From sequence record PV745554.1: 64,000 nt of DNA; one strand, written 5' to 3'. Below are positions 1 through 64,000 of the stretch, piece by piece. Within the stretch, counting starts at the first letter, position 1, and each line of letters starts with the position of its first letter. The position numbers and the translations under genes were made by a program. The notes under the pieces were generated by a model. It did not search any database. It saw only the letters and a list, made by a program, of their open reading frames with translations, and had not been told where the DNA came from.

Positions 1-2
1 AG

Positions 3-3000
3 CTGACGGGCCAGCAGAAGTCGGTCGCCGACCTCTTCGACGAGATGCGCAAGGGCACGCTCCAGTCCGCGCCGTTCCTGAAGGCCTGGGCCGATGAAGT
101 CAGCCGCATGTTCGCGCCGCTGCTGCCGGAAGCTGAGAAGCGCCCCGACTTCCAACTGAACAAGGTCAAGACCGCCTTCTCCCTGTGGAAGAAGGAAGTG
201 GGCCAGTCGCAGTTCATCGGCGCCCTCACCACGCAGTTCAAGCGCCTGTCGGACATGCTCATCGTGGTCAAGGGCGACCACTACGTCCTGACCGATCGCG
301 GCAAGAAGCTGGCTGACTCGTTCGGCAAGGGTCTGGCCCAGGCCGTCAACATCCTGGGCAACGCCCTGGCGTGGCTGGCGGACAACATGGACAAGGTCGT
401 GTCGGTGATCAAGGTCATCGGCGCCCTGGCGATCGGCAATGAGTTCGCCAAGTGGGGCTCCCAGGTCGCCAAGTTCGCCGACAACATGCTGGGCGTGAAG
501 AAGGCGATCGAGGAAGTCTCGGCCGCTGAGTCGACCGCCCAGGCCAAGCGCGCCGTCGTCAACAAGTCCGGCGCGGTCAACACCGCCGCGTCGCTGGCGA
601 CCGATCGCATGGCGATGGCGACCAACCGCAGCCGTGACGCCGTCATGGGCGGCACCTTCGTGGGCTCGGCCGCCGCGCCGGCCGTGCGTCAGGCTCCGGC
701 CTTCTCGCAACTGTCCTACCTGACCGGCGCTCCGACGGAGGCTGCGCGCGGACGCGCGACCTTCGGCCAGCGCCAGCCCTTCACCGGCAACTCCACCTTC
801 GACGCGCGCCCGGCCGCGCGCGGTAACATGCTGGGCGGCCTGATGGGCGCGGCAAGCGCCGGCGCTGCCACGGCGGCGACCACCGCGTTCAGCGGCCTGC
901 GTAAGGTCATCAACCTCCTGCCCGGCGTTGCGCTGACGGCGGCCGTTGCCCTGGCGATCTTCGGCAACAGCATGACCAAGCTGAACGACAAGGCCGTCTC
1001 CTACAACAACATCGCCGCCGGCGCCCTGGGCACGGCAGGCGATCAGGTTGGCATGGGCCTGACCGGGCTGTTCAACGGCATCCGGGGCCTGCTGGGCGCC
1101 CAGCAGAAGGCCGCCGGCACCGGCGACTGGCTGGTCGACATCTCCGCCTCGCTGATCGTCTTCGGCAAGACCATCTTCACCCTGGCCTCGACCCTGGGCA
1201 AAATCCTCGGCACGATGATGTCCAACATCATCATCCCCTGGATCGACCTGGGTCAGAAGCTGTCCTCGGGCGACCTGAAGGGCGCTGCGGCGGCCTCGGG
1301 TGAAATCCTGCTGGGTCAGTTCGGCAAGGAGAGCCGCAAGCGCTGGGGTGACCTGGGCAAGGAACTGGGTCAGGACTGGGGCAAGGCCCTGGACTACGCG
1401 GGCACGCGCAAGTCGATCGTCGACGGCGCCCTGAAGTCGGCCGCCGGCGACACGGCCGCCACGCAAGGCGCCAACGCCGCCCAGAAGATGACGGAAGCGG
1501 CCCTCGCCCAGATGAAGGCCGCCGACGATCAGGCCCTGGCTGCGGCTGACCTGAAGGACGCCACGGCGAACTTCAAGAAGGACCTCGCGCCGCTCAACTT
1601 CAACGACCTCTTCAAGCGCGCCCAGGCCCTGGCCGACGGCACCTTCCAGCGCACGGCCGCCGCCTCCAAGCCGGGCAGCGCGCTGATGGCTCCGTCGCCG
1701 GCGCAGACCCAGGCCAATGCCGCTGCCGTCAAGGCGACCATCGCCTCGATGGGCGATCGCGTGTACGCGACGGCTGGCCAGCACATGGGGCAGACCGCCG
1801 CCAAGGACGGCGCCTCGCTGCAAGCCTACTTCAAGGCCAACGGCGTCACCATCGACCCCAAGAAGTTGTCCTGGTGCGCGGCCTTCGTCAACGCGGTCCT
1901 GGCTCAAAACGGTCTCTCGGGCACGGGCTCGCTCGCGGCGTCGTCGTTCAAGGACTACGGCTCGGAAGTCAGCCGCGCCGACGCCAAGAAGGGCGACATC
2001 GTCGTCCTCAAGCCGCAGGACAAGCTCAAGCGCACGACGGGTCACGTCGGCTTCCTGGACGGCTTCAACAGCGACGGCAGCGTCCGCCTGCTGGGCGGTA
2101 ACCAGGGCGGCGGCGTCAAGGTCTCGAACTTCAAGGCCGATCAGGTCGTCTCCTTCCGCCGCACCGGCACGGGCGGTGCTTCGGGCGCTGATCCCAGCTT
2201 CCTGGGCGGCGCGATCAAGGACGGCCAGGGCGAAGAGGGAGGCTCGCGCTACGAGCGCCGCATGAACGCCTTCAAGGCCCTGGGCACCATCACCGGCCAG
2301 TCTTCGCCGGCCGCCGACGCCTTGTCCGACTACCAGGGCAACCTCGAAAAGCTGCGCGACATCATCGTCTCGGAAGAGAAGTTGATGACCGACGTCGGCT
2401 CCGACGGGCAGTCGTTCTTTAACAAGACCAACCTCGAAGCCCTGGCGGCCACCCAGAAGAAGTGGAACCGCTCGATCGTCGAGGCGCTGAACCCGATCGC
2501 CAAGGAAGCGCGTCTGCTGTCGGAAGGCAATGACGTGCTGGAACTGCGCGCCAAGGGCCTGTCGCAGGAGGCCGACTGGCAAGAGCGCCTGACCAACATG
2601 CGCAACGACGGCCTGAACGTCGACCTGATGCAGGACGAGGCCAAGTGGACCCAGTACCTGAACGAGTTGAAGAAGCAGGGCCTGGAGATCGACGTCAAGG
2701 CGCTGATGATGAAGCCGGACGAACTGCGCTACCAGCAGGGCCGTCAGGAAGCGCTCCAGGCTGAACTCGACCTGACCAAGGCGCTGAACGACGCCAAGCA
2801 GGCGCAGATCGCGCGCACCGGCTCCAGCTACGACCGCACCCTGTCGGGCCTGATCGCGGGCAAGGGCAAGGAAGGCGAGAGCCTGACCCAGACCCAAGAC
2901 CGTCTCGCCGGCTCGGTGGGTCCCAACGGCCGCAACGCCCTGGAGGCTCTGCAAGAGACCGCCGGGGTGATGGAAAGCTCGCGCTTGGCCGACGCCAAGG

Positions 3001-5141
3001 CCAGCATGCAGTCCCAGCTTCAGATCATGCGCGAGAGCGCACGCCTGAACAACAGCCAGCGCGGCGTCTACGAGGACTACCGCAACATCCTGGGCGAACT
3101 GCTCAACAAGCAGGGCGCCTCGCTGAAGGAACTGCTCGACTCGGCTGACGAGCAGACCAAGCAGCTTGCCCAGTCGTTCGTCAAGGCCAAGCAGGACTTC
3201 GAGAACCCGCCGGGCTTCCAGAAGTGGGCTGACGCCCTGGAGCCGCTGGACAAGCGCCTCCAGGACATCAAGTCGCAGTTCATGGATGACCTGGGCGGCG
3301 GCATCACCGACGCGCTGCTCGGCGAAGACGTCGACTGGCGTGAGATGCTGCACAACACCTTCAAGAAGCAGCTTCGCGCCCAGGTCGACGAAGGGCTCAA
3401 GAACGTCACCTACTGGCTGACCGGTCAGGACCCCAACGCCCAGGCCGCCGCCAAGACGCCGGAAGCCCAGGCCCTGGTCTCGGCCGCCGACGTCCAGAAG
3501 CAGGCTGGCGACACCCTCCAGCAGGCCGCCAACAGCCTGCTCCAGGTCGCTCAAGGCGGAACGCCCGGCGCGCCGGGCATGATGCCGGGCGCTCCGGGAA
3601 CCTTGCCCAACAGCGCGACCTCGGCCGTCCAGCCGGGCATGACCCCGCTGCAAGGCCTCGCCGCCCAGGGCATCAACAGCGCCGTCCAGGGCGTCGGTTC
3701 GCTCATCGGCGGCGATCCCACCCAGCACACCGGCGCGCGCAGCTTCGGACAACGCGTGGGCGGCATCCTGTCGAGCGTCGGCAGCATGTTCGGCTTCGGC
3801 GGCGGGCGCCCCACGGCGATCGCGCCGGGCGGCCTGGGCGCGATCGGCGAGACCAAGACCTCGGGTGGCCTGTTTGGCGCCCTGGCGGCCATGAACGGCG
3901 TCACGGGCTTCCAGAAGACCTCGACCATGGTCGGGGGCACGTCCTCGGCCGGCGGCTCGACCGCGATCTCCGACGCCCTGACCATGGGCGGTGATCTGTC
4001 GCGCAACGCCGGCATGACCAACGCCATGCAGATCGGTAGCGCCACCATCTCGATCGGCAGCGCCACGATCAACGGCGGCGGCATGGGCGGCGGGGGTGGT
4101 GGAGCCCCCGGTGGCGCGCCGGGCGCTGGCGGCATGGGGGCCATGGGTGGCGGCGGCCTGGGTGGTCTGCTCGGCAACCTCAACACCAACACCGTGGGCG
4201 TCGGCGACAACATGCTGAGCCCGTTCACCATGGACGGCTCGGGTGGTCCCGGCTTCATGCCGGCTGGCTCGGGCCTGATGAACCTGTTTGGTGGTGGGGG
4301 CGGCGGCTTCGGTGGTGGCGCTGACCTCTCGGGCCTGACCAACAACGCCGTCGGCCTGCCCGACATGCTGAGCGCGTTCACCATGGACGGCTCGGGCGGT
4401 CCGGGCTTCCAGGCGGCGGGCTCGGCCCTGCAAGGCCTCAACATCACCCCGTTTGGCGGTGGCGGCGGGCTGGCCGGAATGTTCTCGTCGTTCGGCCCGA
4501 TGCTGCAAGGCGCCATGTCGTTCGCCGGTCCGCTGATCGGCGCGCTGATGACGGGCAAGAAGGGCGGCCCCAAGCCGCCGCCGACCTATCGCACGCCCAA
4601 CGGCGTCTTCGGTCAGGCCAGCCAGAACACCGTCACCGGCCGCCTGCTCGGTCCGCGCAAGAACGTCTTCGGCGAGATCGCCAACCTCGCCATGCAGTTC
4701 TTCACCGGCGGCATGGGCGGCGGCGGTCCGATGAACATGATGAGCATGTTCGGCGGTGGCGGCGGTCCGATGAGCATGATGGGCTTCAAGGAGGGTGGTC
4801 TGACCGGCGCGCCGGTCAACAGCTACGCCGTCTCCTCGCTCGGCTCGATGTTCGCCAACGCCCCGCACTACGCCGAGGGCACGCAGAACACCAAGCTGGC
4901 CAACGGCGGCATGCCGGCCATCGTCCATCCGGACGAAGCCGTGATCCCGCTGTCGCGTGGCCGGAACATCCCGGTCGAACTGAACGGCAACGGCGGCGGT
5001 CATTCGACCACGGTCGTCTCGCCGATCACCGTCTACGCCAACGACGTCGACAGCTTCCGCCCGGCCCAGAACCAGATCGCCCGCAAGCAGAACCGCACCC
5101 TGCGCCGCGCGGCGCTCCGGAACGCCCAGGGCGTCGGCTAA
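3..5141 (+). CDS. Tail tape measure protein (5'-truncated) with internal peptidoglycan-hydrolase-like domain and Gly/Met-rich C-terminal region
   Basis: Frame open from nt 3; >1700 aa Ala/Gly-rich helical protein directly upstream of baseplate genes; internal LSWCAAFVN...GHVGF...LGGNQ (TIGR02594-like); C-terminal FKEGG...HYAEG...AIVHPDEAVIPL typical of TMP ends. Confidence 0.9.
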   Translation: MTGQQKSVADLFDEMRKGTLQSAPFLKAWADEVSRMFAPLLPEAEKRPDFQLNKVKTAFSLWKKEVGQSQFIGALTTQFKRLSDMLIVVKGDHYVLTDRGKKLADSFGKGLAQAVNILGNALAWLADNMDKVVSVIKVIGALAIGNEFAKWGSQVAKFADNMLGVKKAIEEVSAAESTAQAKRAVVNKSGAVNTAASLATDRMAMATNRSRDAVMGGTFVGSAAAPAVRQAPAFSQLSYLTGAPTEAARGRATFGQRQPFTGNSTFDARPAARGNMLGGLMGAASAGAATAATTAFSGLRKVINLLPGVALTAAVALAIFGNSMTKLNDKAVSYNNIAAGALGTAGDQVGMGLTGLFNGIRGLLGAQQKAAGTGDWLVDISASLIVFGKTIFTLASTLGKILGTMMSNIIIPWIDLGQKLSSGDLKGAAAASGEILLGQFGKESRKRWGDLGKELGQDWGKALDYAGTRKSIVDGALKSAAGDTAATQGANAAQKMTEAALAQMKAADDQALAAADLKDATANFKKDLAPLNFNDLFKRAQALADGTFQRTAAASKPGSALMAPSPAQTQANAAAVKATIASMGDRVYATAGQHMGQTAAKDGASLQAYFKANGVTIDPKKLSWCAAFVNAVLAQNGLSGTGSLAASSFKDYGSEVSRADAKKGDIVVLKPQDKLKRTTGHVGFLDGFNSDGSVRLLGGNQGGGVKVSNFKADQVVSFRRTGTGGASGADPSFLGGAIKDGQGEEGGSRYERRMNAFKALGTITGQSSPAADALSDYQGNLEKLRDIIVSEEKLMTDVGSDGQSFFNKTNLEALAATQKKWNRSIVEALNPIAKEARLLSEGNDVLELRAKGLSQEADWQERLTNMRNDGLNVDLMQDEAKWTQYLNELKKQGLEIDVKALMMKPDELRYQQGRQEALQAELDLTKALNDAKQAQIARTGSSYDRTLSGLIAGKGKEGESLTQTQDRLAGSVGPNGRNALEALQETAGVMESSRLADAKASMQSQLQIMRESARLNNSQRGVYEDYRNILGELLNKQGASLKELLDSADEQTKQLAQSFVKAKQDFENPPGFQKWADALEPLDKRLQDIKSQFMDDLGGGITDALLGEDVDWREMLHNTFKKQLRAQVDEGLKNVTYWLTGQDPNAQAAAKTPEAQALVSAADVQKQAGDTLQQAANSLLQVAQGGTPGAPGMMPGAPGTLPNSATSAVQPGMTPLQGLAAQGINSAVQGVGSLIGGDPTQHTGARSFGQRVGGILSSVGSMFGFGGGRPTAIAPGGLGAIGETKTSGGLFGALAAMNGVTGFQKTSTMVGGTSSAGGSTAISDALTMGGDLSRNAGMTNAMQIGSATISIGSATINGGGMGGGGGGAPGGAPGAGGMGAMGGGGLGGLLGNLNTNTVGVGDNMLSPFTMDGSGGPGFMPAGSGLMNLFGGGGGGFGGGADLSGLTNNAVGLPDMLSAFTMDGSGGPGFQAAGSALQGLNITPFGGGGGLAGMFSSFGPMLQGAMSFAGPLIGALMTGKKGGPKPPPTYRTPNGVFGQASQNTVTGRLLGPRKNVFGEIANLAMQFFTGGMGGGGPMNMMSMFGGGGGPMSMMGFKEGGLTGAPVNSYAVSSLGSMFANAPHYAEGTQNTKLANGGMPAIVHPDEAVIPLSRGRNIPVELNGNGGGHSTTVVSPITVYANDVDSFRPAQNQIARKQNRTLRRAALRNAQGVG

Positions 5142-5156
5142 GTCACCACGCACGAC

Positions 5157-5172
5157 TGTCGTGAATCTTGAC
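5157..5172 (+). promoter_or_regulatory. Conserved promoter/operator motif TGTCGTGAATCTTGAC
   Basis: Ends in a sigma70 -35 hexamer; one of ~12 copies; intergenic before baseplate genes. Confidence 0.75.
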
Positions 5173-5225
5173 GTCCCTGGATGAACGTGGCATCCAGGGA
5201 CACTCCCATTCATGGTTAATCCCCG

Positions 5226-5882
5226 ATGCCGAGCTATCCGTTCCACGACGTCCTGTTCCCCGAGACCATCAGCTACGGCTCCTCGGGCGGCCCGAAGTTC
5301 AAGACCACGATCTTCCAGGCCGATAGCGGCTTCGAGCAGCGCAACAAGGACTGGAGCGACGTGCGGCACGAGTACGACGTCGCCCAGTCGATCCGCTCGA
5401 CCGAGGACATGGCCGAGCTTCGCGCCTTCTTCATGGCCCGCAACGGCCGCGCCCACGGCTTCCGCTACAAGGACTGGGGCGACTTCCAACTCAAGAACCA
5501 GTTGATCGGTGTCGGCGACGGCCTGACCAAGGCCTTCCAGATCGTCAAGACCTACACCAGCATCGGTCAGGGCGGGACCGAGTTCACCTACACCCGTAAT
5601 ATCCGCAAGCCCAAGTGGGACTCGATCGCGGGTGTCAAGGTCGGTCCCGTGGTCCAGGTCGCCCCGACCAACTACGAGGTCGACTACGCCACCGGCATCA
5701 TGACCTTCGTGGTCGCCCCGCCGGCCGACGCCCCGGTCACCATCGGCCTGGGCGAGTTCCACGTCCCCGTCCGCTTCGACACCGACTTCATGGATGTCAC
5801 CCAGGAATTCTGGATGCGCGAGACGTGGCCCAACATCCCGATCATCGAAATCCGTGACTGGCAAGAGGTCACCACGCCGTGA
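5226..5882 (+). CDS. Distal tail protein, DUF2460/TIGR02217 (GTA gp12-like)
   Basis: FHDVLFP..ISYGSSGGPKFKT..SGFEQRN..W, GFRYKDWGD and VPVRFDTD motifs; position after TMP. Confidence 0.9.
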   Translation: MPSYPFHDVLFPETISYGSSGGPKFKTTIFQADSGFEQRNKDWSDVRHEYDVAQSIRSTEDMAELRAFFMARNGRAHGFRYKDWGDFQLKNQLIGVGDGLTKAFQIVKTYTSIGQGGTEFTYTRNIRKPKWDSIAGVKVGPVVQVAPTNYEVDYATGIMTFVVAPPADAPVTIGLGEFHVPVRFDTDFMDVTQEFWMRETWPNIPIIEIRDWQEVTTP

Positions 5883-7504
5883 AGGACGTTCCTGAGCAAC
5901 TGATGCAGCACCTCCAGCAGGAGGTGACGACGCTGGCGACGGTGATCACGGTCGTGCGTCAGGACGGCAAGGCCTTCTTCATGACCGATCATGACCGGCC
6001 GATCAAGTTCGAGAACCAGACCTTCGTCCCCTACGACTCCTACCAGCGCACCGCGATCCTGATGTCGTCGGAACTGGAAGTCGACACCGCCGACATCACC
6101 GCCTTCCTGACCTCGGACGGCGTGACGCGCGATGACGTGGCCTCGGGCCTGTTCGACTACGCCGCCATCAAGGTCCAGTTGATCAACTACGAAAACCCCG
6201 AGTACGGCGCGATCCTGTTGCGCAAGGGCACCTTCGGCGAAGTGGTCATGAATCAGGACGAGACCTTCTCGGCCGAAATCCGGGGCATGACCCAGGTCCT
6301 GACCTATCGCGTCGGCGAGTCCTACGCGCCCGAGTGCCGGGCCGACCTGGGCGACAAGCGCTGCAAGATCGGCCTTATGCCGCAGGAGTGGCAGGGCAAC
6401 AAGTATTATCCGACCAGCACCTGCGTGCTGGGCGAGGTTGACCCGGCCAACTCCTTCGTCAATCTCGACGTCATCAACTGGAGCTTTGAGGCCGGCGACC
6501 TCAACACCGTCGTCACCGCGCCGGCCGGCTGGGTGGCCTACGGCGATCCGACCAGCCGCTGGGTCTACAAGCACGACTGGTACAACCTCTCCCGGCCGCA
6601 ACTGGGCGACAAGTTCATCGCCGCGACCCGCACGTCGATCGACGACAAGCAGGAGATCGCCGGCATCTTCCAGGACATCAGCCTCGTGTCGGCCGGCGTC
6701 TCCGAAGCCGACCTCGACACCGGCCTCTGCCGCGTGCGCTACAAGTCGTTCGTCGCCTGCCTCAATAACCGCGCCCAGTCGCGCGAGCGCCTGACCTGCA
6801 TCAAGGCCGACGGCTCGGTCGAAACGATCTGGGACACCGGAGAGAAGAAGTACCCCGAGGATCGCTGGGTCGCGGTCAATGCCGACGACGTCCTGATCCC
6901 GTCCGGCACCCGCGTCCTGCGCATCGACCTGTGGTCCAAGAAGCGCAACGTCCACGAGGAGGGCGTGGCCTACGACGGCATCAAGGCCTCGATCAACCTC
7001 CCGGACGGCACGGCCGGCAACGCCGACGTCTACGGCGGGGTGATGTTCAAGTGCATCCAGGCCGGCGTGAGCGGCGATACCCCGCCGGTGTGGACCAACG
7101 AGATCGGAGCCACCTTCAACGACGGCACCGTGATCTGGCAGTGCGTCACCAACTACAAGCGGGTGGGCACGGTTGACACCGTCGACTCCAACAAGTCGTT
7201 CACCCCCGACGGGGTTGGCGAGCAGGGCGGCTTCTACGACGGCGGCGTCCTCTACTGGGAGACGGGCCGCAACGCCGGCCGCGCTCAGGAGATCAAGTTC
7301 TGGTCGAGTGGGGTGTTCACCCTGTTCCAGCGGACCTACTACCCGATCGAGCCGGGTGACCGCTTCGTCTGCTACCCAGGCTGCGACAAGCGCCGCACCA
7401 CCTGCGCCGACAAGTTCAACAACATCCTCAACTTCCGCGCCGAGCCCGACGTGCCTGGCCAGGACATCTACTACCGCACGCCCAACGCGCCGGAGCAGGA
7501 ATGA
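5879..7504 (+). CDS. Baseplate hub protein, DUF2163/BR0599 (GTA gp13-like) with large internal insertion
   Basis: TDHDRPI N-terminus, CRADLGDKRC, C-terminal GCDKRRTTCADKFNNILNFRAEP; 4-nt overlap with upstream gene. Confidence 0.88.
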   Translation: MKDVPEQLMQHLQQEVTTLATVITVVRQDGKAFFMTDHDRPIKFENQTFVPYDSYQRTAILMSSELEVDTADITAFLTSDGVTRDDVASGLFDYAAIKVQLINYENPEYGAILLRKGTFGEVVMNQDETFSAEIRGMTQVLTYRVGESYAPECRADLGDKRCKIGLMPQEWQGNKYYPTSTCVLGEVDPANSFVNLDVINWSFEAGDLNTVVTAPAGWVAYGDPTSRWVYKHDWYNLSRPQLGDKFIAATRTSIDDKQEIAGIFQDISLVSAGVSEADLDTGLCRVRYKSFVACLNNRAQSRERLTCIKADGSVETIWDTGEKKYPEDRWVAVNADDVLIPSGTRVLRIDLWSKKRNVHEEGVAYDGIKASINLPDGTAGNADVYGGVMFKCIQAGVSGDTPPVWTNEIGATFNDGTVIWQCVTNYKRVGTVDTVDSNKSFTPDGVGEQGGFYDGGVLYWETGRNAGRAQEIKFWSSGVFTLFQRTYYPIEPGDRFVCYPGCDKRRTTCADKFNNILNFRAEPDVPGQDIYYRTPNAPEQE

Positions 7505-7926
7505 CCCGCGACGACATCGTGACCGAAGCGCGCCGCTATGTCGCGCTCCAGACCCCCTGGCGCCACCGGGGCCGCACCGAGCGCGGCCTCGACTGCATCG
7601 GGCTGGCCGTGATGATCTTCGAGAAGTTCAACCTGGAGTACATGGACCAGGACGGCTATGCCCGCTCGCCCGACGGCGAGAAGTTCGTCGACGTCATCAA
7701 GCAGCACATGACGATCGCCAACCCCACCGACCTCAAGCCCGGCATGCTGCTGCTGTTCAACGACGACACCCGACCCTGCCATGTCGGCATCCTGGCGCTC
7801 CAGCACGGACGCCTGTCCCTGATCCACGCGACCGCCGACAAGAAGCGGACGGTCGAAGAACCCTATGATCGTCGGTATTCCGCCCGCTTCCGGATGGCGT
7901 TCGATTTCCCCGGCGTTGAGGACTAA
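7501..7926 (+). CDS. NlpC/P60 cell-wall peptidase (GTA gp14-like)
   Basis: TPWRHRGR..GLDCIGL catalytic Cys, HVGI..LIHA His pair. Confidence 0.92.
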   Translation: MTRDDIVTEARRYVALQTPWRHRGRTERGLDCIGLAVMIFEKFNLEYMDQDGYARSPDGEKFVDVIKQHMTIANPTDLKPGMLLLFNDDTRPCHVGILALQHGRLSLIHATADKKRTVEEPYDRRYSARFRMAFDFPGVED

Positions 7927-7928
7927 GC

Positions 7929-10900
7929 ATGGGCGCAGCGATTGCTCTTCCGATTATCTCGGCTATCGTCAGCACGGCGATCAGCTACGTGTTCCCCGAC
8001 GAGGGGCCGCGCCTGCGCGACGCCAAGGTCTCGGCCTCGACCTACGGCAACGTGATCCCGGAGATTTATGGTACCGCCCGCGTGGGCGGCAACATGATCT
8101 GGTCCAAGCCCTTCACCGAGAAGAAGAAGAAAAAGCGCGCCGGCAAAGGCGGCTCCTACTACAACCAGTACACGTATTTCTGCGACTTCGCCATGGGGTT
8201 CTGTAAGGGGCCGGTGAAGGAAATTCGCCGCATCTGGGCCGACGGCAAGGTGATCTACGACACCACCGGCGGCTCGGAGGTGGTCGACAACAACAAGTAC
8301 CGCTTCCGCTTCTACCCCGGCGACGAAGAGCAGCTTCCTGACAGCATCGTCTCGGAGGACAAGGGTCTCGACTACGCCCCGGCCTACCGGGGCCTCTGCT
8401 ATGTCGTGTTCGACGACTTCGCCCTGGCCGACTTCGGCAACCGCATCCCCCAGATCATGGCCGAGGTCTATGCCGGCGACGAAGGCGGTGCGGCGATCAC
8501 CGACGTCACGCCGCTCTCGGGCGACGTCTCGCCCTCGCCGCCGTCCGGCAGCTATCAACTCGATCAGGCGATCATCGACACCGACCGGGGCTACTTCTAC
8601 CTCGTCGACGGCTTGGCTGACCCGCGCGGCGGCGTGCTGCGCCGCTTCAAGCTGTCCGACGGCTTCGAAGATCGCCGCGAGGTGGTGCTCGTGCCACCGA
8701 CCACGCCGCCGTCGGTCTATGACAGCGCCGGCCTGACCTCCGTTCGCGGCCTGACCTCGAAGGGTGAACTCCTCTGCGTGTTCGGCGGGGTCAACAACTA
8801 CATGCGGATCGAGAAGCTCGATCCCTATTCCTGGGCCTCGCTCGGCACGCTGGGTCGCAGCTTCCCGTTCGAGAACGAAAGCCGCCCCGACTGGAGTCTG
8901 GAGTTCTCCAACACCAACTTCAAGACCGGCCGCGACGACAAGGGCAACTACTATACCCTGACCCTGGGCGTGTTCGGTGAGTACAACATCTTCGACCCGA
9001 CCTCGATGTCGTACCTGTCCAAGGGGCACATGGCGGGCTGGAACGGCCCCGGCACGCCGATGCAGATCACCGCTCGCCAGGGCGGCCCCGCGAGCGCCCG
9101 GCGCTTCTACCACGTCACCTACAATGGCGGCCCGACCCTGTCGGTGTGCAGTCTGGGCGAGACGCTCTACAACCACCCCATGCCGCATCCGGGCGCGGCC
9201 GGCGCGACCGGCTGGTGCTTCTGGGACGAGGGCGACCCCGGCGTCGTCTTCTTCTTCACGGACGGCAACCAGGACCGCTATCTCGCCAAGTGGTCGGAAA
9301 CCACCGGCGCCCTGGTCTGGCAGACCAAGCTCTCCGACACGCCCTACTGCGGCTACCCGGTCTGGGGCATGGAAGCGCGGATCAAGGACAACGAGCTTCA
9401 CTGGGTCTACGATCAGCGCCTGTTCTCGATCAACACCGCGACGGGCAAGTGGATCGACCGGACCTTCGACCAGGACTTCTACAAGACCGACAACGACAAG
9501 ACGGCCGATCAGGTCAACGACGGCGAGAAGGGCCTGGAGCTTCCGCGCGAGATTAACGACGACTACGTCATCTATGACCCGCGCCGCAACATCGTCATCG
9601 GCCTGGGATCGCCGCAGGTCCAGAACGGCATCGTCCACGTCGGGGCCTATACCGGCCAGCGGACCAATGTCGGGCGCATCGTCGAGCAGCTTCTGACCAC
9701 CACCGGTCAGATGACCTCGAACGACTTCGACCTGACGCCGCTCTACGAAATCCCGGTGCGCGGCTACGGCTACGCGACCTCGACCGACGTCAAGTCGATC
9801 ATCTCTGAGTTGCGTAACCTCTTCATGTTCGACCTCGTGGAGAGCGACGGCAAGCTCTTCGCCCGCGTGCGCGGCGACCAGACGGCCGACGTCGAAATCC
9901 CCTGGCAGATGCTGGGCTCCCAGAGCGGTCCCAGCGACGACAAGGCCGACTACTGGAAGGAGACGCGGATGTCGGAGTCCGATCTCCCCTCGGCGATCGA
10001 CCTGACTTACATGAACATCGACGACGACTATAACCCGTCGACGGCCAAGTCCAAGCGCATCTCGGCCCCGGTCGCCACCATGCTGTCGCGCCAGCAGGTC
10101 AAGACCGAGTGCAACCTCGTCATGGACGCGACCGAGGCGAAGAACCGCGTCAACGTCATGCTCTACACCCAGTGGGACGAGCGCACCCAGCACAACACGG
10201 CCCTGCCCTGGCGCTATGCCTACCTCGACGCCTCGGACCTGATCTCGGTAACGATGGAGGACGGCCGCAACTACTTCGACCGGATCGGCTCGATCGAGTT
10301 CGGCGCTGACTTCTCCTCGCGCCTGGAGACCTACGGGACCGACAGCGGGGCCTATCTCTCCGACAAGGTCGGTGAGGGCGGTGGCGCCGGGCGTCCGACC
10401 GTGGTCAACGCGCCCAAGCCCGTCGTGGGCTTCATCATGAACACCCCGCTCCTGCGCGACACCCACGACAGCGGCGGCAACTACTCCAACTGGTACAGCG
10501 CCATCGGCGCCGGCGCGCCCGGCAAGTTCTTTGGCGGCACGATGTACAAGTCCGCCAACAGCCAGGACTACGTCGACCTCTACCAGGAGACCGAGAGCGC
10601 TGAATGGGGCACGGTGGTGGGTGTCGTGCCGCCGGCGTCGCACGGCTGGTTCGCGCTCGACTGGGAGACCAAGATCACCATCATCCCGGCGGTCGAGTTC
10701 TTCGAATTGGAATCGATCACCGACGACGAACTCTGGGAAGGCCAGAACGCCGTCATCGTCGGCGACGAAATCATGCAGTTCCGGGACGCGGTCGAGAACG
10801 CCGATGGCTCCTGGACGATCTGGAACCTGCTGCGCGGCCGGCGCGGAACGCAATACGCTTGCGACAAGCACGTCAAGGGCGAGAAGTTCATCTTCCTCGA

Positions 10901-11414
10901 CGAGCGGTCGATCGAGTTCCAGGCCGAGAACCTGGACACCGCCGGCCTCAACCGCTGGTACAAGGCGGTCGGTTCGGGCATGTCCCTGTTCGAGGCCGAT
11001 CCGATCCAACTGAACTACCAACCCCGCGACCTCATGCCCTATCGCCCGGCCGACATCCGCCGGGCGGTCGCGGGTGGCGACGTCACGGTGACCTGGAAGC
11101 GTCGCACGCGGTTCACCGCCACCATGAAGGACGGGACGGGCGTGGTGCCCCTCAACGAGGGCTCCGAAGCCTACGAGGCCTACGTACTGGCCGCGCCTTT
11201 CTCGGGCGACGAATCCCGTCAAGACCCGCCCGCTGCGTACCTGCGGAAATACGACCTGACGAGCCCGACTTTCACCTACACGGCGGCCGAGCAAACGGCG
11301 GACGGGTATGACGTGAATCTTGACACTCTCCACGTCGTGCTCTATCAGTTGAGTTCGGTTGTCGGCCGGGGTTTCCCCGCCGCGCGCTCGATTGAGTCCT
11401 GGCAGGACTTCTAA
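7929..11414 (+). CDS. Central tail / host-specificity protein (GTA gp15 megatron-like)
   Basis: STYGNVIPEIYGTARVGGNMIW, PAYRGLCYVVF..LADFGNRIPQ, C-terminal LLRGRRGT and WKRRTR. Confidence 0.88.
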   Translation: MGAAIALPIISAIVSTAISYVFPDEGPRLRDAKVSASTYGNVIPEIYGTARVGGNMIWSKPFTEKKKKKRAGKGGSYYNQYTYFCDFAMGFCKGPVKEIRRIWADGKVIYDTTGGSEVVDNNKYRFRFYPGDEEQLPDSIVSEDKGLDYAPAYRGLCYVVFDDFALADFGNRIPQIMAEVYAGDEGGAAITDVTPLSGDVSPSPPSGSYQLDQAIIDTDRGYFYLVDGLADPRGGVLRRFKLSDGFEDRREVVLVPPTTPPSVYDSAGLTSVRGLTSKGELLCVFGGVNNYMRIEKLDPYSWASLGTLGRSFPFENESRPDWSLEFSNTNFKTGRDDKGNYYTLTLGVFGEYNIFDPTSMSYLSKGHMAGWNGPGTPMQITARQGGPASARRFYHVTYNGGPTLSVCSLGETLYNHPMPHPGAAGATGWCFWDEGDPGVVFFFTDGNQDRYLAKWSETTGALVWQTKLSDTPYCGYPVWGMEARIKDNELHWVYDQRLFSINTATGKWIDRTFDQDFYKTDNDKTADQVNDGEKGLELPREINDDYVIYDPRRNIVIGLGSPQVQNGIVHVGAYTGQRTNVGRIVEQLLTTTGQMTSNDFDLTPLYEIPVRGYGYATSTDVKSIISELRNLFMFDLVESDGKLFARVRGDQTADVEIPWQMLGSQSGPSDDKADYWKETRMSESDLPSAIDLTYMNIDDDYNPSTAKSKRISAPVATMLSRQQVKTECNLVMDATEAKNRVNVMLYTQWDERTQHNTALPWRYAYLDASDLISVTMEDGRNYFDRIGSIEFGADFSSRLETYGTDSGAYLSDKVGEGGGAGRPTVVNAPKPVVGFIMNTPLLRDTHDSGGNYSNWYSAIGAGAPGKFFGGTMYKSANSQDYVDLYQETESAEWGTVVGVVPPASHGWFALDWETKITIIPAVEFFELESITDDELWEGQNAVIVGDEIMQFRDAVENADGSWTIWNLLRGRRGTQYACDKHVKGEKFIFLDERSIEFQAENLDTAGLNRWYKAVGSGMSLFEADPIQLNYQPRDLMPYRPADIRRAVAGGDVTVTWKRRTRFTATMKDGTGVVPLNEGSEAYEAYVLAAPFSGDESRQDPPAAYLRKYDLTSPTFTYTAAEQTADGYDVNLDTLHVVLYQLSSVVGRGFPAARSIESWQDF
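11312..11349 (+). promoter_or_regulatory. Internal promoter: CGTGAATC-TTGACA-N17-TATCAG
   Basis: Motif copy inside the 3' end of the megatron CDS, oriented to drive the fibre genes. Confidence 0.6.
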
Positions 11415-11485
11415 GCACCCCTTCCACAAATCCGTGACCCCAGCCTCGGCCGGGGTTGCCCTCTTGTCATAAAAGCCGTGGAACG

Positions 11486-12325
11486 ATGAGCAACACGCCG
11501 ATCCTGAACATCCCCCAGGTCGCCCCCAACCAGAACCAAAAAGAAGACACGATCAACACGGGCTTCGCGATCCTGGAAGCGGCGCAGAACGACGACGTCC
11601 AGATCACGGTGACGGCGGGCAACTACAGCGTCACCGCCGACCAGTTCACCAAGGCCTTCGTGCATCGCTATTCGGGGCACACCGACGCCACCGTGGTCGC
11701 GGTGATCCCGACCACGGCCCGCTGGTTCGCCCTGTCGAACGAGGGCGGTTTCGCCATGGGGCTGAAAGTCTTTGGACAGGTGCCGGTCGTTACCATTCAG
11801 CCGGGCAAGATCGTCCTCTTCCAATCCGACGGCACGACCCTGCGCGCGGTGTCCGAGGGCGTCAGCCGCATCTTCGACCTCTCCGACGTCGACGGTTCCG
11901 ACACCCCGTCCAACGGCCAGACCCTGGTCTGGAATTCGACGGCCAGCCAGTTCGAGCCGGCCGATCTGCCGGCCGACGTCGACTTCTGGACCAACGGTAC
12001 GACGGGCAGCAACGGCGTGGTCCTGCGCAAGCTCTTCCTGCGCCCGGTCCGCTTCCTGGCCGACTACCTGGGTTCGATCGCCAAGGCCGGCGTGGCGGCG
12101 ACGGGCTCGGCGGTGTTCACGGTCAAGAAGACCACCGGCGTCACCACGACCTCGGTCGGCACCATCACCTTCACGGGCACCACCGCCACCTTCTCGTCCG
12201 ACGTCGGGGCCGGCTCGGTGACCGTCAACTTTGGGGCCGGCGACATCATGACCATCACCGGCCCGGCCACGTCCAACTCCGTCGCTGACATCGTCGCTTC
12301 CCTCAAGGGCGTCATCCTGCAATGA
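11486..12325 (+). CDS. Short tail fibre / adaptor protein
   Basis: ATG 11486 preferred over TTG 11456; N-terminus TPILNIPQVAPNQNQKEDTIN paralogous to the next gene. Confidence 0.7.
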   Translation: MSNTPILNIPQVAPNQNQKEDTINTGFAILEAAQNDDVQITVTAGNYSVTADQFTKAFVHRYSGHTDATVVAVIPTTARWFALSNEGGFAMGLKVFGQVPVVTIQPGKIVLFQSDGTTLRAVSEGVSRIFDLSDVDGSDTPSNGQTLVWNSTASQFEPADLPADVDFWTNGTTGSNGVVLRKLFLRPVRFLADYLGSIAKAGVAATGSAVFTVKKTTGVTTTSVGTITFTGTTATFSSDVGAGSVTVNFGAGDIMTITGPATSNSVADIVASLKGVILQ

Positions 12326-15300
12326 CCGATTACACGCCGATCCTGAAGCTGCCTGAGGTCGCGCCCAACCAAAACCAGAAGGAAGACACGATCAACACCG
12401 CGCTCGCCATCTTGGAGAGCGCGATGAACAACGTGAAGCCCTACACCCTGACGGGTGCAGGACCTCTCGCCCTGAACGACGACGACTTCACCCGCTACTT
12501 CCTGCACCGCTTCTCGGGGCAGACCGCCGCCTACGAGATCACCGTCCCCGCCGTCCAGCCGCGCTGGTTCGCCGTGGAGAACGCCGGCTCGTTCGCCATC
12601 ACCCTGCGCTGCTTTGGCGTTTCCGGTGGTCTGCCGTTCGAGGTTCCGCCCGGCAAGATCGGTCTGGTGGTCTCCGACGGCGCGGACCTGCGCACCATCG
12701 TGCCGCAGTCGGGCATGGGCCTGCTCCAGGACCTCTCCGATGTCTCGGGCGTGCCGACCGACAAGCAGGTCCTGCGCTATGACGCGGCCACGAGCCTGTG
12801 GAAGCCCTCGACCTTCCTGATCTCGTTCGGCGAACTGACCGACACCCCCAACAACTACCTCGGTGCCAACGGCAAGATCGTCGCGGTGAACGCTGCGGGC
12901 GATGGCCTGGAGTTCGTCTCCTCGGCCGCCAACGTCAACTCCTTCGTCGACCTCGACGACACGCCCAGCAGCTACTCGGGCGCTGCGGGCCTGACCGTCA
13001 AGGTCTCGTCCGGCGGTACGGGCCTGATCTTCGCCGCCCCGACCTTCCTGGAAGCCTCCGACACGCCCAACAGCTATAGCGGGCAGGCCAAGAAGTTCGC
13101 CCGCGTCAAGACCGACATGTCGGGCCTGGAGTTCGACAGCGTCCGCCTGACGGACCTGTCGGATGGGCCGGGGACCTATGCGGGCTTCGGCGGCATGTTC
13201 GTGCGCGTCAAGAACGACGGCACGGGGTTCGAATTCAACACCGGCTCGGGCGGCCCCGACAACTTCCTGGACCTGACCGACACGCCTGACGCGTACACGG
13301 GTCAGGGGAACAAGGCCGTGCGCGTCAAGACCGACGTCTCCGGCCTGGAGTTCTACACCCCGACCCTGGTGGGCCTGGGCGACACGCCGGCCAACTACAC
13401 CGGCGCGGCCAACAAAATCCTGCGCGTCAACGGCTCGGGCAATGCGGTCGTCTTCAGCACCCTGGCCTTTGGGGAGCTTTCCAACGTCGCCAGCGGCGAG
13501 GCCAACAAGTGGCTGCGCTGGAACCCGGCCGGCAACGGCATCATCAACGACACCCCGACCTTCCTGGGGCTGGCCGACACCCCCAACGCCTATACGGGCA
13601 ACGAGGGCAAGTTCGTTTACGTCAAGGGCGACGGCTCGGGCCTGGGCTTCTCGGCCTCGTCGGTCAACCTGTCGTATCTTGAGTTGAACGATACGAACGA
13701 CACGACCTACTCGGGTAAGACCGACATGGTCCCGATCGTCACGATCGTGGGCTCCACGCCGGTCCTCCAACTGGGCTTCCACAAGTTCAGCAAGCTCTCG
13801 GGCATCAGCCTGTCCTCGCCCACCGAGGGTCAAATCCTCGGCTACGACGCCGACCTGGGCCTGTGGACCAACATCGACGCGCCCGAGGGCGGTGGGGGCG
13901 GCTCCATCGGCGTGCCCTCCTATGGGCCGCACGCGTACTGGCGCCTGCTGCTGCACACCACCGACGGCAGCACCAGCCAGTACGGCATCCAGGAAATCCA
14001 GTTCAAGCACTCCAAGACCGGCGCGGACTTGGCCAATGGCGGCACGCCCTCGGCCAGCAGCGACCAGTTCGGCACGGTCGCCGGAGCGTTCGACAACGTC
14101 ATCTCCGGCGCGTGGTTCTCCAACACGCCCAACGACGGCGAGTGGATCGCCTACCACTTCACCACGCCGGCCGATGTCCGCTACGTGACCCTCCAGGGCT
14201 CGCAGTCCCAGCCGGACACCTCCCCGCGCTCGTTCTCGGTCCAGTACAGCGACGACGGCGTCGCCTACACCACCGCCTGGGAAGTCACCGGGCAGAACGG
14301 CTGGGCGCCGGGCCAGACCCGCGAATTCCACGCCCCGATCGACCTCTTCTTCACCGATCTGGCCGACGCTCCGCCCAGCTACATCGGTCAGGCGCTGAAG
14401 GTCCTGCGGGTCAACGCCGGCGAGACCGCGCTCGAACTCTTCACCCTGCCGTCCATCCCGACCAAGCTCGACGACCTGACCGACGTCCAGGTCACGGGCA
14501 CCCCGACCGACGGGCAGGTGCTGGCCTGGGACGACGCGACGGGGGTCTTCAAGCCCACCTCGGTGCCGGGCATCACCCCGACCGCGTTCACCGACCTGAC
14601 CGACGCGCCCACCTCCTATGCGGGCGAGGGCGGCAACGCCGTGCGCGTCAAGATGACTGAGGACGGTCTGGAATTCTACACCCCCGGCACGGGTGGTGGC
14701 GGCGGGGGTGGCAGCTATCGCGGGGCCTGGGCCTCGGGTTCCGAGCAGGTCATTCTCAACTTCGAGAACGGCAGTCTCAATCCGGCCTTCACCTATGATG
14801 CGGCCGGCTTCAACGTCGTCATCCAGCCGGACACGGTCTCGGGCACCACCCTGGCCCTGAAGTTCCGTCCGATCGGCAATGGAGCGACCTGCTATTGCGA
14901 CCTGCCGGTCGAGGACGTGGTTGGGATCGCCAACTTCAAGGTCCGCTACAAGGTCTCCTCCGAAGGTCCGGACTTCTTCCGGGTCATCCAGGACGGTACG
15001 ACCACGCTGCTGACCGACAGCGGCAACACCGGGCTGTACGAGGAAGGGTCTTTCCCGGTCACCGGCGACCACACCCTGCGGTTCCAGTACAGCAAGGACG
15101 GCTCGCTGGCGGTCGGCGACGACACCGTCTACATCTCGCAGATCACCTACTTCAAGACGCTGACCAACCCCTACGTCTACGGGGACACGATCACCTATGC
15201 TGGGTCCTATTGGCTCTGCCGCGTCGGTGGAACCTCCGAAGAGCCGGGCGTTGGCGACGACTGGATCAAGCTGCCTGATACCCTGGCGCAACTGGATGAC

Positions 15301-17061
15301 GTCGACCTGACCTCGTCGCCGCCCTCGAACGGTCAAGCCCTGGTCTTTGATGGCGCGACCAACAAGTTCAAGCCGGGAACCGTGGCCGGCGGCTCGGGTG
15401 GTGGCAACAAGTACAACATCGGCGTGACGCCGCGCACGCGTCTGCACCGCGCGGCTATCCAGTCGATCCCGACTTCGACCTGGACGGCGGTCCAGTGGGA
15501 CACCGAGGCCGAAGACGCCGCCAACGCCTTCACCAGCGGTGCCAACACGCGGGTCACCATTCCGGCGGGCGTCAAGGCCGCGCGCGTGACGGCCTATGCC
15601 AACTGGGTGACGCCGGTCACCACCTCGATCGTGGGCTTGGCCCTGCGTCGCAATGGCGTCGAGATCGGCTCTACCGGCGGCTCGCCCGTCGCGGCCTCGC
15701 GCGCGGGCCTCTACCAGTCGCATCTCAATTTCACGTCTGAGTGGTTCCCGGTCACGCAAGGGGACTACTACGAGTTGTTCGTCTATCACGACTCGGGCTC
15801 CAACCGGGACCTGAACGGTCCGGTCACCAACTTCGGCGAGAACACCTACCTCCAGTTCGAGTGGGATGAAGGCATCTCGCCCTCGGCGGTCGAGGCCGGA
15901 GACTTCCACGGCCCCCACCAGGGCTGGCGGATGCTGACCATCGACAGCCAGACGGGAACCTATGCCACGTTTGGGGAACTGAAGTTCTTCGACCGTAGCG
16001 GCGTCCAGATCGCCACCACCGGCGGGAAGCTCTTCGACACCTACTCCCACCCCTCTTACCCTGTCCAGCAGGCCTTCGACGGCAACAACACGACCTACTG
16101 GTCCTCGCTCCAACAGACCTCGACCGGTCAGCTTGCCGGCCCCGGCTACATCTTCGCCGCGCCCGTCGATGTCGGCTCGATCAAGCTGACCTCGACGTCG
16201 ACCGACTTCAACAGCACCAACTCGCCCAAGAACTTCGCGATCCAGTACACCGATGACGGTGGCGCGTCGTGGTTCACCTACGTCACCTTCAGCAACCAGA
16301 CCGGCTGGGGCGACCGGGAGGAGCGCACGTTCGTCCTGCCGACGAGCGGCATCGCCCGCGTCGGGGGCGCCCGCGCGCTCGACGAACTCAAGGACGTCAC
16401 GATCGGCACGCCCAAGAACGGCGACCTGCTGACCTATGACGCGACGACCTCGACCTGGAAGCAGAAGTCCCGCTGGGGCTATGCGCCGCCCGTGGCGGCC
16501 GATTTCCCCACGGCCGTGGGCACCGTGCCCCTGACCCTGACCTATGACGACGAGGTCGGGCTGATGATCGACTGCGGGGCCAGCGCCTCAGGGGACGTGC
16601 AGCGCGCCGTCCTCAAGGCGCTGCCGACGGGGGACTGGAACCTGACGGTGAAGATCACCGACCATCTGGCGCCGGTCTACTATAACGCCGTCGGGATCAT
16701 GCTGCGTGAAGCGGCGACCGGCAAGATCGTCCTGTTCGGGTGCGAGGTCGCGGGATCGAGCTTCTCCGTCCCCGTGCGGCAAGTGCGTTTCTCGCGGCTG
16801 GCGGGCCTGTCGGGCTTCACGGCCAACGACTATGCCCGCCCGTCGCCGTCGCTGCCGCAATGGTATCGCATCTCCCTGACCGGCAGCACGCTCAAGGCCG
16901 AGGTGTCGGCTGACGGCAAGTTCTGGCGCACCGTGGTGTCGCAGGCCGTGACCACCGGGTTCACGACCAAGCCCGACCAAATCGGGCTCGGCTGTTCGCT
17001 CAACTACACCGACTCCCAGTCGGCGATGTTCTCGGTCCCCTACTGGAGTCAGTCCTGGTAG
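12322..17061 (+). CDS. Long tail fibre / receptor-binding protein with repeats and discoidin(F5/8)-like lectin domains
   Basis: ~10 copies of F-x-D-L-x-D-T-P-x-x-Y-x-G; two paralogous beta domains (HAYWRLL..., HQGWRML...) with AFD(N/G) and FSVQYSDDG/FAIQYTDDG. Confidence 0.8.
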   Translation: MTDYTPILKLPEVAPNQNQKEDTINTALAILESAMNNVKPYTLTGAGPLALNDDDFTRYFLHRFSGQTAAYEITVPAVQPRWFAVENAGSFAITLRCFGVSGGLPFEVPPGKIGLVVSDGADLRTIVPQSGMGLLQDLSDVSGVPTDKQVLRYDAATSLWKPSTFLISFGELTDTPNNYLGANGKIVAVNAAGDGLEFVSSAANVNSFVDLDDTPSSYSGAAGLTVKVSSGGTGLIFAAPTFLEASDTPNSYSGQAKKFARVKTDMSGLEFDSVRLTDLSDGPGTYAGFGGMFVRVKNDGTGFEFNTGSGGPDNFLDLTDTPDAYTGQGNKAVRVKTDVSGLEFYTPTLVGLGDTPANYTGAANKILRVNGSGNAVVFSTLAFGELSNVASGEANKWLRWNPAGNGIINDTPTFLGLADTPNAYTGNEGKFVYVKGDGSGLGFSASSVNLSYLELNDTNDTTYSGKTDMVPIVTIVGSTPVLQLGFHKFSKLSGISLSSPTEGQILGYDADLGLWTNIDAPEGGGGGSIGVPSYGPHAYWRLLLHTTDGSTSQYGIQEIQFKHSKTGADLANGGTPSASSDQFGTVAGAFDNVISGAWFSNTPNDGEWIAYHFTTPADVRYVTLQGSQSQPDTSPRSFSVQYSDDGVAYTTAWEVTGQNGWAPGQTREFHAPIDLFFTDLADAPPSYIGQALKVLRVNAGETALELFTLPSIPTKLDDLTDVQVTGTPTDGQVLAWDDATGVFKPTSVPGITPTAFTDLTDAPTSYAGEGGNAVRVKMTEDGLEFYTPGTGGGGGGGSYRGAWASGSEQVILNFENGSLNPAFTYDAAGFNVVIQPDTVSGTTLALKFRPIGNGATCYCDLPVEDVVGIANFKVRYKVSSEGPDFFRVIQDGTTTLLTDSGNTGLYEEGSFPVTGDHTLRFQYSKDGSLAVGDDTVYISQITYFKTLTNPYVYGDTITYAGSYWLCRVGGTSEEPGVGDDWIKLPDTLAQLDDVDLTSSPPSNGQALVFDGATNKFKPGTVAGGSGGGNKYNIGVTPRTRLHRAAIQSIPTSTWTAVQWDTEAEDAANAFTSGANTRVTIPAGVKAARVTAYANWVTPVTTSIVGLALRRNGVEIGSTGGSPVAASRAGLYQSHLNFTSEWFPVTQGDYYELFVYHDSGSNRDLNGPVTNFGENTYLQFEWDEGISPSAVEAGDFHGPHQGWRMLTIDSQTGTYATFGELKFFDRSGVQIATTGGKLFDTYSHPSYPVQQAFDGNNTTYWSSLQQTSTGQLAGPGYIFAAPVDVGSIKLTSTSTDFNSTNSPKNFAIQYTDDGGASWFTYVTFSNQTGWGDREERTFVLPTSGIARVGGARALDELKDVTIGTPKNGDLLTYDATTSTWKQKSRWGYAPPVAADFPTAVGTVPLTLTYDDEVGLMIDCGASASGDVQRAVLKALPTGDWNLTVKITDHLAPVYYNAVGIMLREAATGKIVLFGCEVAGSSFSVPVRQVRFSRLAGLSGFTANDYARPSPSLPQWYRISLTGSTLKAEVSADGKFWRTVVSQAVTTGFTTKPDQIGLGCSLNYTDSQSAMFSVPYWSQSW

Positions 17062-17077
17062 GGCCTATACGCTTCGC

Positions 17078-17129
17078 CGCATATCCCGGATTTATACGCG
17101 AAAGCGCATAAATCCGGGCTATGCGTTTT
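17078..17129 (+). terminator. Long GAAA-capped hairpin followed by T-run after the fibre gene
   Basis: CGCATATCCCGGATTTATACGC-GAAA-GCGCATAAATCCGGGCTATGCG-TTTT. Confidence 0.7.
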
Positions 17130-17138
17130 CGGGCATAA

Positions 17139-17155
17139 TGTCGTGAATCTTGACA
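17139..17155 (+). promoter_or_regulatory. Motif TGTCGTGAATCTTGACA upstream of lysis genes
   Basis: Perfect copy; the TTG start called at 17143-frame lies within this promoter, so ATG 17215 is preferred. Confidence 0.75.
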
Positions 17156-17214
17156 TCGGCACAAATCCAGGCCATGGTCAAGACCTGATTTTCAGCACTC
17201 CCGGAATTCCCCAC

Positions 17215-17853
17215 ATGCGTGTCTCTGACGCTGGCCTGAAGCTTATCCAGGCCTGGGAAGGTCTCGGCGACGGTAACCCCGCCACCGTGGACCTCGAACC
17301 CTACATCTGCCCGGCCAAGGTTTGGACCGTCGGCTGGGGGCACGCCCTGAAGACGCCGACCGGTCAGATCATCGACGTCGACGTCTTCGGCGCGGCCAGG
17401 GCCAAGGCCCTGGCCGCCGAATCCATGCAGCGCAAGTTCGGCAAGGGCGCCATCACCAAGGCCCAGGCCGTGGACCTCGTGCGCGAGGACGTGACCTATT
17501 TCGAGCGGCAGGTCGAGAAGCTGGTGGCAGGCAATGCGGCCCAGTGCGAGTTCGACGCCCTGGTGTCGTTCGCCTTCAACTGCGGCGTCGCCAACCTCCA
17601 GTCCTCGACCCTGCTGCGGATGCACAACGCCGGCAAGCGCAAGGTCGGCGACGTCTCGCTGTCGGACCTCTGCCAGAAGAGCAAGCTCTCCACGCCGATC
17701 GACAACGTCGCCGTGGCCTTCGTCCGCTGGAACAAGTTCAACGGCAAGTGGGCGCTGGGTCTGTTCCGCCGGCGCCTGTCCGAGGCCCTGGTCTACGGCG
17801 GCCACAATCCCGACGAGGCGGTCAAGGCCGCCCAAGCCTTCAAGGGCTGCTGA
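17215..17853 (+). CDS. Endolysin, phage lysozyme (GH24)
   Basis: LIQAWEG...YICPAKVWTVGWGH, FDALVSFAFNCG, RWNK..GLFRRRLSE. Confidence 0.9.
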   Translation: MRVSDAGLKLIQAWEGLGDGNPATVDLEPYICPAKVWTVGWGHALKTPTGQIIDVDVFGAARAKALAAESMQRKFGKGAITKAQAVDLVREDVTYFERQVEKLVAGNAAQCEFDALVSFAFNCGVANLQSSTLLRMHNAGKRKVGDVSLSDLCQKSKLSTPIDNVAVAFVRWNKFNGKWALGLFRRRLSEALVYGGHNPDEAVKAAQAFKGC

Positions 17854-17854
17854 C

Positions 17855-18343
17855 ATGGGCCTCTTCGCGATCATCGCCCTGGCCGTGAAGTTCCTGATGA
17901 ACCCGGCCGTCATGGGCGTGCTGTTCATCACCATCGCCGCCCTGACGGGACTGTGGTTCCTGGGCGGCCCGGCGCTGTTCTGGAAGGTCCTGCGCGACGC
18001 GCGTCTCTGGCTGCTGGTCGCCGTGGCGGCCGTGGTCTTCGGCTATGCCCACCTCCAGGCCAAGCTCGAAAAAACCGAGCAGCGCCTGGAGCAGGTCGAG
18101 CAGCAGAAGCAGGCCCACGACGACGGCCAGGAGGTCGTCAAGAACAACATCAAAAAGCAGGTCAAGCGCGCCCAGCAGGGGGCCAAGTACCAAGAGGTTA
18201 TCCACAATGCCCCGACTGGCGAAAAGCTCGACGCCCTCCTCGACGAGTTCGCGCGCGATCAAGGCGTTCCTGATCCCCGCCCTTCTGCTGCTCAGCCTGT
18301 CCCTGACGGCGTGTCAAAGTCTCCCGGTCGGATTCTCCCCTGA
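17855..18343 (+). CDS. Inner-membrane spanin (Rz-like)
   Basis: N-terminal hydrophobic segments then coiled-coil (KLEKTEQRLEQVEQQKQ); follows endolysin. Confidence 0.7.
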   Translation: MGLFAIIALAVKFLMNPAVMGVLFITIAALTGLWFLGGPALFWKVLRDARLWLLVAVAAVVFGYAHLQAKLEKTEQRLEQVEQQKQAHDDGQEVVKNNIKKQVKRAQQGAKYQEVIHNAPTGEKLDALLDEFARDQGVPDPRPSAAQPVPDGVSKSPGRILP

Positions 18344-18593
18344 CGACCTCTATCCGAAGGAACTGCGCACCTGCGCGCCGTCTCCTGCGGTCCCGCCGCG
18401 CCCCGCGCCCGGCGCGCCGCGCTCCGAGGACGCCCAGGCCGGCTACGTCAAGGATGACCACCTCGCCGGCGCCGACTGCCGCGACAAGGTCGAGTCCTGG
18501 AACGAGCGCGCCGTCAAGTACGAGGCCCAGTACAAGGCCATGAACGCCGGGCCGGCGGGCAAGCTGCTCGCCAAGTTCAAGGGGAAGAAGTGA
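18207..18593 (+). CDS. Outer-membrane spanin lipoprotein (Rz1-like), overlapping Rz in another frame
   Basis: Signal FLIPALLLLSLSLTA-C lipobox, Pro-rich segment; start codon uncertain. Confidence 0.72.
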   Translation: MPRLAKSSTPSSTSSRAIKAFLIPALLLLSLSLTACQSLPVGFSPDDLYPKELRTCAPSPAVPPRPAPGAPRSEDAQAGYVKDDHLAGADCRDKVESWNERAVKYEAQYKAMNAGPAGKLLAKFKGKK

Positions 18594-19078
18594 TGCCGCC
18601 CTGGGCCGCCGCGCCGCTGCGGGTCTGCGGCAACTTCTTCCGCTGGGTGCGCCTGACGCTGGACAATCTCTGCGATCGTCCGGACCACCTTCAGCGCCTG
18701 TCGATCATCGGCTCGGGCATGGCGGCCTTCCCGCTGATCCTGCTGATCATCCACATCCTCGTCTATTTCGGGCTGCACGGTCCCGACACGGCCGCCGCCC
18801 TGGCGGTCATCCCGATCATCGGCAACATGGGCTATGGGGCCTTGGCGCTCTACGCGCTGTCCCAGGTGGCGCTCCTGGGGATCATCAAGGGCATCCGGAT
18901 CGCCGCGCCCGGTGGCGTCAACGTCGCCATCGAGACCACGGCGGGCACGGGCGACGGCCTGTCCGACGACAACGACGACCATGACCATGGACACGGCCGC
19001 TGGCGCGGCCGGGACCGCGATCAAGGTTGCGAACCCAATCCCCCTGCCGGCTCTGGAGCCGGCGCTATCACGGAGTAG
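18590..19078 (+). CDS. Putative holin / membrane protein
   Basis: Two hydrophobic segments, last gene of lysis cassette, charged C-terminal tail. Confidence 0.5.
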   Translation: MMPPWAAAPLRVCGNFFRWVRLTLDNLCDRPDHLQRLSIIGSGMAAFPLILLIIHILVYFGLHGPDTAAALAVIPIIGNMGYGALALYALSQVALLGIIKGIRIAAPGGVNVAIETTAGTGDGLSDDNDDHDHGHGRWRGRDRDQGCEPNPPAGSGAGAITE

Positions 19079-19083
19079 GGATC

Positions 19084-19230
19084 ATGCGCGAAGGCTATGG
19101 CGGTCTGAAGATCATCGACGGGCTGGTCGGCGGCATCCTTCCGATCAAGGATGACATCATCCCGGTCAAGGACGACGTCAGCACCGGCTTCCCGGACGGC
19201 GACGCGCTCGCCCCGCTCGACTACGGATAG
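19084..19230 (+). CDS. Small hypothetical protein (48 aa)
   Basis: GGAG RBS before ATG 19084; MREGYGGLKIIDGLVGG... Confidence 0.45.
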   Translation: MREGYGGLKIIDGLVGGILPIKDDIIPVKDDVSTGFPDGDALAPLDYG

Positions 19231-19250
19231 ACCTGCGACATCCGGTCGCA

Positions 19251-19290
19251 TGTCGTGATCCTTGACATATCGACGTTCTTGCACTATGGT
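19251..19290 (+). promoter_or_regulatory. Promoter TGTCGTGATCC-TTGACA-N17-TATGGT
   Basis: Variant motif with canonical spacing; drives a non-coding region. Confidence 0.7.
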
Positions 19291-19296
19291 CGCGCT

Positions 19297-19594
19297 TCTT
19301 CGACGGCATCCCACCGTCCCACATGGCTCGCGACCCACCGTTCGCAGGGACACGATCGCGACCAAGGCGGTAGCCGGAACGATGCTAGACCGCAAGGTCA
19401 AGCCTCCGGAACACGCAGCAGCCGGCTGGAACGCTAGGCTCCTACGTCCAAACGGGGTAGAGGCTTCCTGAGCCTTCGGGCGAGAGACCCCACCACCTCG
19501 AAAGAGGTTCACGCGTGATGCGGAGAAGGGCTGAAAAGCCCAAGTGTCTGGAAGTGCAGAAGACCCCGCCGGAGCAATCCGGCGGGGTCTTTTT
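19297..19594 (+). ncRNA. Candidate ~300-nt structured ncRNA
   Basis: Own promoter and terminator; GCAA, UUCG, GAAA, GAAA tetraloop hairpins; no convincing ORF. Confidence 0.6.
19561..19594 (+). terminator. Intrinsic terminator
   Basis: AGACCCCGCCGGA-GCAA-TCCGGCGGGGTCT-TTTT. Confidence 0.9.
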
Positions 19595-19617
19595 CTGTCT
19601 GGAGCGGAGGAGCCCGA

Positions 19618-20409
19618 CTAGGCGCGCGCGCGGGCCTTGGAGGCGACCGGCATCGCCGGCGCCAGGGCGCCCACCTTGCCGACCACCTTGCCCAGGATCA
19701 CGATCTTGCTGGCCTCGACGTCGATGTGGTCCTTCAGGTCCGCGTCGTAGATGCGATAGGGGCCGGTCTTGCTCGGGCGCGTGACGTGCGCCACCTGCAT
19801 GGTCTTGTTGAGCCCGTAGACGAACTCGCCGCCGGCCGCGTTGGGCTCGACCTCGCGGCGGACCACCGCCATGTCACCCGGATTGAGGCCGGGGGCGAAG
19901 TCGTGGATCGCCGCCAGGGCCAGATCGGTGGGCTCGGCTTCGAAGCGCTCGCGCAGCCAGTCCGGATCGAGGTTCCAGGTCCGCAGGCGCTGGAACTCGC
20001 CGGTGCGCGGCTTGAAGGTCAGTTCCTCGACCGGGTTGGGCGAGCCGACCCCGAAGGTGATGTACTCGGGGGTGGTCTTCAAGACGTGAGCGATCTGCTC
20101 CAGCACATCGATGTGTGGCTTGACGCTGTCGGACTCGTACATGATGTAGGCGGTGCGCGCCAGGGGCCGACGCTCGCCAGCCTGCTTCGGCTCCCAGCCG
20201 GGTTTGGTGCTGACGTCCTTGCGCGAATTGCTCTGCTGGGTCAGGTAGACCCGCGACGCGACTTGTTCCTGGGTCAGGCCCAGGCCCATGCGGCAGGCGG
20301 TAATGCGCTGGCCGATGGTGCGAGGATGCGCGAGATCGGCATCCTTGTGGATCAGGGAACGAGACCGGTGCGCAGCAACGCCCGGCTTCATCTCGATCAC
20401 GGTTTGCAT
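19618..20409 (-). CDS. XRE-family HTH regulator with C-terminal S24-like domain (CI/LexA-like)
   Basis: IGQRITACRMGLGLTQEQVA HTH; IAHVLKTTPEYITFG; PGLNPGDMAVV beta domain. Confidence 0.75.
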   Translation of the reverse strand: MQTVIEMKPGVAAHRSRSLIHKDADLAHPRTIGQRITACRMGLGLTQEQVASRVYLTQQSNSRKDVSTKPGWEPKQAGERRPLARTAYIMYESDSVKPHIDVLEQIAHVLKTTPEYITFGVGSPNPVEELTFKPRTGEFQRLRTWNLDPDWLRERFEAEPTDLALAAIHDFAPGLNPGDMAVVRREVEPNAAGGEFVYGLNKTMQVAHVTRPSKTGPYRIYDADLKDHIDVEASKIVILGKVVGKVGALAPAMPVASKARARA

Positions 20410-20595
20410 ATCGTTCTCCTCCGTCCGTTGAGAACCGCGTCATTGGGTGTCGTGGTAACCCATGACATTCGCGATGGTTCCCAGACGCAACGTCTGTTTG
20501 CCAATGTTGACAAAGAGGGATTTACACCCTCTTTGGCAACACATCAAGGCCAGAGAAGAAAAAAGTTGACAGGTCGACTTAAGGGTGCGGCTGCA

Positions 20596-21279
20596 CTAAT
20601 TCCCGGTGGAGCCGAAACCGCCGGCGCCGCGCGCGGTCGAGGCGAGGTCATCGACCTCGACGACGGGCACGATCAGGCACTGCTCAAGGATGATCTGGGC
20701 GATCCGGTCGCCCGGATTGATCACCACGTTCTCGCCGTAGAACGGCGCGCCGAAGACGTCGGCCTGCTTGCCGTGGTGGGTCAGGATGACCTTGACCTCG
20801 CCGGTGTAGTCCTCGTCCACCACGCCGGCCAGGACGCCCAGGCCCTTGACGCCCAGACCCGAGCGGGGCGCGACGCGGGCGTAGGTGCCTTCGGGCGCGG
20901 TCATCGCCAGCCCCGTCGACAGGAGCGCGCGCTCCCCAGGCCGCAGGGTCACCTTCTCGGTCCCGTCATAGTAGACGTCCAGGCCGGCGGCTTTGGGCGA
21001 GCCGCGCGTCGGCAGCTTGGCGGTCGGCGTCAGGCGCTTGACCTTCAGGACGGGCTCATTGCTGTTCATGCGCGTCATCTCCAGCGCCTCCGACCAGGAG
21101 ACGAACTTCACGTCGCGCGTGAACCGGCCGTAGAGTTCGACGTCCTGGCCGCCCCCGACCTTGACCTCCGCCTCGATGCCGGACGCCGCCAGGGTGTCAG
21201 CCAGGGCGTAGGCCTGCTCGGCTTGCGCGGTCCGTTGGTAGAAGACGACAGCTTTGCTGTAAAGGCGGGTCGGGGACAT
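20596..21279 (-). CDS. dut: dUTPase with ~70-aa N-terminal extension
   Basis: AAGLDV, APRSG, GVVDEDYTGEVKVIL, GDRIAQ, RGAGGFGSTG motifs. Confidence 0.95.
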   Translation of the reverse strand: MSPTRLYSKAVVFYQRTAQAEQAYALADTLAASGIEAEVKVGGGQDVELYGRFTRDVKFVSWSEALEMTRMNSNEPVLKVKRLTPTAKLPTRGSPKAAGLDVYYDGTEKVTLRPGERALLSTGLAMTAPEGTYARVAPRSGLGVKGLGVLAGVVDEDYTGEVKVILTHHGKQADVFGAPFYGENVVINPGDRIAQIILEQCLIVPVVEVDDLASTARGAGGFGSTGN

Positions 21280-21296
21280 TATTTTCGGGCCTCTGG

Positions 21297-22661
21297 TTAA
21301 CGGGGAATGTCGAGATGGTCGGCCAGATCATCGGCGCCGCCGATGAAGGCTTCTTCGGAGCCGTCGTCCGCGTCGAGCAGGAAGACCATCGGCGAGGAGT
21401 TCCAGGCCGGATGGCCCCAGTGGTTGCGCACCTCCTCGAACTTGGCGCGGCGACCGACATCGCTCGGCTGGACCGCCTCGTAGGGGATGCCCAGGTCGTC
21501 GAGATAGGCCTTGGCCCGGTCGCAGTGCGGGCAGTCCTTCTTGGTGTAGACGCGGTACACCGTCACGTCCGGATCGTAGGTCTTGACGGGCGACACCGCC
21601 GGGCGCGTGACGCTCCAGTAGCGCAGCGGCTCGGGCAGTTCGCAAACCCCCTCGTCGGTGCAGCCGCCGGCGGCGTAGGGCGTCCACATCGGACGCTGGA
21701 GGAAGGCGAACGCGGTCGGCCAGCCGGCGACTTCGCCCTTGCCGTACTCGGTCGAGCGCTGCTCGAAGAAGTTGGCGTGGGTCGGGGCGTTCATGATCCA
21801 GTCGAGCCAGTCGAAGGGGTTCTCCTTCTGGCCGTAGTTGGGCTTCATGCCCAGTTGCAGCCACCGGCGGTCGGCGATGTAGCGGATGTACTTCTTGGTG
21901 TCCTCGGGCGTGACGCCGTCGACCTCGCCCAGGGCGAAGGCTTGGTCGATGAAGGCGTCTTCCAGGTCGACCATCCGGCGACCGGCGTCGTAGATGCGCT
22001 TCTTGGTCTCGTCGTTCCAGGCGCGCGGGTGCTCCTTGATCAACTCGTGCAGGAGCTTGATCATGCTCTCGACGTGGTGGGTCTCGTCGCGGATCGACCA
22101 CTCCACGATCGTGGTCATGCCCTTCATCAGGCCGCGCCGCTGGTAGTTCATCAGCAGGGCGAACGAGGAGAAAAGCTGCATGCCTTCGCCGAAGGCCGAG
22201 AACACGGCGATGTCGACGATCAGGTCGGCGATCGACGTGCCGCTCTCGCGCTCGAACATGTACTCGTGCTTCTCGCGCATCGCCTGATAGTCCAGGAAGG
22301 CGCGGAACTCGACCTCGGGCAGGCCCAGGGTGTCGATCAGGGTGGCGTAGGCGTCGATGTGGTTGGCCTCGGCCGCCATGAACGAGGCCAGCATCATCCG
22401 CACCTCCGGGTGCGGGAAGCGCGGGCCGTACTTCTCGAAGTAGCCGCGCGCCACGTCGACGTCGGCCTGGGTGAAGAAGCGGAAGAGTTGCGTAAGCTGG
22501 TTCTTCTCGCTCGGCTTGAGCTTCTCGTTCCAGTCCTGGATGTCGGTGTCCATCGGCGCCTCGTGGGGGAGCCAGTGGAGCGATTGCATGATCCGGTAGG
22601 CGTCGTAGGCCCAGGGGTAGGCGAAGGGCTTGTAGTAGTCGCGCGGCTTGAGCAGGGACAT
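21297..22661 (-). CDS. nrdB: Ribonucleotide reductase class Ia beta subunit with C-terminal glutaredoxin domain
   Basis: FFTQAD, EANHIDAY, FGEG, WSIRDETHH iron ligands, ANFFE; then VYTKKDCPHCDRAK...SPMVF..IGGADDL. Confidence 0.93.
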   Translation of the reverse strand: MSLLKPRDYYKPFAYPWAYDAYRIMQSLHWLPHEAPMDTDIQDWNEKLKPSEKNQLTQLFRFFTQADVDVARGYFEKYGPRFPHPEVRMMLASFMAAEANHIDAYATLIDTLGLPEVEFRAFLDYQAMREKHEYMFERESGTSIADLIVDIAVFSAFGEGMQLFSSFALLMNYQRRGLMKGMTTIVEWSIRDETHHVESMIKLLHELIKEHPRAWNDETKKRIYDAGRRMVDLEDAFIDQAFALGEVDGVTPEDTKKYIRYIADRRWLQLGMKPNYGQKENPFDWLDWIMNAPTHANFFEQRSTEYGKGEVAGWPTAFAFLQRPMWTPYAAGGCTDEGVCELPEPLRYWSVTRPAVSPVKTYDPDVTVYRVYTKKDCPHCDRAKAYLDDLGIPYEAVQPSDVGRRAKFEEVRNHWGHPAWNSSPMVFLLDADDGSEEAFIGGADDLADHLDIPR

Positions 22662-22714
22662 GTGTGGGAGGTCTCGAAAGGAGGGATGGGGAGGTGAAGG
22701 GCGCCGGCGGCGCC

Positions 22715-25528
22715 CTAGCCCTCGCAGGCCACGCAGGTGGAGTCGGACGTCGGGTTCAGCGCCAGCAGCGCGGCCTCTTCGGCGGACCCCGTGGTCGGGA
22801 CCTCCTCGGCGACGTCGATCTGCTTGCGCTCGACCTTGGTGTTGGTGTTCTCGGCCCGCTTGGGCGTCGTCGACCGCAGGTAGTACATCGACTTGACGCC
22901 GTACCCCTCGTTCCAGGCCAGGAAGGTGACTTCCGACAGCGTCTCGGCCGTGGCGTCGTGCGGGTGGAAGACGTTCAGGGACTGGCCCTGGCAGATGTCC
23001 TCCGTCCGCCCGACGGCCAGCCGCACGACCCAGCGCTGGTCGAGTTCCATCGCCGTCTTGTAGACGCGCTTCTTGTGGTCCAGGACCGCCGGGTCGACTT
23101 CGATGCCCAGGGCCTCGAAGAACTCGACCGAGAAGTGCTGGATCGAGCCCTCGTTGGCGACGATGGTCTTCCAGACCTCATCGGTGTCGGCGCCCAGGCT
23201 CGCCAGCCACGCGCGCAGCCAGCGGTTCTTGACCTGGAACGAACCCGAGAGGGTCTTGTGCAGGAAGGTGTTGGCGCGGTTGGGCTCGATCGACGGCGAA
23301 GCGCCGCCGCAGAGGATCGACGAGGAGGCGTTGGGGGCCACCGCCAGCTTGTGGGCGAAGCGCTCGCCCGAGCCTTCCATGTCCGGAGCTTCGCCGCGCT
23401 CGGCGCCCAGGATCAGCGACGCCGCGTCGGCCTTGCGGCGCATGTGGCGGAAGATGGTCTTATTGAGCGTCTCGGCCGCCATGCTCTCGAACGGGATGTC
23501 GAGCGACTGGAGCAGCGAGTGGAAGCCCAGCAGGCCCAGGCCCACCGAGCGCTCGCGCACGGCGCTGTAGGAGGCCCGGTGCATCTCGTCCGGCGCGTTG
23601 TCGATGAACACCTGGAGGCAGTTGTCCAGCATGCGCATCAGGTCTTCGATGAAGGTCGGGTGATCCTTCCACTCGACCCACTTTTCGGCGTTGACGCTCG
23701 ACAGGCAGCAGACGGCCGTGCGCATCTTGCCGAACACGTCGCGACCGGTGCCCAGCATGATCTCCGAGCAGTTGCCCGTCAGGTAGCCATTGAAGACCAG
23801 CCGGTTGCGCTTGGGCTCGGTGGCGCAGAAGACGTCAGCCTTGTGGGCGAGCGGATGCACGCTGGCGACCGTAGCGGCCAGCTTGGGCGCGACCTCGATC
23901 TGGTGGGCCGCGTCGATCTGCTCGGCGGTCTTGGACAGCACCGCGCCGATCTTCGACAGGTACGCCACGTCCCAGGCCGACAGCGAGAAAGCGCTGACCG
24001 TGTCGGTCAGGCGGATGCGCGGATGCAGGCCCGTCTCGACGGCCATCAGGCGCATCTCGCGGATCAGGTCCGCGTCGGTCGAGCCGACCGTCAGCCAGCG
24101 CACGCCGTCGATCTCGATCCATTCGCCGGCCGCGTCCAGCGCCCCGCCCAGCCACGCCAAACGGCGGCTCGGGGTGTGATGGAACGGCACGACGCCGGTG
24201 GCCAGCGTCAGCGGGTCATAGCGCAGGGTGGTGCCTGCCTCGTCACCTTCCAGGTTCAGCGACAGCGCCGACAGGGTCTTGAGCACCGCGTCGGGCAGGC
24301 CCGCCGGCACGAAGGCCGACAGACGGTTCTTGTCGCTGAAGCCAGCGAAGGTCGTCCAGCCGGCCGTGTAGGCGACTTCCAGCGGCGGGCTGGCGTCGCT
24401 GACGCCCTCGGTGATCGGCACATTGGCCTTGGCCAGCACCGTGCCGTCCTTCAGTTCGCCCGCGCGCACCTCGACGCCCGCTTCGGTGTAGAACTTGTGG
24501 TAGGGGGTGCAGTCGATGAAGTCGCCGTCCTCGAACCAGACGCGGACCAGTTCGGCCTTCTCGTCGGTGGCGTTGGTCTGGTGGATCAGGACGTTGCTGA
24601 ACTCGACACCGTTCCAGACGTCATGGAAGCCGCCGGCCAGCGAGGCGATCGGCAGGTGACCGTTGCGGGTCAGGATTTCGGTCTCGCCAGCCACGCAGAG
24701 GTTCGACTGGCGAACGCTCAGGCCAAGCTTCTTCTGCCGGTCCGGGAAGTGGCGGTTGGAGGTGTCGATGAAGTGGATGTAGGGCTCGCCCGTCTGCACG
24801 CGCGTCTCGATCAGCAGGCGCCACAGGTCGCGCGCCCGCTCCATGCGGATCACCTCGCCCGTCTTGGGCGAGCGCAGGGCGAAGTCGGTGTCGTCGCGCA
24901 CCGCGATCATGAACTCGTCGGTGACGTTGACCGCGTTGTGCAGGTTGGTGATCTTGCGGTTGTGGTCCCCGCCCGTCGGCTTACGCGCGGTGATGAACTC
25001 GCGGATTTCCGGGTGGTGGATGTCCAGGTAGACGGCGTTGGAGCCCCGGCGCGTGCCGCCCTGGCTGACGGCCAGGATCAGGCGGTCGTCCACCGCCATG
25101 AACGGGATGACGCCGGTCGACTGCGAACCCTTGGAGGTCTTCTCGCCCAGGCCGCGCAGGGCGCCGTAATAGGAGCCGATGCCGCCGCCCATCGACGACA
25201 GCCAGATGACCTCGTCATAGTGCTCGGAGATCGACTCGCGGCTGTCCTCGATCGCGGTGAGGAAGCAGGAGATCGGCAGGCCACGGGCCGAGCCGCCGTT
25301 CGACAGCAGCGGGGTGGCGTACATGAACCAGAGGTTCGAGACGTATTCGTACAGACGCTGGCCGTGCTCGGCATCATCCGCAAAGGCCGCACTCGCGCGC
25401 GCGAAGGCCTCCTGGGGGGACGTTTCCCCAGGCAGCAGATAGCGTTCACGGAGGGTCTGAAGGGTGAAGTCGTCGAGCAGGGCGTCGCGGGTGAGATCGA
25501 TCTTGATTTCGTGCGTTGCGACAGCCAT
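22715..25528 (-). CDS. nrdA: Ribonucleotide reductase class Ia alpha subunit, intein-containing
   Basis: ATPLLSN, PISCFL, QGGTRRG, SNL/CSE, AVAPNASSSI, KSMYYLR, C-terminal CVACEG; ATG 25528 preferred. Confidence 0.95.
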   Translation of the reverse strand: MAVATHEIKIDLTRDALLDDFTLQTLRERYLLPGETSPQEAFARASAAFADDAEHGQRLYEYVSNLWFMYATPLLSNGGSARGLPISCFLTAIEDSRESISEHYDEVIWLSSMGGGIGSYYGALRGLGEKTSKGSQSTGVIPFMAVDDRLILAVSQGGTRRGSNAVYLDIHHPEIREFITARKPTGGDHNRKITNLHNAVNVTDEFMIAVRDDTDFALRSPKTGEVIRMERARDLWRLLIETRVQTGEPYIHFIDTSNRHFPDRQKKLGLSVRQSNLCVAGETEILTRNGHLPIASLAGGFHDVWNGVEFSNVLIHQTNATDEKAELVRVWFEDGDFIDCTPYHKFYTEAGVEVRAGELKDGTVLAKANVPITEGVSDASPPLEVAYTAGWTTFAGFSDKNRLSAFVPAGLPDAVLKTLSALSLNLEGDEAGTTLRYDPLTLATGVVPFHHTPSRRLAWLGGALDAAGEWIEIDGVRWLTVGSTDADLIREMRLMAVETGLHPRIRLTDTVSAFSLSAWDVAYLSKIGAVLSKTAEQIDAAHQIEVAPKLAATVASVHPLAHKADVFCATEPKRNRLVFNGYLTGNCSEIMLGTGRDVFGKMRTAVCCLSSVNAEKWVEWKDHPTFIEDLMRMLDNCLQVFIDNAPDEMHRASYSAVRERSVGLGLLGFHSLLQSLDIPFESMAAETLNKTIFRHMRRKADAASLILGAERGEAPDMEGSGERFAHKLAVAPNASSSILCGGASPSIEPNRANTFLHKTLSGSFQVKNRWLRAWLASLGADTDEVWKTIVANEGSIQHFSVEFFEALGIEVDPAVLDHKKRVYKTAMELDQRWVVRLAVGRTEDICQGQSLNVFHPHDATAETLSEVTFLAWNEGYGVKSMYYLRSTTPKRAENTNTKVERKQIDVAEEVPTTGSAEEAALLALNPTSDSTCVACEG
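23771..24697 (-). mobile_element. Intein (309 aa) in NrdA with degenerate LAGLIDADG-like region
   Basis: QSNL|CVAGETEILTRNG ... NRLVFNGYLTGN|CSEI; internal WLGGALDAAG. Confidence 0.92.
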
Positions 25529-25634
25529 GGGGTCTCGTTCTCGCGACAAGGCGCGATGCGTTAAAAAGCCCTGAGAAATCAGGGCCTTAAGATGAAAGCA
25601 AAGGATGGTTAAGATAGCCTGAGGGGTCCCGAAA

Positions 25635-25650
25635 GTCAAGATTCACGACA
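25635..25650 (-). promoter_or_regulatory. Motif copy (TGTCGTGAATCTTGAC on -) upstream of nrdA
   Basis: GTCAAGATTCACGACA on +; TTAACCAT on - at 25605-25612. Confidence 0.75.
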
Positions 25651-25690
25651 GTCGCGAACCCCTCAAAGATTCCTTGACAGACCCTGGGAT

Positions 25691-25927
25691 TTACTCGTCG
25701 GCGAACTTCATCCCGGCCGCCTTCAGGATGTCCTTGGTATTGCAAGGCTTTCCGTCCAGCAGGAAGCAGGTTTTGGTTTCGCGGACCCGGTCGCCCAGCG
25801 CCGCCATCGCCCGCTCCAGGATGGTTAGCCCATCGCCGAGCGGCGCGATCAGGGCGCCAGTTTCGCGGGGAAGGCGAGGACCGCTGGTGCTCGCCTTCTC
25901 GGGTTTCTTGGCGCGCTTAGCGGACAA
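25691..25927 (-). CDS. Hypothetical protein (78 aa)
   Basis: Co-oriented, overlaps neighbour by 11 nt. Confidence 0.6.
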   Translation of the reverse strand: MSAKRAKKPEKASTSGPRLPRETGALIAPLGDGLTILERAMAALGDRVRETKTCFLLDGKPCNTKDILKAAGMKFADE

Positions 25928-26267
25928 CGCCCTGGACCCCGACGATGCTGCGGAACTTGTCGAGGGCGGCGTCGACGTCTTGACCGCTGGCGATCTGGGC
26001 CGACAGGTCCGAGACGGCGGTGTTGATCTTGTCGACTTCGGCCTTGAACACGTCGGGCGTGTCCTTCAGGATGTTGACCAGGGCCAGGATCACGATGTCG
26101 ACCACCGGGATGCGGATGGTCTCGCCGTCGGCTTCGTTGAACGAGGCCAGCGACAGGCCGATGGTGAAGCCGCCGGGGTTGGTGGGGCTCTCGGTCAGGG
26201 CGAGCACCGACTGGGCGGTGATCACCTCTTCGCGGACCGGGATGAAATCTTCAGTGGGGGAGGTCAT
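25917..26267 (-). CDS. Hypothetical protein (116 aa)
   Basis: Co-oriented, AGGA RBS, compact packing. Confidence 0.65.
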   Translation of the reverse strand: MTSPTEDFIPVREEVITAQSVLALTESPTNPGGFTIGLSLASFNEADGETIRIPVVDIVILALVNILKDTPDVFKAEVDKINTAVSDLSAQIASGQDVDAALDKFRSIVGVQGVVR

Positions 26268-26550
26268 GGGATTCCTGCTGCATGAGGAGAGCGATGCGGT
26301 TGGCGGCGTCGACTTCGTTGATCGGGCCGGCGGCGAGCAGGGCGTCGATCGTGTCGGCGATCACCCCCTGCTGGTCGAGGGTCATGATCGCGAGGCCGTA
26401 GAGGAGCGCCTGGGAGGCGTGCCGGCGGATGCTCGGCACCGTCTGGTGGATGATGAGGTCGACCTCGCCGCGATCGCCATCGGCCGGCACGTAGGCCGCG
26501 AGGGAGAACTGCGGCTCCAGGTCTTCGGGGATGGCGAGCGGGGCGGTCAT
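26251..26550 (-). CDS. Hypothetical protein (99 aa)
   Basis: MTAPLAIPEDLEP...; downstream of motif copy 26589-26605. Confidence 0.6.
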   Translation of the reverse strand: MTAPLAIPEDLEPQFSLAAYVPADGDRGEVDLIIHQTVPSIRRHASQALLYGLAIMTLDQQGVIADTIDALLAAGPINEVDAANRIALLMQQESHDLPH

Positions 26551-26588
26551 GGGCGGTTCCGGGGGATGTCGTGTCTCCCGACAAGACA

Positions 26589-26605
26589 TGTCAGGATTCA
26601 CGACA
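26589..26605 (-). promoter_or_regulatory. Variant motif TGTCGTGAATCCTGACA
   Basis: TGTCAGGATTCACGACA on +, intergenic. Confidence 0.65.
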
Positions 26606-26642
26606 TCGGTCAACGTGGTTAATGGGCGGGTGCGCGCTTTTG

Positions 26643-27593
26643 TCAGGCGTCCCAGACCGCCTCGCCCGGCACGAACTTGCGGAACTGTTCAAAGCCCCGG
26701 AAATTGCCGCAGCGGTTCTTCGGCAGGATGCCGCTGGGGCGGTAGGCGCGCGCTTGGTGCTCCAGGGGCGAGGCGTGGACGGGCTGAGAGCCGGCCAGCT
26801 TCATGAAGGTGCCCACGTCGCGCACGAGGTTGGCCTTGGAGCCGTCGAAGTCGCGGTAGCTGGCGCGCGCGCTGCGGGCCGCCGACGAAACGATGAGCAG
26901 GCGGCTCACGTCGGGTTCGCCTTGCAGGTAGGGCGCGAACGCGAAGTCGACCATGTCCAGGAGGTAGTGCCCCTGGACTTCTTCATCGCGCAGGAACTTC
27001 TTGATCTCGTCGGTGTCGGCCTCCAGGTCGACGAACGGCAGGTGCCATTCGTTCGGCCCCAGAAGGCGCGGCGTCTGGTCCTCCAGGAGATTGCGCACCT
27101 GCCGGGCCAGGACCTGGATTTCGTCCTGGGCGCCGGCGTCGTCGCGCAGGGTCAGGAAGTTGATCCAATCGGTGGCCGAGACCACCACCGAGATGTAGCC
27201 GAAGAACTCGGTGGCGCGGTTCACCCACTGCTTGTGGATGTTGAGCCCGCCCTCGGCGCGCGGCAGGCCCAGCTTGGCGACGCCGGTGCGCACGGCGTCG
27301 GCCATCTCCATCCAGATCGCCTCGGCCGCTTCCTGGTCGGCGTTGGAGAGGTACTCGCCCGGCTGCATGCCCGGCTGGTTCTCGCGGAAGAGCGGGATGT
27401 AGGGCGCGTCCAGCAGCATCTTCTTGAGCGGGATGGCCCGGCTCGACGAGGCGTTGCGGCTGAACACCCGGTGGGTCATGAAGTCGGCGTGGACCATGCG
27501 CGGGTAGCGCAGCAGCAGGCTGTCCAGGCGCTTGCCGTCATGGGTGATCGACGACGCCAGGGGCGTCGTCTGCACGAAATCGAGAGTGGGCAT
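26643..27593 (-). CDS. thyX: FAD-dependent thymidylate synthase
   Basis: THRVFSRNASSSRAIP signature; HASPLEHQA and GNFRGFEQFRK of phage Thy1. Confidence 0.9.
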   Translation of the reverse strand: MPTLDFVQTTPLASSITHDGKRLDSLLLRYPRMVHADFMTHRVFSRNASSSRAIPLKKMLLDAPYIPLFRENQPGMQPGEYLSNADQEAAEAIWMEMADAVRTGVAKLGLPRAEGGLNIHKQWVNRATEFFGYISVVVSATDWINFLTLRDDAGAQDEIQVLARQVRNLLEDQTPRLLGPNEWHLPFVDLEADTDEIKKFLRDEEVQGHYLLDMVDFAFAPYLQGEPDVSRLLIVSSAARSARASYRDFDGSKANLVRDVGTFMKLAGSQPVHASPLEHQARAYRPSGILPKNRCGNFRGFEQFRKFVPGEAVWDA

Positions 27594-27594
27594 G

Positions 27595-28170
27595 TCAGTC
27601 CTTGTCGAAGACGATCATTTCGATCGCGGCGTGGAGGTCGGCGATCTCGCGATCGTTGGTGATCGTCCAGTCCGGGACGATCTTGGCCATCTCGGTCTCG
27701 GAGGCGTGCTGGGAGGCCGCATCCGTGACATGCTTGCGCGGGTCCTGGACCCGGATGATCACGCCCTTCAGGCGCCGGACCATCTCGGCCTCGTTAAGGA
27801 ACCGGCAGTCCGAGCAGACCACGCCGGCGACTTCCCGAACGCCGCCGAAGCCGTTGGTCACCTTGCCGTCAAGATAGGCCCTGGCCTTGTTCGCCCAGGC
27901 CTGGACCCAGGTGTCGTCGACATAGTGACGGAACATGTCCGTCCCGATGTGCTGGAGGATTTCGCGCGGGCTCTTGAACGGCCAGCGATCGAGCTTGGTC
28001 TCCTTCAGAACCGGGTCCAGCATCTCCTCCATCGTCACGCCGTAGGCGATCTTGGCGATCTCCCGCAGCGGGTCGGCGAAGTTGATGTGGACATAGCCCC
28101 TGGCTTCCAGGGCGGCGGCGGCCGTGGACTTGCCATGTCCACGGGGGCCGGTGATGGCGACGATGTTCAT
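27595..28170 (-). CDS. Deoxynucleoside monophosphate kinase
   Basis: ITGPRGHGKST P-loop, FADPLRE, PREILQHIGTD, SDCRFLNE, HASE. Confidence 0.9.
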   Translation of the reverse strand: MNIVAITGPRGHGKSTAAAALEARGYVHINFADPLREIAKIAYGVTMEEMLDPVLKETKLDRWPFKSPREILQHIGTDMFRHYVDDTWVQAWANKARAYLDGKVTNGFGGVREVAGVVCSDCRFLNEAEMVRRLKGVIIRVQDPRKHVTDAASQHASETEMAKIVPDWTITNDREIADLHAAIEMIVFDKD

Positions 28171-28179
28171 CGGGGTCTC

Positions 28180-29514
28180 CTAGCGAAGGACGGTGAGGGT
28201 TTCGGCCGCGCGCGTGACGGCCGTGTAGAGCCACTTGTCTTCGTCGGCGCGGAAGCAGCCGGACTCGTCGATCACGACGACGTCCTTCCACTGCGAGCCC
28301 TGCGAGGCGTGGCAGGTGATGGCGTAGGCCCAGTCGGCGACGATCGAGTTCTTCAGCGCCCGCCACGCCTTCTGCTCAGGCGCGGTGTAGCCCTTGGGCG
28401 TGCGCGAGAAGTGCTCCTCGAACATGCCCTGGAACATCATCTTGTCGTGGTGCTCGACCCCGTTTTCTTCCTGGAACGAGCCCATGAAGGTGGCGTCGCC
28501 CTTGGTGAAGCTGACGTCCTTGATCGAGGTGACCTCGGTGCCGTTGGTCAGGTCGGGGTTGTCGCGGACGTTCTTGCGGATCATCAGCGGCTCGCCCTTC
28601 TGGGGGCCGACGCGCTCGCCGGGGTACTCGACGAAGCCGAACTCCGAACGCAGTTGCTGGTTGGTGTTCCAGCGCGTCTTGTTGCGGCCGACGATGAACT
28701 GCGGGCGGTCCTCGAAATCGAAGACCTCCTCGTATTCCTGGCGCCGCATGACCTTCACGCCGCTGCCGTAGTCGCGGTACGGCAGGTCCTTGCCTTCGCG
28801 CGCCAGGGTCGACAGGTGGATGATCGGATTGTCCTTGGCCTGACGGTGGATTTCCGACAGGAAGAAGTCGGGGTCGTCCGCCAGCAGGCCGGCGGCGTCC
28901 TCGACCGGCGGAAGCTGACCAGGATCGCCCATGGCGAAGATCGGCACGCCGAATTCCATCAGGTCGTCGGTCATGCGCCGGCCGACCATGGAGGCTTCGT
29001 CGACCACGATCAGGCTGGCCAGTTGGATGGCGCTGTCGGGGTTGAGTTGGAAGTTGATCTTGTCCTCGCGGTACGCGGCGCTGAGTTCGGCCTCCAGGCG
29101 CGTGATCAGCTTGCGTTGCGTGAAGATGTGCTGATCCTTGTCGGGATCGCCGCCGTCCATGGCGCACAGGTACATCGCCTCCGAGAGCGCTTCCCGGTGG
29201 TTTTCCAGGTCGGTTTCCAGTTGCGAGATCGGCGCCGGCTTGGCGCGATAGATCGACGAGTGGATCGTGCCGGCGTTGGTGTTGGGGTAGCCCTGGGCCT
29301 TGAGCTTGGTGCGCATGACCTTGGCGGCCTTGCCCGTCGGGGCGACGAAGGCCACCGTCTCGGGCGCGATGCCGAGGGTGTCGAGGATGAAGGGCAGGAT
29401 GGTCGACTTGCCCGAGCCGGCGAAGCCGGTCATGGTCGTCAGAGGCTGGCCGTCCTTGATCTTCTCAACGACGACCTTGCGGCACTTGTCCTGTTGATCG
29501 CTGAGAGTCGTCAT
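28180..29514 (-). CDS. SF1 RecD/Dda-like DNA helicase
   Basis: GFAGSGKS, APTGKAA, VDEASMV, GDPGQLPPV, AYAITCHASQGSQW, YTAVTRA. Confidence 0.92.
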   Translation of the reverse strand: MTTLSDQQDKCRKVVVEKIKDGQPLTTMTGFAGSGKSTILPFILDTLGIAPETVAFVAPTGKAAKVMRTKLKAQGYPNTNAGTIHSSIYRAKPAPISQLETDLENHREALSEAMYLCAMDGGDPDKDQHIFTQRKLITRLEAELSAAYREDKINFQLNPDSAIQLASLIVVDEASMVGRRMTDDLMEFGVPIFAMGDPGQLPPVEDAAGLLADDPDFFLSEIHRQAKDNPIIHLSTLAREGKDLPYRDYGSGVKVMRRQEYEEVFDFEDRPQFIVGRNKTRWNTNQQLRSEFGFVEYPGERVGPQKGEPLMIRKNVRDNPDLTNGTEVTSIKDVSFTKGDATFMGSFQEENGVEHHDKMMFQGMFEEHFSRTPKGYTAPEQKAWRALKNSIVADWAYAITCHASQGSQWKDVVVIDESGCFRADEDKWLYTAVTRAAETLTVLR

Positions 29515-29586
29515 CGGGGTCTTTCGGGCGCGAGCAAGGGAACCCGCCCGGACAAGCCGGGCGGGTTGGTCGAAGCAGGGAGGTGC

Positions 29587-30729
29587 TTAGAAGCGACCGC
29601 GCGCGCGCGGCTTTTCCTCGTCCTTGCCCTTGTCGTCCTCGTCGTCGCGGCTCGAACGACGGCTCGAACGCTCTTCACGTTCGTCGCGGTCGTCACGATC
29701 GTCGTCGCGCGAACGGCGGGCCGGACGCTCGTCCTCGTCGTCGCGGCTCGAACGACGCGCCGGGCGCTCTTCGTCCTCGTCACGCGAGCGGCGGGCCGGG
29801 CGTTCCTCGCGGTCGTCCTTGGCCTTGTCGTCCTCGTCGTCACGGCTCGAACGACGGCTCGAACGCTCTTCGCGCTCGTCTTCCTTGTCGTCGCGGGCCG
29901 AGCGGCGGGTCGAGCGCTCTTCACGATCGTCCTCGTCGTCGCGGCTCGACCGGCGGCTCGAACGCTCTTCGCGCTCGCTGCGGTCGTCACGATCGTCGTC
30001 GCGCGAACGGCGGGCCGGACGCTCGTCTTCGTCCTCGCGACCACGGCGCGAGCCGCGCTTGTCTTCGAGGGCCTTGCCCTTGCCGGCGTCGTAGTCTTCC
30101 TGCGAGCCCTCGACCAGGGAGGCGAGGTCCTTCTCCGACATCCAGTCGACGATCTTGAACTTGGGCGCGTACTTGGTGACCTTACGGCCGCCCTTGGTCT
30201 TGCCCTCGAACTCGTTGGAGTCCAGTTCGATGATCGGCAGTTCGCCGGGGTGATTGCGGAAGCTGTTGCCGAAGTCCTTCAGGAACGCGGCCAGCGCGCG
30301 GCGCTTGGACACGTTGTTGGCCTGGAAGACCATCTCGACGTAGGGCTCGTCGATCAGACGGAAGTCGATCGTGTACTGCTCGACCGGGCCGTCTTCTTCG
30401 CCGTAGGGGCCGTGGTCGGGCAGGCTACCCTTGGTCGGCTGCGGGCCGTCCGCCAGGGCGACCATTTCTTCGTAGACGACCTTGCCGTCCACCCAGATCA
30501 CCCAGCCGCGCTTGTAGGAGCGCAGGTTCGCGGCCATCCGCGTCTTGTTCTTCAGCGGCTCGTCTTCGGCGCCGTAGGAGAACGAGCCGTCGTTGCCGTC
30601 GAACTTCATGAAGGCCTTGCCGTCGCCGCCGCCCTTGAGGTTGTTGGCCTCGGTGGCGATCATGGCGTAGAAATCGTCGTTCGACGTCAGGTAGCCGCCG
30701 TTCGAACGGGTGGTCACTTCGTTACCCAT
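29587..30729 (-). CDS. Putative ssDNA-binding/recombination protein with R/D/E/S-rich repetitive tail
   Basis: FMKFDGNDG...PIIELDSNEF...YAPKFKIVDW core in a replication module; ~160-aa low-complexity tail; function inferred. Confidence 0.55.
   Translation of the reverse strand: MGNEVTTRSNGGYLTSNDDFYAMIATEANNLKGGGDGKAFMKFDGNDGSFSYGAEDEPLKNKTRMAANLRSYKRGWVIWVDGKVVYEEMVALADGPQPTKGSLPDHGPYGEEDGPVEQYTIDFRLIDEPYVEMVFQANNVSKRRALAAFLKDFGNSFRNHPGELPIIELDSNEFEGKTKGGRKVTKYAPKFKIVDWMSEKDLASLVEGSQEDYDAGKGKALEDKRGSRRGREDEDERPARRSRDDDRDDRSEREERSSRRSSRDDEDDREERSTRRSARDDKEDEREERSSRRSSRDDEDDKAKDDREERPARRSRDEDEERPARRSSRDDEDERPARRSRDDDRDDRDEREERSSRRSSRDDEDDKGKDEEKPRARGRF
29590..30060 (-). repeat. Imperfect tandem repeats encoding RRSSRDDEDD / ERPARRSRD
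   Basis: e.g. TCGTCGTCGCGGCTCGAACGACGGCTCGAACGCTCTTC recurring on +. Confidence 0.85.
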
Positions 30730-30840
30730 AGTGCTGATGCCTATTTTCTGGGAGTTCCCCGGAAGCGAGATTGCCTCCGGGGCTGTTTCTAGGACTAGAC
30801 TGAGACTAGCTAGGACTGAGGGAAGACAACCGAAGTAGAG

Positions 30841-31977
30841 CTATTCCTCGTCCGCCTTCTGAGCACCCTTTTCAGAGATGTTCAGGCGGCCGTGGCCTTC
30901 GCCTTCCTTCATGTAGTCTTCGATATTGAGACCATGTTCAGCCAGCGCTTCGCGAACCGCGCCGGTGTCGAGGGTCTTGCGACCCTTGATCCAGGAGATG
31001 GAGCCCTTGATCTTGCCGTCCGCAGACTTCGCGACCCGGACCCCGGTATTCGTGAACCACTGCTTCAGAGCCTCCGAAGCAGCTTTGTGGCCCACTTCGG
31101 CCGCCTTTTTCGCAGCCGAGGCGCACCGCTCCTCGACCACAAGGCGTTCGAACTCAGCCAGGATGGGCAGCGGCGTCTCCTTGGAGTTCGCTTCGCCCTT
31201 CGTGGGGGTTGACTTTTTGATGGTCTGCGCGCAGGCGACCTTGTAGGGGCAGTACGTGCAGGAACTGTCGATCTTGCCCTCGGCCATGATCACCGAGGGG
31301 TCTTCGATCTCGAAGACGTCGCGCGCCCGCTGCATGGCGACGTCGAACGCCTTCTGGTCGTAAGGCACGACGAAGATTTCGATGTCGTCGAAGAAGCTGG
31401 CGTCGACGTAGATGATCACCGCGTAGTTCGGCCGCCACGACGAAAGCTGGCGCGTAAGGCCCATCTGGACGATCGTCTGGCCACGGTGAATCGCCTTCTC
31501 CTCCTTGAGGTTCACGCGCGGGTCGACCGACTTGATCTCCAGGTTGAAGCAGTTGGAGGGATGCTCGACGTCCTTGCGCGAGCCGCCCAGCGAGGCGATC
31601 CCGTACTGGGCCAGGGCGTCGTCATCGGCGTAGATCACCAGACCGTCGGGCGTGGCCGACAGCGGCGCCTCGGGCGAGATGAGGGTCTTCTGGTTGGCGC
31701 CGCCCCAGATCAGTTGGGCGTCACGCGTCATGTTCTCCATGATCCACTTGACGCCGGGCTCGACGAAGTGGTTTTCCATCATGTCGCCGCGCTGGAGCGC
31801 GCCCCACGATTGCTCGTAGTCGGGGTCCTTGTCGGCGCCGTGCTTGGCGTACCAGACCTTGCGCAGGCACCCGAAGGCCTCGGACGCGCCCACGGACTTG
31901 GTCCGGTCGTGCTTCCAGACCTTCTGGCGGGAGTTCACCCACTTGTCGAAGCCGTCTTTGAAATCGATCGCAGCCAT
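30841..31977 (-). CDS. PD-(D/E)XK exonuclease (Cas4-like, standalone)
   Basis: SEAFGCLRKVWY, ATPDG, LEIKS, QTIVQMG, CTYCPYKVAC. Confidence 0.8.
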   Translation of the reverse strand: MAAIDFKDGFDKWVNSRQKVWKHDRTKSVGASEAFGCLRKVWYAKHGADKDPDYEQSWGALQRGDMMENHFVEPGVKWIMENMTRDAQLIWGGANQKTLISPEAPLSATPDGLVIYADDDALAQYGIASLGGSRKDVEHPSNCFNLEIKSVDPRVNLKEEKAIHRGQTIVQMGLTRQLSSWRPNYAVIIYVDASFFDDIEIFVVPYDQKAFDVAMQRARDVFEIEDPSVIMAEGKIDSSCTYCPYKVACAQTIKKSTPTKGEANSKETPLPILAEFERLVVEERCASAAKKAAEVGHKAASEALKQWFTNTGVRVAKSADGKIKGSISWIKGRKTLDTGAVREALAEHGLNIEDYMKEGEGHGRLNISEKGAQKADEE

Positions 31978-32052
31978 CTAGCGCACCGCCGTCATAAATT
32001 CCTGGTTTCGTGACTAGGGTTCATCCAGGGTCACGGGCCTGGGACGCGGGAA

Positions 32053-32136
32053 CTAGGTCCGGTCGAGCCGGTTGCGCAGCCAGATCAGGCCGCAGATCGC
32101 GGCGGCGACCAGGAGGGTCAGGATGATGTCGTTCAC
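32053..32136 (-). CDS. Small membrane peptide (27 aa)
   Basis: GTG overlaps the stop of the upstream gene (GTGA); MNDIILTLLVAAAICGLIWLRNRLDRT; not in the ORF track. Confidence 0.5.
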   Translation of the reverse strand: MNDIILTLLVAAAICGLIWLRNRLDRT

Positions 32137-32762
32137 GCCGCCTTCTCCTGGCGCTTGGCCTCCACCATGTCCTGCATGGCGTAGTAGCAGCGGCGCGTGG
32201 CCTGGACGTCGGCGATCGCGGTGTGGGCGTCTTCGAAGCCTTCGCCGGTCAGGTGCTTGTGCAGGTCGATCAGCTTGGGCTTGCGATAGCCGCCCTGACG
32301 CGAGGGCAGCTTCATCAGCGGCGTGCCCGCCACGATGGTGTCGAACATCGACTTGCCTTCGAACGGATCGGCGTCGGGCCGGCCCAGGACGCGGCGCACC
32401 ACGTTGGTCACGATCTTGTTGTCGAAGGAGATGTGGTTATGCCCGACGATCACGTCGGCGACGGCGACCATGTCCATGAAGGCTTCGATCGCGATCGCCT
32501 CGGTCATGCCGATCTTCTCGGAGATGTCGGGCGAGACGCCGTGGATGGCGGCGGCGCCGCCCTTGCCGTCGCGGCCGATCGTCCAATCGCTCAGGACGCT
32601 GGTCGGGACCGTGCCCAGGCTCAGGATCGTGTCGAGGCGGGCGGCCTCGCGCCGGTCCGGATAAGCCAGGATCGCACCCAGTTGGACGATGCGGGGCTGC
32701 TCATCCAGGGGCTTCTTGCTGTCCGGAAAACCGGTGGTCTCGGTGTCGTAAAAAAGGATCAT
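32133..32762 (-). CDS. DEDDh 3'-5' exonuclease (DnaQ-like)
   Basis: YDTETTG, GHNHISFD, AHTAIADV; ATG 32762 preferred since TTG 32816 lies in the -35 box. Confidence 0.9.
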   Translation of the reverse strand: MILFYDTETTGFPDSKKPLDEQPRIVQLGAILAYPDRREAARLDTILSLGTVPTSVLSDWTIGRDGKGGAAAIHGVSPDISEKIGMTEAIAIEAFMDMVAVADVIVGHNHISFDNKIVTNVVRRVLGRPDADPFEGKSMFDTIVAGTPLMKLPSRQGGYRKPKLIDLHKHLTGEGFEDAHTAIADVQATRRCYYAMQDMVEAKRQEKAA

Positions 32763-32810
32763 CGGGGCGATCTCGTTCGGGAGTGTCTTGTTAACCAAGT
32801 TCCGGATGGG

Positions 32811-32827
32811 TGTCAAGATTCACGACA
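32811..32827 (-). promoter_or_regulatory. Motif TGTCGTGAATCTTGACA (on -)
   Basis: Perfect copy; TTAACCAA at 32791-32798. Confidence 0.75.
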
Positions 32828-32834
32828 TCGAAAG

Positions 32835-33497
32835 TCACGAAGGATGACGCACGGCCTTGATGATCTCGTAGATGCGCTGCACCGACAGGCCCAGGTCCGC
32901 CGCGATCGACGACACCGGCTCGCCGTCGGCGTAGCGCTTCTCGGTCCAGGCGTAGTGCGCCTTCTTGGTCTCCTCGCGCTTGGCCTTGGCCTCGGGCGCG
33001 TGGCGGTCGATGAAGCGGTAGATCGCGATCCGCGAGACGCCGTACTGCTGGGCGATGAACGGCACGGGGGCGAAGCTGGTGAATTGCAGGACGATGTCGT
33101 CGGCGTGGTCGGCGAGGGCCATGTTGTGCTCCAGGGTGTCGAGGGCGCGGTCGATCACCACCGCCGCGCGCTTGGAAGGCTGTTTGGTCAGGAAGCCGCA
33201 GAGGCGGCCGGCGGCGTAGGGCGGCTCGCACCCTTCGATGAGGTATTGCTCGGCGGTCGGGTCCAGCCGCTCGCCGGCCTTGTTCGCCAGCCACCAGTGG
33301 GTGCCGCCGTCAGGGTCCGGCGCGACCATGGGCCGCCAGGGGCCGTCGAGACCGCCGGACAGATGCCAGAGTGCCTCGGAGGCGACATAGCAGTGCCCGG
33401 CGGTCGGGTTCGAAGCCGTGTACGCGGAACGATAGGGCTCGCGCAGAAGCTCGGGTGTGAGGGCGCCCTGCACCGCTCTGAGGGTCTCGATGTCCAT
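32835..33497 (-). CDS. Hypothetical protein with C-terminal HTH-like motifs
   Basis: TGATG overlap with polA stop; GHCYVASEALWH; VSSIAADLGLSVQRIYEII. Confidence 0.65.
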   Translation of the reverse strand: MDIETLRAVQGALTPELLREPYRSAYTASNPTAGHCYVASEALWHLSGGLDGPWRPMVAPDPDGGTHWWLANKAGERLDPTAEQYLIEGCEPPYAAGRLCGFLTKQPSKRAAVVIDRALDTLEHNMALADHADDIVLQFTSFAPVPFIAQQYGVSRIAIYRFIDRHAPEAKAKREETKKAHYAWTEKRYADGEPVSSIAADLGLSVQRIYEIIKAVRHPS

Positions 33498-35743
33498 CAA
33501 TGGGTTTCCGCCCACGTGCGGCCCCACTTGACGTCGACATCGACGGGCAGGCGGAAGTCGAACCGGTGCCCGGCTTCCTTCGCCGCGTCGACGATGTTGC
33601 GGCGGCAGATTTCCTTGACCGCCGGATCGTCGCGCACGGCGACCTGCATTTCGTCGTGAACCCAGGCCAGCACCGCGTAGTCGCCGTCCCAGCCGTGGAC
33701 GAGGCCGTCGTCTTCGTTGAAGGTCTCGAAGTTGACGCACCAGCCCTTGGCGATGGTCGCGCCGGCGCCCTGGAGCTTGGTGTTGAGCGCCGAGTGCTTG
33801 GCCCGCACGTAGAGCAGGCGCCCGTCGAGCGCGTCGACATAGCCGCGCTTGGCCTCGCGCTGAACGGCCTTGACGACCTGTTGCAGCGCCGGGATGCGCG
33901 TCATAATGCGGCGGCGCATTTCCGAGCCCAGGGCCTTGGCCTTGGCGACGTTCATCGTCAGGGTCGGATCGACGGTGCAGCCCAGCTTGTAGTCCTGGGC
34001 GCCGTAGATCATGGCGTAGATGAAGGTCTTGGCGGTGTCGCGAGACTCCATTTCCATGGCGGCTTGGTGGACGCCGTGGACGTCGCCATCCAGGACGATC
34101 TTGCCGTACTGGCCGTTGTCGAACTCCGCCATGAAGTGCGCCAGACAGCGCAGTTCGATACCCGCTTGGTCGGCGCCCATGAGGACCCAGCCCTCGGGCA
34201 CGTAGAAGAGGTCGCGGCTATCCCAGCCGTGGTCGCCCTCGCGGCCCTTCATCAGGACCTTCTTGGTGACCACCTCGCCCTTCTCGTTGAGCGTGAACTC
34301 GCCCTCGGGCGTCAGCACCGGCCGGCCACGGATTTGCTTGCCGTCCGGGCCGAGCAGCGGGACCTTCTTGGCCTCGTCCTTCCACTGCGGCGGCGACTTG
34401 AAGACGACGCGCGGGACCTGGGCGATGTTGGGGTTGGAGTGCGAGGCGCGGTTGGTCACCGTGCCGCCCACGTTGACGCGGCCGTGAATCTTGCCGTCGC
34501 CGTTCCATTCCTCGCACTTCGCCAGCCAGCCGTTCTTGCCGTCGACCAGTTGCCCCAGGCGCTTCTTGTAGTAGAAGATTTCCGCCAGGGTCTCGCAGAT
34601 CGGAATGACCAGCTTCTTGGTGTTTTCGTCCTCGGCCTTGGCCAGATCGCGCAGCACCTCATCGTCGACGACGGGGGCGTTGTTCTCAGTGAACTCCTGG
34701 GGCTCCCAGCCGTAGACCTTGGTCAGGCGGTCAACGATCTGCTGGCGCGAGTTCGGGTTGAACGGGGTGATCTTGACCGGGCAGAACGGCGCGCCGGCGG
34801 TGCGGTCGCCCTTCATCGGGTCCTTGTACTTGACGTCGCGCGAGGGCACCGTGACCTCGGCCCAGTGGTCGCGCGAGTCGTCCTCGCCAAACTCCGGGCG
34901 CGGGCGATAGGAGACCTGATCCTTCTCGGGCTTGCCGGTCTCGGGCGAGCAGTAGGTGGTCGACTTGTTCTTCCGCAGCCACTTGCCCGGCACCCACCAC
35001 GAGCCGAAGTGCTCGATGGCCTCGTCCGACATCTTGGTGTGGGCCGTGCGCAGTTCGTCTTCGAGCCGGCGCGCGCGCTCGCGGTGGAACGGGAAGCCGT
35101 TGCGCTGCACCCGCTCCATCATGTCGTGGACCATGTGTTCGAGCGTGATCGCGGTCTTGGACCACGGCCGGCTCTCGATCTTGCGCCACAGGGCCTCGGT
35201 GACCTCGACGTCCTGGATGGCGTAGTCTTCCATGTCCTGGTTCCAGGAGCCCCAGACGTAGCGGCTGATCTCCGCCTTGTCCGTGATGCCCTTGGCCTTG
35301 GCCTCTTCCTCGGCGACGTCGGCATAGTCGCCCTTGGGGAAGCCCAGGCGCTGGCCCCAGGCCCCCAGTTCGTGCGAGCCGATGTAGCCGCCGTAGAGGT
35401 CGCCGCGCTTCCACATGCGGAAGTCGTCGTCCTTGAGGTCGGCGAACAGCATCCGCGTCATCACCAGGGTGTCGCGCAGGATGCCTTGCGGATTGAACTT
35501 GTTGCCGTAGACCTTCTTCAGGGCCTCGCAGTCGAAGCCCACGATGTTGTGGCCGATCAACATCTCGGCCTCGTTCAGCATCTTGACGCCTTCGAGGATG
35601 TTGTCCTCGCGCTTGTTGCGGTGGAAGACCCACCGCTGGCGCGTGTCAGCGTCCTTGATCACCAGGATGTGGATGCGCGTCAGTTGCAGCAGCAGCCCAT
35701 CGGTTTCCAAGTCGAAGAGGAGGCGGCGCTTACGCAGCTTCAT
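33497..35743 (-). CDS. polA: DNA polymerase family A (T7-like) with 3'-5' exonuclease
   Basis: FDLETDG, GHNIVGFD, DQAGIELR (A), AKTFIYAMIYG (B), WVHDE (C). Confidence 0.96.
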   Translation of the reverse strand: MKLRKRRLLFDLETDGLLLQLTRIHILVIKDADTRQRWVFHRNKREDNILEGVKMLNEAEMLIGHNIVGFDCEALKKVYGNKFNPQGILRDTLVMTRMLFADLKDDDFRMWKRGDLYGGYIGSHELGAWGQRLGFPKGDYADVAEEEAKAKGITDKAEISRYVWGSWNQDMEDYAIQDVEVTEALWRKIESRPWSKTAITLEHMVHDMMERVQRNGFPFHRERARRLEDELRTAHTKMSDEAIEHFGSWWVPGKWLRKNKSTTYCSPETGKPEKDQVSYRPRPEFGEDDSRDHWAEVTVPSRDVKYKDPMKGDRTAGAPFCPVKITPFNPNSRQQIVDRLTKVYGWEPQEFTENNAPVVDDEVLRDLAKAEDENTKKLVIPICETLAEIFYYKKRLGQLVDGKNGWLAKCEEWNGDGKIHGRVNVGGTVTNRASHSNPNIAQVPRVVFKSPPQWKDEAKKVPLLGPDGKQIRGRPVLTPEGEFTLNEKGEVVTKKVLMKGREGDHGWDSRDLFYVPEGWVLMGADQAGIELRCLAHFMAEFDNGQYGKIVLDGDVHGVHQAAMEMESRDTAKTFIYAMIYGAQDYKLGCTVDPTLTMNVAKAKALGSEMRRRIMTRIPALQQVVKAVQREAKRGYVDALDGRLLYVRAKHSALNTKLQGAGATIAKGWCVNFETFNEDDGLVHGWDGDYAVLAWVHDEMQVAVRDDPAVKEICRRNIVDAAKEAGHRFDFRLPVDVDVKWGRTWAETH

Positions 35744-36803
35744 GGAGCACCTTGAGAATCTGGTCGCCGATCCAGTCCACCATCGGGACGATCAGGCTGT
35801 TGCCGATGATGGTGCGGCGTTCGGTGTCGGAGAGGCCCGGCACGTCGGTGTGGGTCCCCGACATCCCCATCAGGCGTTCGCACTCGGCCACGGTGTGGTT
35901 GCGGATGCGCCAGTCGCCGCGCTCGTGGACCAGGAGCATGCCGATGCTGGAACCGCCCGAGGCGGTGCGCAGGCAGTTGGCGATCTGGCCGCCTTCTTCG
36001 ATCTGCTGGCCGTCGAAACCGTTGATCACCCGGCCCCGGACGGCGACGGTGCGAGCCCGAAAGACAGGGCGGCCGTCAATTCCGGGGACAACGTCCGTCC
36101 CGCTTTCGTAGCGTTGTCCAAGAGCGTCGCACGGCGGGACGGGCTCATGTACAATGCGGCGGGGATCGATTCCGGAGCGTCGAGTACACGCGACAAGGAC
36201 AAGCCGCCGACGGGACTGGGGGACGCCGAACTCGGGGCCGTCGAAGACCCGCCACGCGATGGCGCGACGGGGTCCCAGCACATAACCACAGTCCGGCCAC
36301 CGACGCCCTGCCTGGATGTCGACACCGTCGGGCTTTCCGTAGGGGTGGAGGGCGTCGCGCTCGCCGGCGAGGCGGCCGAGGAACTTTCCAAAGGCGTTTT
36401 CCTTGTTGTTGAGGAGCTTGACGACGTTCTCGAAGCAGAAGATCGGCGGGTCGATCTCGTCGATCACCCTCACGCCCGAGAGCGTCAGCCGGCCGCGAGG
36501 ATCGCTCAGACCCAGGCCCAGGCCCGCGTCGCTCCACGGCTGGCAGGGGAACGAGGCCCACAGGACGTCGACCTTGCCCTCGTGGGCCGTGCCGTCGATC
36601 TGCTCCAGGTCGCCCAGGTTGGGGACCTCGGCCCAGTGGTGCGCAAGGAGCTTGATCGGCGCGGACGCGATTTCGCTGAAGAAGCGAGCCTTGCCGCCCT
36701 TCTTCTCCCAGGCGTAGGACGGGATGTCCGCGCCGGAGCAAAGGGTCGCAAAGGCCCACGGCTGGACGTCGGAGGCGTCCGCCTGGAGAGGGATCGGGGG
36801 CAT
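35730..36803 (-). CDS. C5 cytosine DNA methyltransferase
   Basis: SFPCQPWS, FENV, GVPQSRRR, ECERLMG, IGNS. Confidence 0.92.
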   Translation of the reverse strand: MPPIPLQADASDVQPWAFATLCSGADIPSYAWEKKGGKARFFSEIASAPIKLLAHHWAEVPNLGDLEQIDGTAHEGKVDVLWASFPCQPWSDAGLGLGLSDPRGRLTLSGVRVIDEIDPPIFCFENVVKLLNNKENAFGKFLGRLAGERDALHPYGKPDGVDIQAGRRWPDCGYVLGPRRAIAWRVFDGPEFGVPQSRRRLVLVACTRRSGIDPRRIVHEPVPPCDALGQRYESGTDVVPGIDGRPVFRARTVAVRGRVINGFDGQQIEEGGQIANCLRTASGGSSIGMLLVHERGDWRIRNHTVAECERLMGMSGTHTDVPGLSDTERRTIIGNSLIVPMVDWIGDQILKVLHEAA

Positions 36804-36857
36804 GAGGTATGGTTAACCGATGTCGTGAATCACGTCAAGAAATGTCGTCGGGGACGA

Positions 36858-37616
36858 CTACTTCTGACCGTTGGCGGCGGCGATCTCGGCGTCGGTGAGG
36901 AGCCGGCGACCGGTGGTCTTGACCTCGCCGCGCCAGACGCGGTCGGCCATCTTCAGGAAGGCCTTGGCGACCTTCTGCTTGTTCTCGTGGCCGATGTGGC
37001 GCGCCATCGACAGCGGCCAGCGCGGGGGCAGGGCGTAGAAGAACATCACCCCCGGCTTGGTGTAGGCGTCGACGACGAAGTCGCCGGCCATCCGCTGGTT
37101 GACCGAGAACGACTGGTCGCCCAGGATCGCGGTGTTGGTGTCGTCATAGTAGCCGATGCCGAGCCTGATCTTGTCGATCGCGCTGTCGTAGGCCAGCCAG
37201 ATGAGGCGCCCGTCACCCAGGCTGACCTCGTCGACCTTCCAGTCCTCGGGGTGGCCCCAGACGGCGTCGTGCGCCATCCGGATGGCCTCGGCCAGCAGCG
37301 AGGCGACCGACTTCATCTCGCCGCCGGCCACGAACATGTCGTCGGTCGTGAGGTCGAGGGTCTTGTCGACGCCAAACAGCGGGGCCAGCTTGCCGGCCTT
37401 GAACGAGAAGCCCTCGCGCTCGATCTTGTCGGCGACCTCGTAGGCAAAGCCCGGCTTGAGGTTGAACGTCATCACGTGGGTGATGTTCAGCCCCGAGGCG
37501 GACTCGTGCCCGAGCCCAATCTGGATCGACTGGGTCTCATCGGTGACCAGGGCGTAGAGGAAGCCGCCTTTCGGGCGCGTCGGGAACGGCACGCGGCGGG
37601 AGACGAGAAGGGTCAT
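36858..37616 (-). CDS. Hypothetical protein (252 aa)
   Basis: Co-oriented, GAGG RBS, phage-like codon pattern. Confidence 0.7.
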   Translation of the reverse strand: MTLLVSRRVPFPTRPKGGFLYALVTDETQSIQIGLGHESASGLNITHVMTFNLKPGFAYEVADKIEREGFSFKAGKLAPLFGVDKTLDLTTDDMFVAGGEMKSVASLLAEAIRMAHDAVWGHPEDWKVDEVSLGDGRLIWLAYDSAIDKIRLGIGYYDDTNTAILGDQSFSVNQRMAGDFVVDAYTKPGVMFFYALPPRWPLSMARHIGHENKQKVAKAFLKMADRVWRGEVKTTGRRLLTDAEIAAANGQK

Positions 37617-37626
37617 CGGGGCCTCG

Positions 37627-39327
37627 TTACAGGTGCCAGCGCGAGCCGGAGAAGGTGATCAGCGCGCGCTTGCCGTTCGGGTATTGCACGCAGTGGGTGT
37701 GCGCCCAGGACGAGGGACCCTTGTTGTAGCCCATGTCGAGCAGGGAGGTGGTCCCGGTGTTGTAGGCGCTCTCGTAGATGCCCGGCGAATGGGTATGCCC
37801 AAACGTCACCCGAGGCCCCAGTTCGGCGAACTGCTTGATGTTGCCGCGCGAGCCGTTGGTCCCGTTGTGGCCGTGGACCGAGTGCTCGACCTTGCCCTTC
37901 ATGTGGGATTGGTCCTGGAAGAGGAACTTGACCCCCTCGCAGGCCCAGGCCGTGAACTTGTTCTGCATGACCCAGGAGAAGATCGAGAACCCGCTCTCGC
38001 GCTCGCGGATCGAGCGGTACTTGCGCGCCTGACATTCCAGGAAGAACTCGGCGTTGACCGGGTCCTGGCGGTAGTCAGCCGTCTTCAGCCACTTCTCCAG
38101 CGCCAGATCGTGGTTGCTCTCGACCACCGCGATCTCGGTGTCGGGGTGCTCGGCCGCCAGGACCGACATGAACATCGCCACCTCGCGAAGCTCTTCCTCG
38201 ACGCTCTCGGTCCCGTTGATGTAGAGCCAGTAGCGGTCGTGGGGGTCGGAGATGTTGTGGTGGTTGCGCGCCCGGAAGTCCGAGACGTCGTGCAGGAACA
38301 CGTTCTCGGGCCGCAGGACGTCGATCATGCTGGGCGTCGCCTGCTTGACCCAGACGCGGCCGTTCGCCGTGCGCTGCTCGGTGGGGAAGAACCCGAACGT
38401 CCCGGCCGAGACCTGGGGGTCGATCTGGGCGACGTGGATGTCGCCCGGCGTCAGGGCGGTGACCCGATGGGCCTCGGTGACCTTGCCATCCTGGACGAAG
38501 CGGTCCAGGTCGTAGAACGAGCCGTCCTTGTCGCCCAGCAGGTGGCGGCAGAAGAACGTGCCGTCCTCGTCGATCTCGACCAGGACAGCCCCGAGTTGGT
38601 GGTGGTGCTGGGCCTTCTGGCCCGCCAGCTTGGGAATGTAGTTCGGCTTGGTGACGGCGCCGGTCGTCATGTTCTGCTTGGACGGCTGGTCCTTCATCGT
38701 CGCGATGCTGGCCAGTTGGACCTTGGCGTGCGGGAAGATGCCCCAGCGCTCACCCGAGTAGGTCTTCAGCCCCGAGATCGGGTTGACGTTGGTCGGCAGG
38801 GCGTTGATGTTGCCGAGGAACTCGACGCGATCGCCCAGTTGCACGCGGTCGACGATCAGGTAGTCCATGACGCGCTCGTGGTAGACCGAGGCGTGCTTGG
38901 CGTGATCTTCGAACAGGCGCTTGGAGTAGGTGAAGCCGGCGATCATGATGTCGCACGGCGCGTCCTGGCGCAGGTACTCGGCGTAGGCCTCCAGGTTGTC
39001 CACGAACTCGTCATGGACGTAGGTGGCGTCCTGGGCCGACGACAGGATGAAGCGCCGGCGCCCGGTGTCGGGGCCGACCGGGATGACCCGCGCTTCCGGG
39101 ATCGGGCGGTGCGAGAACGGGTCCTTGCGCATCGCGTAGAGGCGATTTTGCAGGGTCGTGCGCTTGACGCTGTACTTGCGGGAGAACGCCCGCTGGCCGC
39201 CGGCCTTCTTGACCATCGCCAGCAGTTCGATCGGCTCGACCGAGTAGATGTCGAAGGGGCCGTCCTTGGGCAGGGTCACCTTCATCCGCTTGGCGGCCTT
39301 GGAGGCGTGTTCGAACTCAGCCGGCAT
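37627..39327 (-). CDS. Calcineurin-like metallophosphoesterase-related protein with N-terminal HTH-like region
   Basis: GDIH, HDVSD, ESNHD, HGH, GHTHS metal motifs. Confidence 0.7.
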   Translation of the reverse strand: MPAEFEHASKAAKRMKVTLPKDGPFDIYSVEPIELLAMVKKAGGQRAFSRKYSVKRTTLQNRLYAMRKDPFSHRPIPEARVIPVGPDTGRRRFILSSAQDATYVHDEFVDNLEAYAEYLRQDAPCDIMIAGFTYSKRLFEDHAKHASVYHERVMDYLIVDRVQLGDRVEFLGNINALPTNVNPISGLKTYSGERWGIFPHAKVQLASIATMKDQPSKQNMTTGAVTKPNYIPKLAGQKAQHHHQLGAVLVEIDEDGTFFCRHLLGDKDGSFYDLDRFVQDGKVTEAHRVTALTPGDIHVAQIDPQVSAGTFGFFPTEQRTANGRVWVKQATPSMIDVLRPENVFLHDVSDFRARNHHNISDPHDRYWLYINGTESVEEELREVAMFMSVLAAEHPDTEIAVVESNHDLALEKWLKTADYRQDPVNAEFFLECQARKYRSIRERESGFSIFSWVMQNKFTAWACEGVKFLFQDQSHMKGKVEHSVHGHNGTNGSRGNIKQFAELGPRVTFGHTHSPGIYESAYNTGTTSLLDMGYNKGPSSWAHTHCVQYPNGKRALITFSGSRWHL

Positions 39328-40018
39328 AGAGAAGCTCCGGTTTGGCGCTGACGGGCTTGGACCAGTCCCAGACGAACCACGCGTAGGCGAAGCGCGGTGC
39401 GCCCTTGGTCCCCTCGATCCAGCGGGGGCGATGGCGAAGGGTGACCTTCGCGGCGAAGGCGGGGTGATCGAAGAGGTCGGCGCGCGAGCGCGCGGCGTCC
39501 CATTCGTGGCGGCAGAGGAAGGCGACGAAGCCCTTGTCGGCTTCCATCAGCTTCAGGGCATGACGGGCGGCGCGCTCGGCGTCCTTGCCGTAAGGCGGAT
39601 TGGAGATGATGGCGTCCGGGCGCGCCGGCAGCGGGGTGACCTTGCGCTCCTTGCCCTCGTCGTCGAGGACCACCGCCGGCCGGGCCTTCAGCGCGCCCAG
39701 GCGATCCAGGTCGTCCGGGGTGAGCTTGAAGAAGTCCTCGACCGCGTCCACGTCGAAGCCTTCGTAGCGACGGATGTCCGTGGAAAGGACCTCCTGCACG
39801 TAGGGCCGCAGCGGGTTGGCGATCGCGCCGTTGCCCGCGAAGGGCTCCCAGGCATAGAAGCCGGCGAACTCGTCGCCCATGGCCTCGATCAGCGCGTCGA
39901 ACGCGGGACGAGGCGTCGGATAGAAATCCAAGGGGTTCCTGGCATAGCCCGAGGCGCCCAGCATGGAGGGGTCTTTGCGACCGGCATCGGAGAGAGACAT
40001 GGCCAGGAGGGATGTCAT
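39317..40018 (-). CDS. Amino (likely N6-adenine) DNA methyltransferase
   Basis: DFYPTP, WEPFAGNG (motif I), ISNPPY (motif IV). Confidence 0.85.
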   Translation of the reverse strand: MTSLLAMSLSDAGRKDPSMLGASGYARNPLDFYPTPRPAFDALIEAMGDEFAGFYAWEPFAGNGAIANPLRPYVQEVLSTDIRRYEGFDVDAVEDFFKLTPDDLDRLGALKARPAVVLDDEGKERKVTPLPARPDAIISNPPYGKDAERAARHALKLMEADKGFVAFLCRHEWDAARSRADLFDHPAFAAKVTLRHRPRWIEGTKGAPRFAYAWFVWDWSKPVSAKPELLYAG

Positions 40019-40031
40019 GGTTAACGAAGGG

Positions 40032-40077
40032 TGTCAAGATTCACGACATTGACTGTCGTGACGCACCACGCTACACA
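40032..40077. promoter_or_regulatory. Divergent promoters: motif on - (40032-40048) and TTGACT-N17-TACACA on + (40049-40077)
   Basis: Back-to-back CACGACA/TGTCGTG half-sites; + promoter faces a non-coding region. Confidence 0.7.
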
Positions 40078-40083
40078 CCCTCG

Positions 40084-40767
40084 ACGAGGCGGTCTCCTGC
40101 TCCTAGCGCGCGCTCTCCAGCCTTTCCGAGGGCGATGCGCCGGACCTGCTGAGCAAGGGAATCCAGAGCGAGGCAGCGCTCTGCTCCCCAAAGAGTGGGC
40201 CAAGCGGTGCGGGCGGAAAGGCTCGGGGTCCGTGGCTCCATGCAATGCGCAGGAGAGACCGTGCTCCTTCTGACGCAGCGGGCGCCCGACGTTGCGGGTC
40301 GTGAGGCGAGGCCGGCCGAGATGATCAACGGCCTGGGGCGGGAGGGGCTTGACCTCTCCCGCATCCGCCTCTAGCGTCACCATCAATCAGGCGCAGCACT
40401 GCCTCACGATCGGACCATGTTCGGCTCCCGGTCCTGGAGCTTGGAAGCCTCACTCTGGAGCAGGACTGCCGCTGCGCCGGGGACGGTTTGGACGACGCAC
40501 CCGTCCATGAGGCGAACGCCGGCCAAGACATGGCACGAGGCGTGACGGGGACCAGAGGTCCCACTCCATTCGCCGCGCCGGCGGCAGCAAAGCTCATTGA
40601 GCGGATGGTGGCACGGGCGCGAGCCCGATTTTGAGAGCCAGCGGAGAGCCACCTTCCTCCCTGGCCCGGCGACGACGAAAGCTGGGTGGCTGTAACCGCT
40701 CGTCTGAGGGATGCGTCCCCAAGATCATCAAGACGCAAAAGGCCCCGATCTCGCGATCGGGGCCTTT
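40084..40767 (+). ncRNA. Candidate large (~680 nt) structured ncRNA
   Basis: Promoter, terminator, no credible ORF, many long-range helices including a crossing pair. Confidence 0.65.
40737..40767. terminator. Bidirectional intrinsic terminator
   Basis: AAAA-GGCCCCGATC-TCGC-GATCGGGGCC-TTT. Confidence 0.88.
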
Positions 40768-40774
40768 CAAATTC

Positions 40775-40863
40775 TGGAGCTACGGGAGGGACTCGAACCC
40801 TCATAGGTGTCGCCACCAGCAGAGATTTGCAGTCCCGCGCCTAACCTCTCGGACCACCGTAGC
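40775..40863 (-). tRNA. tRNA-Cys(GCA) with long variable arm, encoded CCA
   Basis: GCUACGG/CCGUAGC acceptor, U73, CU-GCA-AA loop, GGUG-GCGA-CACC arm, GAGGG-UUCGAGU-CCCUC. Confidence 0.9.
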
Positions 40864-41110
40864 AAAACGGGACTGACGCCCGAAGGCCCAGCCCCGTTCC
40901 CGACGACCCAAGGGAGTGCCGTAGCTGTCCCAAGGAGCACCGTGACGGCGTGGCAGGCGACTGAAGCCGTCAAGTCGAAGGGCTTCCGGCGCCGGTCACC
41001 CTAACCTCCGGGCTCTTGCGAGCGCGAGTGAGGTCCTCCTACGCCGATCCTTATAGCCGAGCCTTCACGCGTCCGCAACGAAAAATGTGTCGTGAGCGAT
41101 GACTTTTTCC

Positions 41111-41140
41111 TTGACACCTTCGATTAGGCTCTGGTAGAGA
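41111..41140 (+). promoter_or_regulatory. tmRNA operon promoter (TTGACA ... TAGAGA)
   Basis: -35 at 41111-41116; partial motif TGTCGTGAG just upstream. Confidence 0.6.
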
Positions 41141-41144
41141 ACAG

Positions 41145-41530
41145 GCATCGTTGTAATTCGGACAACGGAAACGGCGGCAAGACGGGGGTGCGATTCCCCC
41201 CGCCTCCACCACCACGAGCCCCTGGCGCTGGGAGTACGCGACTCCTGGGCAGGGAGTGTTACCCTGACGGACCATTGCTGGCCCGAGCCAAAGGTAGCCG
41301 GGGGTTCTTGATGCTGGGGGCGATCAGCTTCGATTGGCGCATGTGACTGGAAGACGCAACGGTGGGTGACCTCCAGGCCAGCTTGCTGGTGATCGGGTCG
41401 AAGCAACAGAAATGTCGCTGCAAATGACAACGCTCCGTTCGCGGTGCGTGAAGCCATCGCCGCCTAATAAGCGGTAGAGGCGTGTCCCGGCGGACGCGCG
41501 TGTCACAAAAAGGCCCTGCATCTACGGACC
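41145..41530 (+). ncRNA. ssrA: Two-piece (circularly permuted) tmRNA; tag ANDNAPFAVREAIAA; outer ends approximate
   Basis: Acceptor piece ending CGCCUCC-A-CCA (41201-41211) precedes 5' GGGGGCG (41316); G3.U70; tag ORF 41420-41470 ending TAA TAA. Confidence 0.92.
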
Positions 41531-41649
41531 GGGGCCAGTCCGCCACCCACCTTTCGCAGGCGGGGACCTAACTTCGGATGTCTGTCGGGCGATGGATGTT
41601 CACCTTGGGTCCCCGTCTTCGAAAGGTGGTCGAAAGACCGTCTAAAAGA

Positions 41650-41728
41650 CGCGGGGTAGAGGAGTCCGGTTGTCCTCGTCTGGCTCATAACCAGAAGATC
41701 AGGGGTTCAAATCCCCTTCCCGCTCCCA
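41650..41728 (+). tRNA. tRNA-Met(CAU), initiator-like
   Basis: C1 unpaired (C1/U72), UCUGG-CU-CAU-AA-CCAGA, AGGGG-UUCAAAU-CCCCU, CCA encoded. Confidence 0.88.
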
Positions 41729-41986
41729 GGACCTGAACGCCGAGGGACTCCCAAAGAACGACGGCGTGACACGCTCGGAGAGAACGAGCACTGCAATCCG
41801 GGCTATGAGACCGTGATGTAGCGGACGCCGAAGCGAGAGCAGGCGTGACACCTGGAGAGACGGGACCAGTTTTCCAGGCCGCATGCCCGGCGCACAAGAC
41901 CGCAGGCTTCGGCCGTAGGGCAGTGTCAGGGGATGAGGCTAGTCCCCGGCCCAAGGGCTAGGGCATGCGGCTTGGAAAGCTGGTTT

Positions 41987-42073
41987 GGTACGGTGGCTCG
42001 ACAGGTAAGGCATCGGCCTCATAAGCCGAGGGACTAGCTCCCGATCCTGGTTCAAATCCAGGTCGTACCTCCA
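41987..42073 (+). tRNA. tRNA(CAU) (Met or Ile2) with long variable arm and U73
   Basis: GGUACGG/UCGUACC, UCGGC-CU-CAU-AA-GCCGA, GGGA-CUAGC-UCCC arm, CCUGG-UUCAAAU-CCAGG, CCA. Confidence 0.88.
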
Positions 42074-42081
42074 AAAAGCAG

Positions 42082-42112
42082 GCGGCCGTCGGGGCGACCC
42101 GGCGGCCGTTTT
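42082..42112 (+). terminator. Terminator after RNA operon
   Basis: GCGGCCGTCGGG-GCGA-CCCGGCGGCCGT-TTT. Confidence 0.75.
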
Positions 42113-42114
42113 GC

Positions 42115-42131
42115 TGTCGTGAATCTTGACA
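42115..42131 (+). promoter_or_regulatory. Motif TGTCGTGAATCTTGACA
   Basis: Perfect copy upstream of cadherin-repeat gene. Confidence 0.75.
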
Positions 42132-42182
42132 CTCCGGGTTGAGCTAGGCATTATGCCGCTTGACTTTCAGGAGATTTGTGTC

Positions 42183-42530
42183 GTGGCTCGATCCACCCGT
42201 TCCGTCGCGTTGGCGCGCGTCGTCACGCCCGCGCAACTGAAGCGCGACATCCGTATTCGCCGTGCTGACGAACTGGCTGGGCCGAGCGGCCCCAATGGCG
42301 TGGTCCTGATCGGGATCACCAACGACCGCGTCATGGAAAACAGCGCACCCGGCACGCCCGTGGGCGACATCTTCACGATCCCGGCCGGCGCCGACATCGA
42401 ACTGGTCACCACCGGCGGCAATCGCTTCGACCTCGTCGGCTCGACCCTGGTCGTGGGCTCCACGCCCCTGGACCACGAGGCCACGCTGACGAACTGGCTG
42501 GGCCGAGCGGCCCCAATGGCGTGGTCCTGA
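42183..42530 (+). pseudogene. N-terminal fragment of the cadherin-repeat protein, truncated by the duplication frameshift
   Basis: AGGAG RBS before GTG 42183; frame broken at the repeat junction. Confidence 0.7.
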
Positions 42531-42707
42531 TCGGGATCACCAACGACCGCGTCATGGAAAACAGCGCACCCGGCACGCCCGTGGGCGACATCTTCACGAT
42601 CCCGGCCGGCGCCGACATCGAACTGGTCACCACCGGCGGCAATCGCTTCGACCTCGTCGGCTCGACCCTGGTCGTGGGCTCCACGCCCCTGGACCACGAG
42701 GCCACGC
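42264..42707 (+). repeat. Perfect 221-bp direct tandem duplication
   Basis: GCTGACGAACTGG... starts at 42264 and 42485; identity to 42707; 221 is not a multiple of 3. Confidence 0.95.
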
Positions 42708-45097
42708 CCGTCGTCAACGTCCTGGTCCATGCCGAGTACGCGGGATCGACGCTGGAGACCACGCTGCCGATCACGATCCTCAACGAGACCGAGGTGATCG
42801 GCGTCACCCTCTCGGCCAACACCGTGCTGGAGAACTCGGCCGCCGGCGTGACGATCGGGACCCTGACGCCCAACCCTGCGGACGCCACGCTCCAGGTCGT
42901 CGGCCCCTATGCCGGCTACTTCACGGTCGCGGCCGGCAACATCCTGAAGACCGGGTCGACGCCGACCGACTACGAGACCGCGCCCAACCTGACCGATCAC
43001 TCCTACCCGGTGACGATCGCCGCCACCCGCCAGGGTGAGACGGCCAATTTCACCATCCCGGTCTTCGTGCTGAACCAAGTCGAGATCACCAACATCACGC
43101 TCTCGGCCAACCACATCGCCGAGGGCTCGGGCAGCGGGACGGTGGTGGGCGGCCTGACCTCCACGCCGTCGGGCGCGACCTTCTCGCTGGTCGACAACGC
43201 CGGCTCGCGCTTCGCCCTGGCCGGCAACAACGTCGTCGCCGGCAGCGTCGCCACCAACTACGACACCGCCACCCAGCACGACATCACCGTGCGCGGCACG
43301 ATCGGCAACGAGAGCCTCAACAAGACCTTCACGATCCTGGTCGACAACGTCAACTCGATCAGCGACATCACCCTGACGGGCGCGTCGGTCAACGAGAACA
43401 CCGCCCCCGGCGTCACCGTCGGGACCTTCGCGACCGTGCCGCCCGGCCTGCCGCTGACCCTCACCGACACCGCCGGCAACCGGTTCGCCTTGTCGGGCAA
43501 CACCCTCCAGACGGGCGCAACGGCGACCAACTACGAGGTTGCCCAGAGCCATCAGGTCACCGCCCAGGCGACGTTTGGCAGCGACACCCTGTCGAAGAAC
43601 TTCACGATCAACGTGGTCGACATCGACGAGATCAACGACATCACGCTCTCGGGCAACACGGTGACCGAGAACACGGCCGCCGGCGTCACCGTCGGGACCC
43701 TGGCGTCGGTCCCCACCGGGGCGACCTTCTCGATCATCTCGCAGTCCCCGGCGGGCTCCTATTTCGTCATCAACGGCAACGCGCTCCAGACGGGGGCGAC
43801 GCCGACGGACTACGAGAACGCGATCTCCCACACCGTCAACATCCGAGGCACGCGCCAGAGCGAGACCTACGATGAGGCGTTCACGATCAACGTGACCAAC
43901 ATCACCGAGATCAGCAGCGTCTCGCTCGACAACCTGTCGATCAACGAGAACTCGCCGCAGGGTACGACCGTCGGTAACTTGACGTCGTCGCCGGCCGGGG
44001 CCAGCTTCTCGCTCACCGACAATGCGGGCGGGCGGTTCCAGATCAGCGGCGGCGTGCTTCAGGCCGGATCGGTGGCGACCAACTACGAGGCCGCGACCAG
44101 CCATTCGGTCACGGTGCGCGGCACGCGCCTGGGCGAGACCAAGGATCAGCAGTTCACGATCTCCGTCAACGATCTCGTCGAACTGAGCACCATCAGCCTC
44201 TCGGGCTCGTCGATCGACGAGAACTCGGGACCGGGGACTGGCGTCGGAACGCTCTCCTCGTCGCCGGCCGGCGCGAGCTTCAGCCTCACCAACAGCGCGG
44301 GCAACCGTTTTGCGCTGTCGGGCAACACGATTGTCGCCGGTTCGGTCGCCACCGACTACGAAACCGCGACCAGCCACCAGATCACCGTCCAAGGCACGCG
44401 CCTGGGCGAGACCAAGAGCCAAAACTTCACGATCAGCGTCAACGACGTGAACGAAGCCCCGCCCGCGCCTGATCTGGACAGCTTCGGCCTGTCGGGCTCG
44501 TCGATCGACGAGAACTCGGGAGCGGGCACCTTTGTGGGCACCTTCTCCTCGTCGCCGTCGGGCGCCAGCTATGTCCTGACCAACAGCGCGGGCGGCCGGT
44601 TCGCGATCTCTGGTTCCTCCCTGGTCGCTGGCTCGACGCCGACGGACTACGAGACCGCGACCAGCCATTCGATCTCGGTCCAGGCGACGCGCGGCGCGAC
44701 GACGCTCTCCGACAGCTTCACGATCACCGTCAACAACTTGGCCGAAGGCGGTGGCGGAAGCCCGACCCTGACCCCTGGGGTGAGCAACGGCAGCTTGACG
44801 GTGTTCGCGTCCAATCCTGGGGAGCAGGCGGTCTCGGGTTACGTGACTGTTTCGATCAGCCAAGGCACCGGGCCTTATTCGTTCGATTGGGAGCAGGTCA
44901 GCGGCTATGCCAACATGTACGTGGCCTACGGCACCGTGAACGGCAAGCCCAACGATTCTGGCTACTTCTACCTGGACCAGGGCGATCGTCCGTCCGACCG
45001 CACCACCATCTGGCGCTGTAAGGTCACCGACTCCGTCGGCAACTACGGGTACACGAACAACGTCACGATCCGCCTCGTCCAGTCCAGCCCGACCTAA
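42521..45097 (+). CDS. Cadherin-like repeat protein (8 repeats plus C-terminal domain); ~897 aa from 42183 if one repeat copy is removed
   Basis: Repeats of I-x-L-S-x-x-x-(V/I)-x-EN..G..VG..(T)DYE..H..FTI.V.D.xE. Confidence 0.85.
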   Translation: MVLIGITNDRVMENSAPGTPVGDIFTIPAGADIELVTTGGNRFDLVGSTLVVGSTPLDHEATPVVNVLVHAEYAGSTLETTLPITILNETEVIGVTLSANTVLENSAAGVTIGTLTPNPADATLQVVGPYAGYFTVAAGNILKTGSTPTDYETAPNLTDHSYPVTIAATRQGETANFTIPVFVLNQVEITNITLSANHIAEGSGSGTVVGGLTSTPSGATFSLVDNAGSRFALAGNNVVAGSVATNYDTATQHDITVRGTIGNESLNKTFTILVDNVNSISDITLTGASVNENTAPGVTVGTFATVPPGLPLTLTDTAGNRFALSGNTLQTGATATNYEVAQSHQVTAQATFGSDTLSKNFTINVVDIDEINDITLSGNTVTENTAAGVTVGTLASVPTGATFSIISQSPAGSYFVINGNALQTGATPTDYENAISHTVNIRGTRQSETYDEAFTINVTNITEISSVSLDNLSINENSPQGTTVGNLTSSPAGASFSLTDNAGGRFQISGGVLQAGSVATNYEAATSHSVTVRGTRLGETKDQQFTISVNDLVELSTISLSGSSIDENSGPGTGVGTLSSSPAGASFSLTNSAGNRFALSGNTIVAGSVATDYETATSHQITVQGTRLGETKSQNFTISVNDVNEAPPAPDLDSFGLSGSSIDENSGAGTFVGTFSSSPSGASYVLTNSAGGRFAISGSSLVAGSTPTDYETATSHSISVQATRGATTLSDSFTITVNNLAEGGGGSPTLTPGVSNGSLTVFASNPGEQAVSGYVTVSISQGTGPYSFDWEQVSGYANMYVAYGTVNGKPNDSGYFYLDQGDRPSDRTTIWRCKVTDSVGNYGYTNNVTIRLVQSSPT

Positions 45098-45170
45098 CGG
45101 CTTGACCACCGCGACCGATCTGCTACCTTCGCCGTGGTAGCGACGCGTCCTTCCTGACAGCAGTCAAACC

Positions 45171-45201
45171 AAAGCCGCCGGAGCCTAGCTTCGGCGGCTT
45201 T
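45171..45201. terminator. Bidirectional terminator
   Basis: AAAGCCGCCGGAGC-CTA-GCTTCGGCGGCTTT between convergent genes. Confidence 0.85.
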
Positions 45202-45202
45202 C

Positions 45203-45565
45203 CTATTCCACGACCCGCAGCTTCCGCGCGGCCTGGGAGCGCTCCATCGCCGCGTAGCGCGACACGTCCTGGAGGTGGGCCTTGGCGATGAGGTCGGGCG
45301 CGCCCACGGCCCGGAACGGTACGGCGGGGGAGAGTTCGACGTAGCGCCGCAGCAGCGGCTCGAACTCCAGGTCCCGCGCCTTGGCCAGCCGGGAGAGGGC
45401 GCCGGCGACGATCGCCACCACAAGGACGGTGGCGGGGGTCTCCTTGGTCAGGTTCCAGACGCCCGGCAAGGTCTGGCCTGGATGGAGCGGCTGGCGCGCG
45501 ACATCGTCGGCGGCAGCGCGAAAGATGTTCTCGTAGGGGACGCCATCAATCATGGGTTGGGACAC
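45203..45565 (-). CDS. Hypothetical protein (~120 aa)
   Basis: Ends at terminator; start GTG 45565 or ATG 45553. Confidence 0.6.
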   Translation of the reverse strand: MSQPMIDGVPYENIFRAAADDVARQPLHPGQTLPGVWNLTKETPATVLVVAIVAGALSRLAKARDLEFEPLLRRYVELSPAVPFRAVGAPDLIAKAHLQDVSRYAAMERSQAARKLRVVE

Positions 45566-45635
45566 TTACTCAAACCGAGCAGGCTGTCTACCATCTACCC
45601 TTGCTAGTAGAAATGTCGGTTTTACAACACAGACG

Positions 45636-46031
45636 CTAAATCCGCCCACCGTAGTAATCGCGCCACATCCCTTCCCAGTAGGCCTCATGCTCCTCGGTGC
45701 AGTGCGGACAGTAGCGGCGATCGCGGTTTGGGTCCTCGCCCTTGCCGTCCCAGTGGTAGCAGGTCATCGAGCCGACCATGGCCAGCCGCCAGAACGTGCC
45801 GCAATGCTCGCACCCGCCCAGGGCGATGTTCTGCATCAGCCGGTGGCCGTTCCACCATGCCTGGGGCCGGCGCCAGAGTTCATAGACCAGCGCCGAGCGG
45901 ATGCTGGGGTACTGGTGGAGCCCGACCTGGACGACCTTGCGCCGGCCCTGGGGCTCGACCTTGCCTCCGGCCCAGCGGTAGGTCGGCTCGTGGTAGACCT
46001 TGATCTTCGGGAGCCAGCGGCGCTTCTTCAC
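45636..46031 (-). CDS. Hypothetical Zn-binding protein (131 aa)
   Basis: GTGA overlap with helicase stop; CEHC...CPHC; hidden as the tail of shadow ORF 45636..47501. Confidence 0.65.
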   Translation of the reverse strand: MKKRRWLPKIKVYHEPTYRWAGGKVEPQGRRKVVQVGLHQYPSIRSALVYELWRRPQAWWNGHRLMQNIALGGCEHCGTFWRLAMVGSMTCYHWDGKGEDPNRDRRYCPHCTEEHEAYWEGMWRDYYGGRI

Positions 46032-47974
46032 GTGTCCATGACCTTCGCGATGTTGTCCTCCTTCTCCTTGGCGGCCTGGGCGATGCGCGCGTCGAGCGAA
46101 CCGTTGGCCACCAGGAAGAAGCACATGATTTTCTCGGCCGTCTGACCAATCCGGCAGGCGCGGTCCTCGGCCTGCTCGATCAGGGTCGGCGTCCAGTCCC
46201 CCTCGGCGAACGCCACGTCGTGCGCCCGCGTCATGGTGAAGCCTACACCGGCGGCCTGGAGGTTGCAAACGATGACCCGGCAGGTCTCGTCCTCCTGGAA
46301 CTTGTCGACCTGAAGCTGGCGCTTGTTGACGGGGGTCCCGCCGTAGATCATCGCCGGATTGTAGTCGGCCAGGGCCTCGGCGAGCGCCTTGACGACGTCG
46401 GAGTGGTAGGCGAACAGGATCAGCTTGTCGCCGCCGTCCAGGAAGTTCTTGACCCACGGGATGATCGCCGGGAGCTTGGCCATCCCCAGTTCGCGGCGGA
46501 CGGCGGCGATCTCCTCGAACAGCACCGCCACGGCCGGCGGGGCAAGGCCCAGCACGGCGGCGGCGTAGTCGAGGTTGAGCGCCCGCGAGTTGGGCTTGTC
46601 GGGATCGCCGTCGACGCCCACGGCCTTGTCGAAACCGTAGGCCTGGGCCGTCTCCAGGGCCGCCAGCCCCAGCCGGATGTCGCGCTGATCCTCGGTCTCG
46701 TTGTCGCCGGCCAGGACCGAGGACTCGTAGAGCTTCAGGGCCTGGGTAAGCTCGTCCTCGCGCGCCACCACCTCGCGGATTTCCGGGCTGTCGAGGAGCA
46801 CGACTTGCCGGAACTTCGGGGGAAGCTCGGGCAGCACCTCGCGCTTGTTGCGCCGGACCATGAAGGTCGAGCGCAGGCGATAGCCTAGCTCCTCCAGGTT
46901 CGAGGCGCCGGTGAAGTTGTAGGCCCCGTTCTTGCCGCGCGTGTTGTCGAACCAGCCCTCGCAGTAGCGATAGCCGTAGTCGTTGTAGCTCTTGCCCAGG
47001 CCGTCGGGATCGAAGGCCTTGACGATCGACCACATCTCGATCGGGCGGTTCATCATCGGCGTGCCCGACAGGAAGACCCGCCGCTTGGCGTCGACCGGGT
47101 TGAACCAGATGTCGGCCAGCACCGGCTCGCGGTTCTCGGCCTCGGCCTTCTTGATCTCGGCGGCGTTGGCCTCCTTGCGCTTCTTGCGCACGGCCGCTTT
47201 GGAGCGGGCGTCCATCTGCTCGCCGCCCAGGATGAAGATCGTCCGACCACTGTCGGGGGTCTTGATCGCGTGGCACTCGTCGCAGACCAGCAGGTCCCAG
47301 GGAGCGTCGTGGATTTCCTTGGAGAAGCGCTCCAGGATGTCGTAGTTGATGATCACCACGTCGGTCTTGGGCCACCAGCGCGGGTGGACGACCTTCTTGA
47401 AGCGCGGCTTGCCGTTCTTGTAGAAGCCGTCGCGCACGGTCTCGCGGTAGCGGGTCTCGGCGATCCCCACCGTCAGGCCCTTGCTGCACCAGAGCTTCCA
47501 CTCGCGGCGCCAGTTCTCCTTCAGCGACGCCGGCACCACCACCAGCACGCGGCGGATTTTCTTCATCGCGTTGGAGACGCCGACCGCCTGGATCGTCTTG
47601 CCCAGGCCGGGCGGATCGGCGATGAGCGTGTCGCGCCGGCCCGGCAGGGTGGCGAAGTCGATCCCCGCGCGCTGGAATGGCTTGAAGTCCCAGCCCTTGG
47701 CCTCGACCGCCTTGGAGATCGGCGGCCAGAAATCGCAGTCGGCCTTGTAGGAAAGCTCGCGGCTGATGTTGGCCAGATGCTCGCGCCGCCCGAGTTCGTC
47801 GAGCGCGTTGGCCTTCCAGACCACGCCCGCCACCTTGAGGGCGACGGCGGGATTGTGGGTGATCAGCGCCTTGCGCGGCGGGCTCCAGCTAAAGCCGGCC
47901 TCCTGGAACCGCTTGCGGTCTTCCCATTCGGTGACGGCCCAGAAGTAGCCGTCTCGGTAGTCGATAAATGCCAT
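46028..47974 (-). CDS. SNF2-family (SF2) helicase/annealase
   Basis: ADPPGLGKTIQ, CDECH, LSGTPMMNRP, AAGVGFTM, QAEDRACRIGQ. Confidence 0.93.
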   Translation of the reverse strand: MAFIDYRDGYFWAVTEWEDRKRFQEAGFSWSPPRKALITHNPAVALKVAGVVWKANALDELGRREHLANISRELSYKADCDFWPPISKAVEAKGWDFKPFQRAGIDFATLPGRRDTLIADPPGLGKTIQAVGVSNAMKKIRRVLVVVPASLKENWRREWKLWCSKGLTVGIAETRYRETVRDGFYKNGKPRFKKVVHPRWWPKTDVVIINYDILERFSKEIHDAPWDLLVCDECHAIKTPDSGRTIFILGGEQMDARSKAAVRKKRKEANAAEIKKAEAENREPVLADIWFNPVDAKRRVFLSGTPMMNRPIEMWSIVKAFDPDGLGKSYNDYGYRYCEGWFDNTRGKNGAYNFTGASNLEELGYRLRSTFMVRRNKREVLPELPPKFRQVVLLDSPEIREVVAREDELTQALKLYESSVLAGDNETEDQRDIRLGLAALETAQAYGFDKAVGVDGDPDKPNSRALNLDYAAAVLGLAPPAVAVLFEEIAAVRRELGMAKLPAIIPWVKNFLDGGDKLILFAYHSDVVKALAEALADYNPAMIYGGTPVNKRQLQVDKFQEDETCRVIVCNLQAAGVGFTMTRAHDVAFAEGDWTPTLIEQAEDRACRIGQTAEKIMCFFLVANGSLDARIAQAAKEKEDNIAKVMDT

Positions 47975-48024
47975 GGGTCCGCACGTGGTTAACGCGCGGC
48001 AATGTCGCCCATGACGACGTCACA

Positions 48025-48061
48025 TGTCAAGATTCATGACTTGACCCAAGGCGTTAACCAT
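48025..48061. promoter_or_regulatory. Divergent control region: motif variant on - (48025-48040), TTGACC on +, TTAACCAT
   Basis: TGTCAAGATTCATGAC-TTGACC...GTTAACCAT. Confidence 0.65.
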
Positions 48062-48112
48062 GGCACGGTCGGGGCACGGCTGAGAGATCAGCCGGTCACA
48101 AGGAGAACTACC

Positions 48113-48412
48113 ATGACCCTGATCGTCAAGATCATGTCGGACGAGAACCTGCCCGACACCGACCCCTCCAAGCGCTTCTCGCTTTATGCCGGGGTGAAGT
48201 CCTTCCATCCGATCGTCCAGGAGCCCGAGGTGGCGGGTGGCAAGCCCTACTGCTACCTGCGGCTCTACATCGCCGATCCCGTCAAGACCGCGACCGTGCC
48301 CGGCTTCGTCGAGCATGAGACCCACGTCGACGTCGGCGGCAACGTCTACGTGATGAACGAGGCCGGCAAGACCATCGCCACCTGGACCCCGCCCTGCGGC
48401 GCGCCCAACTAG
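48113..48412 (+). CDS. Hypothetical protein (99 aa)
   Basis: AGGAG RBS; MTLIVKIMSDEN...GNVYVMNEAGKTIA. Confidence 0.75.
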   Translation: MTLIVKIMSDENLPDTDPSKRFSLYAGVKSFHPIVQEPEVAGGKPYCYLRLYIADPVKTATVPGFVEHETHVDVGGNVYVMNEAGKTIATWTPPCGAPN

Positions 48413-48648
48413 GTCTTCTGCGCTTCCAGACCCGGATCGCCTTCCCAGGCGGCCGGGTCTTTCTGCCAGCCCATCCGCTCCATGACCGCGTGGCAGTCGA
48501 GCGGCGCGCTGCCGTCCTTGGGCTCCTCGCCCAGGCAGAGGAACACGAACCGCTTGCCGGTGTTGGCCTTGTAGCGGATGCGCAGGTTGCCGTCCTCCGA
48601 GACGATCTCGCACGACGTCATGTTCACGACTTCACCAGGGCGCATCAC
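48409..48648 (-). CDS. Hypothetical protein (79 aa)
   Basis: GGAGG RBS, coupled to upstream gene. Confidence 0.6.
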   Translation of the reverse strand: MMRPGEVVNMTSCEIVSEDGNLRIRYKANTGKRFVFLCLGEEPKDGSAPLDCHAVMERMGWQKDPAAWEGDPGLEAQKT

Positions 48649-49217
48649 GCCGCCTCCTTAATTTCCCGAGCGCGCTCGGTCCAGATCATCAGGTCGTAGT
48701 CGGCCGGGCTCATCCCGGCGGCGTCGGCAAGGCCCAGGAAGGCCTCTTCCAGGCGACGATAGACCTTCGGGTTGCCCGGCGTCACCTTGGGCGCTTCCAC
48801 CCCGTTCTGGGCCAGATGCGCGAGGATGTGGGTGTCCAGGGCCGACAGGCGCTGATCGGCGCGCGAGTGCAGCAGGAAGAACCGGGCCGTCTTGGGGCCG
48901 ACCCCGTGGATGGCCTCGAACTTCTCGACCGGATCGTGGCGCAGGTCCAGCCCCCAGGCGCTCTGGGCAAAGCAGGCCTCCAGCCGGGCGTACTGCCCGA
49001 TGCCGAACATCTCCATATAGGGCCGCAGCTTGTTCTCGAAGATCGCGCAGCGCAGCTTGTCGAACGGCGTGGTCCCGACCATGGCGTGGAGCATCTGGTC
49101 GAGCTTGCGGGCCTGGATGTCGGCGGTCTTGCCCGCGACGATGCAGCAGAACAGCCACCACTCTTCCAGTTCCGCGTCGGTGCGGTCGAACTTGGTCACG
49201 TCACGCGGGTCGATCAT
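48645..49217 (-). CDS. Helix-hairpin-helix DNA glycosylase-like protein
   Basis: IHGVGPKTARFFL HhH with Lys and downstream ALDTHI. Confidence 0.75.
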   Translation of the reverse strand: MIDPRDVTKFDRTDAELEEWWLFCCIVAGKTADIQARKLDQMLHAMVGTTPFDKLRCAIFENKLRPYMEMFGIGQYARLEACFAQSAWGLDLRHDPVEKFEAIHGVGPKTARFFLLHSRADQRLSALDTHILAHLAQNGVEAPKVTPGNPKVYRRLEEAFLGLADAAGMSPADYDLMIWTERAREIKEAA

Positions 49218-49221
49218 TGGC

Positions 49222-49677
49222 TCACTTCTTGTACTTCTTGGCGTGCTGGCGGCCCTTCCAGGAGGCCTTGTAGCCACCGAGCTTGGTGAAGCCCGAACAG
49301 CAGGGCGATCCACAGGAGCAGCGGTCGTAAGCGTCCTCGACCAGCCCGCGCTTGTAGAGGGTGTGCATGTGCGAGCCCTTGAACGGCTCGGGCGGGCGGC
49401 GCACCTGCTCGTCGGCGACCATCTCGATCAAGAGCCACTTGGGGCCGTCGATCTCGCACGCGCGGCAGGTGTGTTCGTCCTCGGCGGCGAACATCGCCTC
49501 GGTCTCGGCCTGCGAGCGCACCATGGCGGCGAACTCGTCGTCCGTGTACGCGCCAGTGATGTAGCGCTCGACGGTGACCGCCCTCTTCAGCGTCCGCCCG
49601 CAGGTCTTGCAGGCGCAGGTGTAGCCCACCGTGGCGCTGAAGAGGTCGACGTTGTCGGAGACAGCGTAGCCGGCCAT
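49222..49677 (-). CDS. Hypothetical Cys-rich protein (151 aa)
   Basis: CACKTCG, CRAC, CSCGSPCC. Confidence 0.65.
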   Translation of the reverse strand: MAGYAVSDNVDLFSATVGYTCACKTCGRTLKRAVTVERYITGAYTDDEFAAMVRSQAETEAMFAAEDEHTCRACEIDGPKWLLIEMVADEQVRRPPEPFKGSHMHTLYKRGLVEDAYDRCSCGSPCCSGFTKLGGYKASWKGRQHAKKYKK

Positions 49678-49679
49678 GA

Positions 49680-50129
49680 CTAGAGGTGCGGCGCCAGTTC
49701 GCGTTCCAGGCGGTCGAGTTCGCCGCGCTTGTGGAGTTCGGAGACGCGGTGCAGGGCGATGATCTTCTGCTCGATGTAGGTCATGGTCGCCGGCGCCCGC
49801 GTGGGCAGTTCCGACAGGCCCGTGCCGATCCCGTCGGACGGGTAGACCACGATGCCGCCCTTCTTGACGTGCTCGAACAGCGGGCGGAAATCTTCGTCGA
49901 TCGTCCGGCACTGGGCGTCGGTGGCGATCGGATCATCACCGAAGAAGTCGGTGGCGTGCATGCCCGGCGTGCGCTTGGTCGCCACACCGATGGCGTTGGG
50001 CTCGCCGCGCATGTGGCCGGCCTGCCCGCCCATCCCCTGGCGGATCATGTTGTCGCCGAAGACGTAGAGGACGTCGGGATTGCGGCGCAGGTCCTCGCGG
50101 AAAATGCGGTGCTGGTAGATGACGGGCAT
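49680..50129 (-). CDS. Conserved-type phage hypothetical protein (149 aa)
   Basis: YVFGDN..GMGGQA..RGEPNAIGVATK..P.DGIGTG. Confidence 0.75.
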   Translation of the reverse strand: MPVIYQHRIFREDLRRNPDVLYVFGDNMIRQGMGGQAGHMRGEPNAIGVATKRTPGMHATDFFGDDPIATDAQCRTIDEDFRPLFEHVKKGGIVVYPSDGIGTGLSELPTRAPATMTYIEQKIIALHRVSELHKRGELDRLERELAPHL

Positions 50130-50189
50130 GGGGCGATCCTTCTGAAGTGGGAGAGGGGCCGGCGAACCGGCCCCTCGGGGTGGGAGCGA

Positions 50190-51812
50190 TTACTTGTTGG
50201 CGAACGCCGCGACGTAGGCCTTGGCGTAGGCTTCCTTGTAGAGCGGGCCGACGTCGTCGTTGTTCTCGTCTTCGAGGTCGGTGAAGTTCGAGTAGTGCTC
50301 GCCCTTCTCGGCGTCGAGGTCGAACGTCTCGGCGTACTCGCCCTCCAGGCGCCCGTCGCGGTCGCCCGCCAGCTTGGCCCAGGCCGCGTAGTGGTGGACG
50401 AGGACCTCCTCGAACGCTTCCTCATAGAGGTACGAGTAGGTGCCCACGCCCTTGTCGGCGCTGGCGCTGTTGTCGAGCGCCGATTCAGCCACCACGTCCA
50501 GGCGCTCGCCTTCGGGGCCTTCGCCCTCGACGAGGTCGACCAGGGCCTGGAGGCGCACGCCTTCGTCGGTCTGGCTCATCGCCTGGGCGATCAGCTTCTC
50601 GGCGTCCTCGCGGCCCCAGGACTTGGCCATGGTCGTGGCCAGATCGTGGTCGACGGCGGCAAAGCCGTTGGCGTCGTAGGCGGGGGTCTCGTCGGTCGAG
50701 GCGGTCTCTTCGACCTTCTCGTCCGAGGCGTCGTCAGTGGCGGCGGCCGAGAAGCCGACGCCATAGCCCTTGACATAGCCCTCCGAGTACGCCTGCCGGG
50801 CCGAGTCGGGGCCGTCGGTGAGTTCGCCCGGCAGATCGAAAGACGCGTCGTACTCGTAGCCGTTGTCCTGGTCGGCCGCACCCGCCTTCAGGCCAGCGTC
50901 GTGGCCGATCTTGGCCCAGTCGGTCGCCTCGGCTTCGACCACCGCTTCGGGGGCCTCGGTGGTGATCACGCCGTCGGCGGCCGTGGCGTCGGTCTCGATC
51001 TCGGGATCGACCTGGGCCTGGGCGTCAGCCTGGGCGGCCTTCTCCTCGGCGTAGCGGCGCTCGACGGCGGCGGTGAAGTAGTTGACCGCGTCGGCCTCGG
51101 GGATTTCGCCCAGGACCTTCATCTCGCAGCAGCGCAGCTTGGTGAGGTTGTAGTCGGTCGGGATCGCCGTGACGTCCTTGGGGTTGATCTCGACGATGAT
51201 GATCTTGCCCCGGCCGCCGTGGAACGAGCGCAGGTAGTCGAACGAGCAGGCGTGCAGGCCGCGCGAACAGGTCTGGTTGCGGTTCGGGTCACAGAGGTCG
51301 CGATCCATCGAGACCGTGCTGCCGATCTTGTACTCGACGGTGTGTGAGTGCAGGTCGAAGTAGTCCTCGCCCACGCGCTTGAAGGCATGGAACATGCCGT
51401 CCGGCGTCAGCGGGTTGCGACCCTTCTCCAGGAAGGCGTAGAGATCGGCGGCGATCGACTTGTCGGGGTTCTGGTCGACATTGGCGATGAAGTTGGTCAG
51501 CGGCTCCATGTCGAAGCCTTCCGCCAGCACGCGCTTGAAGGTGCCGGCCGCCACGTAGTCGACGACCTTGCCGTCCAGGCGCAGGCGGTCGCGATCGTCC
51601 AGGATGACGCGGCCGAACGAGTGGGCCGCCACATAGGCCGCCACGTCGGCGATCAGCCGGATTTCGTCGATGTCCTGCGGGACCTTCTTGACGGCCTCTT
51701 CCAGCTTCTTGCCCTGCGACGAGCCGCGAGGGAAGGAGCGGTAGCGCCCGTCCAGGGTGATCGAGATCGCGTCGACGGTGATCGTCACGGCGACCTTCGC
51801 TTGGGTAGTCAT
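50190..51812 (-). CDS. rIIB: rIIB-like protein with acidic C-terminal extension
   Basis: LYAFLE..PLTPDG.F.AFK.V..D..D.HS, CSRGLH, VTAIP.DY..KLRCC. Confidence 0.85.
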   Translation of the reverse strand: MTTQAKVAVTITVDAISITLDGRYRSFPRGSSQGKKLEEAVKKVPQDIDEIRLIADVAAYVAAHSFGRVILDDRDRLRLDGKVVDYVAAGTFKRVLAEGFDMEPLTNFIANVDQNPDKSIAADLYAFLEKGRNPLTPDGMFHAFKRVGEDYFDLHSHTVEYKIGSTVSMDRDLCDPNRNQTCSRGLHACSFDYLRSFHGGRGKIIIVEINPKDVTAIPTDYNLTKLRCCEMKVLGEIPEADAVNYFTAAVERRYAEEKAAQADAQAQVDPEIETDATAADGVITTEAPEAVVEAEATDWAKIGHDAGLKAGAADQDNGYEYDASFDLPGELTDGPDSARQAYSEGYVKGYGVGFSAAATDDASDEKVEETASTDETPAYDANGFAAVDHDLATTMAKSWGREDAEKLIAQAMSQTDEGVRLQALVDLVEGEGPEGERLDVVAESALDNSASADKGVGTYSYLYEEAFEEVLVHHYAAWAKLAGDRDGRLEGEYAETFDLDAEKGEHYSNFTDLEDENNDDVGPLYKEAYAKAYVAAFANK

Positions 51813-51833
51813 GGGAGACTCCTTGCTCGCGGC

Positions 51834-53957
51834 CTAGTAGCTGCCGAACTTCAGGGTGAGAGGGATGGTGCGAATCAGCGCTTCCAGGGCCTTGGTGCAG
51901 GCGGTGACCTGCTCGGTCGAGGTCGCGTGGTTCGTGTTGTCGAGGAACTTGCGGATCGGGTGGTTGGACGTGGCGTTCAGCTTGGTATGACCCTCCTCGA
52001 ACGTCTTGGTCAGTTCCGAGCGCGGCGGCGCCTTGAACTGCCCGTCCACCTCGTAGAGCGCCTTGATGAAGGAGCGCTCGCGCTCGGTCCACTCGACGAG
52101 GCCGGCGGCCAGCAGCGGCTTGACCGCGCCGAAGTAGGCCGCGACCGACGACTTCATCCGCGTCAGGCGGTCGAAATCGGCCGGGCACTTCTCGATCGCC
52201 CGGTTGTAGAAGCCGTAGGCCGTCGACGAGGTCGACAGCTTCTGCACCGCCACCACGCAGTCATCCAGGCTGACCTTGTGCTTGGCCTGGATCGCCGCGT
52301 CGATCGCCTCGCGCATGGTCGGGACCTTGGCGTCCTCGACGTGCTTCTGGGCGGTGGGCGAGGCGATGTAGATGTGCTTGATGCCGTACTTGTTGGCGAC
52401 GACGAAGACGTCCTCGGCCTTCTTGCGGTACTGGTCCGACGACACCCAGGCCACGGTCCCGGCAGGGAAGGTCTCCACGCCGGTCACCGCCATCTGCTCG
52501 CCCGCGCGCTTGGCCAGGGCCAGACCCCGGATCGGCGGCACATAGGCGGGCGCGTCCTTGCTGACCTTGTCGCGGCGCGGGACCTCGCCCTTGAGCGTGG
52601 CCACGTCGATGTCCTCGAACTTGGCGGTCGGCAGGGCGCAGTTCCAGAAGGCCTTGTCCCGGTCGTAGCCGAGCATGAAGACCCCGTCCTTCAGGTTCTT
52701 GCTCTCCAGGTAGAGGCGCAGGATGCGCGCAAGGCGGCGCGTCTCGCTCTGGGAGAACTCGCGCTTGGTCGAGTCGTCGCGCGACGGGTCGAGCAGGTCG
52801 GAGATGTCGCGCAGGACCAGGAAGTGGGTTTCGGCCTTCTGGCTCAGGTCGAGCGTGTTCTCGATCCGGTAGCCCCAGCGCTCGCGGTGCTGGTCGAACG
52901 AGGCCTTGTAGAGGCAGGCCACGCCAGGGAAGGAGATCGTCGTGCTTTCCAGGCCCGTGGCCGGGTGCTTGGGCTTGCTGCTGATGAACGGCGGGCGCAG
53001 CTTGTTGTGGGTCGCGAAGAACTCGGTGACCGACTGGATGTCCTTGATCTTGACCCAGATCGCCGCCTCGACGTCTTGGCTGATCGTGCCGATGATGTCT
53101 TGCAGGGCCTTGACCGCTTCGGGCTTGTACTGGATTTCTTCCCGCGACGGGATGGGCTCGACCGTGCCCATCGGCACCGTGATCAGCCACTTGCGGCCGT
53201 TGTCGTGGGGCAGGCTCAGACCGCCCTTGGCGGCCAGCGGGTAGATGGCGCAGCCCTGGCGCACGTTCCACGTCGCCGGCAGGGCCGAGTTCTCGTAGGC
53301 GGCCCAGGTGCCGTCGGCGGCTTCGAACTGCGGCATGCCCAGCGGCTGGCCCAGGTCGATGTTGCTGTCGTACATGGGGATGAAGCCCATGGCGACGTTC
53401 TTGACGGCGCGCTCGAAGGAGGCGAAGTCGGTGGGGTTGACCGCGACGGTGACGCGCACGCCGGCCGGCTCGGAGCAGTCCTCGGTGCCCTGGAGCATGA
53501 CGCGCGGCACGCCGCCCTTGCCGATCGCGGCGGTGTAGTGGCGCACGACGTCGCCGTCGTAGCAGGACAGGGCGAATTGGGAGGTGTAGGCGAACGGGCT
53601 CTTGGAGCCCAGGCCGAAGGCGCCGGTGAGATCGTCGGTCTCGTCCTTGTCCGACTCGAACAGGGTCGAGTAGAGGTGCATGACCTTGGCGTGGTCCATG
53701 CCGGGGCCGTAGTCGCGCACGTAGAATTCGGGGCGCATTTCGCTGGGGACGTGGACGAAGAAGCTGCCGGGGTAGCCGGCGACGATATGGGCGTCCTGGG
53801 CGTTCGAGCAGATTTCCCGCACCAGCGAGCCGATCTTGTCCGAGTAGAGCCCGTCGATCAGCATCCGGAACGCTTTGCCAGACGCCTTGATCTTGAACTC
53901 TTGCTCCTCCTGAACGCCGATGGTTTCGAGGAAGACCGGTTCGGTTGCAAGCCGCAT
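51834..53957 (-). CDS. rIIA: rIIA-like protein (GHKL ATPase-like N-terminus)
   Basis: LYSDKIGSLVREICSNAQDAH, VRDYGPGM, GAFGLGSKSPFAYT; adjacent to rIIB. Confidence 0.88.
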   Translation of the reverse strand: MRLATEPVFLETIGVQEEQEFKIKASGKAFRMLIDGLYSDKIGSLVREICSNAQDAHIVAGYPGSFFVHVPSEMRPEFYVRDYGPGMDHAKVMHLYSTLFESDKDETDDLTGAFGLGSKSPFAYTSQFALSCYDGDVVRHYTAAIGKGGVPRVMLQGTEDCSEPAGVRVTVAVNPTDFASFERAVKNVAMGFIPMYDSNIDLGQPLGMPQFEAADGTWAAYENSALPATWNVRQGCAIYPLAAKGGLSLPHDNGRKWLITVPMGTVEPIPSREEIQYKPEAVKALQDIIGTISQDVEAAIWVKIKDIQSVTEFFATHNKLRPPFISSKPKHPATGLESTTISFPGVACLYKASFDQHRERWGYRIENTLDLSQKAETHFLVLRDISDLLDPSRDDSTKREFSQSETRRLARILRLYLESKNLKDGVFMLGYDRDKAFWNCALPTAKFEDIDVATLKGEVPRRDKVSKDAPAYVPPIRGLALAKRAGEQMAVTGVETFPAGTVAWVSSDQYRKKAEDVFVVANKYGIKHIYIASPTAQKHVEDAKVPTMREAIDAAIQAKHKVSLDDCVVAVQKLSTSSTAYGFYNRAIEKCPADFDRLTRMKSSVAAYFGAVKPLLAAGLVEWTERERSFIKALYEVDGQFKAPPRSELTKTFEEGHTKLNATSNHPIRKFLDNTNHATSTEQVTACTKALEALIRTIPLTLKFGSY

Positions 53958-54049
53958 TATCAACTCCAGAGGAGAGTGGTTAGGTGGATGTCGACGATCC
54001 TTCTATCCAGGGCATCCGGTTCTGTCAACACACTCGCTCCGGCTTTTTG

Positions 54050-54089
54050 GTCGTGAATCTTGACGTTCTCGCACGGGTCAGGCACAATT
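54050..54089 (+). promoter_or_regulatory. Promoter GTCGTGAATC-TTGACG-N17-CACAAT
   Basis: Motif copy; divergent TTGACA-N17-TAGAAG on - just upstream drives rIIA. Confidence 0.7.
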
Positions 54090-54094
54090 TTCTC

Positions 54095-54343
54095 ATGTGG
54101 TCAATCCGCAACATCACGACCGAAGCCTCCCACTCGATTCGCACCTGCACCGCCAAGGACTACCCGTGGCCTGAGCGGGGGTCGGAGGGCTGCATTTGTC
54201 GCGACCCTGGCGCGCGCCGTGACCGGGATTTCATGCTGCTGATCGACCGCCATGGCGAGATTCAATGGTACGCGAGGACGACATGCCCGATCCACGGCCC
54301 GAAGATCACGACGGTGGACGTCGAAACAAAATCCACGACCTGA
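54095..54343 (+). CDS. Small Cys/His-containing hypothetical protein (82 aa), possibly leaderless
   Basis: ATG just after the -10 box; CIC...CPIHG. Confidence 0.55.
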   Translation: MWSIRNITTEASHSIRTCTAKDYPWPERGSEGCICRDPGARRDRDFMLLIDRHGEIQWYARTTCPIHGPKITTVDVETKSTT

Positions 54344-54690
54344 TCGTCGGCGACCCGCGCGAGGACCCGCGCTACAATCGCAAGCTCAGCAACCGCGACA
54401 AGACCGCCTTCCTCTGCGGCGTCCTGCGCCACCCGGCCCAGGCGTTCGACCTGGACCTGCCGTTCCCGGTCGAGGACTGGGTCGCCTCGGACGACAACTC
54501 CCTGATCGTCGCGGGCCTCTACCTGTCGGACCTGCGGCTCCAGTTCTATGACGCCCTGGAGGTCAAGCCCGACGACGAGCACGGCTTCGTGCGCCAGGGC
54601 GAGGCCGAGTTCTGGCACCACGCCTTCAACGTCATGGTCGAGCGCCGCAGCCACGGCGTGCTGGTCTCCGACGGGCGCGTGCTCAATTGA
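54283..54690 (+). CDS. Hypothetical protein (135 aa)
   Basis: GAGG RBS; overlaps upstream ORF. Confidence 0.65.
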   Translation: MPDPRPEDHDGGRRNKIHDLIVGDPREDPRYNRKLSNRDKTAFLCGVLRHPAQAFDLDLPFPVEDWVASDDNSLIVAGLYLSDLRLQFYDALEVKPDDEHGFVRQGEAEFWHHAFNVMVERRSHGVLVSDGRVLN

Positions 54691-55058
54691 CCCTGCTCTA
54701 TGACGGCGCCCTGGAAGGCAACTGCGTCGGCCGCTTCGTGCGCGCCGGCCAGACCTTCGACGTCATCCGCCCCGGCTACGACGCCCAAGGGGTCAAGCGC
54801 CAGACCTGGACCCAGATCATCCACGACGGCGTGCCGGTCTTCGAGGTCAAGGTCCGCACCGACCTCGACAACGTGATCGACCGCTTCGACGCGCTCTGGG
54901 AACGCCACATCGGCGATGACGACGACCTGCTGGCCCGCGCCCTGACCTCGGTCAAGCGCGAGCGGGCCTCCAAGTTCCGCGATGGCAAGGCCGGCGTCGC
55001 GCCCGCCCCGACCCTGGCCCATGACGAGCATCCCTACCCGCCGCATTATGTCGCATAA
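54687..55058 (+). CDS. Hypothetical protein (123 aa)
   Basis: TTGA start/stop overlap. Confidence 0.6.
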   Translation: MTLLYDGALEGNCVGRFVRAGQTFDVIRPGYDAQGVKRQTWTQIIHDGVPVFEVKVRTDLDNVIDRFDALWERHIGDDDDLLARALTSVKRERASKFRDGKAGVAPAPTLAHDEHPYPPHYVA

Positions 55059-55132
55059 TGTTGGCGTGAGACTGTTGACATCTCTGATTTTGTGACATAG
55101 AAGCCTCCTCGACGACAACGAAGGAGGCTTTC

Positions 55133-55759
55133 ATGCCCAAGCGGATCAAAGGCAAGCGTATCGCCCTGCACCAAGCCAAGGTGCTGGACGCCCAAGAGTT
55201 CCAGATGGTTCTCGACCGCGCCGAGCAGGGTGACAACCCGCTGCGTGACCGCGTGCTCTTCAAGCTCTCCTTCTACTGCGGCATGCGTGTCGCCGAGATC
55301 GCCGGCCTGGAGTGGCGCAAGCACCTCCTGGACGCCAGCGGCCGGCTGCGCCCCGCCATCCACATCACCCACGACATCGGCAAGAACGCCGTCGCCCGCC
55401 ACGTCCCGATCGAGGCGTCGCTGGCGGCTGACCTGCGCGCCCTGCGCAAGGAACGCGGCGGCGATCGCTTCGTTGTCTACCCGCTGCGCGCCTCGATGCG
55501 CGGTGGTCCCGAGAAGACCGACGCCAACACCCTGGCTCAATACATGCGCCGCATGTACCGCGAGATCGGGCTGGACGGCGCCTCGTCGCACTCGGGCCGC
55601 CGCACCTTCATCACCGATCTGGCGCGCAAGGCGAACATGTTCGACTGCTCGCTCCGGGACATCCAGGAGATGGTCGGGCACCGGCGGATCGAAACGACCG
55701 GGACCTATATCGAGACGAGCCCCCGCCAGGACCGGCTCGTCAACATGGTCCTGCGATAG
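55133..55759 (+). CDS. Tyrosine recombinase (catalytic domain only)
   Basis: GMRVAEI (R), GK, HSGRR (HxxR), GH, TGTY; promoter TTGACA-N17-TAGAAG at 55075-55103. Confidence 0.92.
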
Positions 55760-55768
55760 GGGGCGGCG

Positions 55769-56179
55769 ATGACCTTCATCTGCACCGAACTGGACAACGC
55801 CACCCCCGTCGACCTGGACGCGGCCGAGGCCCTCCTCGCCACGACCCCGCGCAAGCGCGCCAACTTCGCCAAGGCCAAGGGTGTCTGCCGCGAGTGCGGC
55901 GCGCCCAAGCACGAGCGCCGCCTGGGCGCGGACTTCTGCTCGGCCCGCTGCCGCTCGGACTTCCACAACCGGGCCAAGATGGAAGGCGCCTCGATCGTCC
56001 ACATCATCAAGCGCTGGCGCCGTTACCGCCGCCCCGGCGATTTCGCCCTGATGACCAAGATGGCTGATGACCTGATCCGCATGGACAAGGCCCTGAAGCG
56101 CGACTTCTACCCCGATCCGCCGGCCACCGCCCACGCCAAGGTCGTCGCCACCAATATCGCCGGCCGCCGCCGCGCCTGA
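55769..56179 (+). CDS. Zn-ribbon hypothetical protein
   Basis: CRECG...FCSARC. Confidence 0.7.
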   Translation: MTFICTELDNATPVDLDAAEALLATTPRKRANFAKAKGVCRECGAPKHERRLGADFCSARCRSDFHNRAKMEGASIVHIIKRWRRYRRPGDFALMTKMADDLIRMDKALKRDFYPDPPATAHAKVVATNIAGRRRA

Positions 56180-56194
56180 AGTAAGGAGTACAGC

Positions 56195-56449
56195 TTGAAC
56201 CAACCCACCGAGAAGCCCGTGTTCGCCACCGAGAGCGGCGGTTACCTTTTCCAGGTCTACGCCGCACCGGCTGACCACGGCCGCGCCTACCTGGGCTTCT
56301 GCGACGGCGTCCTGAGCGTCAGCGGCGACACCGTCGATGTCACCCTGCGCGCCCTGGCCCGCAAGCACGCCGAGCCCAAGCGCACGGCCCAGGTCATCGA
56401 CTTCACCGCCGAAAAGCTCAAGCGCCTGGGCGCGGTGGTCGCGGCCTGA
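56195..56449 (+). CDS. Hypothetical protein (84 aa)
   Basis: AAGGAG RBS, TTG start. Confidence 0.65.
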   Translation: MNQPTEKPVFATESGGYLFQVYAAPADHGRAYLGFCDGVLSVSGDTVDVTLRALARKHAEPKRTAQVIDFTAEKLKRLGAVVAA

Positions 56450-56838
56450 TGGCGTCTCCTGTCGAAGAGCGCCTGGACCCGACGATCCTGGCCCCGCTCA
56501 TCTACCGCCACTTCTACAACGGTCCCGTCGGCGGCGCGGCCTTCCGCCTCGCGCGGATCATCCGCAACCACGCCATGGGCCTGCCGATCCTGTCGTTCGC
56601 CGAGGTGCTCGACGAGTACCTGAACGCCAAGCTCGGACTCAATGACAGCGCCGACCCCGAGATCAGGGCGGAGAACGAGCGCACCCTCAAGACCGCCCGC
56701 GCGGCGTTCTGGAAGGCGCTCAACGGCATAGGCGATCCCGAGCACGTCGACGGACTGGTCCGCTATGCCCAGGCCAAGAGCCTGAGCGAGTGCATCGCCG
56801 AGACCCTTGAAAAACGTCGTCCGCAACAACTGTCATGA
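56449..56838 (+). CDS. Hypothetical protein (129 aa)
   Basis: TGATG coupling. Confidence 0.65.
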   Translation: MASPVEERLDPTILAPLIYRHFYNGPVGGAAFRLARIIRNHAMGLPILSFAEVLDEYLNAKLGLNDSADPEIRAENERTLKTARAAFWKALNGIGDPEHVDGLVRYAQAKSLSECIAETLEKRRPQQLS

Positions 56839-56847
56839 ATCTTGACA
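56831..56847 (+). promoter_or_regulatory. Motif variant TGTCATGAATCTTGACA
   Basis: Perfect dyad TGTCA-N7-TGACA upstream of the primase gene. Confidence 0.7.
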
Positions 56848-56905
56848 CCTGTCGGGAAAGGGGGCTAGATGACCCCCGCCTTTCACCCCCGTCCCGACAG
56901 GCTTC

Positions 56906-59900
56906 ATGTCCGATCCCTTTGATTTCCTCGCCGCGCTGTTCGCGGCGCATGAAGGCCCGATCGCCTTCGAACACGACAACAAGACCGTCAAGACCCGCGA
57001 ACCTGAGTTCGTCGAGGATCATGCCGGCGCCCTTTACGTCTCGCCGTCCACGCCGGACGGCCGCGTCGCCTTCGTGTTTGGTTCCGACCAGGACGTCGAC
57101 CGCGACGCCTGGGAGTCGTTCCGCCTCAAGCCGACCGTGGTCCTCTACAAGGAGAAGACCGGCGACATGATCGTCGCCTGGGCCTTCGAGGAGACCCAGG
57201 AGCCCGACGACGTCCGCCGGCTGGCCGACGCCCTGGGCATGGCTGATCTGGAAGAGCCGATCCCGCTGCCGGGCACCAACGGCTGGACCTTGGTCCACGC
57301 CGAGGAGAGCGACTACTACAAGCTCGACGAGGTCGAACGCGTGTACGCGCCTGACCGCAAGGTCGGCTACCCCGACCCGCCCAAGAACCGGCAAAAAGAT
57401 CGGCAATTTTCTGACACGGCTTCCTCGCAAGCCTCGGAAAAGGCTGGGAAAAAGGCTGCTTCGAAGACCGGCAAGAAAACCGGCGCCGACGACCCGCCGT
57501 GGGACGAGGACCTCGGCGTTTATGCCGACGCCCAAATCAAGACCCGCTACGACGAGAGCGACCCGGCCCTGAGCCGCGAGATCATCGTCTCGGTCGGCGG
57601 CAACAGCAAGTCGATGAACTGGCAACCCAAGGCCATGCCCCTGGGCGCGTTCGTCGCGCAGTTCTGCCAGCACCGCGAGGGCGCCAAGGATGGCGTCTCC
57701 TTCGTCATGGGCGACATGGTGCCCGGCCAGCGCAAGAAGACGGCGGTCAAGGCCCTCTACGCGGTGGGCCTGGACGTCGACGTCGGCATGGCCTCCTCGG
57801 CGATCGACGCGGCGCTGAAGAAGTTCGGCCGCATGGCCGTGCGCTACACCACCCACTCGCACCTGAAGTCGGTCACGGACGTCAAGAAGGACGTGCTGAT
57901 CAAGTGGTGCGAGCAGGAAGCCGACGGCGCCGACTACGAAGAGGACGAGGTCCTCCAGCGCTACTTCCTGGCCAAGGACCTGATGACGCCGGAGATCGCC
58001 AAGACGGTCGAGTTCAACGGCACCGAGCACAAGGATGGCGGCATCATGGTGAGCGTCAAGCACGCTCCCATCGCCAAGCACCGGATCATCGTGCCGCTCG
58101 CCGAGGCGTTCGACATCTCCAAGGTCGCCCCGACCCAGAAGGAGGCGATGGAAAAGTGGGCCAAGGTCCCGACCGCCCTGGCGGCGGAACTGGGCGTGCC
58201 GCTCGACAAGTCGTGCCTGGACCCCTCGCGCCTGTTCTATCTGCCGCGCCACGCCAAGGGCAAGCCGTTCGAGGTCAGCCTGTTCGGCGGCGACCTGTTC
58301 GACTGGAAGAGCCTGACGCTCGACGATCCGTTCGAGGCCGAGATCGCCAAGCTCTCCAAGGGCACCAGCAAGTCCAAGACCGCCGCCGGCCGTGACCTCG
58401 GCCGCTGGTCGATGAAGGCCGCCCACGGCTTCCAGGTCGTGCAGGTGATGGAGGAGCACTGCCCCGACAAGCTGCGCCATCAGGTCTCGGCCGGCTACGA
58501 GATCGAGTGCCCGTTCGACGACCTGCACTCCAACGCCGGCGACACCGAGGACCGCGCCTGTCTGGCGGTCAATGCCGGCGACGGCCCTAGCGAGTGGTTC
58601 ACCGTCCGCTGCCAGCACGAGTCCTGCCGCGAGTTCACCAACCTCGACATGCTGGGCAAGATGGTCGAGGACGGTTGGTTCGATCGCGCCTGCCTGGACG
58701 ACGAGGACTACAACATCGTCGAGGCCGAGAACGCTCCCAACCCGGTGGCGGCCAAGCGCATCGAGACCGAGGACAAGGCCAAGGAAGCCTACATGCAGGC
58801 GATCTTCGACCTGCCCGAGGTGGACTTCACCGACGACGACGTCGACAAGGTGGTGCGGACCTGCTGCGAGGCCGCCCTGGGGACCCTGGCCGAGAACAAG
58901 GCCAAGGACGCCCTCAAGGCGCGCCTGGGCGTCAACGGCACGGTCATCAACAAGATGTTCAAGGACATGAAGGCGGCCATCGCCCGTGACCAGAACACCG
59001 AGGGCAACATCAAGGACCCGCTGGGCCGCAGCGTCTTCTCCTACGCTGGCGAGTTCAACTTCGACGAGGCGTTCTCCTGCTGCTTCCGGGCGCTGCTGAA
59101 CACCAACCGCGAGAAGGACCAGCCGATCTTCTCCTGCTTGCAGGACAAGCCGGTCCGGATGGCGACGGACGTCGATGGGCGCCTGAAGTTCACCGAGATC
59201 GGGGCCTCGGCCGCGATGAACGCCGAACTGAACGAGCTTGTCACCTTCGTGCGCAAGAACGACCAGGGCACGGGTGTGCGCGGCCGGGTGCCTGACGACG
59301 TCGCCCGCCACGTCTACGAGAAGTGCTACACCCGTCTGCCCCGGACGCCCGAGATCATGTACACCCCGATCTATACGGCCGACGGTGACCTGATCCGCAA
59401 GCCGGGCTGGTATCAGAACCTGGACATCATGATGGCCGACATCGGCTTCCAGGTGCCCAAGGTCTTCAGCGACCCCACGCCCGAGGAGGTCCAGGAGGCC
59501 GTGCGCCTGCTGACCGACGACGTGCTGATCGACTTCCCGTTCCTGGACTACGACACCCAGGGCAACGAGCGTCGCGAGCCGTCGCTGGCCAACGCCATGG
59601 CGATGTTGATCACCCCGTTCATGCGCCGCATGATCGATAGCTGCACCCCGGTGTTCTTCGTCTCCAAGCCCACGCCGGGCACGGGCGGCACGTTCCTGGG
59701 CATGGTGCCGATCATCCTCTTCGACGGGGAAGAGCCGGCCCCGATCCGCTATACCCAGAACGAGGAGGAGATGCAGAAGGCCCTCCTGGCGTCGCTGATG
59801 AATTCGAAGGCCTACCTGTTCTTCGATGACGTGAAGGAGTTTAACAACCGGGTGTTGCTGATGGCGATCACCTCGCGTTATATTGGTGGCCGCGTCCTGG

Positions 59901-60562
59901 GCTCCTCGAAGAACATCGAGATGCCCAACAACTCGATCTGGATCGCCACGGGCAACAACCCGCTGATCTCCTCGGAAATGGCCCGCCGGGTGGTCGACAT
60001 CCGCCTCAACGCCAAGACCTCGGACATCCAGAAGCGCACCTATCGCCACCCCGACTACGTCCAGTGGCTGAAGGCCAACCGGGGCGAGATCGTCCACGCG
60101 ATCCTGACCCTGATCGCCCACTGGATCAACTGCGGCATGCCCAAGTTCACGGCGCGCAAGCGTGCCTCGTTCGAGGACTGGTCCGAGAAGGTCGGCGGCG
60201 TGCTGATGTGCGCCAACATCGACGGCTTCCTGGACAACCGCCGCTCGGTGGCCGCCGACATGGACGAGGCCGCGATCAAGCAGTTCGTCCGCGACTGGCT
60301 GCTGAAGTGGGGCGAGAAGGCTCCGGTCAAGATCGCCGACCTGTGGAGCTACGCTTTCGACATGGAACTCGACATCGTGTCGGGCGCCAACGACGACCAG
60401 AAGAAGGCCCGCTTCATGCGCATCCTTCCGACCCTGGACGGCCGGACGTTCAAGATGCCGCGCGGCGACTGCATGGTCCGCGCAGGCGCCGACGTCGACG
60501 GCAACGTCACCTATCATCTGGAGCGCTTGAGCGCGCCGGAGGAGGTCCTGGAGACTGCCTGA
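56906..60562 (+). CDS. Multidomain primase-helicase-like replication protein
   Basis: GLDVD..YTTHSH..HRIIVPL..DPSRLFYLP (AEP/primpol-like), CPFDDLH..CQHESC Zn motif, C-terminal P-loop-like (PGTGGT, FFDD, TGNN). Confidence 0.7.
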   Translation: MSDPFDFLAALFAAHEGPIAFEHDNKTVKTREPEFVEDHAGALYVSPSTPDGRVAFVFGSDQDVDRDAWESFRLKPTVVLYKEKTGDMIVAWAFEETQEPDDVRRLADALGMADLEEPIPLPGTNGWTLVHAEESDYYKLDEVERVYAPDRKVGYPDPPKNRQKDRQFSDTASSQASEKAGKKAASKTGKKTGADDPPWDEDLGVYADAQIKTRYDESDPALSREIIVSVGGNSKSMNWQPKAMPLGAFVAQFCQHREGAKDGVSFVMGDMVPGQRKKTAVKALYAVGLDVDVGMASSAIDAALKKFGRMAVRYTTHSHLKSVTDVKKDVLIKWCEQEADGADYEEDEVLQRYFLAKDLMTPEIAKTVEFNGTEHKDGGIMVSVKHAPIAKHRIIVPLAEAFDISKVAPTQKEAMEKWAKVPTALAAELGVPLDKSCLDPSRLFYLPRHAKGKPFEVSLFGGDLFDWKSLTLDDPFEAEIAKLSKGTSKSKTAAGRDLGRWSMKAAHGFQVVQVMEEHCPDKLRHQVSAGYEIECPFDDLHSNAGDTEDRACLAVNAGDGPSEWFTVRCQHESCREFTNLDMLGKMVEDGWFDRACLDDEDYNIVEAENAPNPVAAKRIETEDKAKEAYMQAIFDLPEVDFTDDDVDKVVRTCCEAALGTLAENKAKDALKARLGVNGTVINKMFKDMKAAIARDQNTEGNIKDPLGRSVFSYAGEFNFDEAFSCCFRALLNTNREKDQPIFSCLQDKPVRMATDVDGRLKFTEIGASAAMNAELNELVTFVRKNDQGTGVRGRVPDDVARHVYEKCYTRLPRTPEIMYTPIYTADGDLIRKPGWYQNLDIMMADIGFQVPKVFSDPTPEEVQEAVRLLTDDVLIDFPFLDYDTQGNERREPSLANAMAMLITPFMRRMIDSCTPVFFVSKPTPGTGGTFLGMVPIILFDGEEPAPIRYTQNEEEMQKALLASLMNSKAYLFFDDVKEFNNRVLLMAITSRYIGGRVLGSSKNIEMPNNSIWIATGNNPLISSEMARRVVDIRLNAKTSDIQKRTYRHPDYVQWLKANRGEIVHAILTLIAHWINCGMPKFTARKRASFEDWSEKVGGVLMCANIDGFLDNRRSVAADMDEAAIKQFVRDWLLKWGEKAPVKIADLWSYAFDMELDIVSGANDDQKKARFMRILPTLDGRTFKMPRGDCMVRAGADVDGNVTYHLERLSAPEEVLETA

Positions 60563-60589
60563 CGGGGGTGAGTGCTCCAGGACTACGAG

Positions 60590-60620
60590 AAAGGCCCCAG
60601 GAGCGATCCTGGGGCCTTTT
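60590..60620. terminator. Bidirectional terminator
   Basis: AAAGGCCCCAGGA-GCGA-TCCTGGGGCCTTTT. Confidence 0.9.
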
Positions 60621-60631
60621 GAGTTGTAGCC

Positions 60632-61021
60632 TTAGAGCCAGACGACCCGAGGCGGTTTGCTCCGCTCACGCACGATCCTGACGTCGCCGCTCGCGACGAG
60701 CTTGGCGAACATCTTGTCGAGCGAGGAGGTCTTGGTCTTGCCCTTCTGGGCGGCCTGGGCGCGCCGGCGCTGGCGGCGGTTCATCTGCCCTTCATCGGCG
60801 ACGGCGTAATTGGTGCTGTCGGGCTCGGAGCCCCGGCCGTAGCTCATCTCGAACGAGGCCGACTGGAGTTCCTGGCGGGTGAGCTTGCCGCTGGTGATCG
60901 CTTGGTCCAGGACGGCGATCGCATCGGGCGGGTACTTGTCGCGGACGGCCTCCAGATAGGCCGCCTTCTCCTCGGGGGAGAGGGCCTCGGCCGGGTCGAG
61001 AGTGGAGGGGTGAGGCGTCAT
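60632..61021 (-). CDS. Hypothetical protein (129 aa)
   Basis: GGAG RBS, ends at terminator. Confidence 0.65.
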   Translation of the reverse strand: MTPHPSTLDPAEALSPEEKAAYLEAVRDKYPPDAIAVLDQAITSGKLTRQELQSASFEMSYGRGSEPDSTNYAVADEGQMNRRQRRRAQAAQKGKTKTSSLDKMFAKLVASGDVRIVRERSKPPRVVWL

Positions 61022-61136
61022 GAAAATCTCCAGAGGCGGGAATGTCGCCCTTCATGACACGCCCGGCAGTAGACGTAAAGTGTTGACAGACGACACTCGA
61101 TCCCGGTATGTGATCCTTGTACGGTAAGGGAAACCG

Positions 61137-61736
61137 ATGAACGACGACGATTTGGACTGGCAGGACGGCGAGCTTTCGCCGGCCCGCGCTCCGGTCACGA
61201 CCAAGGACATCGCCGATGTCGCCCAGGCTCCGGCCGGCGGGCGGATGGCGGCGATGCGTGAAGCGGGTGATGCGCATCGGCGCGACTTCCTGCTCCTGCG
61301 CGGTCCGCTGGGCGTGGTCCGTCTGTCGCTCGCGCACGTTCCGGCGCTGCACGCTCTTTGGCGAGTCTGGTCGCGCAAGCGCACGGCCCAGACCGCCGAT
61401 CCTGGCGCCAGTCTTGCAGAGATCGGCGAGGAGATGAATTTGCCGGCGGCCTCGGTGCGTCCGATGGTCGTCAGCCTGCTCAAGAACCGACTCATCCGGA
61501 CGCGGCGCAGCCACCACGGATGGCAAGGGGTGCGGGCGACCTACTACCCGTCGGCGATCGCCGTCCAGGCCCTGGCCTTGGCGGAGGTCCTCGGTCCGGG
61601 GCATGCGGTTCAGGTGGGGCGCAACGCCTCGGCCTGGGCCAATCGCAGCCTGACCGAACCCGGCAACCTGTTCCAACACGCCGCCTTGTTGCGCGGCGGG
61701 GCTCCCCTCGGGGCCTCCGAGACGGAGTATTCATGA
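61137..61736 (+). CDS. Putative winged-helix DNA-binding protein
   Basis: SLAEIGEEMNLPAASVRPMVVSLLKNRLI; TTGACA promoter at 61083. Confidence 0.55.
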   Translation: MNDDDLDWQDGELSPARAPVTTKDIADVAQAPAGGRMAAMREAGDAHRRDFLLLRGPLGVVRLSLAHVPALHALWRVWSRKRTAQTADPGASLAEIGEEMNLPAASVRPMVVSLLKNRLIRTRRSHHGWQGVRATYYPSAIAVQALALAEVLGPGHAVQVGRNASAWANRSLTEPGNLFQHAALLRGGAPLGASETEYS

Positions 61737-61737
61737 G

Positions 61738-62154
61738 ATGCCTCAACGCCAAAAAGACGTCCAAGCCCAAGCCGACAAGCCCGCTGGGGCTCAGGGAGGC
61801 GCGCAGCCTGGAAGTTCTCAAGGCGAGGCCGCCCAGGCTGCGCAGCTTCTGAGCCCCGAGGCGATCGGTCAGATCGGCGAAGCGCTCGGCGGCCGGACCC
61901 ATTGGCAGGCCTCGATCGCCCGCCGCGTCGGCGTCTCCAAGTCGCAGATCACCCGCTACCTCAACGGCGATCGCACGCCCAACACCGCGCTGGGCGACAG
62001 CTATCTCGAACTGATGCTCGACAACCTCGCCGAGCTTTCGGACCTGCTCTCGACGCCCGGCCTGCCCCAGGCTGACGGTGCCGACGTCGCCGAAGCCCAG
62101 CGCCACATCCATCACGCCGTGCGCCTCCTGCGCGACAAAGTTCTCTACGCCTGA
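61738..62154 (+). CDS. XRE-like HTH protein
   Basis: WQASIARRVGVSKSQITRYLNGDRTP. Confidence 0.7.
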   Translation: MPQRQKDVQAQADKPAGAQGGAQPGSSQGEAAQAAQLLSPEAIGQIGEALGGRTHWQASIARRVGVSKSQITRYLNGDRTPNTALGDSYLELMLDNLAELSDLLSTPGLPQADGADVAEAQRHIHHAVRLLRDKVLYA

Positions 62155-62162
62155 AGGACCCC

Positions 62163-62624
62163 ATGACGACCCTGATCGAACAACTCCGCAACGACGCCCT
62201 GGCCGCGCGCAAGGCCGCCATCAAGAAGGAAGCCGGCGGTGAGCACGCCGCGCTCCTGGCCTCGGTGGCGTCCGACGCCACCATGATCGGCAAGAACGAC
62301 CGCGCCGCGCCCGGCCGCGAACCGACCGACGACGAGACCGCCAAGGTCGTGAAGAAGTACATCGCCGGCCTGGAGACCTCGATCGAGGCCGCCCGGAGCG
62401 AGGAGGAGCGCTCGCGCTTCATCGTCGAGAAGCGGCGCCTGGAGGGCTTCCTGCCGCAGATGCTCGACGGCGGTCACCTGACCGACGCCATCCACGTGAC
62501 CCTGGCCAAGCTGGGCGTCGATCGCGACGTCAAGAGCACCAAGGCGGTGGTCGCCGATCTGCAAGAGACCTACCCCGGTCAGATTGACCCGGCGGCCGTC
62601 TCGCGCTACCTTCGCAACGTCTGA
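62163..62624 (+). CDS. YqeY/GatB C-terminal-like protein
   Basis: LRNDALAARK..PTDDETAKVVKK..EKRRLEGFLPQML..DPAAVS. Confidence 0.75.
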   Translation: MTTLIEQLRNDALAARKAAIKKEAGGEHAALLASVASDATMIGKNDRAAPGREPTDDETAKVVKKYIAGLETSIEAARSEEERSRFIVEKRRLEGFLPQMLDGGHLTDAIHVTLAKLGVDRDVKSTKAVVADLQETYPGQIDPAAVSRYLRNV

Positions 62625-62651
62625 TCCCAGACGAAATCCCAACCAGAACTC

Positions 62652-62681
62652 AAAAGGCCCCGGAGCGATCCGGGGCCTTTT
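62652..62681. terminator. Bidirectional terminator
   Basis: AAAAGGCCCCGGA-GCGA-TCCGGGGCCTTTT. Confidence 0.9.
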
Positions 62682-62693
62682 CTTCGTCCAGGT

Positions 62694-63014
62694 CTACCGG
62701 CGCTGCGCCGGCGGATCGCCATAGATGACGGGGTAGTGGGCGCGCACGTCAGGCGGCGTGAAGTCGCCCCCGTCCTTGACGCACTCGCGCGCCCGCATGA
62801 CGGTGTGGTCGTAGAGGGTCAGAAGCTCCTCGCGCGTCAGCGCCATCAGGGCGTTGGTGAACCAGACGCGCTGGGAGCCGTGGACCTCGGTCGGCTCGTA
62901 AGGCAGCGGCGCGGTCAAGAACACCTGATGCGCGCGGTTCTCACGCCAGTTGGCGATCTTGAGCGCCCGCTGGAGGAGGCCCATGGGGTTGACGTCTTCG
63001 TTAGGCGGCTTCAT
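62694..63014 (-). CDS. Hypothetical protein (106 aa)
   Basis: MKPPNEDVNPMGLLQRAL...; overlaps ligase 3' end. Confidence 0.6.
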   Translation of the reverse strand: MKPPNEDVNPMGLLQRALKIANWRENRAHQVFLTAPLPYEPTEVHGSQRVWFTNALMALTREELLTLYDHTVMRARECVKDGGDFTPPDVRAHYPVIYGDPPAQRR

Positions 63015-64000
63015 CGTCGGTGTCCTCTTGCTTGGCCAGCCAGTCGGCGTAGAGCGCCTCCAGGACCTTGACGCGGGCGCCGTCCATGTCGGACGGATCA
63101 CGCAGGCCCTCGAACACCCCGTGGCGCGGCAGGTCGTAGTCGCCGGCCAGGGCGTAGCTCATCTTGACGAACTGACCCACCGGCGGGTTGACGAAGTAGT
63201 CGGCCTTGGTCTTGTCGTTGAGGCCCGAGGCGATCCGCGCCACCTTGCCCGGCCATTCGGGGAAGATCACCAGCAGCTTGCCGGCGCGGCCCTTGGCGGC
63301 CTTGTTCGCCTTGTGGGTCGAGCGCTTGGTGTAGCCGCGCTCGTCGAGCGTCGCCTCGTTGTTGTTGGCGAACTCCTCCTCGACGCCGATGCAGACGCCC
63401 TCCAGGTCGGCCTTGTCCTTGGCCTTGACGTTGTAGCCCTCCAGGACCGTCGAGCGGCCGGGCTTGTAGGGGCCGTCGATCGCGCAGAAGATCAGGCCCT
63501 CGTCCTCGTTCTCCAGCGCCTCCAGGTACATGGCCAGCGCCTCCTCGGCGTTGCGAAGCAGGCGCTGCTCCAGGACCACTACCCACGACGGCAGGGACAG
63601 TTCCAGGGCCTTGAGCGCGGCGAGGCGCTCGGCCTTGCCGCCCGGCGCCAGGAAGTGCTCGAAGACATAGTAGCGGATGTCGGGCTCGCCCTCATGGGTC
63701 ATCACCGCCGAGGTCGAGCCCCGGAAGTTCAGCTTGCCATCGGTCAGGATGCCGATCTCGCCGTCCAGGCCGTGCGGCAGCGTCGACAGCAGCTTGCGCA
63801 CGTGCAGGTTCGGGATGTACTTCAGCGACCGGGTGATGCCGTGGCCGATCGTGTCGCGCTCGTTGGTCACCCAGCCGGCCTCGGTGTGGGTGATCGCCGC
63901 CTCGATCCTGTCGGGATGCACCGGCGAGACGCTGGCCCGGACCCCGTCCTTTTTGAAGGACCCGTAGCAGGGGAACGTGATCCGCGTGGCGAACTCGCTG
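63001..64000 (-). CDS. ATP-dependent DNA ligase (5' end beyond window)
   Basis: Frame open to window edge; FKKDGVR (KxDGxR), LDGEI, YVFE, DEGLI, YKPGRS, VKAK, PRHGVF. Confidence 0.92.
   Translation of the reverse strand, partial: SEFATRITFPCYGSFKKDGVRASVSPVHPDRIEAAITHTEAGWVTNERDTIGHGITRSLKYIPNLHVRKLLSTLPHGLDGEIGILTDGKLNFRGSTSAVMTHEGEPDIRYYVFEHFLAPGGKAERLAALKALELSLPSWVVVLEQRLLRNAEEALAMYLEALENEDEGLIFCAIDGPYKPGRSTVLEGYNVKAKDKADLEGVCIGVEEEFANNNEATLDERGYTKRSTHKANKAAKGRAGKLLVIFPEWPGKVARIASGLNDKTKADYFVNPPVGQFVKMSYALAGDYDLPRHGVFEGLRDPSDMDGARVKVLEALYADWLAKQEDTDDEAA

Follow-up and report, generated by a model that had tools for sequence, protein, structure and literature searches.

A 17-base sequence that couples a GANTC site to a -35 box recurs across a 64,000-nt stretch of phage DNA (the window), which raises the question of whether it is a promoter signal and, if so, whether it is read through host cell-cycle methylation or by a regulator of the phage. 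The window comes from Caulobacter phage BL64, a jumbo siphophage of the CcrRogue/phiCbK type (record PV745554.1, positions 62001-126000). A search of the window with TGTCGTGAATCTTGACA, permitting up to three mismatches, gave 13 matches against 0.09 expected, a number reached by none of 100 dinucleotide shuffles. All 12 copies listed in the initial annotation are among them, nine at the exact coordinates and three displaced by 1-3 nt (start 11312 is corrected to 11309, 25635 to 25634, and 54050 to 54049), and the thirteenth is a palindromic copy without TTGACA at 36821-36837 (Table 1). GAATC, described there as nearly always present, is found in 12 of the 13, the exception being the copy at 19251, which has GATCC and hence no GANTC, and the imperfect dyad noted there takes the sharper form TGTC-nn-GAnTC-nn-GACA, with GANTC at the exact centre. 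The genome-wide scan that the annotation had called for, at up to two mismatches, yielded 21 copies, all within 20.6-119 kb except one at 208 kb; the terminal repeats and the 120-207 kb small-gene block have no copy, and only structural, lysis, nucleotide/replication, and packaging modules carry them. In the BL64 genome GAATCTTGAC occurs 19 times against 0.3 expected, and without the rest of the 17-mer the left half shows no enrichment. The motif is real, and about twenty host-type promoters bear it, forming a genuine promoter/operator family of BL64 that is apparently previously undescribed.

Table 1. Motif copies and associated features in the BL64 window
Feature	Position	Strand	Sequence elements	Context
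Promoter copy TGTCGTGAATCTTGACG	5157..5173	+	predicted -10 CATCCA 5191-5196	drives gene 5226-5882 (glycoside hydrolase, tail module); phiCbK orthologous copy at 65668
Promoter copy TGACGTGAATCTTGACA	11309..11325	+		5' of tail-fibre gene 11486-12325
Perfect copy	17139..17155	+		lysis cassette promoter (endolysin 17215-17853, spanins, holin)
Copy with GATCC	19251..19267	+	TTGACA, 17 nt, TATGGT	drives unannotated structured RNA
Conserved non-coding RNA	19298..19597	+		about 270-300 nt
Candidate trans-factor	19618..20409	-		263-aa Cro/CI-type HTH protein with LexA-like C-terminal domain
Promoter copy	25634..25650	-	TTGACT, 17 nt, TATCTT	serves ribonucleotide reductase operon (22715-25528 onward), which ends with the regulator gene
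Promoter copy, CTGACA variant	26589..26605	-		for 26251-26550 and genes downstream
Perfect copy	32811..32827	-		promoter of exonuclease gene 32133-32762
Near-palindromic copy TGTCGTGA-A-TCACGTCA	36821..36837			inside cytosine-methylase promoter (minus strand)
Perfect copy	40032..40048	-		N6-adenine methylase (39317-40018) and T5 A1-like gene
Perfect copy	42115..42131	+		5' of 42300-42530 and 858-aa cadherin-like gene
Copy AGTCATGAATCTTGACA	48025..48041	-		promoter of DNA helicase gene 46028-47974
Copy GGTCGTGAATCTTGACG	54049..54065	+	-10 CACAAT 54083-54088	
Copy TGTCATGAATCTTGACA	56831..56847	+		promoter of 1218-aa gene 56906-60562

All 21 genome copies share the orientation of the next gene, and 20 of them lie 30-190 nt 5' of an annotated start, the remaining one preceding an RNA with a terminator. 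The -35 hexamer occupies positions 12-17 of the motif (TTGACA) and has the consensus sequence in 17 of the 21 copies, with one base off in the other four (the reference sequences being TTGACA for sigma-70 and TTGACGS for Caulobacter sigma-73). A 17-nt spacer separates it from a conserved, weak -10 element (YAnnnT), with A at 19 nt past the motif in 15/21 copies (-10 position 2), T at 23 nt in 14/21 (-10 position 6), and G at 16 nt, two bases before the hexamer, in 17/21. The conserved weak -10 at this spacing makes these sigma-70/sigma-73-type promoters, of which a -35 box, a -10 element at 16-18 nt, and a co-oriented upstream placement are the expected features, all found here. The predicted transcription start lies ca. 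30 nt past the motif, and several such predicted starts coincide with the start codon and would be leaderless. The anatomy bears out the promoter with an operator-like dyad ending in the -35 box that had been proposed from the letters of the window, and the proposed regulon stands as well, with copies preceding tail, lysis, RNA, nucleotide-metabolism, and replication genes; their mostly intergenic, co-oriented location agrees with the record annotation, with qualifications at 11309, 54049, and 19251. A repeat serving replication, recombination or packaging, and no transcription signal at all, would account for the dispersal of the copies at roughly regular intervals and for an orientation that tracks the strand switch of the gene blocks, itself tracking GC skew, but it is hardly credible in view of the fixed short distance to start codons, the -10 element conserved at 17 nt, the lack of the element in half of the genome, and the RNA-plus-terminator unit downstream of one copy.

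That unit follows the copy at 19251, the best match to sigma-70 promoters (10/12), which has no annotated gene downstream, but a conserved structured RNA instead. The RNA region shows 85% mean column identity among five phages, its fold has 84 predicted pairs, nine of them with compensatory changes, and its 3' end is an intrinsic terminator at about 19560-19597. No ORF of at least 20 aa begins at its conserved ATG, and no Rfam family was matched. Promoter copy, conserved structured RNA, and terminator therefore form a complete transcription unit.

Several other copies deserve comment. The one at 11309 falls within the last 100 nt of the tail gene 7929-11414 and is kept in Rogue, BL10, Karma, and phiCbK, that at 17139 is found in Karma and phiCbK as an identical 17-mer with an unrelated upstream flank, and that at 42115 has no phiCbK counterpart. 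In the promoter at 40032 the spacer contains GTTAACCATG, and the annotated methylase ATG lies just 13 nt past the copy, which makes the second ATG the probable true start. The copy at 48025 is flanked by two GTTAACC motifs. The copy at 54049 forms a divergent pair with an early-class promoter of rIIA (minus strand, TTGACA 54028-54023), a geometry repeated in phiCbK at 113272; its probable leaderless start is the in-frame ATG at 54095, and the annotated 5' end, which contains the copy, is probably mis-called. The cytosine-methylase promoter on the minus strand comprises TTGACG 36838-36833, a 17-nt spacer, TAACCA 36815-36810, and ATG 36803, so that the near-palindromic copy, identical in phiCbK, covers its -35 box and spacer.

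The sites were also compared between related phages. At 22 orthologous BL64/phiCbK sites the 17-mer is 97.6% identical, the -10 hexamer 92%, the spacer 78%, and the upstream 40 nt 54%. Between lineages, whose copy sets, apart from that of BL64, were in part chosen visually among regex hits, the left half shifts in concert, from TGTCGTGA in BL64 to TGCCAGGA in Colossus and TGCCGTA in Kabachok; Colossus, which infects the same host species as BL64, has TGCCAGGAATC-TTGACA at orthologous genes. The inverted element of the cytosine-methylase promoter co-varies with it (TGTCGTGA, TGCCAGGA, CGTCGTGA, and TGCCGTA in the four lineages), the equivalents of the 36821 copy being those of Colossus, Bajun, and Kabachok, and such a joint change of the two elements is what is expected of a CI/Cro operator. 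In Colossus the phage's own half-site also forms at least six near-perfect palindromes, again around a 1-bp centre. Self-complementarity of the dyad amounts to 12/17 in the promoter copies, 14/17 at 36821, and up to 16/17 in the Colossus palindromes, and its length is within the 14-18 bp of CI/Cro-type operators. The concerted change of the left half and the inverted element suggests that the reader is a dimeric DNA-binding protein, encoded by the phage and specific to the lineage.

These comparisons weigh against a simpler account without any phage factor, which we consider improbable, namely that host RNA polymerase alone reads the 11 bases 5' of the -35 box as an extended promoter element, with UP-like or additional sigma-4/alpha contacts, and that the dyad is coincidental. 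The stretch from -46 to -38 does correspond to the proximal UP subsite and all lineages are A/T-rich at the three bases adjoining the -35 box, but these are the only A/T positions where a UP element has an A/T-rich tract from -59 to -38, TGTCGTG being G+C-rich, and the element is also found inverted in spacers and in near-perfect palindromic form where the same strand has no -35 box. Moreover, BL64 and Colossus share a host species and differ in the left element in all copies in concert, and the second promoter family of BL64, TTGGCGTGAGAGTG-TTGACA-N16-CTAGAAG, located in the 117-197 kb small-gene block, has another upstream element.

The initial annotation had suggested that the motif may read host cell-cycle methylation. 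In such a model GANTC is methylated by CcrM and a host or phage GcrA activates the promoters, thereby coupling phage transcription to the host cell cycle. The likeness to GcrA/CcrM-dependent Caulobacter promoters, which are sigma-70-type with a nearby GANTC, is evident: 20 of the 21 copies contain GANTC, which is otherwise depleted in the BL64 genome (276 observed vs. 671 expected), BL64 encodes a GcrA homologue that keeps the DNA-binding and sigma-interacting domains, and a near-invariant GANTC is found in phages with a phage GcrA. The suggestion nevertheless fails on flanks, position, relatives, and Colossus, and we regard it as very unlikely. AGATTCA ranks 32nd of the 32 NGANTCN variants for GcrA (PMC4647560), and TGAATCT, the sequence in the motif, is the same site and departs from the YGAKTCK of GcrA-activated promoters. 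GcrA boxes are situated at -20±1, -30±2 or +5 to +30, and the lack of boxes further upstream has been ascribed to the length of the GcrA linker (PMC9976885), while the GANTC of BL64 is centred at about -38 with a 17-nt spacer, outside these windows. The N of GANTC is A or T in the BL64 copies, never G or C. In the sister lineages GANTC is not conserved, being present in 8/24 copies of Colossus, 2/6 of Bajun, and 0/6 of Kabachok with the same promoter architecture, and Colossus lacks a phage GcrA while retaining the promoter family. The motif order of the phage adenine methylase is also gamma-type and not that of CcrM. The GANTC looks like a by-product and not a cell-cycle sensor: it is central because GA forms the inner two bases of each half-site around a one-base centre.

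The best explanation, to which we give about an even chance, is that BL64 has a family of ca. 21 sigma-70/sigma-73-type promoters fused to the operator of a phage regulator. Binding of a protein to the 17-bp dyad is probable. Positions 1-8 (TGTCGTGA) would form one half-site of a pseudo-palindromic operator, and the -35 hexamer would serve as the other (TCTTGACA, which differs from the ideal TCACGACA at two positions), although a perfect consensus -35 alone is no proof of an overlapping operator. The reader would be a dimeric protein encoded by the phage, since the operator sequence is specific to each phage lineage. When bound, it would span -46 to -30 and most likely compete with sigma region 4 and put the structural, lysis, nucleotide/replication, and packaging operons under one shared brake or timer, and at the cytosine-methylase promoter the same element, inverted in the spacer, would occupy a classical repressor position. 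Given binding, repression is the likelier mode of action. The motif alone cannot set the timing, since it precedes both replication genes, expressed early in phiCbK, and structural and lysis genes, expressed there in the middle or late period (PMC10688885).

Activation by the same protein is rather unlikely. The protein would then bind mainly the left half-site near -42, contact sigma region 4/alpha and turn on promoters with a weak -10, with repression limited to sites where the element lies in a spacer. Lambda CI activates at PRM, and Mor at the Mu middle promoter. The left half-site, centred at about -42.5, has the geometry of class II activators, the -10 elements are indeed weak, structural and lysis genes go up in mid and late infection, and the regulator gene ends an early-expressed operon; the Mu Pm promoter, with a 16-bp dyad centred at -43.5, is a precedent (PMC4390567). 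Against it, the -35 box is at consensus in 17/21 copies, unlike in typical activator-dependent promoters, the dyad is centred at -38, so that a symmetric dimer would cover the -35 box, and expression of replication genes that carry the motif is already under way at 15 min.

For the operator reading, the leading candidate for the reader would be the CI/LexA-fold protein encoded by 19618-20409, in keeping with the earlier, reasonable suggestion of a phage HTH regulator. It belongs to Pfam HTH_3 and to a PHROG annotated as 'transcriptional repressor', matches the profiles of 434 Cro, P22 C2, and lambda CI, and its AF2 model (pLDDT 79.6) has 186 CI, LexA, and lambda CI as top Foldseek matches. A Cro/CI-type HTH with a dimerisation domain, as in CI/Cro systems, is thus encoded by the phage, and orthologues occur in every lineage having the promoter family. 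Across lineages its recognition helix occurs as ARTAYI with TGTC, SRPAYN with CGTC, and SRSAYC with TG(C/A)C. Only the outer TG(C/A)C vs. TGTC tracks the helix, and SRSAYC is identical in four lineages with differing inner half-sites, so the binder may be another protein; the assignment is plausible but tentative, with somewhat less than an even chance.

The proposed arrangement resembles lambdoid and 186-type CI/Cro operators and LexA boxes, in which a 17-bp pseudo-palindrome overlaps the -35 box or spacer, the outer 4-5 bp of each half hold most of the symmetry, a CI/LexA-fold HTH protein is encoded nearby, and a single protein could be repressor or activator depending on position. It differs in having ca. 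21 dispersed copies instead of two or three operators clustered at an immunity region, in its targets (operons for structure, lysis, and replication in a phage not known as temperate), in the constraint on one half-site to be the -35 hexamer, and in the apparent absence, by manual alignment only, of the catalytic serine from the LexA-like domain. The Mu middle and late promoters, served by Mor and C, are likewise a phage-specific sigma-70 class with a 16-17-bp dyad that overlaps the -35 region or lies just 5' of it and is recognised by a dimer that the phage itself encodes (PMC4390567), but there the dyad at -43.5 replaces a poor -35, and the BL64 motif, centred at -38 with a consensus -35, is not such a site. 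In T4 middle promoters (MotA box, AsiA) a class-defining element 5' of a sigma-70 -10 similarly separates a temporal or functional class from the early promoters of a large lytic phage; however, the MotA box takes the place of the -35, at -30, and depends on sigma appropriation, whereas in BL64 the -35 box is intact and part of the element.

The GANTC is nearly invariant only in lineages also carrying phage gcrA, and it is a long shot that the central GANTC makes binding of the phage regulator or of the phage GcrA sensitive to CcrM methylation. If it did, some 20 promoters would differ between incoming, methylated phage DNA and newly replicated, unmethylated or hemimethylated DNA, which would give the phiCbK/Rogue lineage a replication- or cell-cycle-coupled transcription switch.

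An 8-kb portion of the window matched Caulobacter phage BL64 at 100% by megablast (PV745554.1; 224,634 bp), a phage of the species Poindextervirus rogue whose host is C. vibrioides CB15. The whole BL64 record and its annotation were used, window position 1 corresponding to record position 62001 as confirmed by sequence identity, and were compared with phiCbK, the first 150 kb of CcrColossus, and 40-kb stretches of the Brevundimonas phages Bajun and Kabachok. The window holds 13 matches (≤3 mismatches) to the 17-mer, a repeated sequence whose positions 12–17 are the −35 hexamer TTGACA, against 0.09 expected, and none of 100 dinucleotide shuffles reached 13 copies. Every copy listed in the initial annotation was recovered, three of them with coordinates shifted by 1–3 nt, and an additional one lies at 36821. 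A scan of the full genome at ≤2 mismatches gives 21 copies, spanning 20.6–119 kb plus one at 208 kb before the packaging genes; the terminal repeats and the 120–207 kb block of small hypothetical genes hold none. In phiCbK, 21 copies were located as well. GAATCTTGAC occurs 19 times in the genome (0.3 expected). The left half of the 17-mer was rejected as an independent motif: it is found 48 times against 41 expected, with 22 of the 48 inside the copies, so the element exists only as a unit. An exact-pattern scan of IMG/VR returned multi-copy matches from Rogue, BL10, and Karma only, other entries giving single matches at chance level, and in a scan of 185,579 bacterial genomes no Caulobacter chromosome was among the matches listed. 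The multi-copy matches in an Opitutaceae MAG (loci L156, L170, L223) were discarded as an unrelated repeat; there the same 17-mer sits within a longer unit, GGGGTCA followed by the 17-mer, which is numerous in this verrucomicrobial MAG, often in inverted pairs ca. 40 nt apart, and has the appearance of a MITE- or REP-like element of unrelated origin, or else of mis-binned DNA.

On sequence grounds, the 17-mer is a promoter element. Each copy faces the next gene on its own strand, in agreement with the orientation described initially, and 20 of the 21 are followed by an annotated start at a distance of 30–190 nt. Aligned on the motif, the copies show just three further informative columns: a G, an A, and a T located 16, 19, and 23 nt after it. 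These columns correspond to a spacer of 17 nt and a weak −10 hexamer, YAnnnT, the G being that of an extended −10; inspection of the aligned BL64 copies revealed no contrast in this element that might account for timing when replication promoters are set against structural ones. In an ungapped comparison of 22 orthologous BL64/phiCbK sites, the 17-mer is 97.6% identical and the predicted −10 hexamer 92%, against 78% for the spacer, 71% for the downstream sequence, and 54% for the upstream 40 nt. The endolysin copy is identical in Karma and phiCbK, and its upstream flank is unrelated. Copy 19251 is followed not by an annotated gene but by a structured RNA of ca. 300 nt and an intrinsic terminator, together a complete predicted promoter–RNA–terminator unit. 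This unannotated RNA, situated between the lysis cassette and the gene of the 19618–20409 protein (the candidate regulator), to which it is convergent, is 85% conserved in five phages, shows nine compensatory base pairs besides the terminator, and contains no ORF and no Rfam match. Transcription would begin some 30 nt past each copy. Leaderless messages are predicted at several copies (the ATG at 54095 lies 6 nt past the −10 hexamer), and the phiCbK counterpart of copy 54049 has the same geometry as in BL64. The promoter positions also point to probable annotation problems at three loci (see the table). A permuted (two-piece) tmRNA, absent from the BL64 record annotation and from Gill 2012, gives a full-length Rfam match of 88.5 bits (gathering score 47) and no ARAGORN call; it overlaps a minus-strand 'hypothetical' ORF, 41065–41406.

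Coordinates of features in the BL64 window, except where the record or Colossus is indicated
Feature	Position	Strand	Remark
Second promoter family	54023–54028	−	
Second promoter family	55075–55080	+	
Second promoter family	61083–61088	+	
Second promoter family, others	record 129–197 kb		L005, L006
GTTAACCA(T/C)G site	40019–40025		
GTTAACCA(T/C)G site	36811–36818		
GTTAACCA(T/C)G site	32790–32796		
GTTAACCA(T/C)G site	47987–47993		
GTTAACCA(T/C)G site	48053–48059		
GTTAACCA(T/C)G site	21295–21301		
Structured RNA	19298–19597	+	
Permuted tmRNA	41149–41467	+	
Gene	53984–54343		leaderless start at ATG 54095 likelier, from predicted promoter
Methylase gene	39317–40018		second ATG likelier start
Small opposite-strand ORF	42167–42295		within predicted 5' leader of next operon
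Near-palindromic copy TGTCGTGATTTACGACT	record 141449–141465		L005:15449–15465; phiCbK 137895
Palindrome TGCCGTGAATCACGACA	Colossus 110800		L149:10800–10816
TGTCATGG-GTTA-CCACGACA	~20446–20465		

The listing of every TTGACA in BL64 disclosed a second family of roughly 16–25 copies at 117–197 kb, with the pattern TTGGCGTGAGAGTG-TTGACA-N16-CTAGAAG and then CGACGACAACGAAGGAG ahead of the start codon. It is restricted to a block of small, presumably early genes, is present in Bajun too, and has a conserved leader resembling the 'start-associated sequences' of other phages. The two families share the −35 hexamer but differ upstream of it, so that the upstream bases define the class, and the motif family is one of at least two predicted BL64 promoter classes. 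The text of the published phiCbK time course (PMC10688885) assigns the replication genes to the early class and those for structure and lysis to the middle or late class; since the motif precedes both groups, it does not by itself set the timing.

It was initially suggested that these promoters may read host cell-cycle methylation, by way of GcrA and CcrM-methylated GANTC, or else a phage HTH regulator. GANTC is indeed present in 20 of the 21 copies while being depleted elsewhere in BL64 (276 sites against 671 expected), and the GcrA homologue encoded by the phage retains both domains; nevertheless, the methylation reading fails on flanks, position, and relatives, and we consider it very improbable. 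TGAATCT is the same site as AGATTCA, which stands at the bottom of the 32 variants ranked for GcrA (PMC4647560). GcrA boxes are found at −20, at −30, and between +5 and +30, and none occurs further upstream, which was attributed to linker length (PMC9976885), whereas the GANTC of the BL64 motif is centred at about −38, and its central base is only A or T across the copies. Among the relatives, GANTC occurs in 8 of 24 copies in Colossus, 2 of 6 in Bajun, and 0 of 6 in Kabachok, and Colossus carries the promoter family without a phage GcrA, so a correlation between the two was rejected. The adenine methylase downstream of copy 40032 (the phage 'DNA methylase') displays the gamma-type motif order FAGNG...NPPY, unlike the beta-type CcrM, and was therefore not accepted as CcrM-like; it gave neither a Pfam match nor a PDB sequence match. 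GANTC arises in the motif because GA ends each half-site inwardly and the centre is one base long. Its near-invariance, found only in lineages with phage gcrA, is kept as a low-probability residual reading. The BL64 genome has 1.29 GANTC sites per kb (0.41 of the number expected from composition), a density similar to that of the host, for which 4542 sites were reported, and Colossus (1–150 kb) has 3.04 per kb, near expectation; the GANTC-depleted phages are those with a gcrA homologue, and codon usage may suffice for the depletion.

Comparison of the lineages points to a lineage-specific reader of the left half. Colossus, whose host species is that of BL64, carries TGCCAGGAATC-TTGACA at orthologous genes, among them scaffold, tail tube, the gene that follows the tape measure, nrdA, methylase, and rIIA, with three positions altered in concert across about 24 copies. 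The left element is CGTCGTGA in Bajun, TGCCGTA(A/T) in Kabachok, and TGCCG(C/T)GA and TGACGTGA in two metagenomic relatives. The 36821 copy, a near-palindrome, lies in the cytosine-methylase promoter, which reads on the minus strand TTGACG, 17 nt, TAACCA, 6 nt, and the methylase ATG (36803); the element is inverted and placed in the spacer, and the equivalent promoters of Colossus, Bajun, and Kabachok each hold their own lineage's element in the same inverted place. At least six near-perfect palindromes built from the Colossus half-site occur in that phage, with a one-base centre as in BL64, and in the promoter copies of both phages the second half-site (the −35 hexamer) is two mismatches from the ideal half. 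Concerted change in all copies, the inverted partner included, is predicted by a co-evolving dimeric DNA-binding protein but not by a signal that host polymerase reads alone, without a phage factor, an explanation we regard as improbable. The near-palindromic copy before the RtcB-like ligase gene, directly downstream of the −10 of an early-class promoter and kept in phiCbK, has a second, putatively repressor-like placement.

The 19618–20409 protein is a plausible binder of the element, judging from its sequence and structural model. It has a Cro/CI-type HTH domain and matches the PHROG 'transcriptional repressor' family, and its AlphaFold model (pLDDT 79.6) best matches full-length 186 CI, LexA, and lambda CI; the LexA catalytic serine is replaced (manual alignment). 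Orthologues occur in every lineage with the promoter family; the phiCbK protein is gp109 and the Colossus one gp140. The recognition helix varies among the TGTC, CGTC, and TG(C/A)C groups, but it is the same in four lineages despite their different inner half-sites, so the assignment is plausible only; co-variation of helix and half-site proved only weak. A dimer occupying the 17-mer would extend over −46 to −30, or over −34 to −18 in the case of the methylase promoter, which favours repression by competition with sigma region 4. Activation, with the phage protein acting like lambda CI at PRM or Mor at Mu Pm, would fit the weak −10 elements and the left half-site centred near −42, but this reading seems less likely to us. 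Colossus gp133, annotated as alpha-CTD-like, was rejected as an upstream-element reader, being absent from phiCbK and Rogue types. One BL64-type palindrome lies in Colossus, 234 nt ahead of the CI-like regulator gene, and BL64 has TGTCATGG-GTTA-CCACGACA ca. 50 nt ahead of its own regulator gene; both may be autoregulatory sites.

Some promoters also contain GTTAACCA(T/C)G, which resembles the Caulobacter CtrA/SciP half-site motif TTAACCAT. It occurs seven times in the window (1.6 expected), in the spacer or directly past the −10, with conserved places also in Colossus and Kabachok, and 10 of the 31 GTTAAC sites of the genome fall inside 167-nt windows around promoter copies (0.5 expected). These sites could tie the promoters to the CtrA-based 'lytic deferment' proposed elsewhere (PMC9437464).

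Taken by its sequence features, the motif defines a family of phage promoters, each overlapped by a predicted operator, closest in likeness to CI/Cro/LexA operators and similar in regulon logic to Mu or T4 middle promoters. What is unusual in BL64 is the number of copies scattered through the genome, the phage not being known as temperate, the −35 hexamer doubling as one half-site, and the clean co-variation between lineages. No description of phiCbK-type promoters was found in the literature searched, Gill 2012 containing 'promoter' once. Phages of this type are standard tools in Caulobacter cell-cycle research, and the promoter map, which comprises two classes together with predicted start sites and a number of probable gene-start corrections, makes the published infection transcriptome interpretable and removes an attractive but unsupported GcrA/CcrM link. 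A regulon of about 20 operons under a single phage-encoded factor is predicted. Between sister phages that share a host, the half-site has changed in concert throughout the copies; this constitutes a clean natural experiment, in which specificity-swap tests are possible, and supplies orthogonal promoter/regulator pairs for a GC-rich alphaproteobacterium.

Follow-up and report, generated by a model that had tools for sequence, protein, structure and literature searches.

Small RNAs encoded in trans by phages and prophages, such as the lambda OOP, P22 Sar, DicF and IsrK types, are 50-100 nt in length and end at an intrinsic terminator. The RNA predicted here resembles them in being a non-coding unit of a phage genome with a sigma-70-type promoter and a rho-independent terminator. 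It differs from them in its length of approximately 300 nt, its at least eight hairpins and its invariant core; moreover, it is antisense to no gene and matches no Rfam sRNA family beyond its terminator. Riboswitch-containing sRNAs and antisense RNAs are represented by EutX/Rli55, AspocR and SreA, and like the present RNA they consist of a structured domain followed by a terminator and face a neighboring gene; however, this RNA contains no known aptamer and its competing pairing is not conserved. Phage phi29, which has a prolate head, encodes the structured pRNA under a dedicated promoter, and the pRNA works within a ribonucleoprotein. A phage-encoded structured RNA, a promoter of its own and a prolate-head phage are found here as well, but there is no similarity to pRNA in sequence or structure and nothing that supports a packaging role.

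Two further groups of structured RNAs are relevant. The YrlA genes that accompany Ro60/TROVE in CcrColossus, CcrPW, Gurke and Domovoi are structured phage ncRNAs that occupy the same slot downstream of the RNR-dUTPase-HTH genes. In contrast, the present RNA lies on the opposite strand, gives no match to the covariance model, has no tRNA-like module that could be found and is carried by phages without TROVE. Large orphan 'ornate' structured RNAs (ROOL, GOLLD, raiA and OLE) are often linked to phages (Rfam, PMC12286853). They share with this RNA a multi-helix organization, an invariant core, covarying peripheral stems, GNRA loops and a self-complementary conserved segment, and they too are without a known biochemical role. 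Unlike them, the present RNA is smaller, belongs to one phage lineage and matches none of their models, and its oligomerization is conjecture. It adds a new, previously unannotated family to a kind of element that is already familiar.

Genomic location

The window (the entire 64,000-nucleotide stretch of record PV745554.1 that was analyzed, whose position 1 corresponds to position 61222 of PV231352.1) derives from Caulobacter phage RBC63/RBC8/RBC11/BL64, a CcrRogue-like relative of phiCbK. The RNA is located in an unannotated gap, at the point where both the direction of transcription and the GC skew switch, and the gap holds a promoter, a region of approximately 300 nt with at least eight hairpins and a 14-bp terminator. 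The features of the locus are as follows.

19231-19617: unannotated gap, with late/lysis genes (plus strand) on one side and a convergent CI-like HTH gene (minus strand) on the other
Upstream, plus strand: late module with tail genes, endolysin at 17215, spanins, holin (18593-19078) and a 48-aa ORF (19084-19230)
19234-19250, plus strand: hairpin/palindrome TGCGAC-N5-GTCGCA, immediately 3' of the point where the last late ORF stops and adjoining the promoter motif
19251-19290, plus strand: promoter, with upstream element TGTCGTGATCC (19251-61), -35 element TTGACA (19262-67), 17-nt spacer and -10 element TATGGT (19285-90)
19297-19595, plus strand: predicted non-coding RNA of ~300 nt, its 5' end placed from the -10 position (+/-2 nt) and its 3' end in the U run
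19560-19595, probably both strands: intrinsic terminator, with arms 19560-73 and 19578-91, loop GCAA and a U run
19618-20409, minus strand: CI-like HTH (XRE) regulator gene, with an N-terminal Pfam HTH_3 domain and a match to PHROG 4 (transcriptional repressor) over residues 24-246
Downstream, minus strand: convergent module, in which the regulator gene is followed by dUTPase and ribonucleotide reductase

The palindrome at 19234-19250 is unique within the window; among 12 aligned phages its stem is invariant and its loop variable, and the equivalent position in Brevundimonas phage vB_BgoS-Bajun reads GCGACGC-ATA-GCGTCGT. It is possibly a weak terminator or the 3'-end hairpin of the late operon. 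Within the 48-aa ORF a tandem 21-nt repeat (19134-19175) encodes ILPIKDD and IIPVKDD, and both of its copies are 81% complementary to 19250-19266, which covers the upstream element and -35 of the RNA promoter. This adjacent small ORF, considered as a source of a protein partner for the RNA, has no counterpart in Bajun. On the minus strand, the CI-like repressor is conserved throughout a subfamily whose phages are considered virulent and apparently shares its terminator with the RNA, and the RNR alpha subunit (22714-25527) contains an intein according to the annotation of the RBC63 record.

Distribution among phages

The 387-nt stretch 19231-19617 is 100% identical in the Caulobacter phages RBC63, RBC8, RBC11 and BL64, 96.6% identical in CcrRogue and 94% identical in CcrBL10. 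Identity falls to 81-83% in BL57 and the Shapirovirus group, which comprises phiCbK, Magneto, Karma, Swift, Ccr phages, S2L and RBC57. The RNA region is present in all 26 of the 26 phiCbK-like records, at 80-100% identity, and none of these records annotates anything in the gap except for a terminator in three of them (phiCbK, Karma and Swift).

A diverged homolog was found in Bajun with nhmmer and a profile built from the alignment (L016:3258-3695, minus strand of that locus), as two segments with E = 1.5e-4 and 1.9e-4. The Bajun copy is syntenic, with the lysis cassette before it and the HTH gene convergent to it, and is approximately 100 nt longer than the copies in Caulobacter phages. Blocks of sequence common to it and the Caulobacter phages are AUGGCUCG, UUCGCAGG, GCGACCAARGCGGUARCCGG, CUGGAACG and GGUUCACGCGYGAUGCGG.

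More distant relatives were not recovered by any of the searches. A covariance model built from 10 sequences (R1) and run against the syntenic loci of Bajun, Colossus, Domovoi and Gurke found only the Bajun terminator beyond the window; R1 is no more sensitive than nhmmer because Bajun has large insertions. Searching the regions downstream of the HTH gene in Colossus, Domovoi, Gurke, RB23 and CcrSC with nhmmer returned the terminator only, and blastn with the Bajun copy gave no additional relatives. Exact-pattern scans of the conserved blocks across IMG/VR, JGI metagenomes and GTDB genomes produced hundreds of matches, all of them due to chance or to known isolates and none confirmed by nhmmer; one apparent match (L039) falls in a coding region and was rejected. 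Thus, on these data, the RNA family is confined to Shapirovirus, Poindextervirus and Bajun. The literature searched contains no description of this RNA.

The promoter and the promoter class of the phage

The initial annotation had proposed a promoter of the form TTGACA-N17-TATGGT, and this promoter is indeed present at 19262-19290, where it is the sole sigma-70-like match between 18500 and 20600 (0.3 expected). Its -35 and -10 elements do not vary in 12 Caulobacter phages, and the Bajun copy of the RNA carries the promoter motif too (GTCGTCGATC-TTGACA). More specifically, TTGACA-N17-TATNNT occurs five times in the window with at most one mismatch, as compared with 0.36 expected, and all five sites have the upstream element (T)GTCGTGAATC. 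A search with TGTCGTGAATCTTGAC, allowing up to three mismatches, gave 15 matches in the window as compared with 0.38 expected. The promoter motif of the phage is a 17-nt string, TGTCGTGAATC-TTGACA, followed 17 nt on by a weak and variable -10 element. At least 12 copies occur in the window, at 5157, 11309, 17139, 19251, 25650(-), 26605(-), 32827(-), 40048(-), 42115, 48041(-), 54049 and 56831.

The good copies of this motif are intergenic and oriented like the gene downstream, and they serve genes of all modules. Copies with 0-2 mismatches precede, for example, the genes for endolysin, RNR alpha, a Pol III-like exonuclease, a DNA methylase and a cadherin-like protein, and a terminator-like hairpin often lies directly 5' of the other copies. 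Because the RNA promoter shares the extended motif, it is an ordinary member of the main promoter class of the phage; among the motif copies it has the best -10 element. The motif string was not found in the literature searched.

Secondary structure

The comparison across phages shows the fold of the predicted transcript to be a string of at least eight hairpins (P1-P7 and the terminator), its long-range arrangement aside. Every feature proposed initially was recovered at its position, including the five hairpins (19302-19318, 19388-99, 19472-81, 19495-508 and 19528-41) as they had been written; all but the first of these vary by compensatory substitutions in homologs. The elements of the fold, all on the plus strand, are given below with their counterparts in Bajun, which retains P1-P7 and the terminator and has compensatory changes in P3, P4, P5 and P6.

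19302-19318: P1, hairpin GACGG/CCGUC with loop CAUCCCA, without variation in Caulobacter phages; in Bajun a 7-bp hairpin CUGGGGA/UCUCCAG at the same place
19325-19363: P2, hairpin GGC-UCGCGA/UCGCGACC with a bulged C and an apical CCC/GGG that closes the loop; stem kept in Bajun, with C-G to U-G and G-C to G-U changes
19374-19409: P3, composite hairpin with base CCGGA/UCCGG, then GCU/AGC and the tip GACC-GCAA-GGUC; in Bajun the base is CCGGC/GCCGG (A-U to C-G) and the tip hairpin is deleted
19421-19439: P4, hairpin GCCGGC/GCU-A-GGC with conserved hexaloop UGGAAC and G-U pair 19424-19435, unvarying in Caulobacter phages; in Bajun CCCGAC-UGGAAC-GUCGGG, with an identical loop, two compensatory pairs and one G-U to G-C change
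19454-19491: P5, helix GGGGU/ACCCC, which encloses P5a; in Bajun GAGGGA/UCCCUC around a GCGGC/GCCGC hairpin, with the same UGAG flank
19472-81: P5a, internal hairpin GCC-UUCG-GGC with flanks UGAG and GAGAG
19495-19508: P6, hairpin ACCUC-GAAA-GAGGU; ACCC/GGGU in Shapirovirus and GCCCC/GGGGU in Bajun
19509-19527: conserved linker UCACGCGUGAUGCGGAGAA, which includes the 8-nt palindrome CACGCGUG; nearly invariant, including in Bajun (CGCGCG there)
19528-19541: P7, hairpin GGGCU-GAAA-AGCCC, with three of its five pairs changed on both sides; GGCA/UGCC in Bajun
19560-19595: terminator (see above); 12 bp in Bajun

Several of these stems change in sequence while remaining paired. In the tip of P3 one pair appears as A-U, G-U or G-C and another as C-G or U-A, such that GACC/GGUC becomes GGCU/AGCC (P3b). 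The innermost pair of P5 is U-A, C-G or U-G among Caulobacter phages and A-U in Bajun, with GGGGU/ACCCC changing to GGGGC/GCCCC, and the stem of P5a alternates between GCC/GGC and GGC/GCC around a loop of UUCG, GAAA or GCAA. P7 changes from GGGCU/AGCCC to GGGAC/GUCCU, and the terminator arms likewise show compensatory changes among homologs. The linkers and loops between the stems are nearly invariant, namely UGGAAC in P4, the conserved UUCGCAGG in the apical loop of P2, and AAGGCGGUAG, ACACGC and UCACGCGUGAUGCGG. The linker at 19509-19527 may pair with CACGC (19412-16) or mediate dimerization; the pairing of CACGC with GCGUG (19513-17) is kept only in part in Bajun. Long-range helices predicted by RNAalifold for the 5' domain (19300-07/19373-82 and 19405-08/19521-24) are broken in Bajun, and one such long-range helix competes with P1. 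The local P1 and P3 are preferred because Bajun lacks the long-range helices and supports the local ones.

Statistical comparison was made with two alignments, A1 of 12 phages and a model-based alignment (A4) used for the covariation statistics. The initial annotation had named covariation across related phages as a check, and compensatory changes were found: nine pairs are changed on both sides, as compared with 4.9±1.3 in column shuffles (reached in 0 of 500), and the covariation score is 0.118 as compared with 0.065 (again 0 of 500). When the partner column was slid by 1-3 columns as a control, at most two pairs were changed on both sides. The core helices never vary among Caulobacter phages, and thus their support from covariation rests on a single outgroup, Bajun.

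The pattern of sequence conservation is also distinctive. Comparison of the window with phiCbK gives 91% identity in the core (19297-19455), as compared with 82-86% in the flanking lysis genes, 83% in the HTH gene and just 44-62% in the outer hairpins. Approximately 230 nt of the RNA are nearly invariant. The folding energy of the plus strand (-135.5 kcal/mol) is lower than that of shuffled sequences (-111.8±5.4, z = -4.4); the minus strand also beats its shuffles (z = -4.1), and energy by itself therefore cannot distinguish the two strands. Every Caulobacter phage has a G-U pair at 19424-19435, and further G-U pairs occur in P3b, P5, P7 and the terminator. Because these would be A-C mismatches on the minus strand, the RNA is assigned to the plus strand.

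The terminator had been described as strong, and its 14 fully complementary base pairs (14/14), U run and energy of -33.9 kcal/mol bear this out. A simple terminator scan missed it because the stem uses part of the T run. The convergent HTH gene ends 23 nt from it, at its stop codon, and the terminator probably works in both directions. In Bertelyvirus phages, which are without the RNA, a related terminator follows the HTH gene, and the terminator may originally have belonged to that gene.

Searches for known RNA families

The initial annotation could not assign the RNA to a known family, and the Rfam check leads to the same result: no family reached its gathering threshold at the region. A gathering scan of the window with Rfam 15 found only tmRNA_permuted and three tRNAs, all of them elsewhere, and when the copies of the window, phiCbK and Bajun were scanned permissively (E up to 10), the only matches were of terminator type, none of which was common to the three. 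The YrlA model does not match the RNA at E up to 10, and the same model finds the copies in CcrColossus and Gurke. In a tblastn search with the Colossus protein the TROVE gene was absent from the phiCbK-like phages and from Bajun; the matches were in Colossus, CcrPW and seven Brevundimonas phages. The tmRNA models have no match within 19100-19750, and Bajun does not retain the CCACCA-like stretch found at 19489-94. The sole 6S RNA match was the terminator (E = 6.8), and 6S RNA was rejected since the fold is a string of hairpins and not a long rod with a central bubble.

The tmRNA of this phage is encoded elsewhere, by a permuted (two-piece) gene at 41149-41467 on the plus strand (Rfam, 88.5 bits). 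It is unannotated in the RBC63 record and was missed by ARAGORN, and its neighbors are a tRNA-Cys gene and two tRNA-Met genes of unusual length (84-89 nt).

Proposed role and alternative explanations

The claim that the region encodes a structured ncRNA is supported by its conservation above that of its flanks, the compensatory changes, G-U pairs that exist on the plus strand only, indels that break reading frames and the syntenic homolog in Bajun. We consider it reasonably probable (roughly 0.6) that this is an unannotated gene of phiCbK-like phages for a structured ncRNA of approximately 300 nt, with its own promoter and terminator, which acts in trans through its fold. RNA polymerase would start at about 19297 from a promoter of the phage class (TGTCGTGAatC-TTGACA-N17-TATGGT) and would stop at the hairpin terminator 19560-19595. 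The resulting transcript would fold into P1-P7 and the terminator, with near-invariant linkers and loops between them, and the folded RNA would work in trans on a protein of the phage or the host, by binding it, scaffolding it or serving as its decoy. Action in trans via a folded shape is favored because the core varies less than the flanking protein genes do, whereas for the outer stems it is enough to stay paired. By the same comparisons, roles as a message, as an antisense RNA or as a simple seed-pairing sRNA appear less likely than a fold-borne role in trans.

Stand-alone transcription, with a 5' end near 19297 and a 3' end near 19595, is what the promoter and terminator motifs suggest, and as expected of an independent sRNA gene, these enclose a non-coding stretch. 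Transcripts of the late operon may in addition read through into the RNA, in which case the region could also serve as a 3' UTR. Searches of public runs returned only wastewater metatranscriptome libraries, which contained at most 53% of the words of the RNA; over 18000-21000, four such runs gave scattered short contigs across several genes, which were flagged as probably DNA. As a separate observation, these 'RNA-seq' libraries, from two studies, contain both near-identical and ~90%-identical fragments of 18000-21000, and thus close relatives of RBC63 are present in wastewater.

Dimerization through the palindrome CACGCGUG (CGCGCG in Bajun) is speculative. It forms part of a bolder proposal, which we regard as doubtful, that the RNA represents a new class of large functional phage RNA, whether a ribozyme, an RNA that self-assembles through the CACGCGUG/CGCGCG palindrome, or the subunit of a ribonucleoprotein that manipulates a host process. 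If this were true, the new class would fill the role slot of the Ro60-Y RNA modules or the tmRNA in sister genera.

Alternatively, the RNA may be a base-pairing regulatory sRNA in which a conserved single-stranded stretch targets mRNAs of the host or the phage by pairing, with the hairpins mainly conferring stability. The promoter and intrinsic terminator are those of classical sRNAs and several of the invariant stretches are unpaired; however, the RNA is 3-4 times the typical sRNA length, is nearly invariant over approximately 230 nt and not over a short seed, and is antisense to nothing. This explanation is accordingly judged unlikely.

Slightly less likely is a role in cis, in which the region forms the structured 3' end of the late/lysis operon, protecting it from exonucleases and insulating it from the convergent early unit, with the promoter being secondary. 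In both the Caulobacter phages and Bajun the region always follows the last gene of the lysis module, its terminator is common to the convergent gene, and the hairpin at 19234-19250 has no U run, such that read-through is likely. Yet protection would require neither 230 nt of invariant sequence nor a full conserved promoter between the ORF and the element, and other convergent boundaries have just a terminator.

A riboswitch-like sensor, in which a ligand-bound core would control the terminator and read-through would be antisense to the HTH-dUTPase-RNR operon, is highly improbable. A conserved multi-helix core does lie just 5' of the terminator and faces the convergent operon, and parts of P5 resemble a terminator arm. 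The initial annotation had noted this likeness for AGACCCCACC (19485-94) and suggested an alternative fold. The resemblance to the 5' arm stands, with 9 of 10 positions complementary to the 3' arm (19581-90) in the window, but the alternative pairing is unsupported. Only 7-8 of the 10 positions are complementary in other phages, so that the pairing is not conserved, and forcing it raises the folding energy from -135.5 to -115.7 kcal/mol, a cost of approximately 20 kcal/mol. Moreover, the variable base 19487 tracks its P5 partner 19458 and not the terminator, BL10 being a clear counter-example to the alternative. The likeness is regarded as that of two G+C-rich arms of similar composition. No conserved pairing was found that is mutually exclusive with the terminator, no known aptamer matched in the Rfam scans, and there is no gene downstream on the same strand, the next gene being the convergent 19618-20409 (minus strand).

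Even less probable is an element that acts as DNA and not as RNA, such as a replication origin, a set of iterons or an array of protein-binding sites. Short direct repeats (CCCACCGT and TCGCGACC, each present twice) and palindromes occur at a position where transcription direction and GC skew change, but the repeats are the two strands of P2, the variation in stems is compensatory with G-U pairs on one strand only, and a promoter and a terminator flank the region.

The region had also been said to hold no credible ORF. ORFs of 60-89 codons do in fact overlap it, as is expected at 63% G+C, but none behaves like a gene, and neither a conserved frame nor substitutions biased toward synonymous sites, the marks of a protein-coding small ORF, were found. 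A small protein could be read, for example, from 19255-19437 (60 codons) or from AUG 19518, which is conserved and has an SD-like GAGG 10 nt before it, but this explanation can be dismissed almost entirely. Variable columns fall 15/10/12 by codon position without periodicity or third-position bias, close relatives differ by four single-nucleotide indels, and the first of the two frames, which is the longest shared one, is interrupted by stop codons in Rogue and BL57. The second is shifted between the window and phiCbK and crosses the terminator hairpin.

Biological significance

The slot downstream of the HTH gene is occupied by different RNA genes in the sister genera. In CcrColossus and Gurke it holds several YrlA-like Y RNAs, a tRNA and a Ro60/TROVE gene, and in RB23 and CcrSC a permuted tmRNA and three tRNAs. 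Neither the profile nor the covariance model joins the present RNA to these loci, except through the terminator that trails the HTH gene in all cases. The sister-genus ncRNA islands extend over L017:3125-4505, L019:3197-4208, L018:3215-4193, L261:3077-4391 and L262:3092-4266, and each includes several hundred nucleotides not accounted for by these genes, such as L261:3150-3810 and the greater part of L018:3215-4193.

The phage phiCbK is a classic Caulobacter phage with decades of research on the cell cycle and pili behind it, and this gene is nevertheless absent from all 26 of the 26 deposited annotations. A core that is conserved above its lysis and regulator neighbors makes it very likely that the RNA, which we favor as a trans-acting structured ncRNA, is important to the phage, and it is a tractable starting point for work on phage RNA biology in a genetically amenable model host. 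The analysis also reveals the main promoter motif of the phage. The region downstream of the HTH gene emerges as an island of ncRNA genes in this subfamily, occupied by Y RNAs with Ro60, by tmRNA or by the RNA described here, and provides a comparative framework for the roles of such RNAs during infection.

What the first reader, a model, noticed from the sequence alone, without database searches (positions are those of the whole stretch)
40084..40767. ~680-nt ornate non-coding RNA heading the phage RNA island
It lies between a + promoter (40049-40077) and a terminator and has no credible ORF. Hand-found helices: 40090-40100/40249-40261; AGCCTTTCCG 40119-40128/40214-40223 (10 bp perfect); 40164-40183; TGACGC 40271-40276/40374-40379; 40298-40307/40401-40410 (crosses the previous helix, a pseudoknot); 40309-40334; 40338-40362; GGCGCAGC 40390-40397/40471-40478; 40481-40506; CGGGC-GCGA-GCCCG 40614-40627; AGCCACC/GGTGGCT near 40647-40691. 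Size and tRNA-adjacent phage location recall GOLLD/ROOL-class RNAs (established context), but I cannot match it to any family, so it may be a new class.
Basis: partly seen in the sequence, partly recalled or inferred. Interest (0 to 1): 0.85.

Follow-up and report, generated by a model that had tools for sequence, protein, structure and literature searches.

The report
Three-module phage noncoding RNA, new family
A roughly 690-base stretch of Caulobacter phage CcrRogue encodes no protein; it is a conserved structured RNA built from three copies of a previously undescribed 60-base two-hairpin module found only in this phage subfamily, and its function is still unknown.

Summary
The window is Caulobacter phage CcrRogue. 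Window 40084-40767 is non-coding. Annotated minus-strand ORFs differ between relatives. Indels are mostly not multiples of three, and substitutions show no codon periodicity. No Rfam family matches, GOLLD and ROOL included.

The region is conserved in all phiCbK-like phages. It lies between an invariant Caulobacter-type promoter and a bidirectional terminator hairpin shared with the convergent tRNA-Cys.

Its core is a repeated module: (C)UGAsGCGA, a 5-bp helix P1 (ACGCC/GGCGU) around a loop holding GGCCRAGA, then GAC, then hairpin P2 with an AGAG-type loop. Rogue has three copies in this RNA (A 40302-40362, B 40508-40562, C 40705-40767) and two more between its tRNA-Met genes.

Thirty-one copies from 11 loci support both helices (90.9% paired versus 75.7% shuffled; 10 of 13 pairs with double changes). 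All real hits are on the + strand and lie only in the Cys-tmRNA-Met island. The module is absent from Rogue's main 20-tRNA cluster.

Best reading: a new multi-module RNA that offers repeated recognition sites to a trans-acting factor. The identity is solid; the mechanism is inferred. phiCbK and BL57 carry a true GOLLD next door, and Rogue has lost it.

The parts
40041..40061 (.). Perfect inverted repeat TCACGACA / TGTCGTGA bracketing the -35 TTGAC; operator-like. TGTCGTGA recurs beside the TTGAC of the tmRNA promoter region (41088-41095) and of the 42126 promoter (42115-42122).
   Evidence: invariant in 7 phages
40049..40077 (+). Promoter-like site: TTGAC (40049-53), spacer, GCTACACA (40070-77). 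It fits the Caulobacter sigma-73 consensus (from memory) and is not flagged by the generic sigma-70 scan.
40084..40767 (+). Predicted ~690-nt non-coding transcript. The 5' end is inferred from the promoter; the 3' end is the terminator hairpin.
   Evidence: orthologous promoter-to-terminator unit in Brevundimonas phage Gurke
40119..40223 (+). 5' domain closed by helix b, AGCCUUUCCG (40119-28) / CGGAAAGGCU (40214-23). Compensated in phiCbK-type phages (GCGCCUUCC/GGAAGGCGU). BL57 shows CAUCCaCG/CGcGGAUG by eye, with one mismatch.
40164..40183 (+). Hairpin c: stem CAGAGCG/CGCUCUG with invariant loop AGGCAG (40171-76). The stem covaries: phiCbK has GCCGGCCG/CGGUUGGU with three G-U pairs, which favours the + strand.
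40302..40362 (+). Module A (degenerate): box UGAGGCGA 40302-09; P1 AGGCC 40309-13 / GGCCU 40330-34 around GGCCGAGA 40314-21; P2 40338-47 / 40353-62 with invariant loop CUUGA. TTGAC at 40349-53 followed by a conserved CTA at about 40371 may also be an internal promoter.
   Evidence: R1 15.6 bits, E 0.09; 30.7 bits with R2, of which it is a training member; P1 compensated in BL10 (GGACU/GGUCC) and BL57 (CGCCCG/CGGGCG)
40390..40403 (+). Small hairpin GGCG-CAGCAC-UGCC with an invariant loop. C-to-U changes keep G-U pairs (phiCbK CGCC, Rogue UGCC, BL57 UGCU).
   Evidence: read by eye
40463..40470 (+). Invariant block GGACUGCC. CUGCC is complementary to GGCAG of the hairpin c loop, so a loop-loop contact is possible. 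This is untested and both sides are invariant.
   Evidence: inference only
40481..40506 (+). Hairpin i (GGACGG/CCGUCC) immediately 5' of module B. A hairpin sits at this place in phiCbK (GGGC/GCCC) and BL57 (GGAGGG/CCCUCC) but in a shifted register. The automated test did not recover it outside Rogue.
40508..40562 (+). Module B (canonical): box UGAGGCGA 40508-15; P1 ACGCC 40516-20 / GGCGU 40539-43 around GGCCAAGA 40521-28; GACG; P2 GGGACC 40548-53 / GGUCCC 40557-62 with loop AGA.
   Evidence: 72-74 bits; 82-92% identical even in Colossus and the Brevundimonas phages
40614..40634 (+). Hairpin j CGGGC-GCGA-GCCCG followed by AUUUUGA; an internal terminator- or attenuator-like site. The stem covaries (CGGGGC/GCCCUG, CGGGGC/GCCUCG). 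BL57 has GGCC..GGCC followed by UUUUUU.
40635..40666 (+). Conserved hairpin GAGAGCCAG...CCUGGCC (phiCbK GCCAGGGC/GUCCUGGU).
40705..40767 (+). Module C: box UGAGGGA 40705-11; P1 UGCGUC 40712-17 / GACGCA 40732-37 around CCCAAGA 40718-24; AAA. P2 is replaced by the 13-bp terminator hairpin 40738-50 / 40755-67, which is shared with the convergent tRNA-Cys. Gurke's third module has the same build.
   Evidence: Recognised by eye and by the Gurke copy (12-26 bits); not scored by the models in Rogue itself.
41729..41791 (+). Module M1, starting right after the CCA of tRNA-Met no. 1: GAACGCC 41735-41 / GGCGUGAC 41763-70, then hairpin CGCUCG-GAGAGAA-CGAGC. Same family, outside the finding's interval.
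41805..41883 (+). Module M2 between the two tRNA-Met genes: GCGGACGCC 41821-29 / GGCGUGAC 41842-49.
   Evidence: (21.8 bits, E 0.007; not in the training set)

Best explanation
Shown:
- Window 40084-40767 is a non-coding gene on the + strand.
- It is conserved across phiCbK-like phages (Dolichocephalovirinae).
- It is bounded by a conserved host-type promoter and a terminator hairpin.
- Its conserved core is three copies of a new ~60-nt RNA module. The module is a near-invariant single-stranded box (C)UGAsGCGA, a 5-bp helix P1 enclosing a loop with GGCCRAGA and ACNA, a GAC linker, and hairpin P2 of 5-7 bp with an AGA or GAGAGRA loop.

Inferred:
- The RNA is made by host RNA polymerase.
- It works as a multivalent RNA. 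Each module folds on its own and shows the same invariant unpaired nucleotides to one trans-acting partner, a phage or host RNA-binding protein or nuclease.
- One transcript would therefore hold or titrate several partner molecules, as a scaffold or decoy.
- The extra copies that abut tRNA-Met, and in relatives tRNA-Cys, would be released as small module RNAs when the tRNAs are processed.
- The lineage-specific hairpins between modules would act as spacers or stabilisers.
For: Non-coding:
- Annotated ORFs disagree between phages: 414 nt in Rogue, 573 in phiCbK, 513 in Magneto, none in BL10, and a 129-nt + strand ORF in BL57.
- Their products share only a 10-residue stretch that overlies module B, and none has a Pfam hit.
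- Five of 6 indels between Rogue and BL10, and 16 of 18 between Rogue and phiCbK, are not multiples of three. Substitutions are flat over codon positions.

Module:
- Model R1 gives 20 hits at 66-86 bits (its own training copies), then a further 11 hits from 51 down to 12 bits, all on the + strand.
- R2 recovers copies it was not trained on.
- On 29 distinct copies, 90.9% of cells pair against 75.7% in shuffles. Ten of 13 pairs change on both sides, and 0 of 500 shuffles reach the observed values.
- P1 variants stay complementary: ACGUC/GACGU, AAGCC/GGCUU, AGGCC/GGCCU, GGACU/GGUCC, UGCGUC/GACGCA. By my count at least 18 different P2 stems all pair.
- G-U pairs favour the + strand.

Intrinsic rather than cis role:
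- In Rogue, phiCbK and Gurke the three-module unit ends in a terminator and has no downstream gene on its strand.
- The module is absent from Rogue's main cluster of 20 tRNAs and from another 50 kb, so it is not a general tRNA-processing signal.
- There are 5 copies per island in Rogue and Colossus and at least 9 in L015, with about 25 near-invariant positions, many of them unpaired.

Phage-restricted: exact-pattern scans of metagenomes and 185,579 genomes gave one true extra copy and no cellular copy. A relaxed IMG/VR scan filtered with the model gave none.
Against: - There are no expression data. The phiCbK RNA-seq tables held here were cut before the phage sheet.
- No partner has been identified.
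- In relatives some modules sit 2-6 nt upstream of tRNA-Cys or tRNA-Met, or 12-13 nt upstream of start codons with ribosome-binding sites (L015). That placement looks more like a cis-acting leader or a processing site.
- Alignment A2 was fitted to the model, so its pair counts lean towards the structure.
- The copies are paralogues and orthologues, not independent samples.
- Full-length comparison rests on about four lineages, and the RNAalifold covariation term is only -2.95 kcal/mol.
- A possible internal promoter (40349-77) and an internal terminator-like hairpin (40614-34) could split the region into shorter RNAs.
Confidence: 0.4

Rival explanations
1. The modules are punctuation marks of the island's precursor transcripts. 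They would be recognition sites for an endoribonuclease, or small self-cleaving ribozymes, that cut the RNA into units (tRNAs, small mRNAs, inter-module RNAs). The 690-nt RNA would then be a precursor of several shorter stable RNAs.
For: - Modules end 2-6 nt before tRNA-Cys (Colossus, L010, L015).
- They start 0-6 nt after the CCA of tRNA-Met no. 1 in all lineages.
- They precede two small ORFs with ribosome-binding sites in L015.
- Size, multiplicity and many invariant unpaired nucleotides are typical of small ribozymes and of nuclease sites.
- Rogue encodes an RtcB-type ligase, which acts on 2',3'-cyclic phosphate ends.
Against: - No known ribozyme family matches.
- The 20 tRNAs of the main cluster are packed 3-8 nt apart without any module.
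- In Rogue, phiCbK and Gurke three modules sit in a unit with nothing downstream to release.
- Cleavage cannot be tested in silico.
Confidence: 0.22
2. One reading: the whole ~690 nt is one large globular 'ornate' RNA of the GOLLD/ROOL kind. It might form RNA-only multimers, with the three modules as pseudo-symmetric building blocks.
For: - Length is kept at 661-689 nt in six phages (743 in BL57), with three modules also in Colossus and Gurke.
- Many hairpins have invariant loops (AGGCAG, CAGCAC, CUUGA). GGCAG and CUGCC are complementary loops.
- The + strand has a strong folding z-score.
- It lies in the same island as a true GOLLD in phiCbK.
Against: - There is no GOLLD or ROOL match.
- Long-range helices a, d, e, h and k are not conserved, and the global covariation term is weak.
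- Inter-module sequence is unalignable beyond Shapirovirus and Poindextervirus.
- Modules also occur singly elsewhere in the island.
Confidence: 0.15
3. A cis-regulatory leader: a riboswitch-like sensor or a nut/put-like antitermination signal that controls whatever lies downstream.
For: - Some copies sit in 5' leaders of ORFs and tRNAs.
- P2 is replaced by an intrinsic terminator in module C and in Gurke's third copy, as if it were an expression platform.
- Untranslated operons need protection from Rho (my own knowledge).
Against: - Most P2 hairpins lack a U tract and do not sequester the ribosome-binding site.
- Three copies lie in a unit with no downstream gene.
- A copy placed just before the final terminator argues against processive antitermination.
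- There is no match to any riboswitch family.
Confidence: 0.1
4. A DNA-level element: repeated protein-binding sites, promoters, or single-strand hairpin signals of a replication origin in the replication module.
For: - The region lies in the DNA replication module next to helicase genes in Colossus and Gurke.
- The word GTCGTGAC/GGCGTGAC also occurs at three promoters.
- TTGAC follows or lies in P2 in several copies.
Against: - Compensatory changes keep intramolecular pairing in P1 and P2 while other copies in the same genome keep the consensus.
- G-U pairs occur on one strand only, and all copies share one strand.
- The unit is framed by a promoter and a terminator.
Confidence: 0.06
5. It encodes the annotated minus-strand hypothetical protein (Rogue gp307; phiCbK gp290).
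For: GenBank annotations exist. Long open frames are common in 65% G+C DNA.
Against: - Frames, lengths and even the strand of the annotated ORFs differ between phages.
- Frameshifting indels occur between 92%-identical genomes, and there is no codon periodicity.
- The products do not align and have no Pfam hit.
Confidence: 0.02

Closest known systems
GOLLD RNA (Rfam RF02032)
   Same: A large phage-borne non-coding RNA of unknown function in a tRNA-rich island. A true GOLLD lies in the same island of phiCbK and BL57.
   Different: There is no model match here even at E<=10. It is on the other strand and the other side of tRNA-Cys. It has no embedded tRNA. It is built from a thrice-repeated module, which GOLLD is not.
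ROOL RNA (RF03087, accession from memory) and other large 'ornate' RNAs (OLE, raiA, HEARO)
   Same: Several hundred nucleotides long, many hairpins, often phage- or tRNA-associated, function unknown.
   Different: No Rfam match. Comparative support here is for local hairpins and the module, not for a long-range architecture.
Multi-site sponge RNAs such as CsrB/RsmZ
   Same: One RNA carries several copies of a short hairpin motif with a conserved purine-rich loop. This is the working analogy for the proposed mechanism.
   Different: The loops are AGA or GAGAGRA, not GGA. Each unit is a two-hairpin, ~60-nt module with about 25 near-invariant positions. The units are ~200 nt apart, and the partner is unknown.
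Stable small RNAs co-encoded with tRNAs in phage T4 (species 1 and 2 RNAs), and skipping-rope RNA (RF02924)
   Same: Non-tRNA structured RNAs embedded in phage tRNA regions and probably released by tRNA processing. Skipping-rope is present in Rogue's main tRNA cluster.
   Different: Unrelated sequence and structure. The module is confined to the Cys-tmRNA-Met island.
Lambda nut / HK022 put antitermination RNAs, and T7 RNase III sites
   Same: Short conserved RNA structures repeated at the heads of, or between, phage transcription units.
   Different: No boxA/boxB or put consensus. The helices are too short for RNase III. One copy directly precedes a terminator.
Type III antitoxin RNAs (ToxI-like repeats)
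   Same: Repeated structured RNA units, sometimes copied by phages as decoys.
   Different: The units are not head-to-tail (spacing 190-250 nt) and there is no adjacent toxin gene.

Membership tests
GOLLD (RF02032) | Score at or above the family's gathering threshold (150 bits) with the Rfam covariance model | tested here: not met
   No hit in the window at gathering or at E<=10 over 39900-41200. The same model scores 165.3 and 169.7 bits in phiCbK and BL57 at a different locus.
GOLLD (RF02032) | Frequently an embedded or adjacent tRNA on the same strand | tested here: not met
   No tRNA lies inside 40084-40767. The adjacent tRNA-Cys is on the opposite strand.
ROOL (RF03087, accession from memory) | Match to the Rfam covariance model | tested here: not met
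Known self-cleaving ribozymes (hammerhead, twister, twister-sister, pistol, hatchet, HDV-like, hairpin) | Match to a family model | tested here: not met
   No such hit at E<=10.
Known self-cleaving ribozymes | Site-specific self-cleavage | not testable with these tools
   Needs in vitro transcription and a cleavage assay.
Protein-coding gene (annotated gp307 / gp290) | Reading frame conserved among orthologues, indels in multiples of three, third-position excess of substitutions | tested here: not met
   5/6, 2/2 and 16/18 indels are not multiples of three, and substitutions are flat; the ORFs disagree between phages.
Protein-coding gene (annotated gp307 / gp290) | Orthologous products align; domain hit | tested here: not met
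   BLASTP finds only a 10-residue match at E 0.033. No Pfam hit.
tRNA / tmRNA | ARAGORN or Rfam detection | tested here: not met
   these tools find only the neighbours (tRNA-Cys, permuted tmRNA, two tRNA-Met).
CsrB/RsmZ-type sponge | Many hairpin loops with the GGA motif | tested here: not met
   P2 loops are AGA or GAGAGRA; GGA occurs in only a few.
CsrB/RsmZ-type sponge | Several copies of one hairpin motif in a single non-coding transcript | tested here: met
   Three modules lie between one promoter and one terminator.
Type III antitoxin repeats | Head-to-tail tandem units next to a toxin ORF | tested here: not met
   Spacing is 206 and 197 nt, and no + strand ORF is adjacent.
Intrinsic terminator (40738-40767) | G+C-rich stem followed by a U run | tested here: inconclusive
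   It is a 13-bp stem. The tail is UUUCAAAUU on the + strand and UUUUGCGUCUU on the minus strand. The scan's rule of 5 T in 8 does not flag it. The orthologous hairpin is annotated as a minus-strand terminator in Karma, and its shape matches the terminator end of an Rfam sRNA model.
New module family (this report) | P1 and P2 kept by compensatory change; boxes GCGAAC / GGCCRAGA / GUGAC; + strand; Cys-tmRNA-Met island of Dolichocephalovirinae | tested here: met

The most novel reading that the evidence does not exclude
The ~60-nt module is a new functional RNA fold in its own right. It could be a new class of self-cleaving ribozyme or a specific aptamer for a host defence or translation factor, used by phiCbK-like phages as part of an RNA 'rescue kit' together with tmRNA, initiator tRNA and an RtcB ligase. 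Alternatively the three-module RNA assembles into an RNA-only multimer, as GOLLD and ROOL do.
Probability: 0.12. Interest if true: 0.9.

Novelty: new variant of a known kind. Interest (0 to 1): 0.62.

Why it matters

This work shows that their Cys-tmRNA-Met island is packed with further RNA genes:
- a permuted tmRNA;
- a GOLLD in some genera;
- a new family built from a covariation-supported module repeated 5 times in Rogue and Colossus and at least 9 times in one metagenomic relative.

The module is short, has about 25 near-invariant positions, and is restricted to one phage subfamily with a tractable laboratory host. That makes an otherwise open question, what large phage tRNA-island RNAs do, directly testable by deletion, pull-down, cleavage assay and structure work.

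It also corrects several database annotations of 'hypothetical proteins' that are very probably not genes.

Tried and rejected
1. Rfam at gathering and at E<=10: nothing in the interval.
2. A pseudoknot between the bases just 5' of UGA and the P1 loop looked plausible in a few copies. It has no support from mutual information over 22 copies.
3. A C/D-box-like or K-turn reading (GUGAUGA about 45 nt upstream of CUGA in Colossus-type copies; tandem G-A next to P1) is seen in too few copies. It stays an idea only.
4. Modules as sigma-73 promoters: GUGACGG resembles the -35 element, but no -10 element follows at the right distance (by eye).
5. tRNA-like reading (5-bp stem, linker, 5-bp stem with a 7-nt loop, sometimes ACUCCA after P2): suggestive, but ARAGORN and the tRNA model see nothing.
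6. Exact-pattern scans: the five genome hits and two of the three metagenome hits are chance matches in coding DNA. The 78 new loci listed from a relaxed IMG/VR scan were chance by the model, apart from one 32-bit hit that looks coding.
7. phiCbK infection RNA-seq (PMC10688885): the phage expression sheet is not in the stored text.
8. The XRE/TgrL motif as the operator at 40041-61: the matrix could be read only in part and starts differently. I dropped this line.
9. Gapless repeat finding does not recover the module because its copies differ by indels.
10. Global RNAalifold gives a weak covariation term and mis-pairs module B.
Full report
**Identity of the window.** The interval 40030-40775 is 100% identical to Caulobacter phage CcrRogue (NC_019408, 101427-102172). 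It has homologues in 32 phage records, all Caulobacter or Brevundimonas phages of the Dolichocephalovirinae. Local order in Rogue is: DNA transfer protein and DNA methyltransferase genes (minus strand), the interval in question, tRNA-Cys (minus, 40775-40863), a permuted two-piece tmRNA (plus, 41149-41467, RF04321, 88.5 bits), and two tRNA-Met genes (plus).

**Check of the observation.**
- TTGAC (40049-53) and GCTACACA (40070-77) lie in a 60-bp block that is invariant or nearly so in Rogue, BL10, phiCbK, Karma, Magneto, Swift and BL57.
- That block fits the Caulobacter sigma-73 consensus as I remember it. The generic sigma-70 scan does not flag it, and it does not flag the 13-bp hairpin at 40738-40767 as a terminator either.
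- Karma's annotators called the orthologous hairpin a minus-strand terminator. It probably serves both convergent units.
- The + strand folds at -355.5 kcal/mol, z -6.8 against 20 shuffles. The minus strand gives z -3.6.

**Coding or not.**
- GenBank annotates a minus-strand 'hypothetical protein' here, but it differs from phage to phage: 414 nt in Rogue, 573 in phiCbK, 582 in Karma, 513 in Magneto and Swift, nothing in BL10, and a 129-nt plus-strand ORF in BL57.
- The Rogue and phiCbK products share only ten residues, which overlie the most conserved DNA. There is no Pfam hit.
- Between Rogue and BL10, whose regions are 92% identical, 5 of 6 indels are not multiples of three. The figure is 2 of 2 between phiCbK and Magneto, and 16 of 18 between Rogue and phiCbK.
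- Substitutions are evenly spread over the three codon positions.
- The region is therefore not protein-coding.

**Known RNA families.**
- No Rfam family matches the interval at the curated thresholds or at E<=10. The only matches are to the terminator hairpin shape.
- The same search on relatives finds a genuine GOLLD RNA with an embedded tRNA-Gly in phiCbK (L002 4037-4523, minus, 165.3 bits) and BL57 (169.7 bits), between tRNA-Cys and the tmRNA.
- Rogue has replaced that 1.15-kb segment with 215 unrelated bases and has no GOLLD.

**The repeated module.**
- In the homologue alignment one 58-nt stretch (40508-40565) stands out. It is 82-92% identical even in CcrColossus and in the Brevundimonas phages Gurke and Kikimora, where nothing else aligns.
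- It recurs within each genome.
- Its consensus is (C)UGAsGCGA - ACGCC - GGCCRAGA N~8 ACNA - GGCGU - GAC(G) - hairpin.
- A covariance model of 19 copies (R1) finds 31 copies at E<=1 in 11 loci, all on the + strand.
- A second model (R2) finds further copies that were not in its training set, including window 41805-41883.
- On 29 distinct copies, 90.9% of cells form pairs against 75.7% after shuffling. Ten of 13 pairs show changes on both sides. No shuffle of 500 reaches the observed values, and sliding the partners drops pairing to 28-51%.
- P1 is mostly invariant, but every variant is compensated: ACGUC/GACGU twice, AAGCC/GGCUU, AGGCC/GGCCU, GGACU/GGUCC, CGCCCG/CGGGCG, UGCGUC/GACGCA.
- By my count, P2 has at least 18 different stems, all complementary.
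- Caveats: A2 was aligned to the model, the copies are related, and E-values from the shortened calibration are rough.

**Copies in the window.**
- Module B: 40508-40562, 72-74 bits.
- Module A: 40302-40362, degenerate; 15.6 bits with R1. P2 has an invariant CUUGA loop.
- Module C: 40705-40767, recognised by eye. Its P2 is the terminator hairpin, exactly as in Gurke's third copy.
- Module M1: 41729-41791, starting right after the CCA of tRNA-Met no. 1.
- Module M2: 41805-41883.

**The rest of the 690 nt.**
- Kept only with a register shift seen by eye: the hairpin just 5' of module B (helix i).
- Not kept: a, d, e, h and k. Helices d, e and h fail already in BL10, so the proposed pseudoknot is unsupported.
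- Hairpin j is followed by a U-rich run in all lineages and may be an internal terminator.
- TTGAC in the module A loop, with a conserved CTA at a fixed spacing in all lineages, may be an internal promoter. Neither point can be settled without transcript mapping.

**Is it one gene?**
- The three-module layout with 190-255-nt spacing recurs in Colossus (L008 3776, 4001, 4256), in the 308-kb phage of L012, and in Gurke (3809, 4001, 4247).
- In Gurke the unit begins just after an upstream terminator and a TTGACA-N17-GTAAAT site. It ends in a terminator formed by the third module, has no long ORF, and is separated from tRNA-Cys by an opposite-strand gene.
- In Colossus-type phages the third module instead ends 5 nt before a + strand tRNA-Cys.

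**Distribution.**
- The module is absent from Rogue's main cluster of 20 tRNAs and from a further 50 kb.
- It is absent from the rest of the 64-kb window, apart from chance-level hits.
- It is absent from cellular genomes, and metagenomes add a single true copy.
- It is therefore specific to the Cys-tmRNA-Met island of this phage subfamily. It is not a general tRNA-processing signal.

**Mechanism.**
- Shown: a conserved, non-coding, + strand element with a repeated two-hairpin module that carries many invariant unpaired bases.
- Inferred: such a pattern means recognition by one specific partner or a catalytic or ligand pocket.
- Three copies sit in a unit with nothing downstream on its strand, and the module is missing from the other tRNAs. 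For these reasons I favour an intrinsic, trans-acting role: a multivalent scaffold or decoy, with the tRNA-flanking copies released by tRNA processing. Confidence is about 0.4.
- The main rival is punctuation or self-cleavage. It is supported by the tight juxtaposition to tRNA ends, by copies in front of two small ORFs in the metagenomic contig L015, and by the phage's RtcB ligase.
- A single ornate fold or assembly, a cis-regulatory leader, a DNA-level element and a protein gene follow in decreasing order.

**Comparison and novelty.** It works most like multi-site RNAs such as CsrB, and sits where GOLLD, ROOL, skipping-rope and the T4 stable RNAs sit. It fails the membership test of every family I could test. 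The 2012 genome paper reported no functional RNA other than tRNAs, and I found no later description. I rate it a new variant of a known kind: a large phage tRNA-island RNA with a new, well-supported module. Interest is moderate to high because the host-phage pair is a laboratory model.

**Limits.** There are no expression data, only about four independent full-length lineages, and rough E-values. Several structural statements were read by eye and are marked as such in the parts list.

Noticed in passing
L002 4037-4523 (phiCbK, minus) and L007 4242-4728 (BL57, minus); window 40932-41146 is the replaced segment: A genuine GOLLD RNA (RF02032, 165-170 bits) with an embedded tRNA-Gly lies between tRNA-Cys and the tmRNA in phiCbK and BL57. 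Rogue lacks the whole 1.15-kb segment. BL10's annotation shows no tRNA there either, but I did not scan BL10 with Rfam.
   Followed up: partly
window 41149-41467 (+): A permuted (two-piece, alphaproteobacterial type) tmRNA gene that is not annotated in the GenBank record. ARAGORN misses it in the window but finds it in BL57, L010 and L015.
   Followed up: partly
window 40041-40061; 41088-41095; 42115-42122: A perfect inverted repeat TCACGACA/TGTCGTGA brackets the -35 TTGAC of the RNA's promoter. The half-site TGTCGTGA recurs next to the TTGAC of two further promoter-like sites in the island. It may be an operator of an unknown regulator.
   Followed up: partly
window 40017-40024 (minus strand) and 40032-40037: TTAACCAT, the CtrA half-site word, overlaps the longest-ORF start of the methyltransferase gene. 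A minus-strand TTGACA lies just upstream. The whole 40017-40080 block is a conserved divergent promoter region.
   Followed up: no
window 41729-41986: The spacer between the two tRNA-Met genes is a conserved structured RNA in all lineages: two modules separated by a hairpin (AUCCGGGCUAUGAGACCG... in Rogue).
   Followed up: partly
L015 1336-2130: In a metagenomic relative, two modules sit 12-13 nt upstream of the start codons of small ORFs (56 and 97 codons) that have ribosome-binding sites. This is the only case of modules heading protein genes.
   Followed up: no
L015 2930-2995: A T-arm plus acceptor-like end (GUGGGUUCGAUCCCCAC...CCUCCA) lies downstream of a module. Neither ARAGORN nor Rfam calls it a tRNA. 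It may be a tRNA fragment or an acceptor-piece-like RNA.
   Followed up: no
L145 4703-4799 (NC_019408 48702-48798), outside the window: A skipping-rope RNA (RF02924, 45.8 bits) lies in Rogue's main tRNA cluster. That cluster also has unannotated gaps of 0.2-1.1 kb (for example 50827-51957).
   Followed up: no
L143 14380-15612 (NC_019408 139379-140611), outside the window: Rogue encodes an RtcB-type 'tRNA splicing ligase'. Together with the tmRNA and the initiator tRNA, this suggests an RNA repair or rescue repertoire.
   Followed up: no
window 42342-42358 and 42563-42579 (minus): Two identical terminator-like hits lie 221 bp apart. They reflect a direct repeat at the start of the cadherin-like repeat protein gene, where two overlapping ORF calls share sequence.
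   Followed up: no
window 40255-40307: Ungapped repeats link 40255-76 to the sequence just 5' of module M2 (41807-28), and link the promoter hairpin (40044-64) to 40287-40307. There may be a fourth, very degenerate module just 5' of module A.
   Followed up: no
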